A DNA stretch of 64,000 nucleotides from Bilabrum cf. latius (taxonomy: Eukaryota). Location of the stretch: positions 62,001-126,000 of the forward strand of contig OZ237739.1 of assembly GCA_965178125.1 (NCBI GenBank). Reading direction: 5' to 3'. The notes below the pieces were generated by a model, which was given only the letters and a program-made list of their open reading frames with translations, was not told the origin of the DNA and searched no databases. The stretch's first letter is position 1. Each line of letters starts with the position of its first letter. The translations under genes were made by a program, and so were the position numbers. Positions 1 to 64,000 of the stretch are shown one piece after another.

Positions 1-2271
1 GTCCCTGATGCCGACGATGCCCCACGCATCCGACCCGCTGGACGAGTACCCAGTGCCCGACACAGAGCTGCCATCCTCGTCCTCTTCCCTTTCCCCTTGC
101 CAGTCCACGTGCCCATGCCCGTGCCCGTGCCTGCTTCCCACACTCGCAGATCCCGAGCCAGAGCCCCCCACAGAGCCGGCGTCAGACAGGTCACCCGGCG
201 CGCTGTCTCGTCCGGGGAACTCTGAGGAGCTGGGCGCCGACTGGGCCGATGCCACGCGCCCTCGCTGGTCGCGCCGTCTGGAACTGGGGTCGCGCGGCGG
301 GGCGGTGCCGCCGATCATGCGCGAGAGCGGCATGCTGAGCCCGCCCTCGGGGCCGAGGGGGGTGCGGCCATCCTGAGGCTGCCCCCGGGGCGGTGCCACA
401 GGCGCTCGGCTGGGGCTTGCGACAGCTCTCGATGATGAGGTCGCTGCAGCGGTGAGGTGCGCGTGCACGTGCTGGTGGTGCGTGCTGTAGCCCTGGCTGC
501 CCGTCGTATCCACCATCACGGAGGCGCTCTGATACACCGCACCCGCACCCACACTCACACCCGAGTCCATGGCGCGCTGCCCAGTGCTGCTTGTGGGAGC
601 TGAGGCAGCAGCGGGTGACTGCACAGAAGCCGCACCTGCAGCGGCCACATGCCCCGGTATCTCTCGCGGGGGTAGTGCCGCCGCCGCCAGCGCCACTGTC
701 GCTGCCCTGGCCAGCTCCTTGCTTGCTTTCTTGCCCTCTTCCCCCGCGCCAAGCGCCAGTGCGAGCGCCCTCGATGCGCACCGCTGGGCGTGTGCCTCCG
801 CCGCCACCAGCGCCGCCGAGTCGTTCTCCTGCGCCCCCACCGCTGCGTCAGAGGCGCCTGACGACTGGGGGGCAGGGCCGACCCCCAGCAGCATGCCCAG
901 CTCGGACCAGGCCTCCTTCCCCTTCCCCTCGGCCCCCTTGCCCGCCCCCAGAAGAGCACGGAGAGCGCCCCTGCAGACCGCCAGCGCTGCCCTCGCGGAG
1001 TGAAGCCCGGCGACCTTGTCGCTGCCAGCCCTGTGAGAGTGGGCGTGCCTGGCCTGCAGAAGATCCCCCGTCTCCTCCAGGGCCGCAGAGCCGGACCCGC
1101 GCAGCGCACCCGCTACCTGCTACACAAACTCCCCGCGCGCCAGACGGGAAGCGATCACTGCGCCGGCGTGCCCTGGGAGAGCGCCGGCCTCTACGTACTG
1201 CCGCCCCTGTCCCTGTCCCTGTCCCTGTCCTTGCCCTTGCCCTTGCTGGAGCTGCTTCTCCCGCACGAGCCTGGAGGCCTTCACCACCCGCCGGGCCATC
1301 CAGGCACCCTGCTGCCGGTCCCTTAGCCCCAGGGCACTCGAGGCCACCGCCCCGGCCATGGCTCCCACAGCCCCCCACGCACCGTCGTCTCCCTCTTCGG
1401 CCCATGAAGCGTCACCGGCGGAGGCAGGCGACCTCTAGGGGGAAGCGGCCCTGCTGCTGCGCCCGCGCCGCGATGACGCCCCCCTCCTGCCGGACGAGGA
1501 CCTGCCCCCCTTCCTGCCGCCAGGTGCCTGCACCTTGAGCTCTGATCCCGGAGAGGGCAGCACAGCAGCACTCAGAGACTCGAGGGCCTCCGCCACTGCC
1601 TGCCGCCGGGCCCGCTCCCTCCCGTTCTTGCGCTCTCGGCGGGCTGTGGGGCCGGCGGAGGCCTGCGCGCGGGAGGACTTCGCGCGCCCCCCCCTGCTTG
1701 CACTGCGAGAGCGGAAAGTGCCGTCGGGAGCCGGGACGGGCGCGCCGTACTGCCCATCGTCCTGGTCATGGTACTGGTCCTGGCTCGCGGCACCGTCCTC
1801 AACATCCTCAGCGCAGTCGCCGAGGGCATGCGCGTATCTGCGGCGCTTCCTGGGTCTCCTGGAACTCTCGCGGCTGTTTGTGGCTGGCAGAGAATACTCT
1901 AATTCCGGCGGGCCCGCACCTGGTGCGCCAACAGAGACAAATGGATCGCTTGCGTTAGGGCCTGCAACGGCTTCCTGTGCGCTTGCCACGGCAGCACCAG
2001 AGTTGTTCCCAGCTGATACGCTAGCCATCCAGCCACTACTTGGTTGATCAGCATAACTCTCAGCTGAACTGCTCTCGTGGCCGCTGACTGCCGATCGGCC
2101 ATGCGTCGATCGCTTCTTGCGCCGGTAAGTGCTGCCCGCATGTCGCGGTGTTCGGTCAACCCCACCACCGCCACCCAAGCCTAACATGCCAGCAAATCCT
2201 GTCAGTGGCTGATGCTGTCCCTGGTCATCACGGGATGCCTGCCTGCTGTTGTGTCCGTCGGTGTGCTGCAT
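1..2271 (-). CDS. bHLH-domain-like protein, 3' end runs off the window start
   Basis: ORFs 1435..2361 and 1120..1368 are in one frame, joined by TAGs at 1435-1437 and 1120-1122; the frame stays open to base 1. Basic-helix motif RRERKNGRERARRQAVAEALESL. Start ATG 2271 is tentative. Confidence 0.6.
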
Positions 2272-3051
2272 CGCACAACTCACGTCTGGTGCGTTTACTG
2301 TCGACAAGCTCTTTATAAGGACTAAGCTGGAACGTTCAGCACAGGAAATAAAACTTGGCAACCAGAGGTGGGCTTTTGGCTACCTTCGGCTCAACACTGC
2401 GATGATTTTATGCTGCTGCAGAGTCAACTATGCAGGTCGACGTGCTCCTGAGAAAAAAGTTTCTCTCAAGTATTCAGACGAAACTGCCACAGACCTGTGG
2501 TCTGCGAAAGAGATATACAAAATAAAGAAACAGTGAACAGTAAATGAGCATGAAACCATAGGTCTGCCATCGCTTCAGCACAAGGACGGCACCGACAAAT
2601 AGTGTTAGAATGGCGAGGTGAAGCCGCACGCCGCGTTCCAGGCTCTTCTTTTGTACAATTTAGATAAGAAACCATCAGTTGACTACTAATTATCTATTCA
2701 TTGGGACTTTCGCGCCGAGCACATCGCTGTGGAGTGCCGACAGGGCAACATGCACTCAAAGCACCCAGTGAGAGCAACATGGCCGCACCATGAAAGGAGC
2801 GCAAGCTGTGACCAAGTAACCAAGGATATAAAAGCATTCACACACATAATCAAAATGGAGCAAGAACCTTACCGAAAATCCGAGACTGTAACCCCCAGCA
2901 GATGCTGATGTGTCCAGGCCCCACGACGGCGTCACCTCCACGGAAAACTTTTACAATACAGATTTGGAAGAAATGTGAACCCTACAAAGCTTCCGAGGCC
3001 GCCCGCTCTGGAACGAGGTATACTGCAGGCTCATATCCTGTAAAAAGCAGT

Positions 3052-4837
3052 ATGAGCAGCTCTAAAACTACCACTGCACCTCCAATCCAGGAGTAGGTGG
3101 TGGCAGGTACCGAACTGCGCCCGCTCCCACGCCCTCTGGTGCTATGGTACCACGACAGGCAGACTGTAAGTTGAGGAAACGGCCCTTCCAGGCTGAGAAC
3201 AATAATTTGTCGTTGATCTCTGTCGTACGACATGCCGTCGCTGCTGGTTATCTTCGCAGAAGGATTGGAGCACGTCGTTGAAGCCAGTTGCAGGGTGCAA
3301 AACCGTTCAGTCGTACTGGAGAGTGGCGAACCATCTGGCAAAGCCATCTGATATGCCTCCAGGCAAGGGAGACTTGCTTTGGTTCGTTGTGAGACTCTAA
3401 CAGTCAGCCTCGCTGATGGTGCTGGGCTTGCGTTGCTCGTTCACTCGCACCAACGTGTTGTTGCACAAACTCAATCTGGCATCGCCGCAGGAAGGCGTTC
3501 GTCCCGAGTGGGAATCGCCAGCGAATGCCCGAGGTGGTCGCATCATGCTTCGGGTGCGCCGGGACACGCTGACGCAGTGGGCTTGGTCGCGCATCTCTCT
3601 AGCCTTCGTGTCGGGCCGCCTGGACCGCATGGGCCCAGTGCGCAAGGATGCCCCCGGGGAGGCAGGGGACCCTGGCCGCAAGGAGTTTAAGCCCGCGGAC
3701 CCGAAGCGCGCCGCGGACTCTCGCGACCCCGCCAACCGGGACCAGGCCAGGACTCGGGCGGGGCTGGCTGCCGCCCGGAGCAGCCGCACCCCGCTGGTGC
3801 TCGGTGTGGCGCTGTGCCCCCGCAGCACGGAGGATCACATCGCGCTGTGGGTGTCCGACGCGGGGGACTCGGAGGGGGTGGCGGGCGTCCGCGACCTGCT
3901 GTGTTCCCTGGTGCAGGCCCCCAGCTCGGCCAGCATCGACTGGAGGCCCCACTCGAAGCGCATGCCCTCTGGCGAGCCCTGGCCCAAGCTGCCGCCCCGA
4001 GCGGACGACGCCGCATTCGCCGCTCAGTTCGCGCCCAGGCCCGCGCACAGCAAGGGGCCAGTGGCGAGCGGTCCCAAGCACGGGGCCCGGCCCGAGGGCG
4101 CGGGGCACGCAGTCACCGCGCGGGGCCCACCGGAGCGCGGCGCGGGGGCTGGGGGCATGGGCGCGGGGTTCAGGCGAGGCGGAAGCGCTCCCAGCGGCGG
4201 AGGTGCTTCGGGCTAGTCGGGGGCTGGGGTTGATAGCTCCGGTGGCAAGGCCAAGGGGTTCTCTGGGGGGGGCAAGTACAGGCCTGCAGCGGCGGGGAGT
4301 GCGGCCTCGGCGGGGACCAGTCAGGGAGCTGGCGCGGGGGCAGGTGATGGTGCCACGGGGGGCTCCGGAAGCGCCCCCTCCAGCTTTTAGCGGCACGGGC
4401 AGGGCCAGGCTCGCCAATGGGGCAAGGGCGGGCAGAGGGGCGGGCAGAGGGGCGGTGGCACTGGACTCAGCTGGCGGGAGCGGGCGGCCTAGAAGGCGGA
4501 GGAGAAGGCAAGGGCGGGAGTCGAGTCGGGGGGAGGAGGCTCCGGCCCATTCGGGGCCCCGTCCTCCTCGTCCTCGGGGGCACCCTCCCAGGGCGGGGCT
4601 GCCGGGGCCTCCACGAGCGGGATTGCTCGCGGGTTTGGGGCCCCCCGGGGGTACTCGGCGGGGGCGGGGGCCTCCGGTGGGCAGGGCCAAGGCGGGACCC
4701 GCGGGGCGGCGATGCGGGCGAAGGGTGGATACGGTGCTGGCCGCGCCGCGGGCGGAGCCAAAGGCAGAGGCTCTGGGGGTGTGGGCGACGAAGACGGGTG
4801 GAAGTCTGCCGGTGGAGGCAGGGGAAGGGGCAAGTGA
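3052..4837 (+). CDS. EIF4E: eIF4E-family cap-binding protein with long Gly/Arg-rich C-terminal tail (~529 aa)
   Basis: Exons 3052-3165, 3260-3388, 3491-4837 with GT-AG introns. Motifs PLPRPLVLWYH, KDWSTSL, TVQSYW, GVRPEWESPANARGGR, IALWV. In-frame TAG at 3094, 4214, 4388, 4490; ends TGA. Confidence 0.85.
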
Positions 4838-5329
4838 AGCAGCGCATCCAGCCTGGGGGCAGGCGAGCTGCTCGTTACTCACGCGGGAGTGCGCTACCTG
4901 CGGCAGTACAGCCAAGTGAGTTAGCTTACACCATGCAAGCAGGTGATTCCGGAATAGAAATAGAAATCCAGGACACGTTGTCACGCACTCTTCAAGCGAA
5001 ATACATCATTTGCAACCCGTGAGCCACTCTGTGATTTGTAATGCTAGACATCTAATTGTTTTGCTTTTGGTATCACGAATCAGTGTTTCGTTTCTGGGTA
5101 CTCAAAGGCATCCGATGCTAGCCCAAAGATATAGGTTGGTCTTGGAGCGACAATTTCGCCGTTGATCGACTTGTATGGCATGGTCTAGAATCATACATAT
5201 CACGGATTTACATTACGTTTCGGCGAGCATGTCAAGTGTAGCAGGACCAATCGGAGCTAGCCGCAGATACACGTGTCGAGCAACTCCTTCATCTGGCATT
5301 CTTGCGCAGCTGTAACTGAAAGAAATTCA

Positions 5330-8011
5330 ATGGCGAAACGAAGCAAGTTCGTTTTTTTGGTCATTCTTAGCGTGGTAATGATGCTTGGGCTGACACAAGC
5401 CAAGCTAGAAACCGCGGAAGGGATGTCGAAAGGGCTGTCGAACGTCATGGCCCCACCACCAGATGGCACCATCGCTGCGAAGCACGACACGCGGTCGAAA
5501 GATCTCGCCTCGGTGCCTAGCACAGCACCCGTTGCACTGTAGCAGCACGAAACGCAGGTCGATCAGGTCGCGCTGGCCACAGCGACCCCTCCCCCCAACC
5601 AGGGCGAGGACTGGTACGAGGCAGAGGACGGCGGCATCCGCCGGCTGGGCGAGCATTACCCCAGGCTGTTCGCACCTGGGTGGGAGTGGAGGCCCATCCG
5701 CCCCGGGCAGCACATCCCCGGCGGACTGGATGTGCGGGTGAGTCTCAGCGGCAGCGGGCAGCGGGAGGCGCGGCTGCTGCCCCAGCGGCAGTACACTCCC
5801 GACATGCTCGAAGACGTGGGGGACGGGGGCAGGGCCAAGCAGGGCTTGGAGCCTTTGGGCAACGGGCATGATGGTGCTGGAGGGGCGTTGGAACCTTCTT
5901 CGGAATCGATCGCACAGGCGCATGGGCTGCAGCAAGGCGTTGATGTAGACGCGTGCCCTGAATCAGCGGCCGGACAGGCTCTCGCTCTTGTGCCAGAGTC
6001 TGCGGGCGTCGCATCCGGTGAGTCCAATGGGCCGGTGCACCATGATACGCATGCCGCTGCCCGCGCCCTGCACGATGCCTTCGAGGCGCAGGCAGGTGGG
6101 GAGGTCGCGCACGAGGACGAGGACAGCGCACAGAGGGCACGCGCCGTGCAGGACAAGATAGACGAGGCGCTCAGGAGAGCGAGCCGGAAGCAGAGGGGCA
6201 ATGGCGGGGAGCAGATGCAGACGCAGACGGAGAATGAGGGCATGGACTCTGGGAGCAACAACTAGACGGCTCTAAACTTGGAGACTCCCGACGCCGCGAT
6301 TGTGTCGGGGGTACCTCAAGAGCATGGCGGTGAGAGGTACGAGGAGGAACAAGGGGGAGGCGTTGACGTGGCCGAGACGAGCGAGGCGGCGGCGGAGATG
6401 CGCCGCATCCTCACCGGCCTTCCGCAGCCCGAGCCAGAGGTATCCGAAGCTCTCGCCGCCGGACTGGAGGGCCCTGAGCTGGATGCACTCCTCAAGAGAG
6501 TGTGGGTGCGCAGGCAGAAAGACCTCCGGCGGGCCATGGAGTCCGCCCGCACAGAGGCCCAGCAGATGCAGGAGCTCATGGCGCAGATGGGCCCCGGAGG
6601 GGGGGCGGGTCATGATCATGGAGGCCAGTAGCAGGATGCGGATGACTCGCCCACTAGCGACCGCAGCGCACGCGTTGCAGCCCTGGAGTCCCTTGAGTTC
6701 CACGTGAGCAAGAGACACAACGCCGACGATTTCGCCCGAATGGGGGGCATGGTTGACATCGCACCCCTGTGGAACCACAGCGAGCCGCTGCGGCTGACCA
6801 GCCGACCAGGTGGAGACCCGGCCCCAAATGCAGCGTCGGATTTGAGTGCAACAGCGCTGTGGGTGCTGGGCTCAGCCACCAAGTACAACCCAGTGGCGGG
6901 AGAGGCCGCGCTGGAGACGGGCGCCATGCCGCTGGTGCTGCGCGCCCTGGAGGCAAACGCGCTTGCGGCGAGGTGGACTGCACGGCGTGCTCTGGAGGCG
7001 GCTCGTGAGAATCTTCCAGCGGCAGAGGCGACGCTCTTTCCTGCTTTGGCTCGCGGTAATGGCAGCGATGTTGGGCCGTCTGTGCTGCAGGAGATGCGCA
7101 GGGGGGCAGCGGGTGCGGGCAAGGCCATGTACGCTCTGGGGGGGCTGCTGCGGGGGGGGCGAGAGGCCCAGCGGCAGGCAGAGATCTTGGAGGCGGGGCG
7201 CGTGATAGGACAGGCGCTCGTGCAGCTGGGCGAGGCGGCCCGCGGCATGCACGAGGCAGCGACAGGGTGTGGCGGCCACTGGAAGGGTGCCTTCAAGGCG
7301 CAGAGGCAGCTGAGGCGTGTGGCGGGCAAGGGGGTGCGTCTGCTAGGCGATCTGGCGCATGAGCTGAGGAAGAGCGGAGAGGGCGGTGGGGAGCGGGTGG
7401 GCCCTGGTGGGGTGGTGGAGCAGGACGGGAAAGTGACCGTGTTGGATGGAGGGGCAGCCACAGGCGGACAAGAGGGCCCGGGTGATAGATAGATTGACGC
7501 TCACAAGGGCAGTGGCCCCTCCTTGGGGACGGCGAGGGGGGCCGTGCGCGCTATCCTGGAGCAGGCGACCGAGGGCCCACCAGCAGCCTGCGTCCTGGCC
7601 TCACCGCTGGATGCTGGCCAGGTGCTTGGCGGGCAGCTCGACCTGGAGGAGGATCCCGCCGTGGGGGATGTGCTCGAGGCGGCGGCCGAGTGGTCGGCGG
7701 CGCTCGGGAGGCCCCTGATCGGCCCGCCCGAGACCCGGAAGGAGTGGGGGAGTGTCGCGTGCGGGATGGAGCTGTCCGCCGGCCATGCAGCGGAAAGCAT
7801 CATCCAGGGGGCACGGGCCGCGGCGGCTCCGAGTGGATCGGCGGGAGGGGCAGCCGATGCACAAGAGGGGGCGGCTGCAGCGAGCGTGCCCGGGGACTCC
7901 GATGCAGTGATAGAGGCCGCTCTGGTTGAGTACCTGCGTGCCACTGATCTGCAAGACCAGGAGAAGGTGGCAGTGGCAGGCCGGGCCGTCGCGTCGTGGG
8001 CGGGCACGTGA
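5330..8011 (+). CDS. SIL1: SIL1-like ER nucleotide exchange factor (~893 aa)
   Basis: Signal peptide MAKRSKFVFLVILSVVMMLG; SIL1 N-terminal motif FAPGWEWRPIRPGQHIPGGLDVRVSL..REARL; Fes1/ARM-like ALESLEFHVSKRHNADDFARMGG. In-frame TAG at 5540, 6263, 6629, 7490; ends TGA. Confidence 0.8.
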
Positions 8012-8307
8012 GCTGCATCCGATTGCAAGTGGGATGGATGAATTTATACCGTAATAGTTACTACACGAGATCTCGGATTTCGTCTGGCCCTGAACTTGGC
8101 TGTAGTCAATTACAAGTTAAAAGCGCCTCCAATTCCTGGAAAGTCGCCCGTCTCCTCGCGGCTGCTGCAAAACACATCTCCCGCTTGCGACCGCTAGGCT
8201 GTCGGGTGCTCTTGTCGTCGGGAACGAGTCAGAAGACCCTGTCAGGCACATTTGCCAGGCAGCTTCCGAGCATCGCATCAGAGAGCTATCGACGTACCCC
8301 ACTGGCC

Positions 8308-11300
8308 TCACCGCCTGCCGCCCCCGTCCCTACCCATCATGGCCATGCGCTGCCCCATGGCCACCATGCGGGCCTTCTTCTGCTCCCTGCGGACTGGCTC
8401 CCAAAGGGCGTCCTCCCTGGCGCGCTTCTTGTTGCGCTCCAGCAGCCTCTTGGCGTCCGTGACCTTCTTCTTCCTGTCCCTGGCCTTCCTAAGCGTGTAG
8501 ATCTTCTGCATGAGGAGCGCCTTGGCCCTCTCGTCCTCCTCCATGACCACCGCCCGCTTCTACAGGTAGCCCTGCTTGCCGCGCTTGCTCAGGTTCTTGC
8601 TCTTGCTCGCGAATGGGAGCTGGCTCTCCAGCTTGTCTGAGATGACAAACTTGGCAAACCTACGCTCCTCGGGCCTCTCCTCGATCTTGCGGTACTCGCT
8701 GTCTTGCTTCTGCAGGGAACCGATGCCCCTCTCTCGCCTGAGCTCCCGGGCCGTCCGCATCAGCACCGTCCCGCCGGAGGAGGACGAGGACGAGGCAGCC
8801 CCGGCCGCTCCACGACTCGCCTTCCCAGCGCCCTACTCCTCCTCCTCGTCCGAATCGCTGTCCTCCCCTGACCCAGACCCCACTGCCGCCGTCCCCGCCT
8901 CACCATCGCCCTGGCCCTGGCTCTGGCTCCTCGCCGCGTCCAGCAGCGCCTTCCTCTCCTTCCTCGATCGCACCAGCTGGCGGCCCTCCCTCGCCTCCTC
9001 CAGCAGAGAGTACACGGGGTTGTAGAACTCGGGCAGGGGCACGGGCACCCACGCCCGCATGAACACAATGTCGCTCCTCAAGATCTTGTCCTCGAACTGC
9101 GCCCGGAAGGAGCCGGGCTGGCCCTCTTTGACGGCCTTCCGGACCCTCCCCCTAATCCCACTCACCGTCCGGATGGAGGCACCCTGGAATCGGGCCACCT
9201 CCAGCGGCGAGTTGAACATGCCGCGGATCACGGCCGAGTGCTTGCTCACCTTGGCCGGCTCGCCCACTAGCTTGAGTTTCTTGACCACGGTCAGGCTTTC
9301 CTCGTTCTCCAGTATGGTGCCAGTGGCGCAGATCCGGTAGGACGAGGCCGTGTCAGAGGTCAGCTAGTAGGCCAGGTAGCCCGTGCTGGGCGGGGTCACA
9401 GGCGCCTGGAATGCGGCCTCGCAGTGCATGTGCTCCGGCGAGTACTTGAGGAAGCGCTTGCGGCCGCTCAGGTCAGCCGTGAAGTACGAGGGCACGGTCT
9501 GGAAGCGCCTCCACCCCAGCGAGACGATGAACGGGTCGCTGTTCTTGAGCAGCCGGCCATGCCACCTGTGGCGCTTGACCCTGGACCGCAGCAGACCCAG
9601 CGTCTCCTCCTGCGCGGAGAGCCCGCCCACCACGACGGGCCTGGAGGGCTCAAAGTGCGTGATGAACTCGGCCGGCATGCCCCGCAGCTCAATCCGCACG
9701 TACTCCCCCGCCCTGTGCCCCCGCATGCGCCTCGCCTGCTCCTCCCTGAGCCCCGCAAACTCGTCCGCGTTAATGGCCTCCTGCAACTCCAGGGCCTCAC
9801 GGGCGGCGGCGGCCCCCTCCTTGCCCCAGTCCAGCCTCGAGGGGTCCTTGAGCATGATCATGCGCTCCTCATCCTCGTCCACCTCCTTGCCCTCGCCCCC
9901 CTCCCCCTCCCCGTCCTCGCCATCATCCCCTCCCTTGGCGCCTGCCTTGAAGGACCCGCGGTCGTACTTGGAGTCGAACTCGCGCTTCTTGGCAGCACGG
10001 AGCGCGTCCATCGCAGCACGGTCCATGTCCTCGTCGTCCTGGTCATCATCGCTGCTGCTGCCATCCGATGAATCCCCGTCATCATCGCTGTCGTCATCGC
10101 TGTCCTCTTCCATGGGCGCTCCCCCGCGCACCACCTCACCTGTCTCGAGATCCTCGAAATCGCCATACACGGAGGAATCGTCCGACTCATTCCCACCCTC
10201 GGCACCGCCCTAGCCGGATCCCTTGCCACTGCCGCTGCCAGTGCGCAGGCCCAGCACCTCCGCCGCCGCCTCCGCCGCCCCCGCGCCCCAGTCCCCTGTC
10301 ACGAACCGGTGCCTGAGACTGTCTGCCGCCTCGGGCGAGTCCCAGCGAGAGGGGTCGGCTGCCATGGACGAAGCACCCGCATGCCCGAAGGAGGCACCGG
10401 CGCCCGACGATGGACCGTTTGCAGGAGCAGAGGAAGGCCCGCCCGCAGGCACGTACAGGCTGCCGTCCTCGCCCCTGGACTGCGGCGCCACCAGCCCGAG
10501 CCAGCTGCTAGCCAGCGCCCTGGCGGTGGAGCTTGGCCCGCCACCCATGCTCCCGTACCCCTGTGCACCGGCAGCCCCGGACCCCTCCTCGCCCTCGTCC
10601 CCGATGGAGGCCCACGGCCTGCCCCCGCTCACCAGACGAGCCGCCTCCGCGGTGAGCAGACTCGACTCACGGGCGGACAGGGACAAGGACAGGGAGGAGC
10701 CCTCTCCACCAGCCGCGCCCCGCCCGCCCCGACTCCTGCTCGCCTTCCCCCTCGCCTCGTCACCCACGCGCCGCAGCAGCCCACCCTCCAGATCGTCGCT
10801 GTCGCTGCCGCTGTCCCCCTCCCCCTCCCCCTCATCTTCCTCCTCGCGCCCCCCAGACCCCCTCGGCCCCTCAAACCCAGTGCCCAGAAGAGCCACCCCC
10901 TCCCCGTCCTCCTCTTCGTCCCCGTACACCAGCCTCTCCAGGTCAACCGCACCGGCCTTGCGCTCGCTCAGCGCAGCCACTGCCCTCTGCACCAGCCGCT
11001 GCTTCCATACCGCCCCGACAGACCTGCCCTCTGAGGCACCGTACACCGCCCCCGCCCCCATCGCTAGCCCATTCCCCTCCTGTTCCCCGATATCGCTGTC
11101 GCTGTCACCGTCAGCCCCTTCTCCTGCGGCGCTGGATGCCCCACCGTACGTCTGCCCCACTCCCTCGCTGCCGTCATCGCTGTCACTGTCGCTGTCACTG
11201 TCACTATCACTGTCGCTGTCGCTGTCGCTGTCGCTCGACTCGCTCCCGTCTTCCTCCTTTTCCTCCTCGTCGGCCTCGCCCCAGTCCTGTTCCCCCGCCC

Positions 11301-12810
11301 CGTGCCTCACCGCAGGGCCCCCCTTGAACAGACTCATCTCCATGTCGCCCATGCGGTCGTCCAGCCCCTCCGCGAGCCCCTGCAGCCCCCGCACCATCAT
11401 GGTGCCGCTCCCCTCCCCGCTCGCCACCGCAGCGGCCGCCCCGGAGCTGCCCCTGCCCCCCGTCAGCCTGAGCCCCAGGGCCTCTGCCTCCGCTTCCGCC
11501 TTGGCAAGTTCCGCATCCAGGCGCCGCGCGTCATCGTCGTTGTCCTCCTCCCCGCCCGCCTCTCCCGCCCTGCGCCCCTTTGCCCCGCCCGCCCCCGCCT
11601 TCAGATCGGAGGCGCGGCTCAGCATGGCGGCCCCGTCGGGCAGGTGGATGTAGGTCGCGTCCTTGTCCATGACCAGCCCGCCCACGTTGCTCATGGGCGC
11701 GTACAGTAGCGTCTCCCTCGCGTTGAGCCTCCTGTGCACCGTGGCCCCGATGGTCTTCCCATCCGTGGCGCCCCCTGCCGCCGCCTGCCTGGCCCTCTGC
11801 TCCTCCTGCAGCTTCTGCTTGAGCTGCTCAGGCAGCGGCACGGGATCGTCCAGCGGATCTACTGCGCTCACCCTAAAGTCCCCAGCCCCGCACACGTGCA
11901 CGGCCTGTCCCGCCTTGAGCGGGGTCCCCCGCACGAAGCCGAAGAGGGCCACGGTCCGATCCGAGTGGGGGGCCGACTGCAGCAGCGCGGGGTTGGTGCG
12001 GTCCTCCACCCTGTCGCACAGCAGGTATGGGTGCGTGCTCCTCCACACGATGGGCCTCATCTTGGTGCGCGAGATGAATAGGCCCAGGTTGTGCACCTCC
12101 CGCTTGAGGTACGAGCCGTGCTTGACCCCCGACAGGTAGAACAGCTTGGCCCCGTGGTACACCTCCGTCCAGAACCTGTGCTTGAGGAGCGTCTTCCTCT
12201 TGCGCATGGCCTTGCTGTCAGCGAATGCGTCCAGGTGGGTGAGCACCCCCATGACCTTGGGGAAGCCATGGGTCTGCATGATGTTGAGCATCTCGAACGT
12301 CTCCATCTCGAAGCCAAAGGAGGCGTCCACCACGAGGAGCATCAGGTCTGCGATCTTCGCCGCGTCTACCATTGCGTTGATGTCGCTCTGCACCTCAAGC
12401 AGGGTCACGCGCTTGCGCCGGCCTGCCACCACCGTGATCGGACCGCGCACGTCCTTAACCTTCTGGTTGGTCCAGCGACGCACGAGGCTCTGAATCAGAG
12501 TAGTCTTGCCTACTCCAGGAGGTCCTGCAACACATACTACCACCGGCGGGTCAGCAGACCCTTTCCGCTGCTCAATGAGGGCGTGCTCCCTCTTGTGCAG
12601 ACGGTCCAAGTTTCGCTGAATCGACCGCTTTGTCTTGCCTACCTTCGCGACACCATACGCTCGCGGGTTCCTGCGCCTTTCTTTTTCTGAAACCTGCTTG
12701 TCACCGAGGCTTGACTGTCCCTTCAACCTCTGCTCCTTCTTCTTCTTAGCCTTGGCTCCGGCTTGTGGGGCGCTATGCGACTTGTTCGGCTGCTGTCCCC
12801 CAGCATCCAT
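8308..12810 (-). CDS. BMS1: Ribosome biogenesis GTPase BMS1 (~1500 aa)
   Basis: [12 protein letters not shown]-loop, [55 protein letters not shown]. Five track ORFs lie in one frame, joined by TAGs at 10210, 9364, 8833, 8560; ends TGA at 8308-8310. Confidence 0.95.
11177..11236. repeat. Imperfect hexamer tandem repeat (TCGCTG/TCACTG) encoding (Ser-Asp)n in BMS1
   Basis: Visible tandem hexamers; translates as SDSDSDSD on the minus strand. Confidence 0.8.
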
Positions 12811-12994
12811 TGCGGTCACTGGTTGCGCAAGCTATACACTAATAAATCGAAGGGTGATTACAACCTACCTATCCCGGGGTGCGGCGTAACTTGTGCTCTT
12901 GCAGTTGGCCCTGTTCCTCCTTTTTCCGACCCAATGTGACGAGTGCTAAGCTTTGGCTGTTCCGATGACTTTGAACAGGTATTGCAAGCCGTAA

Positions 12995-15685
12995 ATGAAG
13001 CGTTATGCCCGGATCGTGCGTGTTCTGAGACGAAGTGCCCAGAAGATATCGCTGAGAGGGATTACAGGCCGGAAAACGTGCCGGATGTGCGCCCAATGCT
13101 CCCTGGCGAGACTGTCATCGCATCAACGCACTCTCTCGACGTCGGTTGCAAGGGCCACAAAAACAGGGGCCAGCGATGCAGTCCGCGACGAAGGGTATGA
13201 TCGTTTGTCCGACGTGCTTGTCGAGAAGGTGAGACATGAACGGGAGCTTGCCCGTGTTTGGTGCTCGCTGCCACATCACGACTTGAACAGGTAGACCAAG
13301 CCATCCGCCTGGTTTGTATTCCCTCCGCAGATCCGCCGTGACGGTCCAATGACATTGGCAGCGTACATGCGCGAGGCACTCACGCACCCGAAGTTCGGCT
13401 ACTACACGCGGAGGGCGCACGTGATCGGCCGCGAGGGCGACTTTGTGACCGCCCCCGAGCTTACCTCCCTCTTCGGCGAATCCATCGGCCTGTGGATACT
13501 GAGCCACTGGAAAGCGTGCGCAGAGCCCTCTTTGGTCCGCTTGGTGGAGCTGGGGCCCGGCCGCGGTACCCTCATGCGCGACGTGCTGGCAGTGCTTCGG
13601 CTCTGCCGGCCTCTGTACCAGGCCCTGTGCGTGCACATGGTGGAGGTCTCCCCTGTGCTGCGGGAGAGGCAGAGACAGGCACTGGAGGCCGTCCCCTTGC
13701 CCCGGGCAGAGGGCGAGCGAGACCTGCAGGAGCGCGGCATGAGGGCGGACCCCTCGCTGGAGGCCGCCTCGCTGCCCCCCATGGGACCCTCCGAGAGGAC
13801 GGGGGACGCAGAGGTGGACAAAGTGTGGGAGCAGGTCAGGTTCGCCAGCCCGGGACCGGGCCCCAGCGCCTCTAGCCCGGGGCTGCCGTCCCCCTCCAGC
13901 ACAGGGGCAGTCGCAGCCGCTGCCGCCAAAGAGCCCATGTACGCGATGGCGCTGTCCGACGGGCCCACCGTGACGTGGCACAGGCAGCTGTCCAGTGTGC
14001 CGTCGCACGGATGGGCCGTGCACGTGGCCCACGAGCTGTTCGACGCGCTGCCCGCGCACCAGATCCTCAAGACAACCGAGGGCTGGAGGGAGGTGCTCGT
14101 GGCCGAGAGGGAGACCGGCGCTGTGACGAGTGCGCCCGATGGGTATGTGACGAGTGCGGAGGAGGAGGCCAGGCTGCTCGGGCTGGGCAGCTGGGACCGG
14201 GCGCGGGCGGGTCCGGGAGCCCCCTCCCCCCGCAGCTTTGACGAGTGGGGCGGGGCGCACCAGCTGGACCTGGACCTGGGGCGCAGGGCGGGCGCCTCTG
14301 TGGAGGACGGGGCGAGGGACCGAAGCCCGTACGAGGGGAAGGAGGAGAAGGGTGGTGGATCGGATCGGGAGGGCCCCAGGACGCTGCGCATGGTGCTGAG
14401 CTCGGAGGAGACCCCCGCGGTGCGGTTCTTCAGGGGGGGGCAGTCGGGGGGCAGTCGGCTGGGGGGTGCCCTTGGGCTGGACGAGGAGCAGGTGGAGCAG
14501 CTGACCAGGGAAGCGGAGCAGGACGATGGTTCGGAGGGCGGGACAGGGGGGCAGGGCAAGCTGCCGAGCGTTGGGAGGGTGCCTGCCTCTGTCCGCGCGC
14601 TGGCTGCCACTGAGCTCAACCGGCCCTCGCTGGAGGAGGCAGTGAGGGGCATGGGCAAGGGGGATGCGGAGGGGCCCACGGAGCGGGTGGGTGAAGGCGA
14701 AGCGGAGCAAAGGGCCGAGTCGAAAGCGTCCATGGATATTCCGGATGAACTGCCGGTGCCTCCTCTATTCAGAGACCTCAAACCGATCGTGGAGGATAAG
14801 GAGGGGGATGCTCGCAGTGGGAGCATTGACACGGAACACAATGATGGAGGGTCGGAGCAGAAGGAGGGCCAGGACCAGGACGAGGTGGGCCGCTTGCTGA
14901 AGGAGCTCGGGGGCAAGCTCAGGGACCACGGGGCCATGGGGACGCCCGATGCCAGGGAACAAGCGGGGGAACAAGGGACAGGGAGGAGCAGTGCCGAGGG
15001 CGAGGAGGAAGAGAAAGAGGGCGAGGGCGCAGGCACAGACCCCATGGAGCGGTGGATGCAAGCGGCCCCGGTGGGCACCCGCGTGGAGTACTCGCCCTCT
15101 GCAGCGGCTCTGGCCCACGAGCTGGCGGTGCGGGTGGCCGTGACCCGGGGTCTGGCGCTGGTGGTGGACTACGGGCACGACAGGGCCTCTGCCCACAGCC
15201 TCCGGGGGATCCGGAATCACGCCTTTACCCACCCCCTGGAGCGGCCGGGGGACTCGGACGTGACCGTGGACGTGGACTTCAGGGCGGTGAGGCACGCCGC
15301 CGAGGCCGCCGGTCCCGGGGTGCGGGTGACCGGGCCCATGGACCAGAGCGAGTTCTTGCAGCGGATGGCGATCGTGGAGAGGGCGCAGAGTGCGCTGGCG
15401 GGGAGGCTTAAGGCCGAGCAGCAGGCGGGGGGGTCGGGGGAGGAGACGGAGGAGCTGCGGGTGAAGCTGGAGGCGGCGCTGCGGCGGCTGCTGCACCCCG
15501 GTGAGATGGGCTCGCTGTACAAGATGCTGGCCATCAGCAGCGCGGGGGCGCCGGTGCCCACCCCGTTCGAGCACTCTCTGAGTCCCGAGGAGAGGCGGAG
15601 GGTGGAGCGTGAGATCGTTGAGGAGCAGGAGAAGATCAGGAGGAGGATGCCGGCGGGCGCGGGGCCGCCCATGCCGGATTTCTGA
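12995..15685 (+). CDS. NDUFAF7: NDUFAF7/MidA mitochondrial arginine methyltransferase (~862 aa, with large insertions)
   Basis: Exons 12995-13228 and 13331-15685; splicing gives LSDVLVEK/IRRDGPMTLAAYM. Motifs GDFVTAPE, LVELGPGRGTL, AHELFDALP, VDYG, DVTVDVDF, MGSLYK. Arg-rich transit-like N-terminus; ends TGA; no TAG in exons. Confidence 0.9.
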
Positions 15686-15941
15686 TCGAGGGCTTGGGCA
15701 ATGCAGGGGTGCTGCCAAGTGGGCGCACTTGCCTGCCGATGTTGTATCGAGGGACGACCTTACGCTGCTGCTTGGTATTGTTGAAATTCAACGTCTGGTC
15801 GGCGCGTCAAGCTGGCCCAAATCTCGGACATTTCTTGAGAGTTCCTGAATGTTCCTGGGAGCTGCCAGGCGGTTTCCTATGCCAGCAGACGCACGTGTGG
15901 CTGTTCAGCCTTAGAGCAAATATTTGCGACAATCGAGCCGC

Positions 15942-18322
15942 ATGGCAGAAGTGGAAGTATTCGGGGAACCAACTGAGGAGGAGCGCGCGGCTGCCTAGCA
16001 ACGAAGACGGCAGCGATAGCGAAGCGCGGCACGCGCTGCTCTCTGGTCTCCGCAGGAAGTCCGCTCAGTCGTTCCAACCAAGACTGTTGAAGTGCAAACG
16101 AGATAGCTGCATCAAGATGCTTGGGCATCAGCTGCTGTTCTTGCAGTTGGCTGTCTTGCAGCGTTCTCTGCTGCTCTGCAATTAGGGGCAGTTGGGGCGT
16201 CGGACTGGAGCGGTGCGACTTGCACGGTCGTCGCTGGCTCTGTTGATTCAGGAGGCACGTGTGACAGGCTATAGCTGGAATCTTCGGCTGGTTCAGCGCA
16301 TTCCATAAACGATATCGCACTTGAGCTGGGACAAGTTCCCTCAAGCGGCGCCGGGTGCTCATCGCTCGTCGGGCAGGCCTTCTCTTGCTTCACGAACGAT
16401 TTAGAAGACGCTGCGTGTGTAGGAGACACAAAACCGGACCCTGTTCATAGATATGTGTAAGGCACTCCTATATTCAGCCTATCACAACCTTAGCCGTGGA
16501 TGAAAGCCGCGGTCGACACCATCACGCCCACATCTAGCTCCTTGCCACTCGCAGGTCATCAAGCCTCGCAATCGGCATCGGTATCACCGTAGCCATCGCA
16601 TCCGGCCTCCCGCTCCTGCTCTGGGGCGTGCGATATTGCATGCACAACCCAGAGCTGCCGTACGCCTGGGCGTACAGGTCCTACTGGGCCTCCGTGTGGG
16701 TGCTCGCCTTCCTCGGAGCGGGCGCGCTGGCTATCGCCGTCGCGGCCATGCTCGTCCCCGCCCTGGGCGACGTGCGGTCCACCCAGTGCGTCATCACAGA
16801 AGTGGAGCCCATGGCCGGTGCGAGCGGCTCAGTGTGCTCCTCCGTGCTCCGCGTGGGTGCCCTCGGCCTGGACCGGCACGGGGTCCTCCTCGATGGGGTC
16901 GAGGGGCTCTCGGCCAGCGCCGTGTCCCGCTGCACCCCGGGCACGTCCTCCCTCATCGGCACAGAGATCGACTGCTGGTACCGCCGCAGCCAGCACCGCG
17001 CGCAGGAGTGGAGGCCCCCTCGCTACCCGGAGGCCTGTCCCTCGTACGGGGCCCAAGTGTCCGACCGCAGGGGGCGCTTCTACGGCGAGCTGTGGACCAG
17101 CCGGGCCGGGGCCCCTCAGAGCTACGACGAACTGGAGCAGCTGCTTCTGGGGATTGGTGGCTTGCTGGGGGCCTGCATCGTGGCGCCCGCCCTGCTGCTG
17201 TACCCCATCTCGGAGGCCGTGCAGAGCGGCAGGGTGTGCCGCTGCTGCTGCGGGGACGAAGAGGAGGCAGACCCTGACCCCGATGCGGGGCCAGGGAGCG
17301 CTGCGGGGACCCCGCGAGGCAGGCACAGGGGAGTGGCCGGTGGGGATGAGGGTGACGAGGACGGCAGCGAGGAGGGGGACGTGCAGGCGAGGGCAGAGCG
17401 GGAGGACGCCGCGCTGGCGAGGGCCCTTCAGGACGCGGGGCCGGAGGCCGACTTCGAGCAGATCATGCGGCAGGTGAGGACTCAGCTGCAGGCGGACCGG
17501 GAGCAGCGGCGGCGTGCGATGGCAGCCAGGGCGGCGCTTGCGGGCCGGGGCTCGGGTGAGAGGAGGAGGGGGAGGAGGGGGGGGAATCCACAGGACGCGA
17601 GGCACAGGCTCCGGGGGGTCCTGTGGGATGCAGACTCGGTGCGGAGCGCGGATCCAGTGGCGCAGGTGTCGGAGCGGTCGCTACCTGGCGAGGAGGAGGG
17701 GGGGCACTCTGGGCGAGATCCTGGGGGTGTTGGCGGGGATGTGGATGGGGATGGGGATGGGCAGGGGCAGGGGCACGCAGTTGTGCTCGTGGGTGCTGGC
17801 GGGGGTTCGGATGAATCTGGTGGGGGTGGCGCTGATGGTGTGGGTGTGGAGCTGGCATGGCGCGGCGGTGCTACAAGGGGGCCAGATGCAGAAGTGATCG
17901 AAGGGGGTGGCACCGGTGAGGAAGGTGGACTGGATGGTAGATCTAGTCTGGCACCAGGCACAACCGCCGCTCCTCCTGTGTCCGTCAGCCACACTGGGTC
18001 TCGGGGCAGCTTGGACGATGAGGAGTTACCCGAGGGGTTGCAGGCCGGTAGAGATAATGTTGCGGGCCGTGCAGGCGCAAGGGGCGGGGAACAAGGTGAT
18101 GGGAGCCCTGCTGGCTCCGAGTCGTCTGCAGGTGGAGGAACCACACCGGGAGGGGATGGAGGTGGGGGCATGCCAGACGATGATGCCGGGAGGCAGGACG
18201 GGCCCTGGTCTGCCCTTGTGTCAACTGCTCCAGTGGCGCAGGGAGAAGGAGGAGGTGATGGCGGGATAGCGCCAGGGGCAGCGGGCCCGCCGCCTGCTTA
18301 CGAGGCGCCAGAGGAGGCGTGA
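15942..18322 (+). CDS. Multi-pass membrane protein with two tandem TM/Cys-loop/TM modules (~760 aa)
   Basis: Exon 15942-16456 (TAG at 15996, 16017, 16104, 16272; absent from the ORF track), intron 16457-16554 (GTAAGG..CGCAG), exon 16555-18322 ending TGA. Four hydrophobic segments. Confidence 0.7.
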
Positions 18323-18585
18323 GAGGTCGTTCTAGATGGCGAGGGTTGCGAAGTTGATACGCCGGGCGGCACACACGGTGGGGCAGGCTTGGACTTAGTG
18401 GGCGCATCAATCCATGATGAATGGCGTCAGGGTGCCGTGCGATGGTGGGCATGCGATGGTGGGCATGCCAGGGCCCTCTGGCTTGGCTTGTCTTGCGATG
18501 GACACGAATGTTGTACTGTATACTAAACGCTTGTGGCAGCGGATCATGCCTTGATAACAGGTGCACCGCATTACACTGCCTAGCC

Positions 18586-20451
18586 TCACGCCTCCCTGTC
18601 TTTGGGCCCCGCCTCGAGCAGCAAATCGCTCGCGTACCACCTCAGCTCCAGCACGTCCCAGCCCCCGAGCCCGTGCACCACCACCACGTTCAACACAAGG
18701 TACGCAAGCACGTGGATGCGGGCCGCGTGACCCAGCCAGCCCGGGCCGGCGCACACGAGGTACAGGTACCCCGAGCCCAGGAGCAGCAGCCCCACCACAG
18801 TGGCAACTCTCCACACAGTCAGCCCGGAGCCAGCTCGCGACCCAGCCTTCTCTCCATCACGTTCACGTTCAATCTCACTTTCACCGCTGCCCGCACCTTT
18901 TTCTCCGCCCTGACTCGAGCCGCCCTCCACCTCGATTCCCCCGTCCTCACGCACCCCCAGTGCCTTGAGGATCCTGTCGCTCTCTTCTACAACCAATGCA
19001 TCTGTCGGAATGCGAGCCTACCCCGCTGCCGAACGGTCACTAGCCCCCGCCAGTCGTGTCCCCTAGCCCCCGCTTGCCTCCCCTCCTTCCTGCTCTTGTT
19101 CTTCGAATGCGGGCCACTCGTCTGCGTCATCCTCCAGTGACTGCCTGCACACCGACTCGCACACCTAATCCTTGCGAGACCAAGCCCGCATCAACCACGC
19201 CTCCAGGCCCTCCCCGACATTGCCCAGTTGTGGAGGCCTGCGCTCGCCCCCTCCACTCCCCCCGTCGCTCTGCGCACCCCGGCTGCCGCTCGACCCCTCG
19301 CCCCGTTCTCCGACCCTCGGGTCGTCCTCCTCGCCCTCGCCCTCGTCCTCATCGCCGCTCTCGTGCAGGCGCTGCTCCCACGGGCCACCAAACACCCCTG
19401 GCTCCAGCTTGGCAAGTGCCACGAGACCGCCGTCCGCCTGTTGTTCCCCGCTGAGCCCCCTAAGCCGCATCACGGCACAGGACGGGCATGCACCCTGCAG
19501 GACGGCGGAGGCCTCCGTGCGCGGCATCACCCCGCGGTAGCACATGGTGGTGTCCAGCACCCGCACGCCGGAGCCAGGGGCCTGGGCCTGTCCCGCCACC
19601 CGCAGCGCCGCCCCCTCTTGCGCCCCAGTGCCCCGCACAGGGACGAGGTGAGGCCCCGCCGCCGCACGCAGCAGGGCAGCGATGCCCCTCCTGCGAGGGA
19701 GCAGCGAGCGGCAGGGGAAGCCTGGGTGCAGCCCGAGCCGGCTGACCACCTGTTTCTCGCTGGCCTTAGCTCGTGCGGATTCCACCTTTCTGCGGTGCGC
19801 ATCGGTTCCCTCTGGGAATATGAGCCACACGGCGCGCTGGACGGGGGCCTCTGCCAGCCGCTCGTCCCGGTACACGCAGGCCGCAAAGGATCGCGCTGCC
19901 GATGAAAGCACCCCGCCCTTTGGCCCGGCGCCGAGTGCCTACCGAGCTACGTGCGCGCTCATTGCTGCCAAATGGTGCTTATCTTGCTCAAAATTCCGCC
20001 TCAAGAAGAGGTAATTATTCTGTTGCATGAACCAGCCTAGCAAAGGCGCCTTCTTGAGCTCCCCTTTCAGCACAATCCTGAGTTCAGGAAGCGATGCGCC
20101 AGGCGGACAATCGTTCATAGCCATGGATGCCCACACGTACATCCAATCCAGCCGCGTCGGGTGGTTGCACAGGAGTACCGATACACCGGGCGCATCGTCG
20201 TCCAGTCCCTCGAGAAGATCGGGGCTTGCCACCAAAGTAAGGTCAGTGCGCAGACAAAGCTGAATCAAGCATGCGCATCCAACACAAAATACTGTCTGGA
20301 TGGCACCTAGCAGCAACCTGTAGGCCGGGAGTTCGCCAAGCAATAGCAAGGGATAGCTGAACGGCGTAAGAAACGCACAGCAGGCAACAGCAACGATAAA
20401 CACACCGAGTACGAACGCAACGCGAGCAAAGATGGACACACGTGCTACCAT
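18586..20451 (-). CDS. Lysophospholipid acyltransferase, LCLAT1/AGPAT family (~621 aa)
   Basis: NHPTRLDW (NHxxxxD), IVLKGELKKAPLLGWFMQ..YLFLRR, IFPEGTD, C-terminal TM helices. In-frame TAG at 19939, 19165, 19063, 19018; ends TGA. Confidence 0.85.
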
Positions 20452-20673
20452 CAAGCTGTATTGTGGAATTCTACGAGAACGATGGGCTATATCATCGTGG
20501 TTAGATACGTACGTTGAATTCGGAGCAGCTGCTGGTGTTAAAGCTCGTTTCTTTCTACACTCATCAAACACAAAACCAAGGATGCCAAAACCTGCTCATT
20601 AACCTAAGCTCGAGCGCTGGGTAGCCTTATGTCGGGGTCAGCGGTGTGCGAGAACTCTTGCTCGTGGCATACT

Positions 20674-21279
20674 TTACAGCGCCGCCTCTAGAGCGCTAGC
20701 GACGGCCTTGCTCTTGAGCGCCATATCCTCCATCCGACGAGTCTACTTGGAGGCTAACTCTTGCATAGTGGATTCCTCCAGCAGAGCTAAGCACGACGGG
20801 CATCGCATCCTGCGACGAGATGCTCGAGCACCCACCAAACGAGCTGCACAAGCCACGTGCGCTACACCCTGGCAGCACGAGAATTCCATCAAATCGTACC
20901 TTCCGATTGAGTTATCTTGTAAACTCTGGCTGCCAGTTTTCAGCGAACAAGCGACGTCGACGGCAGCTCCAGAGTCCGAGAGCGGAAGCAGGCAAACGCA
21001 ACATTCGTTCGAATCCGAGGAATCAGACGCTGGAGAACCAATCTTGAGCGCTGGAGTAGATGGAACTGTTGCTGATTCTCTCGCTCCGTTGCCCGCCGCG
21101 CTTGCAATCGTGTGCGCGCGACTAACTTCAGAAGTGAGCATCTGCGCAGATCGGCCTCCAACTGCAAGTGCGGCTTGATCGTAGCCATGTGCCAATTCAC
21201 CGTGCACTGCACACCACCAATCACTCGAGAATCTTTCTTCCCCACGATCGGGGGCAGCTAGACCTTGAGTCCTCTCCAT
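20674..21279 (-). CDS. Small RING-variant zinc-finger protein
   Basis: CCVC...CCQGVAHVAC...CPSC pattern; TAG at 20743 read through; then TAA at 20674-20676, or TGA at 20638-20640 if TAA is also sense. Confidence 0.6.
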
Positions 21280-21513
21280 CTAGCAGTAAGCTGTGCGCGG
21301 ATTTGCTAGCCGAGCACGCCATGGAGACTGGTTGGAAGTGGTCGCAACTCTGCCGAAAGGGCAACTACATGGGAACCTATATCATTTGAGTGCATTCTGC
21401 ATTAAACATGCCCAACTATGATACGTGTGTGCTGGCAACCCGCGCAGTAGCGTCGCGGCATGCGGATGGCCGCACTCTGTCAAGCAGCCCGAAGCATCTG
21501 CCCGCTTCTTGGC

Positions 21514-23261
21514 TCACTTCAGAGCGAGCGAAAGAGCAGACCCCGATGCTATTCCTACCTGCAAGATAAGTCCCATCAAGAAACCCACCTTCTCTCTGTC
21601 CACCGGGTCCACCATCCGCGGTGCATACGCGAAAGCGAGCGTAGACACGTATCCGTTCGAAAGCGCAAAGACGAGCATCAGCACCAGGGTCCACGGGTCC
21701 GACGACACAACAGGGAGTGCCCTGGCCGCCACGATCCACAGAGGGACGAAGACGATCCTCGCCAGAGAGGCCCACGGCAGCGTCTGGCGAGAGACGCAGG
21801 TGAGCACCGCGGGCAGCGAGCGCCCGGTCGTGTCCCCGATCTGGAAGGCGGTCAGCAGCACCACGGGCCACCAGTCCGCCTTGCTCAGCCCGGGAAGTCC
21901 CACTGTTCCCTCGTACTTGACGGCCACCACCTCCCCGGGGAACACAAAGAACGTCGCGGTGAACACGAACCCAATGGCGAACATCATGGGCCACACCACC
22001 TTGGACACCCGCAGCAGCGCCGTCAGCCTGCCCCCGCAGGACGAGTCCTCCCCCTATCCCTGTCCCTGCTCGCCCCCGGCGCCCAGCAGAGCGTTCGCTT
22101 CCGTCGGCTGCCGGGGCGCAGAGGCCGAGGCAGGCGGGGGCGCCGCCACTCCGTCCAATCCCGCGTCTCCATCCTCATCGTCCCTGCCCCTCTCCCGCTC
22201 CTTGTACTCTTGCATGGAAAATCCACCCGGGGAATCCAGTCCGTTGATGCGGCGAGCGCTCCCCAGCTGGGACCGCCTGCGCGAAGAAGCAGCCCCAGCC
22301 CCAGCTGCGCCCCCCTCCCGTTCCATCTCCCCCTCGAGCAGAGGTGAGGCCATGGGCGACTTTGCCCTTCTCCCTGCCTGCTCATCGGTGCCATTCGCAG
22401 CTCCTTCCTTGCTATTGTTCTCTTCTGCCGCCCTCCTGTTCTCCACCTCGTCCAGGAATCGCCTGGAGAAGGGCATGGACACGAGCCAGAGGTAGCACGC
22501 GGAGCACACGAGCAGCACCACCCCCGCGGTGATGAAGTAGATGATGGCGCTCTCCTTGTGCTGGGTGGGGAGCGCGATCTTGGTGGCGATCCGCAGGATG
22601 GAAGCCAGGATGCCGGCCACTCCCTGCCCACTCATGAGCCCCGTGTTATAGATCTACGGGTAGAGGCTGCTGAGCCCAAACAGAGACGGCTGCTGGATGC
22701 TCGTGCACACCCCGATGAACAGAACCGTCCCGATCGTAACCCAAACCCCGTAATGCGCGTAGAAGGGAAGCAGCACCAGCACGATAGCCTGTCCGATAAA
22801 GGTGCTCAGGATGCGTGCGCCGAACGAAAAGTTTTCCCCGACGACCATCACCACACCCAGCATGGGAAGTTGGGGGTAAATGTACGCCACAGACAAGAAA
22901 AAAGATATGCCGCTACCAGGATACTCTTCCGTAAAGTAATCCAAACTGCGAAAAATTGCAACAAAGTCGGCGCGTAGTAAATGTCACAAGAGTGTGTTTG
23001 TGCAGGCGCAAGCTTCAGGCTCAAAAAGGCTTGCAAAAGCCAGACTCACGCAAGAAGTACGATATTCCACGGCATCAGGAGCCCCAAACCGAGGATGGTC
23101 ATCAATACATACGCCGTGCAATTGAAGTCGGATGGTTTTGATATGTGGCTGCCATCGTCGTCTTCCAGTACGTCGCCGTGGTGCCCCAACGTCGGAGTTC
23201 GGGGAGGAAAATCTTTCTTATTTTCAAGTTTCTTCACCTCAGGTGAAATTGCGGCCTGCAT
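21514..23261 (-). CDS. Equilibrative nucleoside transporter, SLC29/ENT family (~547 aa)
   Basis: Exons 23261-23050 and 22945-21514; splicing restores LGLGLLMPWNIVLLA/LDYF. Motifs MSGQGVAG, FFVFPG, GDTTGR, LSNGY. TAG at 22654 and 22054; ends TGA. Confidence 0.9.
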
Positions 23262-23901
23262 TGCAAGGGTTCCTGTTGCGTTCAAGTGGTGCACCGGTTC
23301 GAGGCTCCCCTTCACTTGCGCTGCCTCACTCGCCTTGCGAGCAGAAAAGCGAGAGCGGGCTCAGGTCGCTTGGTTGGTAAATCGAAATTATTCGATACAA
23401 ACTTCACTGCGTAGTATGAACCTGCCTCGACCTGGCGTGACCCTTGACTTTTGGTGTCTGCCAAGTTTTCCAGAATAACACGCTACCCGCAGCCTCGAGG
23501 CTGAGGGCAATTTTGGCTTAGGGCCAGCGAAGCGACGGACGGTGACTTCACGACGCAAAGCTGACCCTGATGGGCGACCACTGTAAGCAAATCGATGAAC
23601 CCAGATTGATTACGCGCATGCAATTCACGATTCGAACCGCCTGTCCAGAGAGACCCAGCCCAGTCCACGCACCCTCTGGCACTGGCACGCCGGATGGACG
23701 GCACCAGTCGGAGCCTACCCATCGCTGAGACAACAGACTTCCGACCAAAGCGTGGCTGCAGCAGGCCGCTTCATGACTGCAATGGAGAGAGCGCCCAGCC
23801 CAGCCCAGCCCCGCGCCCTCCCCCTGGCTAGTACTACTAGTCGCACCCTGCCGTACGCCAGTGGCTCACGATCCCAGCAGTTCACACCCCTAGCAGATGT
23901 A

Positions 23902-24609
23902 TCACCAGCAACCGTCTTGCTTAGTCATCTTGACGGGCAGGTTCTGCGTGTTAAGCCCCATGGCCTCAGCGCGCTGGAAGAGGTTGTCCACGATGGACTG
24001 GGGCAGAGTGGGCTTCCGCGAAAGCACGTGAATGCAGTAGTTCGTACCCAGGTAACTCGCCCCGCAGTCGTACTCTACCGAAACATCGTGCTTGATCCCA
24101 GTGGAGTTGTCCACCATCGTCTCGAGGATGATGGCCGTGTAGTTAACCCCTGGCGGCGTGCCGAAGAAACTCTGCGGTAGAGGGGAGGGGCAGTGGGGGT
24201 GTGAGGACAAGACCAGTACCATCTCAGGTGGGATGAACCGCACAGACAACGCAGTTCGAACTCAATGTGGGGACACACTTCTTACCTCTTCCCATCGGCC
24301 TGGGGGGCCTTCATTCAGCAACGTGCCACTGGCGTTGATGACTTTCCCTTGCGGCGTCTTGTCCCTGCACACATTGTCTGCCCGATAGTTACCGTCCGCC
24401 TTTGGTACTACCTATATATTCGTGCAGACGCAGCTGGACTCGAAGATAGCTCCGCCCCAAGTCTGAATCTTTGCAATCTCGTACCACTAGCCTTGATACT
24501 TATCATTGGAAAATTCCTTGGCTGGAGCAGGATGGAGACATTGTCCCTGGGCACTTGCCCCTGTAGAGACAAAGACAATTCCTGCAACTGCACTGATTAG
24601 CGAGAGCAT
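23902..24609 (-). CDS. Secreted lipocalin (~197 aa)
   Basis: Signal peptide MLSLISAVAGIVFVSTGASA; lipocalin motif KYQG*WYEIAK (GxWY); C-terminal HVLSRKPTL. TAG at 24487 and 24412; intron 24172-24285; ends TGA. Confidence 0.85.
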
Positions 24610-24831
24610 GGCAGTTTGTGCTTCTGATCGAGAAGAATGGCGCGTGCGGGAATTGCATCAGCAGCGGCGTCATGTCGTCGTCACGCACCCGGCACGGCGT
24701 GGGCTGAAAGGAAGGGCAGAACGAAATCTGGCCTCCATCCAACGATAGGAGTTGGGAGCCACCCGCCATCAAGCCGCCCAGACACCGCCGCCCAAGCGCC
24801 CTGCCAACGCCAGCGGCATTCATCATTCCAC

Positions 24832-26136
24832 TCAGTGCAGCTCTGCGCTCCCCCTCGCCTCGTCCTCCAGCGCCCGCAGCTCGTCCTCCTTGATGCGAGC
24901 CCCCTTGGCCTTGCGACCCTCCTTGCCCCGCCGGTGCGCGGGCCTCCCTTGTTCCCTGCGCGTCCTCTTGGCCTCTCGCCTGGCGCGCGCCTTCTTCATC
25001 AGCTCGCTGTCCTCTTCCTCCTCTTCGTCCATTTCCTCCTCGCCCTGCGAATGTGCGTCTCTTCCGCCCCTTGCCTCTCGCCCGGCCTCATCCTCATACC
25101 CCCCGTCATCGTCCAAACCACCACCCTCGCTCTCCTCCTCAACCTCCCCCTCCCCCTCCCCCGCCTCCGCCTCTGCCTCCATCTCCGCCTCCTCGGCCGC
25201 CAGCTCCCCGTCCAGGGCCCGGGCCGCCTCCTCCGGGCTCACGTCCACCATACCTCCGTCCTCACCAGCATCTGCGCCCCCCCTGCTTCCCCCGGTGCCC
25301 GCGAGGAACAGCCGCAGCGCCTCCTCGTCCTCCGGGTGCAGCTCGACCTCCTCGGGGGCGCTGTGCAGCTTGCTCATCGCGGCAAAGTGCGTCTGCCAAG
25401 GAATGGACAGCCGGCTGACCGTCGTCACGCCGGCTAGCTTGCGCTTGATCGGGGTGAAGAGCATCGTGACGGCCTGCGGGTTTCGCTTCACCGAATTGGG
25501 GTCCGCCCTGCCGCTGAGGCCGACCATGCCGACGATCCTTTGCAGGATCACCTTGCGCGCCGCCTCCTGGACGCGGTACGGGCTGTCGGCGCGAGGTTTG
25601 GCAAACGCCACCGATACCTTGACCTGATGCCCTTTCTAGAGAAACTTTCGGGCCTGGTTCAGCTTGATGCTGAGGTCGTGCGACGTGATTCTAGCTTGGC
25701 ACCTGATTTCCTTCAGTTTTTTTGTGCCTTTCGACTTTGATTTCTCCTTCTTCTTTTGCTCGTACATAAATTTGCCTAGGTGCGAAATCTATGCTACGGG
25801 TAGGCCATCCACTCCGCTACTTTTCGAAACAAGCACGAGATTGAGCTTCTTGCTCTGGGCGATCGCAAGGGCTCGCTCGGTCGGCGTTTCGCCGAGGTTC
25901 TCCTTATCAGGTCCAAGAAGCAGCACGGATCTAAATGCCTTCACAACGTCCAGGTCTGCGAGCTGCTTCTTCTTGCCAGGCGCCCTTGAGGTGGCAAGCC
26001 TGGTGCCAAGTGCAAACTGATCTGGCAGGCGCGACGCCGATGCGAGCGGACCGAGCGATTGGACTGGCACGTACGGTCTTCGAGCAATACAATTTCTTGA
26101 GGGCAAGCACGAGCAAACCCTACGGAGAGCGCGCAT
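24832..26136 (-). CDS. MTIF3: Organellar (probably mitochondrial) translation initiation factor IF3 (~434 aa)
   Basis: Transit-like N-terminus; ENLGETPTERALAIAQSKKLNLVLVS, PVA*ISHLGKFMYEQKKK, HDLSIKLNQARKFL*KGHQVKV. TAG at 25789 and 25636; ends TGA. Confidence 0.85.
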
Positions 26137-26263
26137 GTCGAACCACAATGAGAATCTGACGGCTTTTTTCTGGTTCCGGCATTGCCCTTCGGCACACTGG
26201 CAGTGTACAGGCAGGGTGCCCAAGCCAACCAGCGTCTCTCCAACGCACCATGCACTGCATGTT

Positions 26264-29200
26264 TCAATCGCACATCTCATGGCCGGGGGTCTTTGGTTCA
26301 TCCGGGTCGGATCCACTGGCAGCGTCGCCGCCGCGCCCATGCCCGTCCTGCTCGCCATCCTGACCGGCCCACTGGTTACCCGCGCCGGGGGCCCCGATCC
26401 GCAATCCCCGCCCAGCCTCACTGCCGGTCACAGACCGCCCATCCCCGAGTACCCCCTCACTTCCCCCATCCCCGGCCGCATCCCCGTTCTCGCTCCCGTC
26501 CAGCAGCCCCAGCCCAAGCCCAAGCACAAGGTCTGTCGCAGCACGCCGCCGCACGTTCAAACCGCCGGCCCCGCGACCCCCACCCCCACCCAGCCCCGAG
26601 GACCGACCAACACTCTCCTGGAAGGGCCTCCTTCCCATGGGCAGCGGCTGGGTCGCAATCGACTGAGGAGTCCCCGCCGTGGACCCACCCGCGCTGCTGG
26701 CACCGGCACCGGCACCGCCCCCCCCGCTCCCCCGCACCGAGTTGGGCAGGCTGGACTGGCGCGCAGACCCGCCTCCCCCCTGCCCTCCCTGCATGCCCCC
26801 CGCGGGGGGTCTCCCCGTCCCAGACCCCCCCCCGTGAGCACGACCCGATCGCGGGGAGGCCGAAGACCCCAGCGGGCTCCCCCCCAGCGAGTCCTCTCTC
26901 AGGCTCAGGTCGCTGCCCGTGTGGACCAGCATGCGGGAGGGGTGGGCTGACGGGTGCGCGCCTTCGCCATGGCGCCGCTGGGGCACGGAGCCCCCCATCT
27001 GATCTGATCCTGACCCGGAGCCAGAACCGCGGGTCGCCTTGCGCAGCGGCGTGCCGGAGGGGAGCACCCCGCTCGCACTCTCATTGCCCTGCTGCCCGAG
27101 GCCCTGTCCCTGCAGGCTCTGATGCATGCGGCCGCCCACTGGCACACGGGCCACGCTGCGACTCCGCCCGTACCCTGCTCCCGGTGCCACTTGCTGCTGC
27201 CCCGGGGACCGGCCCCTGTCTTTGTCGCCCCCGTCGCCCTCGCCCTCACCCTCGCCCTCGCCCTGGCCCGCGTGGAGAGCGTCGATGTCGTCAAGCAGCG
27301 AGGGCCCGGGATCGCTCTCCCCGCGGGCCCGGGACAGGCCCCCACTGCTGAAGCCGGAGCCAGAGCCGCCACGCCTGTGCCCCACCCCTGCCCCTGCCCC
27401 TGCCGCAGCCCCTGCACTCGCGCCGCCCTGCCCCTCCAACCCATCGCTGGATATCCCGCGGGGCCCCAGCAAACCAGGCCCCAGGTCTAGACCAAGTCCA
27501 ACTTCTCCCGGGTTGGCTGTCTCGGCCCTGCGCCGACTCGTGAGACTGGGGGCGGGCTGGGTCCTGGTGCCGCTGCTGCGACGGGGGTGCTGCTCGGCAG
27601 CGGGTGCGGGTGCGGGTGCGGGTGCGGGTGCGGGTGCGGGTGCGGGTGCGGGTGCGGGTGCGGGTGCGGGTGCGGGTGCGGGTGCGGGTGCGGGTGTTGG
27701 TGTTTCTGCTGCTACCGCTGTTCCAGGTTCAGATTCTGGTTCTGTTGCTGCTGCTGCTGCTGCTGCGCTGCTTGCCGCTCCTGGTGGGGGTAGTTGCGCC
27801 TGGTTTTGTGACGATAGTGGGATGAACGCCGGCGCCGCCGCTGTGCTCCTTGCACCGGTCTCTTGCGACCACTGCTGCTGGGTGTGGGTGTGCTGCTGTG
27901 GAGGGTGCATGTAGCCAGCAGGCGCAGGTGCCTGCCCCATGTACGGAGCAGGTGCAGGTGCCATAGAGCCACCGTACATCCCGACAGGTGCCGGGGCCTG
28001 CACCCACCCCATCGACGCTATGCCTGCGGAGACACCCGCCCCCGCACTCGGACCAATGCCCCCCGTCCCAGTACCCGCCCCCATCCCCATCACCGCAGGA
28101 CCCCAGCTATACCCTGCTACCATGGGAAAGGAACCACTCGTCATACCACCATAGCCACCGTACATCTAAGCGCTACCGGCTCCAATTCCACCCATGCCCA
28201 TGTCTATGCCCGGCTGCATGCCCATGCCCATGCCAACTCCGAAGCCCATGCCTCCAACCCCTTGCGTCCCACTGACCATGCCACCCATCGGCTGCAACCC
28301 CACACCCCCCGCCTGGCCGTGGCCGTACGCAAACCCCTGCCCCAGACCATGCGACGGAGCCCCGCCGCTCTGCCACGGCAGCACCGACCCCGAACTGCCC
28401 AGCCCGCTGCCAACTACCCCCGGCCCCGGCCCCGCCGCGCCCTGGCCCTGTGCCCCGCCGCTCGACAGAAGGGACGGCAACCTCTGCTGCGCGAACCCTA
28501 CTGTAATGCTCGCGCCCCGCACCGCAGTGCCGTGCAGCCTTACGATGGCCTCCACCGCCGACTCCACAGAGGGCATGGTCACGTACCAGAGGCTCCCCAG
28601 AGAGCCCTACCCGACACCGGAGAACTGCACCCCCTTGCCCGCCCCGTACGGCCGCACCAGTCCGATGACGTGCTTCGTCTGCGTGCCCCTAGGCAGCCCC
28701 TCGAGCACGATCCTGTTGCCCGGCCGCACCAGCCTGTCAACGCAGGCGGCGTCCATGGCTGCGAAGCGGTGCAGGGGGCTCGAGCTGCCCAGCCGCAGCA
28801 CGCCCCCTGTTCCCTGGGTCTCGGACGGGGTCCTTGCCCCCAGCGCGGGCAGGGAACGCTGCTCCGTGGGTCTCGCGGCCAGCACCTGGCCAAACACCTT
28901 CAGCCCGTGGAGGAACCGCTGGGCCAGCACCGCGCCCAGCTTGTTGCGGAACTGCACCATGGCACTGCCATGCGATGCACCTAGCTTCCCCTGGTCGGGT
29001 GCCCCCACGCCGGCGCCTGCCTCCCCCTATGTGCCATGCACCGACACCACGTCCCCGTACAGCCCGCACAGCACGGCCATGTCTCGCAGGGACGTCACCT
29101 TGGGCAGGAAGCCATCCACCTTGAGAACAGGCCCAGTGTCGTCCTGCACGCGCTGCAGCACCGCGCTGGCCACGTCCGGCTGCCCCTGCTGTGCGAGGCT

Positions 29201-31073
29201 CGCAACCACTGCGTCCTGCCACGCGGACTCCAGCCCCGCGCCGGCCTTAGGCCCCCCCGCGAACAGGGTCCCCGCCGTGGGGGCGAAGGCTCCAGACATG
29301 CTGGCATGTGCTGTGGGCAGCGGCGCCCCCCCGCTGCCGCGGCCCCGGCCCTTGCCCCTGTCACCCCCCCTGCGCCCGTGCCTGCCCTTCCTGTCGAACT
29401 GCCCGTCCACCATCTCGGGCGCGATCCTGATCTGGCCCCCCCTCAGCGCCTCGATCGGGATGGGGGGGCCGGCGGGCAGGTCCGGCCTGGTGAGGTCCAG
29501 GGACTTGTCGTTGTTGTACCGGACCGTGATGTTGGAGTTCTTGCTGAACTACACCCTAAGCCGGTTGCCCGTGTCGTAGATGCACTTGCCGTCCAGCTCG
29601 ATCTTGGCGAAGGCAGCCACGTCCGTGGAGGCGTACTCCACCAGCGCGTTCGTGTGCCCGTCCCTCGTGAAGATGACTAGCCGCTGCAACCCGTCAAACC
29701 TTCCGAAGACCTTTTGCATGATACCGGAGGTGATCTTGTGCACGCAGTGGTACACGGTCACCAGCAGCACTGGACTAGGGGGATTCCCATCCGCATTCCC
29801 CACGCGATCCCCGCGCCTGCTGCCACCCTGCATCCCACCACCCTGTCCTCCACGACCCCCGCGATGCCCACCTCTGCCTCTTCCCCCGCCTCTACCCCGG
29901 CCCCTGCCCCCCCCTCTGCCTCTACCCCTGCCTCGACCCCTGCCCCTACCGCCACTGTCGACCGGTCGCGAGGAGTCGCGGGCCAAGCCGGGCAGCGGTG
30001 GAGGCTAAGCGGACACTGTACCGCTCGCAGCCGCCGATGCTGTCCCCACTGGGGGGTCAGCTGCACCCCCGGGGCCCTGTACTCCCTGTCCCTGCCCCTG
30101 TCCCTGTCCTGTCACTGGAGCTGCGGCTTGGGAGCGCACTCCATCACCCCCCCCGTGTCCACCCGAATGCGAATGGGGTTTCCCTGCACCGGCAGTACCG
30201 GCCCTTGTCCCTGTCGCCGCGGCTGCAGCAGCACCAGAGCCAGAGCCAGATCCAGACCCAGCACCGGAAGCAGCAGCAGCAGCCGCCGCCTTGGCCGCTG
30301 CCACCTGGGTCGGGTCCAGCGTGGTGAGCTTGGAGAACCGCAGGGAGAGCTTGGTGTCCTGCAGGATACACGGCTTCTGGGCGTAGTAGGCCACCAGCCG
30401 CGCGAGCCCAGATCCTGACCTTGCCTCGATGTGCGCGAAGGACCCGTCCTTGGAGACCCTTGCGAACCGGAGGGGGGTGAAGGGGGCCATCAGCTTCTCC
30501 AGGTCCTGAGTGGCGGTGTCCGGGGGCAGCTGCTGCACGGACAGGACCTGCGAGGGGTAGTGGTGGGAGTGATGTGAGGCAGGGGGTGCAGGGTGGCGGT
30601 GGGGGTGCAATGGCACTGCCAGTGGCTAGACTCTATGATGAGAGCCGGCGGCAAGGCGGGAGGGGACGCTAGAGCGGTTGACGATGTTCCCTTTGTAGCT
30701 TCCACGGGCTGTGCAACCCGAGGTCAGCGAAAGGAACCACATTGCTTTTAGGAAATCTCACCCAACTGGGCACGTCGCCCTCTTTCCAAACGAAGCTGCC
30801 TAGGTCCGAGAATTCCATGGACCGCCGGTGTGCGTCCTCTATGGGAAGTTTCTTCTTGCGACTCTTTCCGGTCCGCGCGAGCGATCCACCCGATGCAGCA
30901 GCTGATGTTGCATGACCTATCCCGACGGCTGGACTTGTTTCTTCGTGCACACCCGAGATGGAATGCGAACCTACCGCTTGAAACTACTGCCCATTCGGCT
31001 GCTGCACGCTTGCTCCAGCATCGATGCTGATATACCCACCCCCAGAGGACGGACGATCCAACTAAGCGCTCAT
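26264..31073 (-). CDS. PTB/hnRNP L-like multi-RRM RNA-binding protein with RGG and low-complexity regions
   Basis: PTB RRM2-like SPVLLVTV..VFGRFDGLQRLVIF..ALVEY..LDGKCIY..LRV*FSK..YNNDKSLD. TAG at 31062, 30984, 30005, 29549, 29027, 28607, 28166. One intron from 30761 (GTGAGA) to about 30626 (acceptor uncertain); ends TGA. Confidence 0.8.
27600..27695. repeat. Perfect hexamer microsatellite (GCGGGT)x16, encoding (Pro-Ala)n
   Basis: 16 exact copies visible, inside the PTB-like CDS. Confidence 0.95.
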
Positions 31074-31255
31074 ACCTCTGCCACAAGTCCCTCGATTTGT
31101 CGTGGTGCGGTTTGTGAATCTCTCTGCGATCCGTGAAAACCACACTAGCTTGATTGCAAGATGCTGCGCTCTTCAGTCCAGGTCAGAGCAACCCTCCAAT
31201 AAATAAATGGAGTGATACAAACACTACGCACACCCGATTCCGGTCGCAGGTACGG

Positions 31256-34200
31256 ATGAGTCGCAGGGCAGATCGCAGATGTATGACTTCCGTCGGTTTC
31301 AGCGAACTCTTCCGCTGGGAAAACGAACGTTCTCTAAGCAGAAAATGGCCAAGGTGTTCACGTGCAGCTTACAGGATGCAGCCGATACGAAAACTCAGTT
31401 CGTCGTCCTCCCATGCTTGGACAAGTTGTTTACAAGCGACTCAATCCAGATACCACGCCTCTCTGCTTCAGATACTGAAAAAACGAAGCGGGCAAGGATG
31501 TTCCCATGCGGTCTCAGCTCGACTTGCCCACACAGGTCCCAGACCAAGGCCTTTGCGTGACAACAAGCGGCGCCCAAGACATAAATAGGCTCTACCGACT
31601 AATGTTGCGCAGTCAGGCTCTCCTGATCATTGGTCGGGCACGCTTCTGGAGAGCGAGACGGCTAGATGCAACGCCGTACGGAAACTGCGGGATGCCACCG
31701 CTCTCAGACGATTCTTTAACCAGCACAAGGTAGTCATGTAGGGTGAGCACTATAATGCAAAGCTAATCTCACGCCTTCATGCAGAAATCACCTCATATTT
31801 TCCCGTTCATTCGGTTTCGGTGCCCTTGCCACGCAGGCCCGAGCCTGACTTTGTCGCTGCTGGCCATCGCTCGCCAGCGCTGGGCGCGCGCTGAGGAGGG
31901 GAAGCTGGTGCATGACATTATCGCAGAGACTCGCCTGAAGGCCTCGAAGGACCTAGCGGCCTTCACGCCCATGCAGCTCGCATACGTCCCGTACGCCATC
32001 AGCAAGATATACAACGCCAGCAGGAGCAGGACCTTTGCCTTCATCCGATCGACAACCGCGTCCAGGCGGTCGCCCCACAAGCCGCTGCACCGCCTGCTAG
32101 CCCCCGCGCCGCACCCCGAAGCAGCTGCTCGCGTGCTCCGCGCGCACCTGTCGAGCCCAGAGGGCCAGGCGCTGGAGCGGGCCGTGGGGAGCTCTGGCCT
32201 GAATCCAAAGCAGCTGTGCACCTGGGAGGCGCGAGGATTCTCCCTGTCCATCGGCCTCATGCGGGTGCTGCTGACCCGCATCACCTCCATGATGGCGCGT
32301 GGCTCGCTGAACGGGCTGCAGGCTGCCAACTGCGTGCTGGGCCTCACGCACGTGCTGCACGACGAGGCCTTTTCCGCTCACCGAATGTTTGCCAAGGCCA
32401 TGGAGAAGGACGAGGTGCTGGCCGCGCAGGTGATGAGCCAGCGCCACAGCGCCACCATCGCGCTGTACGTGCTGCAGCGCAGCAAGTGCGAAGGCTTCCT
32501 GTGGGAGCAGCACGTGAGGGCGGCCGTCGGTCAGATGCAGCGCATTGCGGTGCAGCATGGGATCGGGCAGGGTGTCCCGGGAGAGGCTTTGTAGCCGGAA
32601 GGGGCTGGGCACGGCACCACCGGCAAGGAACACGAGCGCGGGCACGCAGCGGGGGGCGTGGCGGGTGCAGCCAAGGCCGGGAGCCACGGAGACCCAGAGG
32701 CAGAGGCAGCCGATTCTGGGTGTCCCAGTGGCACCTCGCTCGCAGGCCCCAGCCCGCTGCAGCACTCCCCGCCCTACCTGATCGCGGGGCTGCTGCACCT
32801 GGCCGCCCTTCGGAAGGCACCCCGCGCCGATTTCGTCCGAGAGGCAGTGCGTCAGCTCTCCGTCCCCGGGGCGTTGGAGGACCTGTCCATACAGCAGCTG
32901 GATGACCTGGCGTGGGCTGCGGGCGCCCTGGCTCTGGAGGACCCGGAGCTGGGGCACGAGCTGGCGGAGCGGGCCGCTCGACTGGCGCCTGGGCTCAAGA
33001 AAAGGGAGCTGCTGTCGCTGTGCCTGAAGCTCTCCGCAATGCAGTGCATCACACCCTCGCTGCTCGAGGAGGCCACGGACGCGGTGCTGGGCTCCCACCC
33101 GGGGCTCGAGGTGCTGGCCCGGCTACCCGTGCAGGTGACGGCGAGGGAGGGGCCGGTGGCCGCCTGGCGCACGCGCGTGTCGCTCGAGCACTCTACCAGG
33201 CAGCAGGTTCGGTCCAGATCGAAGATGAAGAGAGCGCAGTCCATCCGTCGACTCGGCCAGGATGCAGGGGAGCCGCGGGACGAGGCCGGTGCGGGAGTGG
33301 GGGCGGCAGGCGCAGAAGTGGGAGGAGCTCGCGGGCAATGGGTGGCGTCGAGGGGGCGAGACGTGCCCGGGGCGCCGGTGGACGTGGCAGAGCAGCCCAC
33401 CTCCGTAGAGACGATGCGCTCGCTGATCACCTCGGCCAAGATCGCGGTGGCCCAGCGTGGCACCAACGGGAAGCGGTCCATCGCGCTGGGTCGATGCCTT
33501 GCTGCATGTGCCATCGCGAACGCCCCTCGGGGCAGCGGGGCCGCTGAGAAGGACCTGGTGGCCGCCGTGGTCTTCGGGCTGGCCCATCTGCCGCCCTTGG
33601 AAGCCGCCGCGCTGCTATCCAACGGCCCGGTGGCCTTCAGGCTGGGTGCGTCGCTGGAGGCTCTCACGGAGCTGTACGAGGAACAGGCCGAGGACGGGCG
33701 CCGTCGGATGGAGGCATTCGAGGAGGAGGCGGGGGCGGCCGTGCTGGGAGGCGCCAGGGAACAAGAGGAGGAGATGGCCCTGGAGGCTCTGAGCGAGGAG
33801 CTGATCGACAGGGCGAGGCAGGCCCTGTCGGAGCAGGGACAGGGGTGGGACAGCGAGGTGAACGAGGGCGAGGCGCTGACAGAGGCGGTAGTGCGGAGGG
33901 CCAAGGAGGCGTGGGCGGGGAGGGTGTGCGATCGTGCGATGCAGATGGCGAGGGAGCGCATGCGGCAGGCGAGGCTTGACCGAAGCCGAGCCGTGGCCGA
34001 GCAGAACAAGCAGAGCGAGTCAGCGAAGGGGCGGGGGCAGGGGCAGACACTTCACCAAGGGCGTCAGGCGGATGACAAGAGAGCCGGGAACCCTGCCGCT
34101 GAAAAAGGGGGCTCGGAAACTGCTGCTGCCGGGGAGGACTCTTTGGCCGGCGCTGGCCACCCGCGCGCGCCCGACTCCCCGGCCCCCAAGACGGCCCTCA

Positions 34201-36848
34201 GGCAGTTCGGGCTCAGGCTCCTGGGCTTCCACTTCTCCAGGCTGAGGCTGCCCTTCCCCCCGCTCATGCACGCCCTCACGGCCGCACTCGTCACACGCTC
34301 CGAGACCATGGACCCCCGCATGCTGGCGGCCATGGTGGACTCGGCAGTGACCATGGACCTGGGCTCTCCCCCGGTGGTGCAGGCGCTCGTGAGGCAGTCC
34401 TTGCAGCTGAGCGGCGCGCTGCAGAGCTCCGTGCGGGCCGCTTCTGCCCTGCTGTGGGGCTCCTTGTGCCTGGGCGAGCGGAGGGTGGAGCACGTGCTGC
34501 CGGTTCTAACCGCTGTGCAGGGGCTGTCGCCCGCCGGCCAGGAGCTGTACACGACCCCGAACCGGCACCTGTCCCGACTCTACCTCGCCCTGGTGGCGTG
34601 CCGCTCCATCGAGGGGCTGGACATGACCCCCCTGCTGCACCGGCCGCTCGTGAGGGCCATGCGGCTGGCGGAGGCACACGCTCCCATCAGGGAACACCCC
34701 TGGATCGTGCCGGGCAAGCAGGACGGGAGTGGCGGCGGCAGTGTGGGTGCGGCTGGCAGGGAGCTGCTGGCTCGCCGCAGCGTGGCTCTGGAGGTGGCGC
34801 GTGTGGTGCGCGGCATGGCCGGGGGTGTCCAGGACCAGGACCAGAACTAGGGGCGGGGTACCTCCGGCGCACTCCCTGCGCCCTCTGGAGGGTCACCCCC
34901 GGGCGGAGGCCTGGGGGAAGAGTGGAGCGCCCAGCAGGAGGCCATGGAGGCGCTCTCCCAGGTGGTGTCCTCGGACGGGGCCGCCGACCTGGCTCTGGGG
35001 TCTATCGCCACGGACGGGGTGGGGGCGGCTACTGACGCCGCGGCGCACGACGTGGCGCTGGCGGCAGGGGGCGGCAAGAGGCTCCGTCGACGGGCGGGGG
35101 AGCCCATGCGCTCCCGCTGGCTGGAGGCTCAGGACGAGTCAGAGGTCCTGCAGCTGCTGCACGACTCGGACCCCGTGGTGGCTCTGTTCGCGGCGAGGTG
35201 CGCGGGGATGATGCGGAGGAGGCTGGGGGTGGGGCACGGCCGGGGGCGGCAGGGCGAGCGGGGTGCATCGCACGATGGTGTGTCCGAGCGCCGCAAGGGC
35301 TCGTCGACTGGCACGGTGGGCCAGCTGGGCACCCTGGCGGCAACTGCAGCCGCGCTGGGCGCCTCGGGTGCTCCCCCCGGGGCGCGGCAGCTGGTTGAGC
35401 TGCCGGTTGGGTCGGACACTCCAGCAGCGCTGCTGGCCCTCTCCCGGGCACTGCTCTCTGGGGCCAGGGGGACCAGGAAGAGCGCGAGTGGTATCAAGGG
35501 CAAGGGCAAGGGTGGGGGCAGGGGCAGGGGGGCCGAGAGCGAGCCGGAGGTGACGGTGCGCGTGGGTGCCGACATCGGCGACGGGCTGCGGCCCCTGCTC
35601 GCGGTCGAGGCCAAGGATTCAAGCCCAGGGGGGGAGCCCCTCAGGCTGTGGGTGGACGTTGTTGATTCCTTCGAGCTTAGCCCGTGGCATGGCAGGGGCA
35701 GGGACAGGCCGCCGCCCTCGGGGGAGACGGATGGGTACGATAGCACGCTTGCCGCCAGTCTGCACGACGCCCGCATCAACAGCGAGATGTTCAACGTAAG
35801 TGGAGGTGGAGGTGGTGGTGGTGGTGTGAGGGGCGGGCAAAGGCGCGGGGGTGGGAGCTACTTGCGAGGGGTTGATGACGGTGGCGCAGATGATTCCGGG
35901 CGCGAGTTTGGCGGGATGCGGAGGGAGGGGTTGTGGCAGGGCCCCCTTGGCGAGCTGCCTTGGTGCTGCGACCCTCGGCTGCGGGCGAACCAGCCGCACC
36001 TGTCGCTGCTGCGGAGCGTGGGGATGGGCACGCTGCCTCCGTACGTCACCGCGGTGCTGCCACCCGAGGAGGACGAGGATGGGACAGATGGCACTGATGG
36101 TTGGAAGGAGGGTGAGGTTGTGGTGGGCGCGGATGGGACTGGGGTCGGGGCCGGGGCCGGGGCTACTGTTAGTTAGCGCGGGGGGAGGGAGGATGAGGAC
36201 GGGGACGGGGAAGGCTCTGGCGGTGAGGACAGCACCTCTCCGGCATCCAGCGGGGTGCCCCTCCTGTGGTCGGAGGCAGTGGAGCGTGCGCTCCCGCTGG
36301 TCAGCGAGCTCACTGCCAGGGGTGTGCTCGTGGAGCCGAGGTACCTGTCCGCGCCCATGCGGCTGGTGCACGACGTGGCGGTGGCTAAGGGCTGGGTGCC
36401 TGTGTTCGTGCACAGGGACGTGCTAGAGAGGGAGGACGCGGCCGTGGCGGAGGCGCTGCTGGAGAGGGCAGGGGGGGGTGCGGAGGCGCTGCTGCCGGCG
36501 GAGCTGGAGGCGGCGCTGGACCGTGCAGGGGGGCTGGATCGGGCCGGTTGGCGCGTGCAGGACGAGCCACAGAGCGGTAGGCTTTCAGGTGACACCCGTT
36601 CGGATTTGGAGACAAGAACAGCGAGGAAAATGAGGAGGAGAAGGAGGAGGCCGTCTGCGATGGACTCCAGCGAGACCGAGTCCAACCTGGCGGGGGCCAG
36701 CGAGTCGGGGGCCTGGGGCGACATGGATGCGTGGGCAGAAGCAGAGGCGGGCGGGGCGGCGTGGGGGCTGGACGAGGCGAGTGGCGGCAGTGAGCTGGTG
36801 CGCGAGCTGGGCCTCGACAGAGAAGAGCAGAGCAAGGGTCGGCGCTGA
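31256..36848 (+). CDS. Large helical-repeat (FASTK/HPR/OPR-like) organellar RNA-binding protein candidate (~1800 aa)
   Basis: Five track ORFs join through TAGs at 31586, 31739, 32592, 34848, 36174 and intron 31743-31836; ends TGA. Repeats such as SIQQLDDLAWAAGALALEDPEL and MDPRMLAAMVDSAVTMDL. Start is 31256 or 31376. Family call tentative. Confidence 0.6.
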
Positions 36849-37067
36849 GGCGCTTTTGATGAAGGAAGAACAGCGAAGATTTGGGATGCGGGATCCAGTG
36901 AGGTCAAGGGTGGTGGTGGTGGCATGAGACCAGCGAACACGTCGTGCGTCTCCAATCAAAACAATCTCCGGGTCCAAGGTCCAAGCAAGCGTCACTTCCC
37001 TACCCCCGCCCGCCATCGCCCGTTTCCCTGCGCGCCCGATGCCGCCCTTCTTGCTGACTCGATCGGA

Positions 37068-38417
37068 TCACCCGAGCCAGGCCATCAGGAAATCGTCCGC
37101 CCCCACAGTAAGCCAGCCGCGGGTCTTGCCATCGGGGTGCACGGGAGCGATGCCAGTGACGCACGCCGAGTGGCCGATCCCAGCCGAGGCGTGCTTGCCC
37201 AGCACACCCACGATGCTCAGCCCCCTGCCGACGTCCCGCACCGTCATGCCACCGTCCGTGTGACCGACCACGCAAAGCGACTGACCCGGGGGGCCTCCCC
37301 CTCCCCCCGGCGGGATGTCAAGGCACTGGATGCAGCTGATGGGTTTCTTCGGGAAAGGCTTCTCTCTCTTGATTTCCTTCGGATTGTCCGGGACCGTCAT
37401 GTCCCACACGACCATGCTCCCGTTCCGGGACCCCGTCACCACGCACTGCTTACCGGCCACAGACAGCCGAGCCAGCGCAGACACGTCCGCACCATGCGCC
37501 CCCGCGCCCGCCCGCACGGCCGTGGGACTCGCCGGAGCCGCGGGATTCCACACCTGTATGCAGTGGTCCAGCCCGCACGTGACGAGTCGCCCGTTCACGT
37601 ACTCCATACCAGAGACGGCCCTCACGTGACCCTCGCCCAGCGAGCGAGTGAGCCACTTCCCGCTGCCGCCATCGTACTTCCAGGTCTTCACGGCCCCGTC
37701 TATTGAGCCGGAGAACAAGATGGGAGGCGAGCCGTCCGGCTGCGGTGTGGCTGCCAGCACAGTCACAACGTTCTTGTGGGCGTACCGGCCGTGCGGGAGC
37801 ACCACTTCGAGCGCTGCCTTGCCCGGATTCAGTATGTCGTACACCCGCACTCGGCCCACATCCACCGCAATACCCTCTGCCAACGGGGCCGTGTAGGCCA
37901 CAACAAGGTACTTCGTGCTGACCAGCAGCCTGGTGACCAGTCCGCTCTGCTTAAGGGTGGCCACTTTCTTCAGCGATGTATTCAGCACGTTCACGCAGTT
38001 GCCGTCAGCAACAAAGTAAAATCGCTTGGTCTTGTCGGTGGGGTGAGCTAACATCGCGACGGACATCAAGCCGCTCCTGGTGCCGCTCCCTTTCTGTCTA
38101 ACCGGGAGCTTGATATGCATTTTGGGACCGCCCCCGCCCCCACGGCCACCGCCGCCACCATGATCCATAGGATATTTCCTACCGCCACTGCCTCCACCCC
38201 TTCTTCCTCCTCTTCCACCTCCGCTGCCACCGCCTCGCTCATCCGCCCAAGTCACTCCTCCACCCTTTCCCTTTCTCCTCCCACCGTTCCCGCCCCCTCC
38301 CCCACCTCTTCCTCCTCCACCCCGTCGGCCACCATCACCTTTTCTACCACCACCACCGCCGCCGCCGCCGCCGCCCCCGCGTCCGCCTCCGCCACCAGTA
38401 AACATCGTGGCTGCCAT
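37068..38417 (-). CDS. WD40-repeat protein with Gly/Arg-rich N-terminus (449 aa)
   Basis: LFSGSIDGAVKTW, GHVRAVSGM..LVTCGLDHCIQVWN, VTGSRNGSMVVWD; single ORF from ATG to TGA. Confidence 0.85.
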   Translation of the reverse strand: MAATMFTGGGGGRGGGGGGGGGGGRKGDGGRRGGGGRGGGGGGNGGRRKGKGGGVTWADERGGGSGGGRGGRRGGGSGGRKYPMDHGGGGGRGGGGGPKMHIKLPVRQKGSGTRSGLMSVAMLAHPTDKTKRFYFVADGNCVNVLNTSLKKVATLKQSGLVTRLLVSTKYLVVAYTAPLAEGIAVDVGRVRVYDILNPGKAALEVVLPHGRYAHKNVVTVLAATPQPDGSPPILFSGSIDGAVKTWKYDGGSGKWLTRSLGEGHVRAVSGMEYVNGRLVTCGLDHCIQVWNPAAPASPTAVRAGAGAHGADVSALARLSVAGKQCVVTGSRNGSMVVWDMTVPDNPKEIKREKPFPKKPISCIQCLDIPPGGGGGPPGQSLCVVGHTDGGMTVRDVGRGLSIVGVLGKHASAGIGHSACVTGIAPVHPDGKTRGWLTVGADDFLMAWLG

Positions 38418-38779
38418 AGCAATTGAACAACGGAGAGAGCTGCCAGTTACGTCTCAGAGCCAACACTACAAAGGTAGTGGCTGCCTTAAATTTATGAAGC
38501 GTACACAAAAATAACCAAATCTGAGGAGCTTGAGGGACCTTCCGGCTTTTCCTACCTTGTGTAGGGCAAAAAGGGTGGTATCCACATGTCTGATTTAATT
38601 TGTATATAGCGTGATAAATGCGTCCCACCGCCGCCTCGAGAAAGATCCCAATTGCTTCCCTCGGAACCAAGGTATGCAGCAATTTGTTCTAGCCTATGCA
38701 CTCTAAAAAATGATGTGTGCGGAATGGTCGTTTTCCATCTATTTGTGTGCCCTAGCATGGTTCTCGCAGCGTACGCACC

Positions 38780-39835
38780 ATGGCGGCAAGTGCAACAGCA
38801 GAGTCTGAGCCGGTCAAAACTGTCTGCTTGGTCGGAGGAACCCACGGCAATGAATCCACTGGATCTTTTTTGGTTCGAAAGTGGCTCAGTAGTCCCAAGC
38901 TCCACGCAGAACTTGGACGGGCCACGATTCCACACGACAGCATCCGCTGCTTGATCAGCAACCCGAGAGCAACCTAGGAGATCCGTCGCTTCATGGAGAC
39001 GGATTTGAATCGAGAGTTTTCACTTGATCGCCTCCGAGACCACACGAGGCCATCCTACGAGGCCAACCGCGCCAAGGTGGTGGACGCCCTGCTGGGCCCG
39101 AAGGGATCTGGGGAGCGCCCCCGCACCGATTTCTGCGTGGACTTCCACTCCACCACGACCTCGATGGGCATGACCTTCATAGTCGAGGGCGACGACAGAC
39201 TTGCATTGCGGGCGAGCTGCCACGCCATCGCCGCGCTGGAGAAGGAGGGCGTCGATTGCGCAGTGCTGTGGAACGACCAGCCAAGGGAGGAGAGCCCGCA
39301 CGTGGTCTCCAGCGCGAGATCGGGTGTGATGATTGAGGTGGGGCCCATCGCACAGGGCCTGGTGCGCGCCGATATCGCGGGGCAGGTCGAGCGAGCCACG
39401 CACCTCATCCTAGACTACCTAGACGCGTGCAACCAGGGAAGGGCCCCCGCTGTCCCGTCCACCCGCACCGTGTACCGGGACCTGCTGGTCAAGATCCCCT
39501 GCCCCTCGGACGCAGAGGGCCTCCCCACGGCGGCCTTCCACCCCTCTCTGCAGGACCAGGACTGGGCCCCCATGAAGAAGGGAGACCCCATGTTCACCAT
39601 GTTCGACGGAGAAGTGGTGGCGTACGATGGCAGGCACGGGGATGAGGTGCACGTGTGCTTCGTCAACGAGGCAGCCTACTACCTGCCCCAGTCCGGGCTT
39701 GGGTTTGCCCTCTGCGACAAGGTAGAGCTGCCCACTGCGGACGGGGTGCCTGCGCCTGACAGGCCGCCCCTGCTCGGTGGGACCGTCCCTGGAGCGGCAG
39801 AGGGTGGGAGCAAGGCGGCAGAGGAAGGGGAGTGA
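38780..39835 (+). CDS. ASPA: Aspartoacylase (AstE/AspA family, ~351 aa)
   Basis: GGTHGNE, NPRAT*EIRRFMETDLNR, DFHSTT, IEVGP, FVNEAAYY; single TAG at 38975; ends TGA. Confidence 0.92.
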
Positions 39836-40086
39836 AGGGCACTGGGTGGCGGTGACGCGTCTCAGCGAAGGAAGGGGGCGCAATGGTCCGGATGCGTGCT
39901 CCCGGTAGGCACAGTGGTTGAGGAGAGGCAGCAATTCAGCGCCACATGTCGCATGTATGACGCGGTTTATGTATGATTATCAACCTCCGAGTTGCGCAAG
40001 TCTGCTACGCTCACGACAGAAACTGTTCAAAATCTTTGTGGGTTCGTGCCAAGCACTTGAGCGCTTCGCCTAAGGAATTTGCCGGT

Positions 40087-40623
40087 TCACTGACGCGTTT
40101 CAGCCTCTGGCACGCTGACTGCAATGCCCGCATCCTCAAATACCTGCTTGAGTTCGCCCTCCTGATGCATCTGAGTGAGGATGTCGCACCCGCCCACGAA
40201 CTCTCCACCGACGTACAGCTGCGGGATCGTGGGCCAGTCGCTGTACGCCTTGATGCCCTGGCGGAATGCCGGAGATTCAAGCACGTTAAACGAGTTGAAC
40301 TCTACCCCATAGTGGTGCAAAATGCGGACAGCCTGCTAGCTAAACCCGCACATGGGCTGCACCGGAGTTCCTTTCATGTACAGCATAACCTTGTTTCCTT
40401 TCACGTCGCTTTCGATGGCAGCCTTAACGCTCTCTGGGTTGTCAATATCCACCTTAATTTTCGGCTTAAAATCATCGTGCGAGTCTTCTTCGCGGACTGC
40501 ACATGACGTGGCAATGCTAGCTCGAGGTGATGGTCCCATCACCGCTGAAAGAGCAGCGCCCCTCCGCAGGCTTCCCCTGCACATCCGAAGCCCTGCCCTC
40601 GATACTCGACTCAATGCCCTCAT
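40087..40623 (-). CDS. GLRX5: Mitochondrial monothiol glutaredoxin GRX5 (~178 aa)
   Basis: Transit peptide; YMKGTPVQPMCGFS*QAVRIL; WPTIPQLYVGGEFVGGCDI. TAG at 40336 directly after CGFS; ends TGA. Confidence 0.93.
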
Positions 40624-40768
40624 GATGTTATTATGCTTGAGTTATTTGCTATGAAGGCTCTGCAATGACATTTAATCATATTAGTTTTCAAAACAGTACG
40701 CCACATTTGTCTCGGTGCAGCTCGGGCAGTCGCAGCCGCATACACAGCAATAGACAAAGTAATTCGCG

Positions 40769-41329
40769 ATGACAAATGCGCCTGAAAGATTGGATACAGT
40801 GATGATTCCTCCTGGAATGAAGAGGTGAAGCGATTAAGCGCTGCGCAAAGGCACACCGCCCACTGATTGCTGCACCCTGGACACTTTGCTTTAGAAATAC
40901 CTCCATGCGTTGCAGGGTGTACTTTATGAAAGATAGCATGATGAGTAATGCGGGCACGTACAAGCTAATGCGCGAGGGCCACACGGCTGGTAATCTTATC
41001 CGAATGTAAGTTGGATGTTGAGCAGCCGGCACCGTCATTGTGCTGCTCTTCGTGCGTCACAACTGGGCTTGCACGGATTCTATATCGTGTTATTCTGCAG
41101 GGAGTTATTGAGGGATTCGAGGGTTCGGTTCGGGGGTTATATGATCAGCCATCCGCTCGAGCACGACGTGCTCGTGAAGGTTCAGACTAGCAAGGCCACT
41201 TAGCCGCACGATGCGGTGATCCACGCCTGTGTTCGATTAGAAGAGGACTATAAAAGCTTGGAGGATGCATTTTAGAAGGGCTTGCAAACAGCAGACGTTG
41301 CTGGCGAGGGCGATGGGGGCGTTGGTTGA
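40769..41329 (+). CDS. RPB11: RNA polymerase II subunit RPB11 (124 aa)
   Basis: Exons 40769-40824, 40916-41005, 41101-41329: MTNAPERLDTV..NAGTYKLMREGHTAGNLIRMELLRDSRVRFGGYMISHPLEH..KVQT. TAG at 41201 and 41273; ends TGA. Confidence 0.9.
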
Positions 41330-41448
41330 TGTTACACGACGTTCAAGATTGGTGTACCAGAGTCTGCGTGAAACTATTCGCACGCAGCAATACAAGCATC
41401 CCCAATAATATTCGTCACCGTCCACCAGACTGCAAACCTTTCGCAGCA

Positions 41449-44400
41449 TCACCGGCCTGCACCCCCCCCAGCCCCGCCTTGCCCCGCTCCCGCGGCCTAG
41501 CCAACCACCCCCCCGCCGGCCCCCCGCTCCTGCTGGCTGTACCTCTGAATCTCCGCGATGATGGCCGGGACAGCCACCATGTCCCGCGTGAACTCGGGTC
41601 CGTGCGGGAAGGCCCTGTTCACGATCTGCTGCACCCTGGTCCAGTAGAGCAGCGTCTGCGTGTAGGCCGCCTTGAGCACCTCCATGGACAGCGGGGAGTC
41701 CCCGAACAGGCCCTTGACGCTCTCGTGGATCCGGCCCAGGGCCTGCCGCCAGCTGCTAGCGAAGTCGCGCACCACGGCCGCGCACTCCTGCTGGCTGACC
41801 TGCACGCGGCCCCCCCCCGCCGACCCCCCGCCAGACCCCCCGCCCTCCCCGTCGGCCGCCCCCGTGGCCGCCTCGGTCTGCTTGACGAACTGGATGAGCC
41901 TCTTGAAGTGCGCCTGCAGCTCCTGCTCCACGAACATCTCCGTCTGCGTGGTCACGATGTCCTGAAAGTGCTGCACGTCCTCCTCGGCCACACGCCTCTC
42001 CTTGCACACCATCACGCAGTGCCCGAACTGGCGGATCAAGAAGGCCAGGCGGTGCCTGCCGCTGCGGTGCGACTGCGACATCCGCGAGAGCAGGCTCTGC
42101 ATCTCCGACCTCAAGACGGCCAGGTTGTGGGAAACCATCGCGTCCGCCATGCCGCCCCGCTGCAGCAGACGGTGCAGCACCAGCACGGTTGCCGTGAACT
42201 CGGCGAACCGCTTGGTGGCCGAGTGCGGCTCCAACCTGGCCTCGCCCAGCCTGGCCGGATTCGCCTCCCTCACGCTCTTCAGGTTCGCGTCGAAGATCGC
42301 CTTGAACCTGGGCCAGGCCAGCATCGACACCCGCTGGAAGTACGCCTGCATCGTGTGCGGGATGGCTCCGTCCAGGTCCCGCAGCTCCTGGGTCACCGGC
42401 GTGGAGGCGCCTTCGCCTTCGTCTCCTGCGAGACCCGCACCCGCACCCGCACCCGGGCTGCCACGAGACCTCGACGAGGACACGGCGGCGCCGCTCGAGG
42501 CGCCGGCTCGGCCCGCGCCCCGGCTGGCAGCGGAGGTCCCGTCTGCGCCGCTGCCCCCGGCGCTCCCGTTCCCCGGTGCCGTGGGAGGGGCCGCAGAGGC
42601 AGGGGAGGACGCCCCCGCCGTGGACGCGCCAGAGCCGGGGGCTGGGGACCGGCCCCCCGCCCCCACCGCCCTCGCTTCCCTGGATGCCTGCGCCGCGCTC
42701 TGCCTGAGCGTATGCGCTAGCCAGGTCTTATGGGCCTGCGTGACCCCAATGAGCAGCAGGATGGCCACGCTGTCGTGGCACTCCATCAGGTGGTTCTCCA
42801 CCTGTTCCAGGAGCGAGCTAACAGCAAGGGACATGACCCGGCTGAACACACCGCGCCCCTCACCCTCCGCCGTGCCCGCGCCGCCCCTGCTACTTCCACT
42901 GCCGCCACCGCTCCGCGCAGGCCCCCCGTCGCCGCCAGCCGTGCTGGCCCCGAAGAAGGCCTCGCAGAAGGCGAGCTCGCCCGCCGCGATCTGCACCAGG
43001 TGCCTCTGCACCGACCTGAAGACCTGCTCGTAGGTGAGCCGCTACCCCTCGCTCCTCGCCAGCTGAGGGTTGATGGGCGCCTGGTTTGCCTCCCGCAGCA
43101 CCTGTGCCCTGCGCCCCAGCGCGAATGCTGCGGTGCGCTCCTGCCTGCCCGGGTCCGCCGTGAGCGACGAGAAGAAGGACTGCGCCACCCTCCTCTCCGC
43201 CACGATGGTGTCCTCTGCCGTGGCGACCTTCACGTGCAGCTGCATGAGGTTTGTGTAGTACGCCCTGAAAATGCCCTCGTACACGGCGCTCATCGTAGCG
43301 GCGTAGCTCTCCCGGAGCTGTCGGGCGGCATCGGGGGCGTGCTGCCGTAGGAACAGGTAGGTCTCGATGCGGCGGAGGAGGCTGTGCTTCTGCAGCATCT
43401 GCACGTTGGTGTTGGGCCGCTTGAGCGACTCAAACTGCTGGACCAGCCAGTCGTGGCACTGCGAGCATTCGATCAATCATGGAATGGGGCGGGGGATGGT
43501 GGGGGGCGGGGGGGGGGGGAATGACAATCGATGGGGCAGGACGAGGAAGCGCAACGGAGAAAGGAGGAGGCAGCAAGCACCAAATCAGCCAGCAAACCAG
43601 CCCCGCGTCAACCATATTCAATTGGATCTTAAACTCGTACTCACCCTGCGCACAGCATGCATCTTGAGGCCGTCCAGCTGCGGGAGGGCGTCCCTGCCCG
43701 CCCGCGTGCTGAACGGATCCACGCCCAGATCATCCAGCCGCAGCACCTCCCCGCCCTCGCCCTCACCCGCCTACTTACCCTCCGCGGCAGTCCCCCCTGT
43801 CGCCTGTTCCCCGGCCCCACTGCTGGCCCGCGCCTCTGCGAACCGCAGCTTGCTGCTCAGCGCGCGCACGGCCTGGCAGAACGCGGCATCCACCGGCTTG
43901 CCTGGATCGGCGATCGTGGCGGCCATCCCCTCCGATACCCCCACGCGCTCCAGGAACTCACGGAGGGCCGAGCCCACCAGCTGCCTATTCCTGAGCTTGG
44001 TCGTGTTGGAGAGAGCGTCGGTCTGCAGGCCCCTGATCTCCCGTGTGATGGAGCCCAGCTGCTGCTGAAAGCTCTGGAGCTGGCCGAGCATGTCTGTAAG
44101 CACGCCCTCGCAGTCGCCCAGCTGCGTGTATAGCGAGGCGAAGCGGTCAGCCTCGAGCACGTACGCGCCCACGCTGTCGCTCTCAGCCTCCCGCAGCTGC
44201 TCGTCCACCATCCGAGCGTAGACCCTCAGATCTGCAGCTCCGTCGCTCGATGACCCCTATGATGACGATGCAGAGTTTTCAGTGGATCTCTTTAGGAGCG
44301 CCTGGAGCGACTCGTCCTCCGCGAGCGCGGCAAGATCGGCGGCCATGTCGCCGTAGTCCTCCTCAGCTTCCTCGTCCAGCGCAGCAAGCTCTGCCGAATG

Positions 44401-44769
44401 CGGCTAATGACCGCTCGTAATATTTAGAGATGAAAAATCGAAGTCAAAGTCGTCCTCGGTCGTGAGAGTTGACGTGCCAAACTCATCATTGCCCTCTTCG
44501 CCGTCCGGTGATTCGCCGTCGCCATTCTTGCTCTCGCTCGCGCCAGCTCCCGACGATGCAACCCTTCGGGACAGCTCTGACATGCTGAGGGATGCAGTTC
44601 CACCGAGGAGCTCATCGCGCGCGCTATCTTCGTTCCCGTCTGCACTCTCTGGCTCGCTTGCCTGCTTTGCTGGAGCCTTTGGCGCCGGAGAGTCAGCGTA
44701 TCGATTGGGGGTGTCAGCCGTCACAGTCGACCCTGCAAACAATGCATTTCTTGACGCATCTTCCTGCAT
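41449..44769 (-). CDS. VPS52: GARP complex subunit VPS52 (~1044 aa)
   Basis: LQSFQQQLGSITREIRGLQ..KLRNR, LKRPNTNVQMLQ, YEQVFRS, CHDSVAILL, LAWPRFKAIFDANLKS, PHSATKRFAEF. Intron 43459-43644; TAG at 44404, 44257, 43771, 43042, 41497; ends TGA. Confidence 0.9.
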
Positions 44770-45180
44770 TTCAAGCAGCTGTGCCTTTGCGAGCAGCTCC
44801 AAACTTCGCACAAGCGATTCAGAAAAGTGCTCGCAACCACTACTGCCAGTGGCTCGTCAGTGGCATCCACGGCGTGGAGGCAACTCAGCCAGCCTGAAGA
44901 GTCAGCATAAATTGAAATGGGGTCAACGTGTGGCCAGCATGCGAAACGTACTATCGATGCAATGCATCCAACGCCTGCTGCCACCAGCTGGCTGGCAGGG
45001 AGCGTCCGCAGTGTCCCGAGTAGCGGTGGCAACCATCGGGGGGCCTTCCCCCGTCCCAAGGCCCCGGCCGATCGATGGCCACCCGCATACAAAGTCCTGT
45101 CCAACACCTCACCCGCCGACCCGATCCCGAGTCCATGCACTTCATGACCCCATGCGAGAGCCCCGCCTGCTTCCAGCCCT

Positions 45181-46071
45181 TCAATCCACGTAGTACACGG
45201 AGAACAAGCCCTGAGGCTTGTACGGGTACGGCAGCTTCCCGTTGCTGTTGGGCCTCACCTGCACGCCCAGCTCGTTGGTGAGCAAGTGCCACACGCGCTC
45301 GATCGAGGCGGGCCACGCGTGCACGCACCCCGCCGAGTTGGGCATGGGGGCGGGGGGCGCCCACCCGGGCCACTCTCCCGTGTGCATCAAGATGCCGTCC
45401 CGAATGTTGGGCACGGACCAGCGGGCGTTCCCCTGGATCCCCTAGACCATCCTGTTGACAGGGTACGGCCCGTACTCGCGCGGGATCGATTCCGGGGAGT
45501 TCAAATCGGCCTGGGAGAGGCCCGTTGGGGTGTTCCCGCAGCTGGCCATCTGGTTGCGGCCTGGACCGGAGTTGTTAAAGTCTGGCCATGTGTGGTCGGG
45601 CCCCAGGGAGTAGCCGTGCGCGCGTACCGTGAAGGAGAAGATTGTGCTGCCGTTGGTCGCAATCAAAGATGCCTTCGATTCGATGCTACGGTTGCGATGC
45701 ACGGGGACCACAATCTTGTACAAGTACTAATCTCCGTGAGCCGTCGGCGGAAGCCCGTCATCCCTGTAGTGATCGTCAGTGAGCACTTCTAGTACAGCCT
45801 CGCTAGTTGGCTCGTCAAGCACGCCGCTCGCGCGCATTCCCTGCCAAGTCTGGAACTTTGAGAGCGCCTCATCCGTGCGTTGATCAAACATACCGCTCTG
45901 GTTCACGGAGGGAACCTTGTCGCGAGGTGCATTGCCGAGAAGCCCCTGCAGAATAAAGACATCCTGTCCGGTTGCCCCTTGCTTGAGCTCCCGAGAGAAT
46001 GGCAGTGGGAATGCTGATACCAGGGTGATCCATGCTATTAGTGCCAGGCAAATTGCACTCCCTTTGTGCAT
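45181..46071 (-). CDS. Secreted protein with peptidoglycan-binding domain and L,D-transpeptidase-like catalytic domain (~296 aa)
   Basis: Signal peptide; PG_binding_1-like LKQGATGQDVFILQGLL..FDQRTDEALSKFQ..SGVLDEPT; ILMHTG-x13-SAGCVH motif. TAG at 45727 and 45442; ends TGA. Confidence 0.75.
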
Positions 46072-46168
46072 TGTTTATCCTTCTTGCCGTCACTGTACGA
46101 ACCTTGCAGTGCCGTTCCTGAAGCCTGGTTCCGGGTTCTACAAATCTACTGATTATTGGCATTCGAAG

Positions 46169-47173
46169 ATGGCTAGAGACACGGGCAATGCAGATGGGTT
46201 GAAAAAGAAACCTAGGAATGAAGCCATAGGCCTTTCGAACCTCCAAGACCACCTTTCAAAGGAGGATTTCAGGAAAGTTGCGGATGCTCGACGCTAGATG
46301 TTAGTATCTCATTGCTCTGAAAGTATTCGAGTCGATCCAGACGTTCGCTTCAAAATGTTGGTGTCTTTATCATACGGTTAATTTTGCAGATGGACTGGTG
46401 GCTTCACGGGGATGGCGGGAGGGGCTATATCTGGCCTCGCGGGGTATATCGTGGCGCGTGAGCACACGTCACTCAGCCAAACTTCATTATTATCCGCTTT
46501 GCGCCAGATGCATCTGCTGCGGTTTCAATCGGAGCACTCACTCAACCGAACATTGATCGTTAAAGCCAGCTTAATGTACTTTGCTGGGCGTTTGCACCGT
46601 TCAGCTGACAGTACAATCGCCGTTGCAGTTCCTGTCAGAACCGCGCAAGCAAATCAAGTAACCCTGCCAATCCTTACCTATCTCGCAGGACGATTCCAGC
46701 CGTGGATGAAGCTGAGGAAGCACGGGCTCGCCATGGGCCTCAGCGGTGCCATGGCGGGGGCCTTCGTGCTTGCAGTGGTGAGGGGGCGGCCCGCCATGGC
46801 CAGCATGGACACAGTGTATGACGACAGCAAGAGAAAAGCCATGTCGGGTTACCAGAAGAGAGTGGCTGACGCTGCAGCCGAGGAGAGGAGACTTCGGTTG
46901 GAGGAGGCGGAGAGGAAGCACGCCGGCGACACAGGGGATGCGTTAGGGGCCTCCGCCAGCCCCTCGGGGGTGGGTCGATCGACGGGTGGTAGTGCTGCCG
47001 GCGGTTCGGGTCTGAAGATGAGCGGTGGACAGCGTGAAGGGGCACCCGGCGGGTATGAGTCGGGCCCGCGCGAAGTAGGGGGCGGGGGCGAGCACGGTGC
47101 TGGGGCAGGTGCTCGCTTGAGCGGGTTTGAGGTCAGGTCACGGGGGGAGGGGGGCTGGTCGTCTGGGAGATGA
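46169..47173 (+). CDS. Hypothetical two-TM membrane protein (~227 aa)
   Basis: Exons 46169-46299, 46390-46457, 46689-47173; TAG at 46295; Gly-rich TM segments GGFTGMAGGAISGLAGYIV and GLSGAMAGAFVLAV; ends TGA. Confidence 0.6.
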
Positions 47174-47362
47174 TAGTATACTGGAGGCAAGCCCTTGTTA
47201 TTTTGCATAGAAATTGTGCGCATAATCCACTTCCACTTCCAGTCGGCACGTCTGGTGAATGGTGGCTTCAAGTTGCTGCCCGCAATCGTACTTCCGGTTT
47301 ACATGGATCGGAGCAGGAATCAACTGTACTTTTCTTGCCACGGATAGAGCAACAAAACAAAC

Positions 47363-47435
47363 CGCCTCTGCTAGGATTCGAACCTAGATTGAGTGCTTCA
47401 AAGGCACCAGTGCTGAACCATTACACCACAGAGGC
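47363..47435 (-). tRNA. trnQ: tRNA-Gln, anticodon UUG
   Basis: Cloverleaf GCCTCTG TG GTGT-AATGGTTCA-GCAC T GGTGC-CTTTGAA-GCACT CAAT CTAGG-TTCGAAT-CCTAG CAGAGGC G (73 nt); anticodon at 47399-47401; T-rich Pol III-like terminator follows. Confidence 0.92.
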
Positions 47436-47770
47436 ACAATTCCCAGATGCCAAATCACCAAGCAACGGACCTGCGACACCCCGTGTACGAGCACATTCTA
47501 CCCCAAAGAAGCAAGAGGTTTCGACAGAGCCGATCCCAGCAGGCTCCGCAATGCGACCGCACGAGCTCCACCCTGCTTCACCCAGTGTACACGCCGCCCT
47601 GTCTCCACATCGCCTGGCCGGTGAGGGTAGTTTCGCCCGCCGATCGAAGGGTCCACCTTCACCGCACGGCGACGGCAGAAGCCAATAGCCGTGCGGTGGC
47701 CTCGCACCACAGTGACGAATCTACCACGCAAGTGACGCGACGCAAGTCGCCACCAGGCTGAAAGGCCGGC

Positions 47771-48523
47771 TCACTTGGATTCCTCTGCCGTGCCGTACGA
47801 CTGCTGCCTGGTTCGCCCCTCGTCGAGGGAGGCTGCTCGCCCACCGGCAGAGTCCGCGTCTGCAGCTGCTTCCAGGGCCTTTACGAGGCGCTCCACGCGG
47901 CCTTGGTTTACGTTCCAATCAAAAGACCCTGTCACAGATCGAGAAAAGATCATGTAGGCAACTGCAGTGCCGTTGCTGCCAGCCGCGCCACTGGTGCCTG
48001 CGTTGGTTGCATCCACCTCGAAGGCCTCAAAAGTGATTCTATCAACAAACTTGCAGCAAGCTGTTTGAACGAATCCTTCTATTCTGACTGGTCCATTTAA
48101 GTCTGTCTCCGGTGCTTGCGGAAGAGGGGCAGGCGCGGCAGCATCCCCTCCGGACTACAACGTCCCCGACGGGGGAGCTGATCCCTCCGAAGGCGTGTCT
48201 TGGGATACAGGACCATCGTAAAGTATCTCTGCTTGCGGCTCTTCCAAGAAAACCTGCCGAAATACCCCTGCAACGCTTGCAATCGACCTACCGGCCCACA
48301 CTTTCGAGACTTGCAATCGCTGCGCTCTCTTTGCCCCTTTAATTATAGTTTGTCGTCCCGTAGGCGCATAGTCCTTCAATTTGGGAGCCGCTAGAAACCA
48401 GTTCAGATACCCCTCCCGTACTTCGCAGTCGAACCCTTTCGAAAGATCGATGCCGGTACGTGGGGGTGGATCCTCTGGAGATTCTAGCTGCCATTTCTGC
48501 TTGCTGCCTGCCGAAGCAGCCAT
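47771..48523 (-). CDS. DUF1499-like protein (~250 aa)
   Basis: ORFs 48155..48523 and 47771..48016 join through the TAG at 48155; FVQTACCKFVDRITFE and SRSVTGSFDWNVNQGRVERL resemble DUF1499 motifs; ends TGA. Confidence 0.65.
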
Positions 48524-49520
48524 TAATCAAATGTTTCGGGTGCGGTAGCTTGGTACAGGGTGCGTGAGACGCGTTGCTGAGCAGTGGATCACTACAATGT
48601 CGATGGATGCACAAGTTGCTGAACCGGCCATTTGTTCGTTCGTCATCCGCGCTGGGAGGGGGGGCAGCCACCGCACGGGCACGGTGAACTTGGTACCCAC
48701 GCAGGGGTGACGTGCGGGAGGTGTACGTGTATCAGGCCGCCAACCACAACGAGTTCACAATCATCATGGGGAGGCAATGCCATCTACAACGGATGTGGGA
48801 GCAACCTCGCGGGACACGGATTCGCCCGCGGCTGCTTACGCTGTGTGGTGCTTGTACCCAGCATACCACTACACGCAGTAGTGGCTCAATGTTGGTAGAA
48901 GGGTGCAACAGCACGAGCACGCTATGCTGTCGGCTGGGCTACCAAGCTTGCAGGCCGCTGGCTGGCACCGCGGTGTGAGATACTCGGGAGTTGAAACGGC
49001 GAGCAGAGCTTCGGAGGCACCATGTGACAGTGACAGGGTATCAGACTGCCGCTTCCACCCGCAGGTTGGGTGTGCCGGCTTCGACCCGGGGCTTGCGGGC
49101 CCGGCGCTTGGGGCACAGGCTTCGGGGGCGTGCATGCAGGCTGGTAGCCCTACGGTGGCTGCCGATGATTGGGGGTCATCTGCTCGCGTCGTCATACGAT
49201 GTCGAGCAGCATGGATAGGGCGGTCCGGTTCCGGGGCGGGGGGTGGCTCGAACGGCGGGGCACCACTCGGGAGGGGGAGGGCCGGTGGGCACGACGGGAG
49301 GGTGATGGGGGCGGTCCGGAGGGCCAAGGACGATGCCCACGCGGCATCCATTGGGTGTGGCCGCACGCTGAAGGTGTGGGCGTGTGACATAGACCTGTAA
49401 TCATCAAAGGAGGTGCCTGTGAATGTGAACCGGAACTGCCAATCGATCAGCTGACGCAATGAACCCATCCGATCCGTGACGGGTGCAGCGAGACACAAGA
49501 GACTCCACAAAGCAGAAGTT

Positions 49521-50279
49521 ATGGCAGCCTCTGCAGAATCAAATGCTTCTGCTGTATCTCTTGAGAGTGGAAAATCCAGCGATGCAAGCGGCCCGCCTCC
49601 GCGGTTCTGGGAGGAGAGGTATGGCACCGCGGAGTTCGCCTATGGCACCGAGCCGAACGCCTGGATCCGGGAGAACGCCGATTTTGTGCGTGGCAACGTA
49701 ATTGATCTCGGTTCTGGTGAGGGCAGATGCTCGGTATGGGCTGCTGGACGGCCAGAAGTGAACTCTGTGTTGGCCGTGGATGCATCAGGAGCCGGTGCCG
49801 AGAAATGCAAAGCACTTGCAGCCAAGGCGGGTACCGACAAGATCACAGCCATTGTTGGAGATGCAACAAAGTGGCGACCGTCCAAAGAGGCGCCGCTTGC
49901 CGATGTGCTGCTGTGCGTATTCCTTCACCTCCCGCCATCGAGCCGTCCCAGGATATGGGAGACAATCAGGGACAGCCTTAAGCCTGGTGGGATCCTTGTG
50001 GCAGAGTGGTACCACCCTGAGCATGTTAAGAAAGCCTACGGAACTGGGGGCCCAAGGTCTGACTCCATGTGCATCACACCCCAGGAGCTCGCAAGGGCGC
50101 TTGGTGGGGAGGCTGCAGGGGAGGCGAGCGATTCCGGCACCGAGGAGGGCAAGGCGCTCCTGCGCGGAGCAGGGTTTGAGTACCTGGATGGGCCCATCGA
50201 GTACGACATCAAGGAAGGCTTGTATCACACAGGGAAGGGTGCCGTGACGCGGGTGCGCTGGAGGAAACCCGAGGAGTGA
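49521..50279 (+). CDS. Class I SAM-dependent methyltransferase, bacterial-like (~252 aa)
   Basis: FWEERYGTAEFAYGTEPN, IDLGSGEGR, FLHLPP, LKPGG, GTGGP, EGLYHTGKGAV; ends TGA; no TAG. Confidence 0.88.
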   Translation: MAASAESNASAVSLESGKSSDASGPPPRFWEERYGTAEFAYGTEPNAWIRENADFVRGNVIDLGSGEGRCSVWAAGRPEVNSVLAVDASGAGAEKCKALAAKAGTDKITAIVGDATKWRPSKEAPLADVLLCVFLHLPPSSRPRIWETIRDSLKPGGILVAEWYHPEHVKKAYGTGGPRSDSMCITPQELARALGGEAAGEASDSGTEEGKALLRGAGFEYLDGPIEYDIKEGLYHTGKGAVTRVRWRKPEE

Positions 50280-50833
50280 CACTGCGATGAGGCACAGCTG
50301 CTACTAGTACTAGCAGCATGGATTGATGAGTGGCCAGTCTAAACCTGTCGACAGGCTGGGCGTATCATTGTTTTGTATGTTGTCTCCGGCATCTGCTATC
50401 AGTCTTGCTGGCAATCATCCACGCTGGTGCTGCACTCATCTCCAAGCAGCGGGCCGGGCTGGTCGGAACCATCCCCCCGGCAGGCAGCCCACTAGCTGCT
50501 GCCATTGGTGGCGGTGTGTTGGGTTCTGGGTTGCCACCAGTGAGTCTTTCCGGCTCACTGTAGGCCTATGCAATGCGAACAGTTGTCCCTATGTGCTCTG
50601 CCTTCTACTGATGGCGCGTGATTGCTGCTACCACAGCTGCGAACCCCTCACGGCTGCGATCTCCGATGTGGGTGCGTCACACACCTTTCAAGGTGCCGCG
50701 TGCCAACAAATCGGCTCCCCTGTCATCTTGTTTCCCCGCCGGGCGCTGCGATACCACAGCAGCACAAGAAACAGTGTCTTATTTTCTGCGCCTAGTCAAG
50801 CGCGGCACCATTTGACTGCCCCTAGGCTGTGCG

Positions 50834-53800
50834 ATGGCGATGTCTGCAGCATTGAAACAGCGACCGCGAAGATCGTTGCCCCATGCGCAAGATGATTCAA
50901 GCTCGCTCGATGCCGCACAATCGTCTGGCTTAATTGCTGTTTTAGCCGCGGCATCGGTTGTGTCCCTGGCTTGCATTGGTTTGGCAAGGCGGTCCAACCG
51001 AATAGATGGGCGAGGCCGCGATCGTAGCTGGTCCGCGCCTTCAATGCTCGGCGAATCGCAGCTGAGAGGAAGCATACAGTATGGTCAATCATTTGAACAA
51101 ACCGATCGATCGGGAGTTCCAGTGGGTGCCGCAGCTCGAGACTGGCAAGTTGAGCAACACGATGCATATCTTGGTACATCGTGCACACATGGCAAGTTGA
51201 GCAACTGGGATGCTCGAAGACTGATCGAAGCGCCAAATTCATCGATCAATGCGGGCAAAGAGTCGTGCAATGTGCTTGGGGTACAGCTTTCGGACGAATT
51301 CTTCAGCGGGGCCGTCCACGTAACTGCTCTCGTCCTGATGGCAGGCGCTCTGGTGGCAGGGCTACTGCCCCTCTTCGCACTTCTGGCGGCAGACCTTCTG
51401 CGGTTTGGGCTATGCTGGCGGGTGATGCCGGTAGAACTGCTGACCGCGGCAAGCTGCTGCCGCTGCTGCGGGCTTGCGCCTGCCCGGCAGGCCAGGTCCC
51501 AGCAGTAGGGCAATGGTGAGTAGGGCCGTAGCAGTGGCAGCGGGACGGCTAACACTAGAACTGGAACTAGGATAGGGGCTGAAGGCACTGGAGCCGGTCC
51601 AATGCCAGCGCCCAGCAGCGATCAAGACGAGCACCTGCACCGGCACCTGCACCTGCACGCACGGTTCTTCGGCACTGCGCTGGACAACGCCGATCTTCCC
51701 AGGGAACACAGAGACAGGGTGGCCGACAGCCTCACCCACCAGTGGCTCATGCTCGCAGGGGCTGTGGTCCTCGCCGCCCTCCAGATCGCCCTTGCTGTCC
51801 TCCTGCTCGCCGACCCCAGCCAGGGCTACTCCGGGTCGCTCCCCGTTGCTCTCAGGCTGCTGCAGTATCCCCTCGGGTGGGTCCCCTTCGCCTCGGGTGC
51901 TGCCCTGCTCATGCACGGACAACTGGCACCAAGAATCACCGGATCAGGGGCACGCGGGGGGCGCACGTACCATGTCACTGCCCCAGTGCCCGCCCTCGCG
52001 GTGCTGGGGCTCAGGCTCTCTTTCGCTTGCGGGCTGGCTGCGGTGCTGACCACGGTGTTCCCCGAGGAACAGCTATTCCGGTTTGTGGCTAGGGTAGAGG
52101 AGGGATCGGGAGTGGAGACGGGGCGCGCGGGCGCCGTATTTGTTCCTCTGTCTGAAACAGCCGCGCAAGCCTACCTGACGGGGGAATCCTCCTCCTCTGG
52201 ATCTGGATCAGGGTCGGTGGTAGACTCGGCCATGGGGCGAGTACCAGGTGTGCTGCTGGCGGCATGCGTGGGGCTGCTGACGGTGTCTGTGCTATGGGGC
52301 ATCGTGGGCGTGCTGGCGGTAGACGTGCTGATGCGAGACAGGCACGTGAGGCGGAGCATGTGCTGCGGGCGGGCTAGCTGCCTGCGATGCCTCTTCCCCT
52401 GGCTGTGTTTCTGCGGGGAGGGGTCCAGGGAACAAGGGCCCCAATGGCTGCCCGTGACCCAGCGCGAGACGGTAGAGCAGTACTACTCGACGCCCAGCGC
52501 CGATATGCTGCTAGCCAGGAGCGCGGTGCTTGTCCTGTGCGCCACCCTTCCTGCCCTGACCGCTCTCGACTGCTACCACGCGAGCCTTGTGTTCGAGGAT
52601 GAGACAGACTTGGTGCCGTTCGAGGACCCCATTGCTTGGCGGATGCTTAGGATGGCCTTCCTGCAGTGGGTGCCTGTCCTATTCTGCGCAGTGGCGTTCC
52701 AGGGCTCCAGGGCGCTGGGTGCGCATGCCGCGTGCGACGAAATGCTGTTCCAGTCCAGACTGCTCGAGCTGGACCTGGAGCACAGGGTGATCGAGGCGCA
52801 GGCCAGGGGGGATGACGCCGAGGAGGCAAGACTGCTGCGTCGTGTGAAGGCCGGTGCACTGCATGGTGGTGCTAGCACACTGCTCGCCGGCGGCTTCCCG
52901 AGCGACAAGAGCAGCAATAGCAATGGCAGTAGCAGCCCAACCAAGTCGGCCAGGGGAGCCCCAGCTGCTTCTTCTTCTGGTAGCGTCCATGGCCACTCCT
53001 AGCATGACGCGGCTGCCCGCGACATGATGGAGCTGCGGGCCCGGCTGTCGGCGCAAGAGGGCGTGCTGCAGGGCATTTTGCGAGCCACGCATCAGGCGCT
53101 GCAGCCGATCGCGGGCCACGTGCGCGGTGCCTTGTCATACGCCACCCGGGCCGTGTGCTGCGTCTGCTGCCCGAGCCCGGCCGAGGAGCAGGAGGCGCCC
53201 CCCTCCGTGCAGCTGCACCAGCTTGTCACCTGGTACGTGTGCTTCCTGTTCCTGGTGCTGTTCGCAGCGGGGCTCAAGGAAAGCTGCGAGTCGCCCATCG
53301 ATGAGCTCTCGCCGTACGCTGTGCTGGCACGGGCGCCGGCACTGCCCCTGCAGGTGTGGCTGCCCGTGCTGCTGGCCCTCGTTAGGCTGAATGCGACTCG
53401 CCGGATCATGCGGCACAACCTCGGGATGGGGCATCTGCTGCCCCTCGATGACGTGACCGAGCTTCACCGCGTAGTGGCGTGGATCGGCTTCGTGCTCTTT
53501 ACGCTCCACACCATTGGCCACGTCTTGAACCTGGCCTACTGGGCCGATGGGCCTGCTAGCCGTCCCGACGTGCTTGCCAGGGTTGGTCAGGAGTACGTCA
53601 AGTTCTTTGACCGAGCTGCGGGGGCGAGCGTGTGGCGGCTAGCAGCTGACAACATCGCCGTCCTCACCGGGGTCGTGCTTCTTCTCTGCTTCGTGTGGAT
53701 GCTTGCCCTCTCCGAAGAGAGGCTCACCAAGCAGAGGTGCCCCTGCATCGCATGCACGGCCAACGGGGCATGCTGCTGTGCACCCGTGCTGCCCGAGGAC

Positions 53801-56316
53801 TCAAGTGGATCGGCTAGTCGTGCAGGGTCGCGGCGCGGCGGGCGGGGCCAAGCCCCCGCTGCACCGCAACCCGTGCGCAGATTTCGGTTCTGCGGGTGCT
53901 GTTCCATGGGAGCAAGGAGTTACTACCGATGCTGCTCCACTGCACTGGCATACCTCCCTAGGCAGACAGCCATCGGCGAGGTGGATGCGATGGTAGAGGC
54001 ACTGGTGAGGAAACTGGAGGATTCGGCTGGGCGGCAGGACGCTGCATCGGGGCAGATGGCCAGAGAGATCCGGAGCTAGTAGCCGACGACTGCAACGCAG
54101 CAGCAGCAACAGCAAACCCAACAAAAGAAGCAGGCAGCGGCGAGCAACGGCAAGTCCAAGGCCCCGAAAGATAGCGGTGCTGCTGCGGCTGCAGGGACTG
54201 GCGCAGGCCAGGTGCAGCTGCTCATCACTGGGAGCTCAAGCGATGCTGATCCTTCCATGGTGGCTAATGCCAGCCAGAAAGACCCAACCGCTTTCGGCAC
54301 AGGTGCACCACAGCCGCATGCAAGCCGTGGCAAACCGACCGCTGCAGCTGCAGCTGGTCCCGACAAGAACCAGGCCGGGCCAAACCAGGCGGATGCCCCC
54401 GCCAAGGCACCTCTTCTCCCTCCGTCATCTCGGTCCGCAAGAGCTGCCGATGGCGCGCCCAGCCAGCGCCCCGACGACGTGGCTCACGCCGCGTCCCGGC
54501 TGACCAAGGAGGAGAGAGACGCCGCAGAGGCACTGCTGGACCCTTACCTGGGCCAGTCGACGCCCGTGACACGGACCAGCATACGGTGCTTCAGGCACTC
54601 CAAGCGGGCCTGCAGCGCAGTGGCGGCCATCGCCTGGCTGCTTCATGGGACGGGTGGGCTGCTGGCTGCACCACTGGTTGCGCAGCTCTCGGTGGGCGGT
54701 GTGGTGGTGATCTCATACCTCGTGGCAGAGCTGCTCGACTTCCTGCTGGGGCAGGGGGGCTGCTGCTTTCCCGCCCGGGTGTACACAGTGAGCTCGCTGG
54801 CATTCCATGCAAGCGGCAGGCTGCGGACGGAGGTGGACGGTGTGGTGAGTGGACAGGCCACCACGCTCGCGTTTCACGAGGGGGTGCGTCTGCAGCGGTC
54901 CATCGAGGCACTCAGGGGCAGGGAGGGCACGAACATCGCAGCAAGGAAAGCGAGGCTTCAGCGCGCCGCCCGCGAGTTCGGGCGCCACTTCAAAGACAGG
55001 ATGGAGTTTCCCCGCTCCAAGCTCCTGCACGAGGTGCTGCAGGCAAGAGGGGATATTGAGGCCGGCAAGGCCATGCCAAAGCGATCGCTGACAGTCGCCA
55101 TCGACACGGCCGGCCCCGCGTGGGAGCTGGCTCAGATGGACCGTCTCATGTGCATGCAGGAGCACGAGGCCGTGGGTGAGATCAGGGACGGGATGGTCAT
55201 GCTGGGGCTGCGGGACGCAGGGGAGCGGGCGGCGACGCTGCAGGAGAGGCTGGACCGGTCCTCTGGCCACACTGTCAAGCACCACAGCATTCTTCTAGCG
55301 CAGGCGCGGGAGGTGTTCACCGAGCTGTTCTACAGGCGGGCAGGGATCGAGGGGCTGCCGTGCAGCCGCTGTCCCCCCGAGCTCCGGACCTGGTTCTTCA
55401 CAAAGGAGGCCGTGGACGTTGCGCTCGGGGTCAGGAGACAAGCGGCGACCATCCGACCGGGGGAGTACTGCCGCCTGGGTTTGCTCGAGCCGGACGAGCA
55501 GGCGGGCGGGGGCTCCCAGGGACAGGGCTCGTCTTCGTCCGTGCAGACGACTCTGTTCAGCGAGACTCGGCCCTTCACCATCGCGGCCCGCAGGAACGAC
55601 AGCGACGGCACGCCCAGCGGATTCGAGCTGCACATCGATGCCAGCGGGCAGGGCACGCTCGAAGAGGGCGAGAGCTTCACGCGGTTCCTGTACGAGAGAC
55701 TGGCGCAGGCCGTTGTGCGGCAGCGGATCCGGCGACTGCGCAGCGTGGTGGAGGGGCAGCCGGTCACTGGGGACATAGCGTTTCCCATGCTGCTTGTGCA
55801 CGGCCCGTTCCCAGCGCCCGCGGTGCGACCTGCTTCGGGCGAGGTGCGCTTCGTGCTGGCATTTGCCACCGGGTTTGGAATCACGAACTCTCTGGCCCTG
55901 TTTCTCAACCAGATATGGCTGCACACGCGCCGAGACCTTGCGGCACAGCACTACGCTGAGCCCGTGGAGGAGGAAGAAGAACGGCTGGCGGCTGCAAGGG
56001 TGGGTGTATCGGCCCAAGCAGCAGCTGATCAGAGCTCCGGCCAAGCGCTGCCAGAGAGACACGGCTTGGGCGCGTCTGCGGGGGAACCCGCGTCTGGTAG
56101 TAGGCCACTCGACAACGGTTCGACCACACGACTCGATATGGATGAAACAGCCGATTCAAAGGGTGGGGTGAATGCAGGCAACGACGACAATGATGCGGGC
56201 AATTCTTCCATGCGGGCGTTGCCTCCTGGCCGAGAAGACCAAGATGGTGATGGTTGTGATGGGGATGCGAGTGAAATAGCAGCGGCAGCCTCCGCAAATT
56301 TGGCAGGATCGCCACC

Positions 56317-56349
<33 letters not shown>

Positions 56350-58135
56350 CAACAGGACCCCGCCAAGGCACCCTCCCGCTGCTGGTGCGCGCCAAGATCA
56401 GGCAGAAGTCCTTCCTCCCTCGTCCATCATCCGAATCCGGGCTCCCCACCGGCCAGTCTCAGATGCAGGCCCGGGGCCTGGTGCGCGCCTCAGCCCGATG
56501 GTGCAGCCGGGCGGCGGCCGCTCCATCGGTCCAGCCGCCGCGCACCTGATCCAGCACCGACTGAGGCACTCCCGCCGCGCCTCGCACTGGGGCTCCTCTG
56601 GCAACATACTCGGGGCCGACCTGCAGCTGGGGAACACGATCAGGGAACAGCACCGCGCAAGCAGCGCAGGTCAGGCCCAGGTGGGTGGCAGCCAGGGAGA
56701 GGCAGCTACGGGGGGCAGGCACAGCTCCCGGTCCGTTCTGAGCGGGTCTCTGACTGGCCCACCCCCGCCTCCCAGCACCACTTCGACCAAGAGAGATCTA
56801 GGCGCCGACTCGTCGCAGCCTTCCAATGCCGTCACCGGTGCCAGTGCTGACAGCAAGCCCGCCGATCCATCGCAGCCCAAGGCAGGTCCGCCTCTCCCTC
56901 TGGCCCTTCGCCCCGTGCAGCAGGGCGAGCTGCCCTACGACCGACTGGGGACTGACGGATCCACAGTGCGGCCATTTACCGACACTGACATCCTGGAGGC
57001 ACTCGTCACATCAGGTGCCTCTCGCGACGCGGCCCCGCGGACCCTGTCTCGCGAGGGAACTTTCACGGCCCTCGGGTGGGTGACTGGCGACCTCGATCAC
57101 GCGTTCAGCGTGGTTGCCGAGCTTGGTGCGAACGTGCTGGTGGCGGCCTGCGGCATTCCTCGGCGGTCCGCCAACGAGTTTCTGAACCGCGCAGTGGCGC
57201 TGCTGGACGTGCATGGCATCGATGCGGAGAGCCCCGTGTTCCCTGCGGCTCGGGAGGTCCTGGAGCACCCCACCTTCCATCCGGAGGTGGATGCGGCGGA
57301 CAGCAGCGACGATGAGGACGAGGACGAGGACGGAAGCGATGGAGAAAATCGCCCGGGGCACCCCCGGCGTGTGGCTGGTCATTCTGCGGGTGTTCCTGCC
57401 CCCGACTCGCTCGAGGGTGCCGATGCGCTCACAGAGTAGGACGTTTGTCCGACGTTCCAGGAAGCAAGGGAGCGGGAGGTGGAGCAGTAGGGGCGGCACA
57501 GAGACGCAGTCAAGTACCTCGACAGGACCATTGAGGGCGAGAAGAAGAAGCTGCTGCAGCAGATCGAGCAGAACGGGTGGCAGACGGACGGGCTGGAACC
57601 CAAAGACCGCAGCATTCGGGAGGCAACCGGAGGGTCTCGGGGATCTGGGGGAACACGCAGGGAAGGCGGGCGCACCGAGGGAGGGGCAGCAGAGGGGGCA
57701 GCACCTGCTGCCAGTGGTGGCGGTTCCTCCCCGCTGGCTGTCATGATGTCTTGGCTGCCCCGACTGGGGCACGGGGAGCTTGCGGGCTTCGACGCGTACG
57801 TGTATGTGTCCACGAGTGCCCTGCGGAGCGAGCGGCACGTTGGGCGGCTGGTCTATCTCAAGCGGCGGCTGGAGCTACTCATGGGCCTCGGCGCGCTGCT
57901 GGGCATCAAGGTCAAGCTGTACGACAGGCGGTCCCAGCCCGTGTCTCCGATGCTGGAGCGGACGGGGGCACTGGAAGAGGCCATGATCGCGAGCAATCCG
58001 CGTGCAGGGGCAATGCGGCGGGAGGCGCAGTGCATTTACTGCGGAGGGTCGGGGGCGGTGTACAGTGAACTGGAAGAGGCAGCCGCCAGCGTCCAGGGCC
58101 ACGATGTGAGGGTGTCGCAGGAGGTTTTTAGCTGA
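50834..58135 (+). CDS. Giant divergent NADPH oxidase / ferric reductase-like membrane protein (~2430 aa)
   Basis: One frame through TAGs at 51506, 51521, 53000, 54077, 54080, 57437, 57488; ends TGA. LPLDDVTELHRVVAWIGFVLFTLHTIGH (His pair), LLHG, RPGEY, RPFT, HGPF, TGFGIT, IYCGG..EVFS. Start uncertain. Confidence 0.75.
56318..56347 (+). repeat. CAG trinucleotide repeat encoding poly-Gln (10 Q)
   Basis: (CAG)9 CAA inside the NOX-like CDS. Confidence 0.85.
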
Positions 58136-58238
58136 AAATAGGCCACTAGTGTTACCAAATACAACAGACCAAAACAATTGAACGATCCTTACGGATTGTA
58201 CCACTTGTCAACAGAACATAAATCGATCTCTCGTTTAT

Positions 58239-61200
58239 TCAATCTAACCCTAAAATGGCCTGAACGTCGCTGTCTGCAGGTAAGGTCACGGAAGCGAACG
58301 GACGCCGGACCGCTTCAGCGCCTGCTGCTGCCTACCCTCCAGACACTTCCTGGGCCGCACCGGCCGCCAGGCCGGATGCCGCATCGTCAACGAGCCCTCG
58401 CAGTTTACCGAAAGCAGCCCGCAGAACCTGCCCCACCCTGCGTCTCACGCGCTGCCGAACCCGCGGGGCACGCAATCGGCCACCAACTTGCTTGGACAGC
58501 TCGAACCGCGAGCAGGCGCGCCACAATGCACTTGTCACGCGTTGCAGGATCTCTTCCGACTGCGTCAGCCCAGCCGAGTCCCCAGCGCGCAGCCCGCGCA
58601 CTGCGCGCTCTGCCGAGGCAAAACCGGCCCCCTCCAGCACAGACGCGGCCTCGGCCTCCACGACGGCTTCCTCCGCCTCTCCCTGCTACGCTGCAAGGCG
58701 CTGCACCCATGCCGAGGTGGCCCCGTGTCTCCTCAGCCGCTGCAGCAGCACCTCGATGCTGTTCACCGTGTGCACCGCCCCCTGCCCCTTCGGCTAGCTC
58801 TCCGCCGCAGCTCTGACGGCCTCCACCGCAGGACGCAGCACCGCTGACAACACCGGGGCCAGCCGCCTACCACTCTCGCCCCCCATCGCGTCCTCCACCG
58901 GATCTGCACCACCACGCGATCCATTCGCACCGCTCCCCAGCAGCCTCAGAAACGGAGCCAGCCGCTCCACAGCGTCCTCGCACGCGGGATGCGGCCCCAG
59001 GTCAGGAGGCACCGCGGGCACAGCCGAGGCAGAGGCACCGGATGTGCCCAGGCCACCGCCGCTGCTGCCCAGCGCCACATCCCCGCCCTCCTTAACAGCC
59101 AGGTAAAGCCGTTCCTAGGCCGCGGCCTCAAGCGCCGACAGCTGCGTCAGGAAGCTGCTCGAGGCGCTCAGCAGCGGCCTGGGCCCGCCATCTATGGGCC
59201 CTGTCCCCGCGGCACCGCCTGCAGACCGTTGCCCCTACTGGCCCAACGAGAGCATGCCCCGGTATAGAGCGAGCGTGTCCAGGATGCGGTAGGCAGCCAG
59301 CCCGTCCCCAGCCGCCTCCACTGCCTGCTAGAGACGGACCCTGACCGGCTGCTCAATCGCCGATGCGAGGTCGTCCAGCGAGGCAGGAGCCACCTCACAT
59401 GGCAGCGGCACTCGCTCCTCGCCTTGCTCCTTGCCTCGCTGCTCATCCCCGCGGGCCTTTGCCCGGGCATCTGCAGCTTCTGATTCTCCTTCTTTGCTTT
59501 CGGCCGCATCATGCTGCTCTCCTGGACCCTCGGGCTTGATGTCTTCTGCTTCATGGGCACTTCCGACCTTAGCGCCACGACTTTGACCACCATCAAACCC
59601 CCCACGGCTAGCTAATATAGTACTGGTCCTCGCCACTGTCCCAACACCAGCAGCCCCACCCCCAGTCCCCGCCCCAGTGGCCAGCAGTCCAAGCGGGGCC
59701 AGCACGGCCTCTCTCTCCTCCACCAGCCTGCTGTGCACCCACCCCAGCACATCCCCGACATAGCCCGCGCTGTCGTGCAGCCTTGCATCCAGCGGGGCCA
59801 CGCCTCGATCGGGGTCCCCTCTTGACAGCGCGCGCACGAGGTCACGCGCCACCACGCGCCTGCGCGCCCCCAGCACGGCCTGCACCGCCCTCCGCAGCAG
59901 CGCGGGCCGCATCACCAGCCACTCCAGGGCCAGCCGGAGCAGACCCCCAGCGCCCGCCCCCTGCCTTGCTCGCGCCCTCGCTGCCATCCCGAGCCTGGCG
60001 CGCATGACACGCTCTCCCAACCAGCCAGACCTGCCTGCGAGCACACTACCGTCATCGACAGATCCAGCAGTGGCAGCAGCAGCGGAAGACTCTGACCCGC
60101 CGCCCTAGTCCCAGGACTCTAGAGCCTCCAGCGCGCTCACGAGCTCCTCCCCGTTCCCGCCGCCGCCCCCCATACCGCTATCCCCGCTCGAAGCACCGCC
60201 TGCAGGACCCCCCATGCCTCGCAATCCCGCAGCCCCCAGCTTCATCTTGCCCATCACTGCCTCCAGTGCTCCCGGCAGCCTCATCACCTGATCCCTTGCT
60301 CGGGGCCTGGAGCCACCACCGCTCCCACCACCAATGACCCCCAAGCCCCTCCCGATCGACGAGGGCCCTCGCCACGCGAACGCATCGCCATCGCCCTCGC
60401 CCTCGCCCAGCCCTGCACCACCTCCTCCCCGTCCTCTCCCCTCCTTGACCTAGAGCTCAGGGCCCAGCATCACCGGCAGGCGGACCTCAGGGGGGTCTGA
60501 CCGGGCCCACAGCCGCCCTGCAGCAGCCACGGCCCACCGCCCCATCCCCTGCAGCGCCCCCTCCTGCGCCTCGGCCGTGTGCTTCAGGGCGTCCATGCCC
60601 AGAGCGTGCAAGGGGGTGCCCAGGAGAGCCACGCTGCGGGCCCTCGCCCACCTGACGTGCTCCAGGGTAGAGAAGCAATCGCATGCCAGGGACAGGGCAG
60701 GCTCATGCCCATCGTGCGGTGCCGTGCTGTCTGCTGGTGGTGCTGCTGGTGCGAGCTGCTCGCCGGCCGGGCGGGTCTCCTCGGCCGACGGTCCGCGGGC
60801 CAGATCCTAGTGCTACGCCATAGGTGCGATGAGGCCCGCAATGAGCGCACTCAGGTGGCTGTCCTGGTGGGAGTGCCCTGGACCCTCCTTGGCTGCCTGC
60901 CGCTCCTGAGGGCCGACCACGAAGGCAGCGCACAGCAGCGAGGAGCAGTACCGCTTCTTTTCGGCCGCGATGGATAGCTTCTCAAACGTTGATGAGTACT
61001 GCAGTAGCTTGCTCAGCCTACTTTCTGTCAGTCGCAACCTCTCATCAGCCGCCTCGGCTTGCTTCACAGCGGTATCAGCCAACTCCACGACGGCCTCTAC
61101 AGCCTGCAGAATCCGACGGTACAGCACATAATCCATGCAATATAATTCAACGCAGCAATACTTAACATGCCATTGAACGAGAAAGCGGTGGCGTTCTTAC

Positions 61201-61506
61201 GTCTTCGAGAGGTTGCGCTTGTTGCAAAACCTGCTCTGCCTCTAGTAGCTGCCGACGCACTCTTAGCTGGCGAAGCGTCGAGTCCCCTGCTAAATCAACA
61301 TCACTACAAGATGAATGATAGGACTGGAGCTCCTCAATGTTTCGCAGCAGTCCATCGTCAGCCAAGTCCAGCGAGAGCTGCGAGGGCGGCAGGAGCAGCA
61401 TAGGTACAACAGGCACCGCATAGAATCACAGGTTTACATGGTGCATGGCAAGGCGATAAAGACGACTAACTATCTGCTAGTGGGAAGACAGCACGTCAGA
61501 GTCCAT
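58239..61506 (-). CDS. COG6: Conserved oligomeric Golgi complex subunit 6 (~1025 aa)
   Basis: ALSRGDP..PLDARLHDSAGYVGDVLGWVHSRLVEERE, PVRVRL*Q. Exons 61506-61471, 61377-61201, 61103-58239. Eleven TAGs (61477, 60813, 60807, 60450, 60105, 59328, 59235, 59115, 58794, 58686, 58332); ends TGA. Confidence 0.8.
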
Positions 61507-61929
61507 TGCAAAGTGAGTGAGATCGCGTGTTTTGGATCGCACGATCATGCCGTGCACCGCCCGGACCTGGAGGGCATGCAACTTGTCTGGTGGTGCCGTG
61601 CCGCGCCCCTTCCGGTGGCTGGGGAGGGCTAGCTGCGTTCGAATGGCGTGGCACTCATTGAGGAGGTAGGGTGGCTACAGCTCGCTTCAAAGAAGCTAGT
61701 GCTCGAGCTGCGAGCGGGACAGTCCACCCACCGCTGCTGCCTCCCGGCCGCGGAAAGGAAAGGCGAGGCACTGTCCCGCGCGCTCGGAGCTATTTCAAGT
61801 AATCACATGCTGGAGCTGACGGAAAGAACAGGCAGCCAGCCATACGTAGGGTCTCGCGAGAACCACTGGCACTCTAGTCCTGCCGTCCTGCTCTCCTGCC
61901 ATCAAAACCCCCTCGTCACCGTGCCCCCC

Positions 61930-64000
61930 TCAAGCCCCGGCCAGGTCCTTAATGGGCTAGTACTGCTGCAGCAGCCTTACCTTCTCCTCTAAGCCGTTTG
62001 GTTTCTTTAAGAGCAGGCAGGCCATCAGCCGCAGCACGTCCACCTGTGTTCCCCTGCCACTATCACCACCGCCGCCACCACTCGGTGCACCAGCCTGTCC
62101 TTGGCTCTCGGCACCCGCCCGCGCGCTGCTGAATCGAAGCTTGGCTGCTGATGAAGCCTGAGCGGCCTTGCCTGGCTTCAAGCGTCCCTGTTCTTGGCCA
62201 GTCCTGCCACTGCGGAGCAGCTGCCTGCCCATGCCCCAGTCGATCGGGGCCTCTGGACGGCTGGCCGCATCGCCGCTGTCCATCTGCAGCAGGGCACCCT
62301 CTCCGCTCGTGAGCTCGTGCCAGCACCGCGCAAGCTTGTTACTGCTGCTCAGAATGGCGCCTTCCTTCCGTAGGTGAGCCGGGGACAGCTTCTTCAAGGT
62401 GGCTCGCACCTCCGCCGTATACGCCGCCGCCCTGGTCTCCTTGGTCTTCGCGTTGGCACTGGAAATGAGCTATACCGGGGACAATGCCAGTGGCGGTGTA
62501 GTGGTTGCAGTCCTGCCGCTCGGCTAGGAGCAGAACGGACCCGAGTACCCGCTTTCGCACAGGCACACCCACTCCATGTGCAGCATGGACTCGGTGTGAT
62601 CGCTGTCAGGTGCCTGCTGCCTGACTGCGTGATCACGAACCGGGCTGTCGAGATCTAGCGACAGAGAGCACGCGCCATGCCCGCTGCAGACTGGTGCTTC
62701 GTGGTTGCTGCCCGGTTCTCTGCAGGACTCTGCCCTGGTGCGTCCCCCCAGGCCCAGCACGGCACCGGCATGGCCTCTGAACTGCTCGCGGATCTTTGCT
62801 GTGCTGGCCTCGGGGCGCACGACGTAGTTCTTGGTGACGATCAGGCTGAGCTCTTCGTACGACTACTTTGACCAGCCGTGCTTGCCCAAGCCACACCCGT
62901 CGAACGGGGCCGCCTGCATGAGCTTCTTGCCCGTTCGCGTCATTGGCGGCAGGCACACCTGCCCCGTGGCATTCCCTCGGTGCGTGGAGGACGGCGCCGG
63001 CAGAACGACTCGCAGGGAGTAGGACAGCTTGCCTGCCTTAGACAGCTCGAGGAGCTCATCCCGCGTGGCCCCGATGCTTGCAGCGGGCACCATGTGGGCA
63101 GGGCTGGACCCGTCCTGCGGCAGCTCGCCGTGCCTGTTCACCTCCATGCCTGGGTGTGCGAGCAAGATGGACTCCAGTGGCGCCCCACCCCCACTTTGCG
63201 AGTACAAGAAGGCTCGTGCCTCGTATTTGGAGTTGTTGGTGCCGATCGTCTTGCCGCATCCCTCTATCAGACCTTCGAACGGCTGACTGGGCAGGGCAGG
63301 AGCATGCCAGCCGCCGCCAGCCGCAGGCACCACACCAGACGGCACCGCCATCAGCCCGGGCTCTGCAACCTCTCCCAGTTCCTGCTCCCTGGCCCATTCC
63401 TCCACTCTCTCCAAGTCCCAGTTGTATCTCTCGATGATGTCCTTGGGCTGCTCCCCGATCCCGTAGTACTCCGTCTGCGACCACTGGGAAGCGCCGGCTG
63501 CTGCCTGATCGGCCCCGCACGCCACCCGAGCGACCCGGAAATCGAAACTAGGGATGATCTGTCGCTTCAAGAAGGACTGCTTATGATAGGCCTTGCTTCG
63601 TGCCGTCAATATACCACCGTACAATCCTGTCACGGATGCTTCCGCATCCGTGCTAGCGCTGTAAGCAATCTGCAGCACGCCGAGCACGGCAGGCGAACCA
63701 CCCAACCCGTTTCCTGGCTGCGGCTGGTCTGAGTCAAGCAGTGCGCCGCCCACATGATCTGCAGGTGCGGCGAGGAGCAAGGATCGCTATTGCACGCCCT
63801 CGGTCCTAGCAGTCGCAGGAGGCCGGGTGGCTTCGCATGACAGCCCGGCTCCGTGCGGAGCCTGCGTGCAGGTCACCATGTTCCGCAGCGTGACGCCAAC
63901 GACCACCTGCTGTGGCGCAGTGACTCCATTTCCCTCCGGCCGCACAAAGACAGGCAGCTGCGAGGGTCCCTCGGGCTGTTTCCCGAGGCACTCTGCACTT
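61930..64000 (-). CDS. EGF-like-domain-containing protein, 5' end beyond the window
   Basis: Frame open from the window end through TAGs at 63787, 62863, 62524, 62470, 61957 to TGA at 61930-61932; EGF-like CSGHGAC...CLCESGYSGPFC. Confidence 0.65.

Follow-up and report, generated by a model that had tools for sequence, protein, structure and literature searches.

In-frame UAG codons in a GC-rich, probably stramenopile nuclear locus: a stop codon very likely reassigned, most likely to glutamine

The stretch of DNA analysed here (the window, 64 kb in length) has a GC content of 64%. It carries 23 refined gene models comprising 17,047 codons, together with a small spliced gene and a tRNA gene (Table 1). 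Apart from the gene for tRNA-Gln with anticodon UUG, which reads CAA and CAG and is not the expected decoder of UAG, the window has no tRNA gene. No tRNA with anticodon CUA was detected in the 64-kb window, and no tRNA was found in the three related metagenome contigs described below (L001 to L003). Neither an eRF1 gene nor rRNA was present within the 64-kb window.

Table 1. Genes and other features of the window, with in-frame TAG codons (positions where given) and terminators; the rows marked as dropped were left out of all counts.
Feature	Coordinates	Strand	Codons	In-frame TAG	End	Remarks
unk1	1-2559	-		4
Dropped ORF	2850-3347			1
eIF4E	3416-4837	+		3
unk2	5330-8011	+		4
unk2 N-terminal extension, dropped				2
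BMS1 ribosome-biogenesis GTPase	8308-12810	-	1500	4 (10210, 9364, 8833, 8560)	TGA
NDUFAF7-like methyltransferase	12995-15685	+		1
Dropped ORF	15849-16460			5
unk3	16640-18322	+		0
Acyltransferase	18586-20451	-		4
Dropped ORF	20674-21279			1
ENT, equilibrative nucleoside transporter	21514-22863	-		2	TGA
Lipocalin-like gene	23902-24657	-		2	TGA	exon 24262-24657 holds both TAGs; probable last exon 23905-24261
IF3, organellar-type translation initiation factor	24832-26358	-		2 (25789, 25636)	TGA
RRM/PTB-like	26264-30742	-		6
unk4	31779-36848	+		3
WD40	37068-38417	-		0
Aspartoacylase-family protein	38780-39835	+		1 (38975)	TGA
RPB11 intron	41006-41100					95 nt, GT..AG; exon 1 ends at 41005
RPB11 exon 2	41101-41329	+		2 (41201, 41273)	TGA
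Monothiol glutaredoxin, GRX5-like	40087-40623	-		1	TGA	TAG right after CGFS motif
Vps52	41449-44769	-	1045	5	TGA	exons 44769-43645 and 43458-41449
PG_binding protein	45181-46071	-		2
24th gene, small, spliced	46390-47173			0 in likely coding part
tRNA-Gln, anticodon UUG	47362-47436	-				ARAGORN; Rfam tRNA 64.9 bits
unk5	47771-48523	-		1
Methyltransferase	49521-50279	+		0
FRD, large membrane protein	50834-58135	+	2433	7	TGA	weak ferric-reductase-like match
COG6 main exon	58239-61136	-	965	10	TGA
COG6 N-terminal exon	61165-61425					upstream, different frame
unk6	61930-63999	-		5

The in-frame stop triplets of the gene models are of one kind only. The 23 models contain 69 TAG, no TAA and no TGA, and at least one TAG lies in 20 of them. 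The original prediction had put the number at about 77, spread over 22 of 25 genes, which was right in size but not in the exact count; inclusion of the dropped ORFs and upstream extension, which are doubtful, gives about 78. The frequency is about 4 per 1000 codons, spread over most genes. Within the 21 long ORFs (16,700 codons), 66 in-frame TAG were counted and again no TAA or TGA, while the out-of-frame triplets of the same ORFs include 163 TAG, 57 TAA and 507 TGA. Against that mix, the probability that random lesions would leave TAG as all 66 in-frame stops is about 1e-43. TGA terminates all 23 genes whose ends were examined in the window. TAG ends none of the 23, so the reassigned codon does not double as a terminator in these genes. 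TAA likewise ends 0 of 23, a sample too small to tell a rare stop from a disused codon.

TAA does not serve as a sense codon: the CAA:CAG ratio predicts about 10.9 in frame, and none was seen (P about 2e-5). This deficit bears on the possibility that UAG and UAA have both been reassigned, as in ciliates and Hexamita (NCBI table 6), with UAA rare from GC content and UGA the sole stop. Such a double change would agree with the lack of TAA at gene ends and with the tendency of UAA and UAG to change meaning together, described in the available text of PMC5304391. The same lack of TAA ends, however, fits a stop that is seldom used (were TAA to end 10% of genes, the probability of observing none is about 0.09), and in view of the missing in-frame TAA a double reassignment is unlikely.

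The TAG codons are distributed evenly along genes, with a mean relative position of 0.49. The last 5% of the ORF holds 3 of the 69 (Vps52-1029, unk6-681 and COG6-935); on the present data these cannot be told from terminators, except COG6-935, after which the tail is conserved in the related protein P0123. UAG could in principle be ambiguous, read as sense within genes but terminating translation close to the ends of mRNAs, a system known from Condylostoma and karyorelict ciliates; codes of this type are described in the portion of PMC11687900 available, and the three late codons would suit one. The even spread, the TGA at all 23 ends and the conserved tails after COG6-935 and FRD-2219 (the latter in P0273, at 96% identity) make an ambiguous UAG very unlikely here.

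ORF length was rejected as proof of a sense UAG, because in GC-rich DNA reading TGA as sense lengthens the ORFs even more. The proof lies in homology continuing in frame past the TAG, and this was found in BMS1, GRX5, aspartoacylase, IF3, RPB11, ENT, Vps52 and COG6. BMS1, with 3178 homologs in the protein search, has domains flanking its TAGs on both sides (Pfam RIBIOP_C, 2.3e-76; AARP2CN, 1e-23). In the GRX5-like protein (Pfam Glutaredoxin, 4.5e-21) the alignment to GLRX5 in the PDB (4.4e-34) passes through the TAG, as does that of ENT (Pfam Nucleoside_tran, 5.8e-50) to ENT1 (7.7e-31). The aspartoacylase (Pfam AstE_AspA_cat, 1.9e-28) aligns to a PDB aspartoacylase over residues 9-310 (2e-50), again through its TAG. 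Both TAGs of IF3 (Pfam IF3_N and IF3_C) lie within PDB alignments, and in RPB11 the RNA_pol_L_2 domain (1.5e-13) spans the first TAG and PDB RPB11 structures align through it. Vps52 has the domains Vps52_CC and Vps52_C, and its frame remains open once a 186-nt GT..AG intron is spliced; a PDB search with its second exon gave no match. The COG6 main exon matches COG6_C (5.8e-33). A search for homologous proteins of near length with COG6 residues 380-965 gave no match and was probably swamped by low-complexity words. The lipocalin-like exon reaches 22.6 bits for Lipocalin_2, where the cut-off is 24 bits, with a single weak PDB match (ApoD, E 0.0056).

The individual sites named in the prediction were all located: the TAG within CGFSxQAV of GRX5 (40336-40338, minus strand), within NPRATxEIRRF of aspartoacylase (38975-38977, plus strand) and within GxWYEIA of lipocalin (24487-24489, minus strand), as well as the four sites of BMS1 and the two in the second exon of RPB11.

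Public runs, compared as assembled contigs, confirm the sequence. Over positions 38001-58000, no differing letter and no indel was found in contigs of runs X1, X5, X6 and X8, each from a different study. The GT..AG spliced joints 41005>41101 and 43458>43645 occur in X6 and X8 and are absent from X1 and X5; X6 has two more, 46299>46390 and 46457>46689. From these joints X6 and X8 appear to be RNA-derived, although none of the listed runs is on record as RNA and X6 is labelled 'probably DNA'. The interval contains 19 TAG sites, with 16 covered by the listed pieces in X6 and 8 in X8; the three outside the listed pieces are the two RPB11 sites and Vps52-1029. All seven FRD sites are inside the apparently RNA-derived contigs of X6. 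TAG is retained in contigs that carry spliced joints, and CAG, TGG or splicing, which the prediction had named as contrary signs, was seen at none of the 16 sites covered. The same DNA is present in runs that bear a variety of organism names, and it may be mis-annotated there. Small shares of the stretch also occur in one 'algae metagenome' run and one 'protist metagenome' run.

With four runs identical and TAG retained in two runs that have spliced contigs, assembly error, editing and introns are discounted as sources of the TAGs, as far as contigs can show. No evidence was found in favour of an artefact or of decay, whether by assembly or sequencing error, UAG-to-CAG editing, tiny introns or pseudogenes. 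Against these stand the exclusive occurrence of TAG among in-frame stops, its presence in the essential genes BMS1 and RPB11 and the TAGs that a related species carries elsewhere in the same genes, so that explanations of this kind are scarcely credible.

Sequence comparison indicates glutamine as the most likely meaning of UAG. When BMS1-1149 was compared with 120 homologs, glutamine was found in 113, lysine in 6 and serine in 1; at BMS1-1417 glutamine was the commonest residue (32 of 120). Seven comparisons with close relatives gave glutamine five times and glutamate and arginine once each. Glutamine is found at COG6-108 in P0124, at COG6-603 in P0122 and at FRD-2219 (position 57488) in P0273, where the tail after the TAG is 96% conserved; COG6-935 faces glutamate in P0123 (88% identity). 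In BMS1, two TAGs of L001 align with CAG codons of the window, between flanks that are identical, and a third faces AGG (arginine). With glutamine at 4.1% of residues, five of seven by chance has a probability of about 2e-6. Summed BLOSUM scores over the seven sites are 28 for glutamine, 15 for glutamate and 10 for arginine. If UAG is read as glutamine, it would make up roughly 9% of glutamine codons.

Distant homologs are less specific. At 13 TAG columns they show for the most part varied, polar residues (N/R/K, R, Q/E, K/E/A, R, S), with serine in all five RPB11 structures and R/K/E, A, D and E in further columns. The sequence context is not discriminating either, as the residues neighbouring TAG score alike for T, N, S, H, K and Q. 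A sense UAG standing for glutamate or another polar residue finds some backing: over the distant columns the crude BLOSUM sum for glutamate (16.1) is slightly above that for glutamine (14.3), the distant homolog P0125 has aspartate at COG6-603 and glutamate at COG6-817, and the close relative P0123 has glutamate at COG6-935. UAG is also known to encode glutamate in peritrich ciliates, according to the text available of PMC11687900. The column at BMS1-1149 nevertheless contains no glutamate, two of the five close pairs with glutamine are CAG/TAG, a single transition apart, and the combined score favours glutamine (42.3 versus 31.1), which leaves glutamate or another polar residue quite unlikely. 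Recoding of the pyrrolysine or selenocysteine type was also considered and is excluded by the frequency of TAG, its occurrence in most genes and the alignments with glutamine.

Relatives of the window organism have been found among both proteins and contigs. The protein fragments P0121, P0124 and P0274 end exactly at TAG positions of the window; relatives' fragments do so in COG6, and P0274 does so at the FRD site 57437. A search of metagenome contigs for relatives of BMS1 confirmed 3 of 587 pattern matches (L001 to L003), and in the genome contigs the BMS1 search gave 263 pattern matches, of which none proved to encode a relative. L001 is syntenic with the window, is 80% identical to it in amino acids across 598 codons of BMS1 and has five in-frame TAG in that gene. 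L002 and L003 have none in BMS1; the L002 frame runs to a TAG past the last conserved residues, which we read as its stop. Since relatives carry in-frame TAG too, the reassignment would appear to be common to a clade.

The best BMS1 match is to the bicosoecid stramenopile Cafeteria, where the best local alignment shows 51% identity. In the BMS1 tree, a stramenopile clade of 28 rows has 100% SH-aLRT support and a set of 13 rows with Cafeteria and the window has 99%; the tree is of a single gene, in which the window branch is long (1.03) and the amino-acid composition deviates. This tentative placement within the stramenopiles, where Cafeteria is the closest relative with a name that the BMS1 search gave, fits the earlier guess of a heterotrophic stramenopile. 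That the lineage is undescribed, as also suggested, goes as far as its absence from the literature searched and the protein database. BMS1 of Cafeteria and its tree neighbours is predicted to be full-length (1283-1448 aa) under the standard code, and these organisms would therefore lack the code change.

The predicted reassignment has been borne out by domain and homolog alignments across TAG, the absence of in-frame TAA and TGA, related organisms with in-frame TAG, identity in four runs and TAG in spliced contigs; its description as genome-wide extrapolates from 64 kb. The window is very probably GC-rich, intron-poor stramenopile nuclear DNA in which UAG encodes an amino acid, most likely glutamine, and every gene examined ends at UGA. 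Mechanistically, UAG and not UAA would be decoded by a tRNA-Gln whose anticodon is CUA, a single mutation from that of tRNA-Gln(CUG), and eRF1 would no longer recognise UAG. GC pressure may have eased the capture of UAG by depleting TAA and TAG and leaving TGA as the usual stop.

Nuclear code changes are rare. Those of UAG without UAA are even less common, since all three stops are recognised by the same protein, eRF1. The reading of both UAR codons as glutamine (NCBI table 6) is known from many ciliates, Hexamita, Streblomastix, ulvophyte algae and Amoeboaphelidium. As in those codes, UAG is read as glutamine in the window and UGA is a stop; in them, however, UAA too is frequent as a sense codon, whereas the window has no in-frame TAA in 17,047 codons. 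Hartmannula sinica and Trochilia petrani are phyllopharyngean ciliates. The change of UAG alone to glutamine has precedents among code variants (NCBI table 15 type), given for these two species, Iotanema spirale and Protocruzia tuzeti in the available text of PMC5304391 and PMC11687900. The window resembles these cases, as far as those sources describe them, in having UAG as sense at glutamine positions and UAA not as sense, but differs in the TGA, and no TAA, at 23 of 23 gene ends, the GC content of 64% and the probable stramenopile host. No nuclear UAG reassignment in a stramenopile was found in full-text searches of openly accessible articles.

A case among stramenopiles would mean one more independent origin, in a large and well-sampled group of eukaryotes. 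A GC-rich genome with TGA as the dominant stop bears on the codon-capture idea, by which a stop is easier to reassign once base-composition pressure has made it rare. Such a genome would also contain a natural eRF1 able to tell UAG from UGA, and perhaps also from UAA. A bolder reading, put forward tentatively as one that may well not hold, is an unrecognised clade of GC-rich heterotrophic stramenopiles with UAG as glutamine, UAA disused and UGA as the sole working terminator. It would include the window organism, the L001 species, the Logan fragments and a metagenome relative at 65% identity. If true, this would be the first nuclear code change in stramenopiles and a natural stop-codon capture under GC, not AT, pressure. 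Gene callers that use the standard code fragment the genes of this organism, and the proteins of its relatives in public databases are such fragments.

UAG is read as a sense codon in the window. In 21 long open reading frames (16,700 codons), TAG occurs in frame 66 times and neither TAA nor TGA occurs at all. Read in the other two frames, these open reading frames hold 163 TAG, 57 TAA and 507 TGA triplets. Since TGA dominates out of frame, random lesions would be mostly TGA, and the probability that all 66 of 66 in-frame stops would be TAG under random lesions is ~1e-43. When splice joints were applied and GRX5, RPB11 exon 2 and the lipocalin exon were added, the 23 refined models (17,047 codons) carried 69 in-frame TAGs distributed over 20 models. 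The original prediction had counted about 77. A further nine TAGs lie in doubtful open reading frames and 5' extensions left out of the 69, and with them the total of ~78 comes close to that figure. Each TAG site that had been named as an example is present in the window, and the claim that all clear gene ends are TGA held in 23 of 23 ends examined (TAG 0, TAA 0).

The valid test of reassignment is the in-frame continuation of homology past TAG. In BMS1 the GTPase and AARP2CN domains precede the TAGs, and one TAG falls inside RIBIOP_C. Alignments to the solved structures of GLRX5, IF3, aspartoacylase, RPB11 and ENT1 also pass through TAG. Open reading frame length was rejected as a test of TAG reassignment, as reading TGA as sense lengthens the frames even more.

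Could the TAGs be assembly errors, sites edited to CAG in mRNA, or parts of in-frame mini-introns? Contigs from four public sequencing runs of four different studies (X1, X5, X6 and X8) were compared with positions 38001-58000 and showed no differing letter and no indel. Joints skipping GT..AG intervals are found in X6 and X8 and are missing from X1 and X5. Removal of the RPB11 and Vps52 introns restores the reading frames of both genes, and from this and the joints we infer that the X6 and X8 contigs are RNA-derived, although X6 was automatically labelled 'probably DNA' and no run is recorded as RNA. The listed contig pieces cover 16 of the 19 TAG sites in this region in X6 and 8 of 19 in X8, with no differing letter, and one X6 contig lacks the Vps52 intron and retains four TAGs. 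Such spliced, TAG-retaining contigs argue against all three explanations, each of which the original prediction had proposed to check.

UAA does not appear to share the new meaning of UAG. If TAA were a glutamine codon at the CAA:CAG bias of 93:586, ~10.9 in-frame TAAs would be expected and none is seen (P ~2e-5), which rules out a code of the table 6 type (NCBI numbering), where UAA is also glutamine. As a terminator, TAA is likewise absent (0 of 23 ends). TAA makes up ~10% of the out-of-frame TAA and TGA triplets, so this absence (P ~0.09) fits a rare stop as well as an unused codon. No sign that TAG also terminates was found among the gene ends (0 of 23). TAGs are evenly spread along genes (mean relative position 0.49), and wherever relatives allow the comparison, the sequence downstream of late TAGs is conserved.

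Which amino acid is inserted at UAG? Among distant homologs, the column at BMS1 residue 1149 holds Q in 113 of 120 sequences (K in 6, S in 1), and at residue 1417 Q is the most frequent residue (32 of 120). The remaining accessible columns vary among polar residues (N/R/K, R, Q/E, K/E/A, R, S, S, R/K/E, A) and give no basis for choosing between Q and E; the neighbour-residue context of TAG was uninformative on the amino acid. Close relatives provide the decisive evidence. A full HMMER search of a protein collection yielded COG6 relatives of 85-89% identity that are short and whose ends coincide with window TAGs (P0124 ends at residue 110, P0121 at 603); evidently these genes were called with the standard code, so that each call broke off at a TAG of the relative itself. 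Opposite window TAGs at which the relatives read on, they have Q at COG6 residue 108 (P0124), Q at 603 (P0122, 65% identity) and E at 935 (P0123). Among relatives of the large membrane protein, Q occupies residue 2219 in P0273 (96% identity), and P0274 ends at 2202. The metagenome contig L001 shows synteny to the window (BMS1 adjoining the methyltransferase, 71-76% nucleotide identity), and its BMS1 has five in-frame TAGs. In well-aligned context, two of these lie opposite window CAG with identical flanks and one opposite AGG. Together, the seven close-relative comparisons give five Q, one E and one R (P ~2e-6 given 4.1% Q). By a rough substitution-rate estimate, glutamine fits these data far better than glutamate, and TAG very probably encodes glutamine. 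In L001 (positions 1-3705), the head-to-head order of BMS1 and the methyltransferase is kept, GC content is 59% and TAG positions differ from those of the window.

The organism had been guessed to be a stramenopile. Its BMS1 has its best match in Cafeteria (51% identity over the best local alignment), and in a quick maximum-likelihood phylogeny built from 41 BMS1 sequences it falls within stramenopiles (28 rows, 100% SH-aLRT), grouped with Cafeteria and others in a set of 13 rows (99%) beside labyrinthulomycetes. The window has a long branch of its own and a deviating amino-acid composition. The placement near Cafeteria agrees with the guess and, resting on a single gene, serves as a pointer only. 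The BMS1 of Cafeteria-like neighbours is predicted full-length under the standard code, and two further metagenome relatives (L002 and L003) lack in-frame TAG in BMS1, which argues that the code change is restricted to a narrower clade. This clade comprises, at the least, the window organism, the L001 species and the relative with 65% identity; Logan fragments at 85-96% identity belong to it as well, whether or not they derive from the L001 species. The window's own proteins were not found in a collection of 15 billion proteins, where P0273 and P0274 (94-96% identity) are single-member clusters.

Reassignment of UAG alone to glutamine is known from Iotanema spirale, Protocruzia tuzeti and two phyllopharyngean ciliates (PMC5304391, PMC11687900). 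UAA is the main terminator there, whereas only TGA is seen in the window. Full-text searches of openly available articles found no stramenopile with a reassigned nuclear stop codon. The window adds a major lineage, and an unusual base composition (64% GC), to a code variant that is already known; if UAA proves unassigned, the code is a new variant. By analogy with known codes (PMC5304391), a tRNA-Gln with anticodon CUA, one mutation away from tRNA-Gln(CUG), would pair with UAG and not UAA, and eRF1 would have lost UAG recognition. For Iotanema, a T32G change is reported (PMC5304391); in eRF1, the motifs relevant to stop recognition are GTS, NIKS and YxCxxxF. The window carries a single tRNA gene, for tRNA-Gln(UUG). 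Its GC-rich setting, in which TGA is the default stop and TAA and TAG are rare, would fit a codon-capture route.

Once TAG is read as sense, long open frames crowd both strands, and the gene set is that of typical eukaryotic nuclear housekeeping genes. Introns are few, GT..AG and 90-231 nt long, judged from spliced joints in run contigs.

Features of the window, with coordinates where available
Feature	Position	Strand	Evidence
eIF4E gene			Pfam
BMS1 gene			Pfam
NDUFAF7-like methyltransferase gene			Pfam
Acyltransferase gene			Pfam
Equilibrative nucleoside transporter gene			Pfam
Organellar-type IF3 gene			Pfam
PTB-like RRM protein gene			Pfam
WD40 protein gene			Pfam
Aspartoacylase gene			Pfam
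Monothiol glutaredoxin gene			Pfam
RPB11 gene			Pfam
RPB11 intron	41006-41100		Spliced joint in X6 and X8
Vps52 gene			Pfam
Vps52 intron	43459-43644	minus	Spliced joint in X6 and X8
PG_binding protein gene	45181-46071	minus	Pfam (PG_binding_1, 1.6e-06)
Small gene	46299-46689	plus	Introns 46300-46389 and 46458-46688 (GT..AG), X6 contigs only
Small methyltransferase gene			Pfam
Large membrane protein	50834-58135		Weak ferric-reductase match only, below Pfam cut-off; family thus not established
COG6 gene			Pfam
COG6 N-terminal part	61137-61425 (ORF 61165-61425)	minus	No Pfam match

The PG_binding protein looks secreted, and its C-terminal part may resemble a bacterial L,D-transpeptidase. Such a protein is unusual for a eukaryote, and its gene may have a bacterial origin. 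The N-terminal part of COG6 is in a different frame from the main exon and the two are contiguous in the relative P0142; a putative intron likely separates them. The small gene encodes a short, glycine/alanine-rich, membrane-like product and stops at TGA with TAG directly after. Low-complexity tracts (GQ, GS and DS repeats, poly-A/G, poly-Q) are long and frequent in the window proteins, and TAG often lies within or beside them, as inside the GQ repeat of the nucleoside transporter.

DNA of 38001-48000 was found (63-100% of sampled words) in runs of four studies under four organism labels, with small shares in an 'algae metagenome' run and a 'protist metagenome' run; the organism may be a companion or contaminant in cultures of other organisms. 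At 51341-52007, summed contig depth rises ~100-fold in all four runs (X1: 1913 vs ~18), and many short joints connect 42.4 kb, 51.6 kb and 57.3 kb. This segment looks like a GC-rich low-complexity repeat common to many loci and organisms, not a real rearrangement.

Follow-up and report, generated by a model that had tools for sequence, protein, structure and literature searches.

Lineages beyond the hexamitin diplomonads read both UAA and UAG as glutamine (NCBI table 6). For the hexamitins, this double reassignment is documented (PMC5304391). Reassignments of UAG alone are rare, those named in the cited portions of two reports being from Iotanema, Protocruzia, two phyllopharyngean lineages, a rhizarian and Scotinosphaera (PMC5304391, PMC11687900). 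UAG alone has been assigned to glutamine in Iotanema spirale, in which UAA is the primary terminator (PMC5304391), and in Protocruzia tuzeti and two phyllopharyngean ciliate lineages (PMC11687900); the codon specifies leucine in the rhizarian exLh (PMC5304391) and serine in Scotinosphaera (PMC11687900). Full-text literature searches returned no report of a UAG-only reassignment in a stramenopile.

The window analysed here, a 64-kb stretch of DNA, is a GC-rich, gene-dense piece of a eukaryotic (protist) genome. Introns are present in this genome; Vps52 is split at approximately positions 43476–43621.

With ORFs delimited using TAG as a sense codon, 51 in-frame TAGs were counted in the 12,033 codons of 18 Pfam-supported ORFs, all 18 of which have TGA as the end codon; neither TGA nor TAA was found in frame anywhere in these 12,033 codons of conserved genes. 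Pfam matches extend across TAGs in the domains of many genes, and alignments to homologs pass over them without gaps. Many genes thus carry TAG in frame within conserved domains, and glutamine-like residues fit best at these positions. We consider it very probable that UAG is a sense codon read as glutamine, with UGA ending every gene seen and UAA unseen inside genes, a combination that corresponds to NCBI table 15. The evidence for the identity of the residue comes from approximately 17 TAG sites in this one 64-kb window. Glutamine is otherwise encoded by 402 CAG and 68 CAA codons in the 12,033 (CAG, 86%; 402/470), as an earlier note on this DNA had anticipated in calling CAG the dominant glutamine codon; if TAG also encodes glutamine, it makes up 9.8% (51/521) of all glutamine codons. 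New TAG codons may have arisen mainly by C-to-T transitions from CAG.

The TAG on which the analysis focused lies in the gene for BMS1:

8311–12810, minus strand: BMS1 coding sequence without its stop codon, starting at the first ATG (ORF codon 65); TGA stop at 8308–8310
10210–10212, 9364–9366, 8833–8835 and 8560–8562, minus strand: the four in-frame TAGs of BMS1
9364–9366, minus strand: focal TAG, ORF codon 1213 (CTA on the plus strand) of the ORF at window positions 8311–13002, minus strand
8560–8562, minus strand: ORF codon 1481, a TAG at a variable column in the C-terminal tail

The gene was identified by Pfam (RIBIOP_C, 257 bits; AARP2CN, 83 bits) and by a match to BMS1 in the PDB (E = 1e-204), and the RIBIOP_C match, which represents the conserved C-terminal domain, spans the focal TAG. 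The peptide context is TGYLAY-TAG-LTSD, and the residue opposite is Q in human BMS1 (tgflaiQsvs), in Chaetomium and in yeast (fcgvQi). Across 120 database homologs, the column holds Q in 109, K in 8, R in 2 and S in 1, with E in none. The earlier note had proposed that this TAG matches a conserved glutamine, which these columns bear out; the motifs that it gave (human TGFLAIQS and yeast FCGVQ) are correct, and both align Q to the TAG. NCBI table 15 translates the codon as Q. Under the standard code, BMS1 would stop 633 codons early, although the strongly conserved domain continues in frame; a conserved domain that runs on in the same frame past a TAG, together with a like pattern in many genes, is more than chance would be expected to produce. 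At codon 1481, the homologs vary (S 39, A 20, T 20, Q 19, E 5, N 4, K 4, D 3; 120 homologs) and the yeast residue is A. BMS1 aligns as far as the yeast C terminus, and the gene ends there in TGA.

Further sites were compared with homologs in COG6, in an organellar-type IF3 and in a PTB-like protein:

59328–59330, minus strand: COG6 TAG, ORF codon 623; relatives P0123 and P0122
58794–58796, minus strand: COG6 TAG, ORF codon 801; column L 51, M 6, T 5, S 3, V 3, others 5 (n = 73)
58686–58688, minus strand: COG6 TAG, ORF codon 837; column E 28, Q 11, L 8, A 7, D 4, others 13 (n = 71)
58332–58334, minus strand: COG6 TAG in a low-complexity tail, ORF codon 955; E in relative P0124
25789–25791, minus strand: organellar-type IF3, TAG in the N-terminal domain (PVA-TAG-I)
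25636–25638, minus strand: IF3, TAG in the C-terminal domain (FL-TAG-KG)
29549–29551, minus strand: PTB-like protein, TAG in the RRM2-like domain (RLRV-TAG-FSKN)

At COG6 codon 623, P0123 carries Q within a near-identical block, and the last residue of the ORF in P0122 (82% identical) is the one immediately preceding the TAG, as expected if P0122 too has a stop-type codon there. More distant homologs (n = 14) have E 5, D 4 and one each of Q, S, R, V and N at this codon. The site at codon 801 counts against glutamine, with Leu in 51 and Gln in 0 of the 73 homologs. P0124 (88% identical) has E opposite codon 955, and 4 of the 14 surrounding residues also differ. The chief case for a basic residue comes from the IF3 TAG at 25789–25791, which is opposite R in each of the three structures shown (Thermus, Geobacillus and E. 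coli); K and R are approximately 2 bits ahead there in Pfam (IF3_N: K 55.3, R 55.0, Q 53.4, E 50.8). Opposite the second IF3 TAG lie Q in Thermus and E in Geobacillus and E. coli (IF3_C: E 48.0, Q 47.6, K 46.9). The PTB-like TAG is opposite D in human PTBP1 and E in hnRNP L, and RRM_8 gives a lead of approximately 3 bits to Q (33.3, against 29.3–30.5 for the other residues tried). Columns for IF3 and the PTB-like protein rest on Pfam and a few PDB chains; database homolog searches with a 330-residue IF3 segment and the PTB-like RRM2 region gave no match, for which low-complexity sequence is probably to blame. A glutaredoxin TAG site enters the scoring through Pfam only.

TAG was translated as each candidate residue and scored on 12 Pfam families covering approximately 17 sites. 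The totals were Q 844.9, K 842.8, E 836.5, R 835.1, N 834.6, H 834.0, T 832.9, S 832.0, D 827.4, A 827.2, Y 816.6, L 815.2 and W 806.4 bits. The second Pfam batch covered 13 of the 20 residues; those omitted (C, F, G, I, M, P and V) were 12–25 bits behind Gln in batch 1. Because RRM_5 and RRM_8 overlap at the PTB-like site, only RRM_8 was counted. For a combined score, weighted ortholog columns at five sites (BMS1 codons 1213 and 1481; COG6 codons 623, 801 and 837) replaced two generic profiles; COG6 codons 654, 694 and 955 and BMS1 codons 931 and 1390, each with fewer than 14 aligned homologs, were omitted from the log-odds. Relative to Q, the combined scores were K -10.1, E -11.8, R -11.9, S -13.4, L -30.4, Y -36.0 and W -41.3 bits, and with the ortholog columns in use no rival comes closer to Gln than 10 bits. 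The homologous columns opposite TAG are best explained by Gln, with one site Leu-like and one Arg-like. The ranking of Gln above Glu, Leu, Trp and Tyr in the earlier note holds in both the Pfam and the combined scores, although that ranking overlooked Lys, the nearest rival in the generic profiles.

An assignment to glutamate, as in codes of the peritrich ciliate or Blastocrithidia type, is improbable. It would suit the E of P0124 at COG6 58332–58334, the columns at COG6 codons 837 (E in 28 of 71) and 623 (nine of 14 acidic), the E in two of the three bacterial structures at the IF3_C site and the D or E of animal structures at the PTB-like site. Against it stand the focal BMS1 column, with E in 0 of 120 homologs, the charge reversal that it would impose at the IF3_N site (R in 3 of 3 structures), the Q rather than E that P0123 carries at COG6 codon 623, and scores 8.4 (Pfam total) and 11.8 bits (combined) below those of Gln. 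We therefore rejected a UAG-to-Glu code of this type: some sites are Glu-rich, but the columns as a set are not dominated by Glu.

We regard as equally improbable an assignment to lysine or to a different basic or polar residue (Arg, Asn or Ser, for example). We know of no nuclear UAG-to-Lys code, and none is named in the cited portions of the two reports (PMC5304391, PMC11687900). Lysine comes second in the generic Pfam total, where the margin of Gln is 2.1 bits, and it leads in batch 1 alone (593.2 versus 589.5), an advantage that it owes to the IF3_N and glutaredoxin sites; with RRM_5 in place of RRM_8, Lys would be 1.2 bits ahead in the Pfam-only total. It is also found in 8 of the 120 homologs at the focal BMS1 site. 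RRM_8 itself prefers Q to K (33.3 versus 30.5), and K is absent from the residues counted at COG6 codons 623, 801 and 837. Lys is separated from Gln only when the ortholog columns are included, which place Lys, Arg and Ser 10.1, 11.9 and 13.4 bits below Gln, respectively. For serine there is a precedent, in that UAG-to-Ser is on record for Scotinosphaera (PMC11687900).

The earlier note had also argued that TAG takes the place of Q in low-complexity runs, among them:

22054–22056, minus strand: TAG in a loop of an equilibrative nucleoside transporter (GEQGQG-TAG-GED)
54077–54082, plus strand: two consecutive in-frame TAGs that precede a Q-rich tract in a ferric-reductase-like ORF of 2,439 codons
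15996–16019, plus strand: two TAGs (AAA-TAG-QRRRQR-TAG-R) in the ORF at 15849–16457, probably untranslated
30984–30986, minus strand: TAG (QQPNGQ-TAG-FQ) in the ORF at 30147–31172, probably untranslated

Besides the BMS1 site, every coordinate that it cited is indeed a TAG in the peptide context that it gave. The argument itself lacks statistical support: Q is not enriched beside TAG, with a frequency of 0.049 within ±3 residues of 65 TAGs compared with a background of 0.041 and with 0.082 around real Q. Comparing the neighbours of TAG with those of each of the 20 amino acids was uninformative as a test of residue identity, with T, S, G, N, K, Q and R within 7 bits. Two of the examples provide no evidence, being in ORFs that are probably untranslated and have negative codon-usage scores: the ORF at 15849–16457 (plus strand; 5 TAGs in 203 codons, no Pfam match) scores -0.135 and that at 30147–31172 (minus strand; no Pfam match) scores -0.209, compared with +0.19 to +0.49 for Pfam-supported genes. 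The (QG)(QG)(TAG G) context of the nucleoside transporter loop points to Gln, but is suggestive only. The glutamine assignment stands, on the basis of conserved columns and close relatives rather than of the low-complexity contexts that had been stressed.

UAG might have a dual role, as in Condylostoma and karyorelict ciliates, being sense within genes and a stop at some gene ends; we judge this slightly less probable still than the glutamate and lysine assignments. Some ORFs do run far beyond the last conserved domain through low-complexity tails with TAGs. The eIF4E domain, for example, ends near ORF codon 180, with the first TAG at codon 272, and a TAG lies 15 codons upstream of the TGA of Vps52. 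The termination of 18 of 18 ORFs in TGA speaks against a dual role, although a TAG stop inside a low-complexity tail would escape detection because the ORFs were delimited with TAG as sense. All of the C termini that are anchored by homology end at TGA, namely those of BMS1, of the nucleoside transporter, whose Pfam profile ends 2 codons upstream of TGA, and of COG6, whose alignment to P0124 reaches the last residue, past the TAG at codon 955. That the TAGs are untranslated, as sequencing errors or in pseudogenes or tiny introns, is extremely unlikely: introns do occur (Vps52) and two examples in the earlier note are in probably non-coding ORFs, but 51 TAGs compared with no TGA or TAA in 18 conserved genes, the gap-free alignments over TAG positions and the ORF of an 82%-identical relative broken at the same COG6 position all argue for translation.

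UAA behaves differently from UAG, as no in-frame TAA is present in the 12,033 codons, for which a ratio of TAA to CAA equal to that of TAG to CAG would predict approximately 8.6 (51 × 68/402). Stretches beyond TAA-bounded ORF starts look non-coding (GC3 of 0.25–0.70, compared with 0.59–0.84 in their ORFs). On the scale of this window, UAA is not a sense codon. As a terminator, TAA was not confidently seen in the window; TAA-ended ORFs were considered as real genes and rejected, their coding scores all being low or negative.

By analogy with other UAG-to-Gln lineages, UAG would be decoded by a tRNA-Gln of anticodon CUA, descended from an ordinary tRNA-Gln gene and presumably charged by glutaminyl-tRNA synthetase, and eRF1 would have lost recognition of UAG. 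The window contains a single tRNA gene:

47362–47436, minus strand: tRNA-Gln, anticodon UUG (ARAGORN; Rfam tRNA, 64.9 bits; anticodon loop read)

With a UUG anticodon, this is not the tRNA that decodes UAG. ARAGORN and Rfam found no tRNA with anticodon CUA in the 64-kb window, and no eRF1 gene is among its Pfam-annotated ORFs.

Annotation under the standard code would shorten or split a large share of the genes in this genome, and BMS1 would lose its essential C-terminal domain; reading TAG as Gln (table 15) makes correct gene models possible. Database relatives already look like pieces of ORFs cut at TAG positions. A GC-rich example whose genes, as far as seen, all terminate in TGA would also be useful for the debate between codon-capture and ambiguous-intermediate models.

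In the single-gene BMS1 tree, the host clusters with the stramenopile Cafeteria (clade support of 0.97). It is possible, if rather doubtful, that this is the first nuclear code change in a stramenopile, near the bicosoecid Cafeteria, with UAG assigned to Gln, UGA as the sole working terminator, UAA dropped from use as both sense and stop codon (18 genes) and in-frame TAGs common to relatives at 82–88% identity; TAGs held in common at that distance would mean that the change marks a whole clade and not one strain.

Compared with described systems, the locus shares with table 15 codes an in-frame UAG that fits Gln in conserved genes, a UAA that is not sense and a UGA terminator. Unlike Iotanema, Protocruzia and the phyllopharyngeans, its host groups with Cafeteria rather than with fornicates or ciliates, in a tree of BMS1 alone; and whereas UAA is the main terminator of I. 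spirale in the cited portion of its description (PMC5304391), TGA ends 18 of 18 ORFs here. Table 6 codes have the same UAG-to-Gln assignment and, presumably, the same suppressor tRNA-Gln mechanism, but the host has no in-frame TAA in the 18 genes and no coding signal past TAA-bounded ORF starts. As in exLh and Scotinosphaera, UAG alone and not UAA is reassigned. Leucine, however, lies 29.7 (Pfam) or 30.4 (combined) bits below Gln, and we rejected an exLh-type code because the columns are not dominated by Leu or hydrophobic residues, only COG6 codon 801 being Leu-like; serine, the residue in Scotinosphaera, lies 12.9 (Pfam) or 13.4 (combined) bits below Gln. The kind of code change is thus one already known, and the host looks like a new lineage for the reading of UAG as glutamine.

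The TAG at 9364-9366 of the minus strand (CTA on the plus strand) lies in frame at codon 1213 of a BMS1 open reading frame (8311-13002, minus strand; 1,564 codons from stop to stop, delimited with TAA and TGA as the sole stops), within the RIBIOP_C match that spans codons 1078-1321. This ORF scores 257 bits for RIBIOP_C and 83 bits for AARP2CN in Pfam, and matches BMS1 chains in the PDB at E = 1e-204. Under the standard code its product would stop at codon 931, past which the same frame encodes the conserved C-terminal domain and a tail that aligns to the end of yeast BMS1. Opposite codon 1213, BMS1 of human, yeast and Chaetomium all have glutamine, which confirms the human and yeast motifs given in the earlier note. 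In a MAFFT alignment of the last 520 residues of each of the 120 homologs listed, the column reads Q 109, K 8, R 2 and S 1. A second TAG of this ORF that could be aligned, codon 1481, has a variable column (S 39, A 20, T 20, Q 19, E 5, N 4, K 4, D 3 among the 120 homologs listed), and at codon 1390 the alignment is gapped.

The window has a G+C content of about 64%. Its genes are densely packed, lie on both strands and have few introns; 18 of its ORFs are supported by Pfam:

3401-4834, plus strand: eIF4E
8311-13002, minus strand: BMS1
26267-30757, minus strand: PTB-like RRM protein
41452-43476 and 43621-44856, minus strand: Vps52, two ORFs with an intron between them
45184-46074, minus strand: PG_binding_1 protein
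50816-58132, plus strand: ferric-reductase-like giant protein
58242-59999, minus strand: COG6
Elsewhere in the window: NDUFAF7-type methyltransferase and a separate methyltransferase; acyltransferase; equilibrative nucleoside transporter; lipocalin; organellar-type IF3; WD40 protein; AstE/AspA-family protein; monothiol glutaredoxin; RNA polymerase Rpb11/AC19-like subunit

Of the 12,033 codons in these ORFs, 51 (0.42%) are in-frame TAGs. Off-frame, the frequency is similar (0.52%; 124 of 24,030), so coding frames show no avoidance of TAG. The 2,439-codon ferric-reductase-like ORF contains two adjacent in-frame TAGs (54077-54082, plus strand), a strong termination signal if the standard code applied, and runs for another 1,350 codons beyond them. 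In the eIF4E ORF the domain ends at about codon 180 and is followed by about 300 glycine-rich codons before TGA; three TAGs occur in this possibly untranslated extension, the first at codon 272. Very long low-complexity inserts (AP, GR, SD, GQ and poly-Q runs) enlarge otherwise conserved proteins, namely the PTB-like protein (1,497 codons), BMS1 (1,500) and the ferric-reductase-like protein. The Vps52 halves, with Vps52_CC upstream and Vps52_C downstream, are about 145 bases apart, and this split indicates that spliceosomal introns are present in the genome. In both the eIF4E and the Rpb11/AC19-like ORFs the start of the Pfam profile is missing, suggesting that further exons lie upstream. The 297-codon ORF at 45184-46074 contains two in-frame TAGs and carries a bacterial-type peptidoglycan-binding domain (E = 1.6e-6), unusual for a eukaryote, and a C-terminal part with no Pfam match.

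To compare all residues without hand-picked homologs, domain segments were translated with TAG as each candidate and the Pfam bit scores of the whole protein, being log-odds, served as log-likelihoods under a flat prior. In a first batch of 8 families and 9 sites, scored for all 20 residues, K came first with 593.2 bits, followed by Q (589.5), R (589.0), N (586.7) and E (585.8), with hydrophobic and aromatic residues far lower (Y 573.8, L 570.4, W 568.4, F 564.2). A second batch (Nucleoside_tran, RRM_8, COG6_C and Vps52_C; 8 sites) covered 13 residues, leaving aside C, F, G, I, M, P and V, which had fallen 12 to 25 bits below glutamine in the first; it gave Q 255.4, E 250.7, H 249.7, K 249.6, A 246.5, D 246.0, L 244.8, Y 242.8 and W 238.0.

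Total Pfam bit scores over 12 families, by residue assigned to TAG
Q 844.9
K 842.8
E 836.5
R 835.1
N 834.6
H 834.0
T 832.9
S 832.0
D 827.4
A 827.2
Y 816.6
L 815.2
W 806.4

These generic profiles clearly rule out leucine, tyrosine and tryptophan and moderately disfavour glutamate. They barely tell glutamine from lysine: when RRM_5 is used at the PTB site in place of the overlapping RRM_8, lysine leads by 1.2 bits, and the RIBIOP_C model, which mixes BMS1 with Tsr1, scores the two equally at codon 1213. True BMS1 orthologs have glutamine there in 82% of cases (sequence-weighted). A full HMMER run with the COG6 segment against 1.84 billion representatives gave 276 matches, the best 150 of which were aligned locally with phmmer; codons 654, 694 and 955, with 8, 7 and 3 aligned residues, were excluded.

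Residues opposite COG6 TAG codons (minus strand) among the best 150 of 276 matches
Codon 623 (59328-59330), n = 14: E 5, D 4, Q 1, S 1, R 1, V 1, N 1
Codon 801 (58794-58796), n = 73: L 51, M 6, T 5, S 3, V 3, others 5
Codon 837 (58686-58688), n = 71: E 28, Q 11, L 8, A 7, D 4, others 13

Weighted log-odds of five ortholog columns (Henikoff weights, effective N at most 20, pseudocount 5) then replaced the two generic profiles for BMS1 and COG6, with the other ten families kept. Relative to glutamine, the combined scores are K -10.1, E -11.8, R -11.9, S -13.4, N -14.9, H -15.7, T -17.0, D -18.9, A -22.3, L -30.4, Y -36.0 and W -41.3 bits. The ranking reflects the fact that glutamine is the one residue acceptable at basic, acidic and amide columns alike. 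In IF3, the TAG at 25789-25791 lies opposite R in Thermus, Geobacillus and E. coli, and that at 25636-25638 opposite Q, E and E, respectively; the PTB-like TAG faces D in human PTBP1 and E in hnRNP L, and RRM_8 prefers Q. The leucine-dominated COG6 column 801, the sole site that fits no polar reading, is not explained by glutamine. The local alignment at this site (ES-TAG-PKGQG) runs through a loop-like segment and is possibly unreliable; the mismatch may stem from a misaligned loop or be a real substitution. Together, about 17 informative sites in one window support the earlier note's reading, and make it very probable from sequence comparison that UAG is read as glutamine.

Three close COG6 matches are short ORFs on contigs of 1 to 2.4 kb. 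The last residue of P0122 (82% identical) directly precedes the TAG at 59328-59330, as expected of a standard-code ORF caller if the relative also has a stop-type codon there. P0123, more distant overall, has Q opposite this TAG amid about 45 near-identical residues. In P0124 (88% identical) the TAG at 58332-58334 faces E; the surrounding sequence is of low complexity, and 4 of its 14 neighbouring residues differ as well. The two direct comparisons are thus split between Q, where the block is conserved, and E, where the tail evolves rapidly. Relatives at 82-88% identity occur in public databases only as short ORF fragments, and P0122 and P0124 start or stop around in-frame TAG positions, which suggests that an entire clade shares this code and has been mis-translated under the standard one.

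The suggestion that TAG occupies glutamine slots in low-complexity runs proved weak. In 23 ORFs (16,622 codons, 65 TAGs), the frequency of Q within three positions of TAG was 0.049, compared with 0.041 in the background and 0.082 around true Q. The ORFs holding two of the proposed examples (TAGs 15996/16017 and 30984) have negative codon-usage scores and no Pfam support, and are probably non-coding.

Within this window, the evidence speaks against a code in which UAA also encodes glutamine. No in-frame TAA was found in the 12,033 codons of the 18 ORFs, whereas about 8.6 would be expected if TAA tracked CAA as TAG tracks CAG. Upstream of TAA-bounded ORFs, GC3 is 0.25-0.70 compared with 0.59-0.84 inside them, revealing no coding continuation, and coding scores are low or negative for TAA-terminated ORFs. 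These observations indicate a UAG-only change. All 18 Pfam-supported ORFs, delimited with TAG as a sense codon, end in TGA (BMS1 at 8308-8310) and none in TAA; TGA is the only terminator seen in the window, and termination at TAA may be very rare in this genome or not occur at all.

The only tRNA gene in the 64 kb is a tRNA-Gln(UUG) at 47362-47436 (minus strand), followed by a T-rich stretch. Its anticodon reads CAA and CAG, not UAG, and it is therefore not the UAG decoder; it would be a natural reference for recognizing a tRNA-Gln(CUA) derived from such a gene and located elsewhere. As in the UAG-to-Gln lineages already described, a putative tRNA-Gln(CUA) encoded in another part of the genome would be accompanied by a putative eRF1 that ignores UAG.

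Among the matches listed, the best named BMS1 relative is from Cafeteria roenbergensis, and a FastTree phylogeny of the BMS1 C-terminal region places the query, on a long branch, in a clade of eight with Cafeteria (support 0.97; single gene). A full-text literature search of limited coverage returned nothing relevant on nuclear code changes in stramenopiles; the code is possibly the first of its kind in a lineage that this single gene affiliates with the stramenopiles. Published work describes reassignment of UAG to leucine in a rhizarian (PMC5304391; PMC11687900) and to serine in Scotinosphaera (PMC11687900), and UAG-only reassignment to glutamine in Iotanema spirale (PMC5304391), Protocruzia tuzeti and two phyllopharyngean ciliate lineages (PMC11687900). 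The code here matches NCBI table 15 and is of the same kind as those of Iotanema, Protocruzia and the phyllopharyngean ciliates, to which it adds another lineage.

Follow-up and report, generated by a model that had tools for sequence, protein, structure and literature searches.

The question raised by this locus is whether UAA still ends translation in an organism whose genes are crossed by in-frame TAG codons. The stretch of DNA analysed here, 64,000 nt long and referred to as the window, holds a RING-like gene that runs through one TAG, reaches a TAA and meets a TGA shortly afterwards. A code in which UAG specifies glutamine while UAA and UGA act as stops corresponds to NCBI translation table 15. 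This pattern is the reading favoured here, with a probability of about 0.85: in the nuclear code of the organism, UAG would specify glutamine, UGA would be the routine stop and UAA a functional but rarely used one. The positions on which the argument draws are summarized in Table 1.

Table 1. Features of the 64,000-nt window that bear on the reading of TAG, TAA and TGA.
Feature	Position	Strand	Observation
TAG in BMS1, residue 1149, motif GFLAYQT	9364..9366	-	Q in 102 of 120 homologues; RNA contig 8091-9889 with 0 differences from DNA
RNA-confirmed intron	13227-13328	+	Spliced out in run contigs
RNA-confirmed intron holding TAA 16458 (part of the GTAAG 5' splice site)	16457-16554	+	Spliced in X5, X7 and X8 contigs
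TGA stop of acyltransferase, ..GPKDREA-TGA	18586..18588	-	L002 ortholog ..GPKDKTL-TAA (6594-6596) at the same position
TAG in acyltransferase, SAHVAR[Q]	19939..19941	-	CAG at this site in L002 ortholog
Next in-frame TGA, 11 codons (SMPRARVLAHR) beyond the RING-like TAA	20638..20640	-	No counterpart extension in homologues
RING-like zinc-finger gene, 201 codons plus TAA, atypical codon usage	20674..21279	-	phmmer homologues; invariant Cys/His
TAA taken as stop of RING-like gene	20674..20676	-	..GCG CTG TAA; L002 ortholog has TGA at the aligned position
In-frame TAG taken as sense (Gln) in RING-like gene	20743..20745	-	Homology to P0144 and L002 ortholog goes on past the TAG
TAG in nucleoside transporter (ENT), LSSLYP[Q]IYNTGL	22654..22656	-	CAG in L002 ortholog; identical 12-residue context
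RNA-confirmed intron	22946-23049	-	Spliced out in run contigs
RNA-confirmed intron	24172-24285	-	Spliced out in run contigs
Predicted intron (GTRAG..YGCAG, 94 nt) holding TAA 31764	31743-31836		
Canonical tRNA-Gln(UUG), sole tRNA gene of the window	47362..47436	-	ARAGORN; Rfam tRNA 64.9 bits
Predicted intron (GTRAG..YGCAG, 97 nt) holding TAA 61162	61104-61200		

Genes of the window and the meaning of UAG

The window is eukaryotic nuclear DNA with a GC content of 64.3%, and long open frames extend across it once TAG is taken as sense. A Pfam match at E<=0.001 was found for 14 of the 19 long TAG-containing frames, and the genes of the window are therefore considered real. The families include BMS1, an NDUFAF7-type methyltransferase, an acyltransferase, an equilibrative nucleoside transporter and IF3, as well as RRM proteins, WD40, aspartoacylase, Vps52 and COG6; a second Pfam scan of the window added eIF4E, monothiol glutaredoxin and SAM methyltransferase. 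Three public runs (X5, X7 and X8) yielded contigs that match the window DNA with four GT..AG introns of 98-114 nt spliced out, and because these contigs are spliced, the runs represent RNA of the window's organism. Over TAG-bearing stretches such as 8091-9889, 15917-17551 and 21388-22945 the RNA contigs show 0 differences from the DNA. RNA and DNA thus agree across TAG sites in three runs, which excludes RNA editing of the TAGs. This agreement already contradicts the broader proposal that the TAGs go untranslated, whether through RNA editing, splicing, pseudogenes or assembly errors. Nothing in favour of that proposal was found in the window data, the frames with TAG as sense are open and conserved over up to 2,439 codons, and a separate metagenome organism has the same pattern, so that its probability is close to negligible.

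Several further properties of the window were observed. GC content is lower at 20001-24000 and 44001-52000 (0.58-0.60, against about 0.65 elsewhere in the window), and GC3 bias is weaker in these low-GC stretches, as seen in the RING-like gene, the methyltransferase at 49521-50279 and the genes at 46382-47173 and 47771-48526. Conserved proteins are swollen by long low-complexity inserts (SD, GQ, AP and GS repeats), e.g. BMS1 (8311-12810, minus strand), whose 1,500 residues compare with approximately 1,100-1,450 in homologues. On the minus strand at 45181-46074, a gene with two sense TAGs encodes a secreted-looking protein of 297 residues with a peptidoglycan-binding domain (PG_binding_1, E 1.6e-6); such a domain is unusual for eukaryotes, and the gene may have been acquired from bacteria. 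RNA contigs of the nucleoside transporter from two runs end no more than 2 nt apart (X5 at 21388, X7 at 21390), about 125 nt after the TGA of the gene, a weak hint of its poly(A) site.

The position of the organism was investigated with two BMS1 trees, one under LG+G4 with 39 rows and one under LG+C20 PMSF with 26 rows. Both trees place it within the stramenopiles as sister to a clade containing Cafeteria, on a long branch and with SH-aLRT values of 99 and 98. The position beside Cafeteria is provisional because it derives from a single gene and because amino-acid composition is unusual in the query as well as in Cafeteria.

The meaning of UAG was compared between the window and L002, a metagenome contig of 6,823 bp and 56% GC from a relative. 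Its gene order is that of the window: a nucleoside transporter (63% protein identity), a RING-like gene and an acyltransferase (47%), with protein identity across the three syntenic genes ranging from 47 to 68%. The 3' end of the contig (6672-6823) is occupied by a tandem array with a unit of about 20 nt (CCATGGGGGACAGGGCGGCT), present in at least 7 copies and running off the end; it may be a subtelomeric repeat, a satellite or something else. At all three conserved TAG sites (two window TAGs and one L002 TAG) the ortholog has CAG; the L002 TAG lies in the acyltransferase at the conserved P-I-[Q]-RACWLI, where the CAG belongs to the window ortholog. In variable regions the TAGs stand opposite assorted residues when the window and L002 are aligned. 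Many window TAGs fall within GQGQ or poly-Q runs. Among the four TAGs of BMS1, the one given in Table 1 aligns with a glutamine found in most homologues, and the remaining three are uninformative because their columns are gapped or variable. By these comparisons UAG is shown to encode glutamine in both the window's organism and the L002 relative, which upholds the assignment made in the preliminary description of this DNA. TAG makes up 8.9% of the glutamine codons in the gene models (68 of 762); with one more TAG in the RING-like gene, the count comes close to the approximately 77 internal TAGs reported before.

TAA in and around coding frames

If UAA had followed UAG into the sense code, TAA should be found inside genes. 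The gene models used for this comparison comprise 24 segments, for which ORFs were combined with the RNA-confirmed introns and with two further introns that are predicted. Their 17,057 codons contain 68 TAG, 594 CAG and 100 CAA in frame, with 0 TAA and 0 TGA, which agrees with the earlier observation that no sure internal TAA occurs while CAA is in regular use. Third-position A/G ratios in the same coding set are 0.168 for CAA/CAG, 0.189 for AAA/AAG and 0.218 for GAA/GAG. From these ratios and the 68 TAGs, 11.4-14.8 TAA codons would be expected, against 0 seen (Poisson P 1e-5 to 4e-7). GC bias, which had been put forward as a possible reason for the missing sense TAA, falls short of explaining this difference. 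The coding sequence of L002 has 10 TAG and 0 TAA in 1,637 codons, where 3.4 TAA would be expected.

TAA served as an ORF boundary when the gene models were built; two extra checks were therefore made, which probe the gene models but are no substitute for a real annotation. When ORFs were bounded by TGA only, the TAAs gained were confined to introns and to the 5' margins of real genes, ahead of their start codons. The second check is independent of the models; it takes each stop triplet and scores the 40 codons before it and the 40 codons after it by codon-usage log-odds, the threshold being set at 8 bits. The strands of the window contain 165 and 163 TAA, 335 and 357 TAG, and 695 and 701 TGA triplets; both flanks were coding-like for 31 of 692 TAG, 1 of 1396 TGA and 0 of 328 TAA. 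The sole TGA with coding-like flanks, at 38254, lies in a Gly-repeat region. It originates from the Gly/Arg-rich N-terminus of a WD40 protein (38066-38453, minus strand), which is so repetitive that a second frame scores as coding.

The remaining in-frame TAAs had been assigned to introns, and this holds for all three: the TAA at 16458 lies in an RNA-confirmed intron, and those at 31764 and 61162 lie in predicted introns similar in size to the four RNA-confirmed ones (Table 1). Three ORFs that end in TAA were considered and rejected as genes. The ORF at 48711-49400 (plus strand) consists of G-rich sequence that precedes the start of the methyltransferase, the ORF at 45215-45730 (plus strand) is antisense to a coding gene, and the ORF at 16492 (minus strand) is likewise antisense.

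These counts bear on the ordinary code in which UAA and UAG both specify glutamine (table 6) and TAA would be rare simply through the 64% GC of the genome. TAA is indeed rare everywhere, with the strand counts above standing against approximately 365 expected from base composition, and UAA and UAG usually change together according to the portions available of two sources (PMC5304391; PMC11687900). However, 11-15 TAA codons would be expected under this code where none is present, and no in-frame TAA aligned to glutamine was found in the coding frames of the window or L002. Both TAAs that follow coding sequence, discussed below, sit exactly where the ortholog has TGA, and GC3 falls past the TAA of the RING-like gene. 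The shared reassignment of UAA and UAG is thus considered extremely improbable.

Gene ends in the window and in a relative

The RING-like gene scores poorly by codon usage, with a log-odds of -16.2 over 201 codons and a GC3 of 0.52 compared with approximately 0.75 in other genes. A phmmer search with its protein against 1.84 billion representatives gave 6 matches at E<=0.001, among them P0141 as the best (9.4e-19) and P0144 (3.4e-4). Eight Cys/His residues are invariant in four sequences (C93, C96, C135, C136, H141, C144, C160 and C163). Given these homologues and invariant residues, the ORF is regarded as a real, conserved gene. Its earlier label of RING gene is reduced here to RING-like, since the Pfam profile zf-RING_2 matches the protein with an E-value of 0.55 and a score of 11 bits, below the cut-off of 27.3. 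The Cys expected of a RING finger (zf-RING_2 / C3HC4) two residues after C144 is absent, and Pfam assigned no family to the RING-like protein, to P0144 or to the ortholog in L002.

The end of the gene, previously described as ..ALEAAL-TAA followed by SMPRARVLAHR-TGA, was confirmed in the sequence of the minus strand. The protein closes in the window with ..KSKAVASALEAAL-TAA (..KAVASALEAAL-TAA) and in L002 with ..KAVLSALASL-TGA, and the more distant homologue P0144 closes with ..SSKALATALRKGIDAL, also given as ..KALATALRKGIDAL. The tail motif K-A-[VL]-x-[ST]-A-L..L is conserved before the stop in the RING-like orthologs, and the same final Leu closes all four aligned C-termini. Past the TAA, the 11 codons up to the next TGA have a GC3 of 0.36 (down from 0.52) and a log-odds of -5.75, and this TGA is probably in the 3' UTR. 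RNA depth over the bin 20674-21340, which covers the RING-like gene, was 0, 2.4 and 1.1 in the three runs, too little for the 3' end to be read.

The L002 ortholog of this gene is known from databases in a shorter form. P0141 is encoded by L002 and by a second metagenome contig, L001; the two share 1,988 bases without a difference. The database protein ends at a TAG (L002 4446-4448), whereas with TAG as glutamine the frame runs on through ..SAERQQRGKAVLSALASL to a TGA at 4503-4505. Gene calling with the standard code gave P0141 (L002 3726-4445) an end at a sense TAG and a start in sequence that is probably non-coding. Most genes of this genome, and of metagenome contigs related to it, are cut short when annotated with the standard code, and P0141 illustrates how the lineage is mis-annotated in public protein sets.

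A further possibility is a context-dependent code, comparable to that of Condylostoma or karyorelict ciliates, in which UAG would be glutamine inside genes and also a stop near mRNA 3' ends. Some TAGs stand near gene ends, e.g. in the gene at 61930, whose TGA follows 8 codons later, and in Vps52, where the distance to the TGA is 15 codons. Within 20 codons after TGA stops there are four in-frame TAGs, alongside 8 TGA and 1 TAA, numbers too small to bear on tandem stops. In the RING-like gene, however, a motif is conserved past the late TAG in both organisms (SKAVASAL, GKAVLSAL and SKALATAL among the homologues). Moreover, no gene needs a TAG stop, because every frame meets TGA or TAA soon after its last conserved residues. 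TAG might also terminate in some contexts, given that some TAGs stand 8-15 codons from gene ends; as an account of the code as a whole, context dependence is quite improbable.

For the reading of UAA, the gene ends of the two organisms can be compared in both directions. The RING-like gene has TAA in the window and TGA in L002, and the acyltransferase has TGA in the window and TAA in L002 (Table 1). TAA and TGA thus swap at homologous ends in both directions, from which it follows that UAA terminates. Two working stops would be expected to swap in this way, whereas a codon that is sense or unassigned would not; the support comes from two TAA-ended genes, one per organism, a small sample with ends read from sequence. 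The end of the RING-like gene had been presented as the only test case for UAA. It is no longer the sole one, because the acyltransferase ortholog of the relative also ends in TAA, and the two reciprocal comparisons with L002 strengthen the earlier suggestion of UAA as a rare stop.

TGA ends 22 of the 22 other window genes whose 3' end lies in the window, the RING-like gene being the one that ends in TAA, and it ends 3 of the 4 L002 genes. UGA is thus the main stop, as had been proposed, and UAA a minor one. The same predominance could be taken to mean that UAA is unassigned or avoided, neither decoded nor an efficient stop, with UGA as the sole working stop. With TGA at the end of all the other window genes, UAA is used at most rarely, which would suit this explanation. 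Two orthologous ends with TAA in one organism and TGA in the other are nevertheless hard to square with a non-functional codon kept in place, and an unassigned UAA is considered very improbable.

The code and known systems

The evidence from both organisms converges on UAG as glutamine with UAA and UGA as stops. UAG aligns with glutamine, UAA is missing from coding frames beyond what composition would give, and UAA stands at conserved C-termini in two cases. Judged from the aligned genes, this code is shared by the environmental relative represented by L002; being common to both organisms, the change predates their split. The window's organism apparently adds a new lineage to those with the table 15 pattern.

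A tRNA-Gln(CUA), whose anticodon differs at a single base from that of tRNA-Gln(CUG), would be the likely decoder of UAG. Its C34 would pair with G and not with A, and for this reason UAA would be left untouched. The release factor eRF1 would no longer recognise UAG efficiently but would still recognise UAA and UGA. The same logic of tRNA(CUA) and eRF1 has been put forward for other lineages with UAG-only changes, as given in the available portions of the literature (PMC5304391; PMC11687900). The canonical tRNA-Gln(UUG) of the window is silent on UAG decoding because it is not a suppressor, and its sequence, searched with a free anticodon, had no exact match in the metagenome_contigs, genome_contigs and viral_contigs collections. 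No eRF1 gene is present in the 64-kb window or L002.

In the full-text literature, whose coverage was partial and in which a published description may exist, no report of nuclear UAG reassignment or of any nuclear code change in stramenopiles was found. The locus could represent the first nuclear code change in stramenopiles, in a GC-rich clade of Cafeteria-related heterotrophs with at least 2 members (47-68% identity), UAG as glutamine, UGA as the near-sole terminator and UAA as a vestigial stop; this wider proposal is tentative and stays somewhat short of an even chance. If true, a GC-rich stramenopile clade would be the reverse of the AT-rich ciliate cases in which UAA is the preferred stop. 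The decoupling of UAG and UAA is known in only a handful of nuclear lineages, as far as the accessible parts of two sources extend (PMC5304391; PMC11687900). Every independent decoupling tests the idea that tRNA(CUA) captures UAG without dragging UAA along, and a GC-rich, UGA-dominated case would help to part the roles of mutational bias, stop usage and eRF1 specificity in code change.

Several known systems can be compared with the present one, all as described in the excerpts available of PMC5304391 and PMC11687900. UAG as glutamine with UAA kept as a stop has been described in Iotanema spirale (Fornicata) and in the ciliates Protocruzia tuzeti, Hartmannula sinica and Trochilia petrani (PMC5304391; PMC11687900). 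The window's organism resembles these four in having UAG as glutamine, UAA and UGA as stops, a decoupled UAR pair and tRNA(CUA) as the expected decoder. It differs from them in its apparent lineage beside Cafeteria and in its genome of 64% GC. UGA is dominant and UAA rare here (22 TGA to 1 TAA), whereas the taxa covered by those parts of PMC11687900 prefer UAA. The share of TAG among glutamine codons is also lower, at 8.9% compared with 18.5% and 31.8% in two phyllopharyngean ciliates with UAG as glutamine (PMC11687900).

Codes in which UAA and UAG both specify glutamine (table 6) have been described in the same excerpts for many ciliates, ulvophycean green algae, Hexamita, Streblomastix and Amoeboaphelidium (PMC5304391; PMC11687900). 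Like these, the present code has a stop reassigned to glutamine in a nuclear genome; unlike these, it shows no sense UAA, and UAA is found at conserved gene ends. UAG is read as leucine in exLh, a rhizarian, as well as in TARA ciliate MAGs, and as serine in Scotinosphaera, according to the same partial sources (PMC5304391; PMC11687900). These systems share with the window's organism the reassignment of UAG alone, with UAA still a stop, but in place of leucine or serine the amino acid is glutamine here, as read from Q in 102 of 120 BMS1 homologues and CAG in the orthologs.
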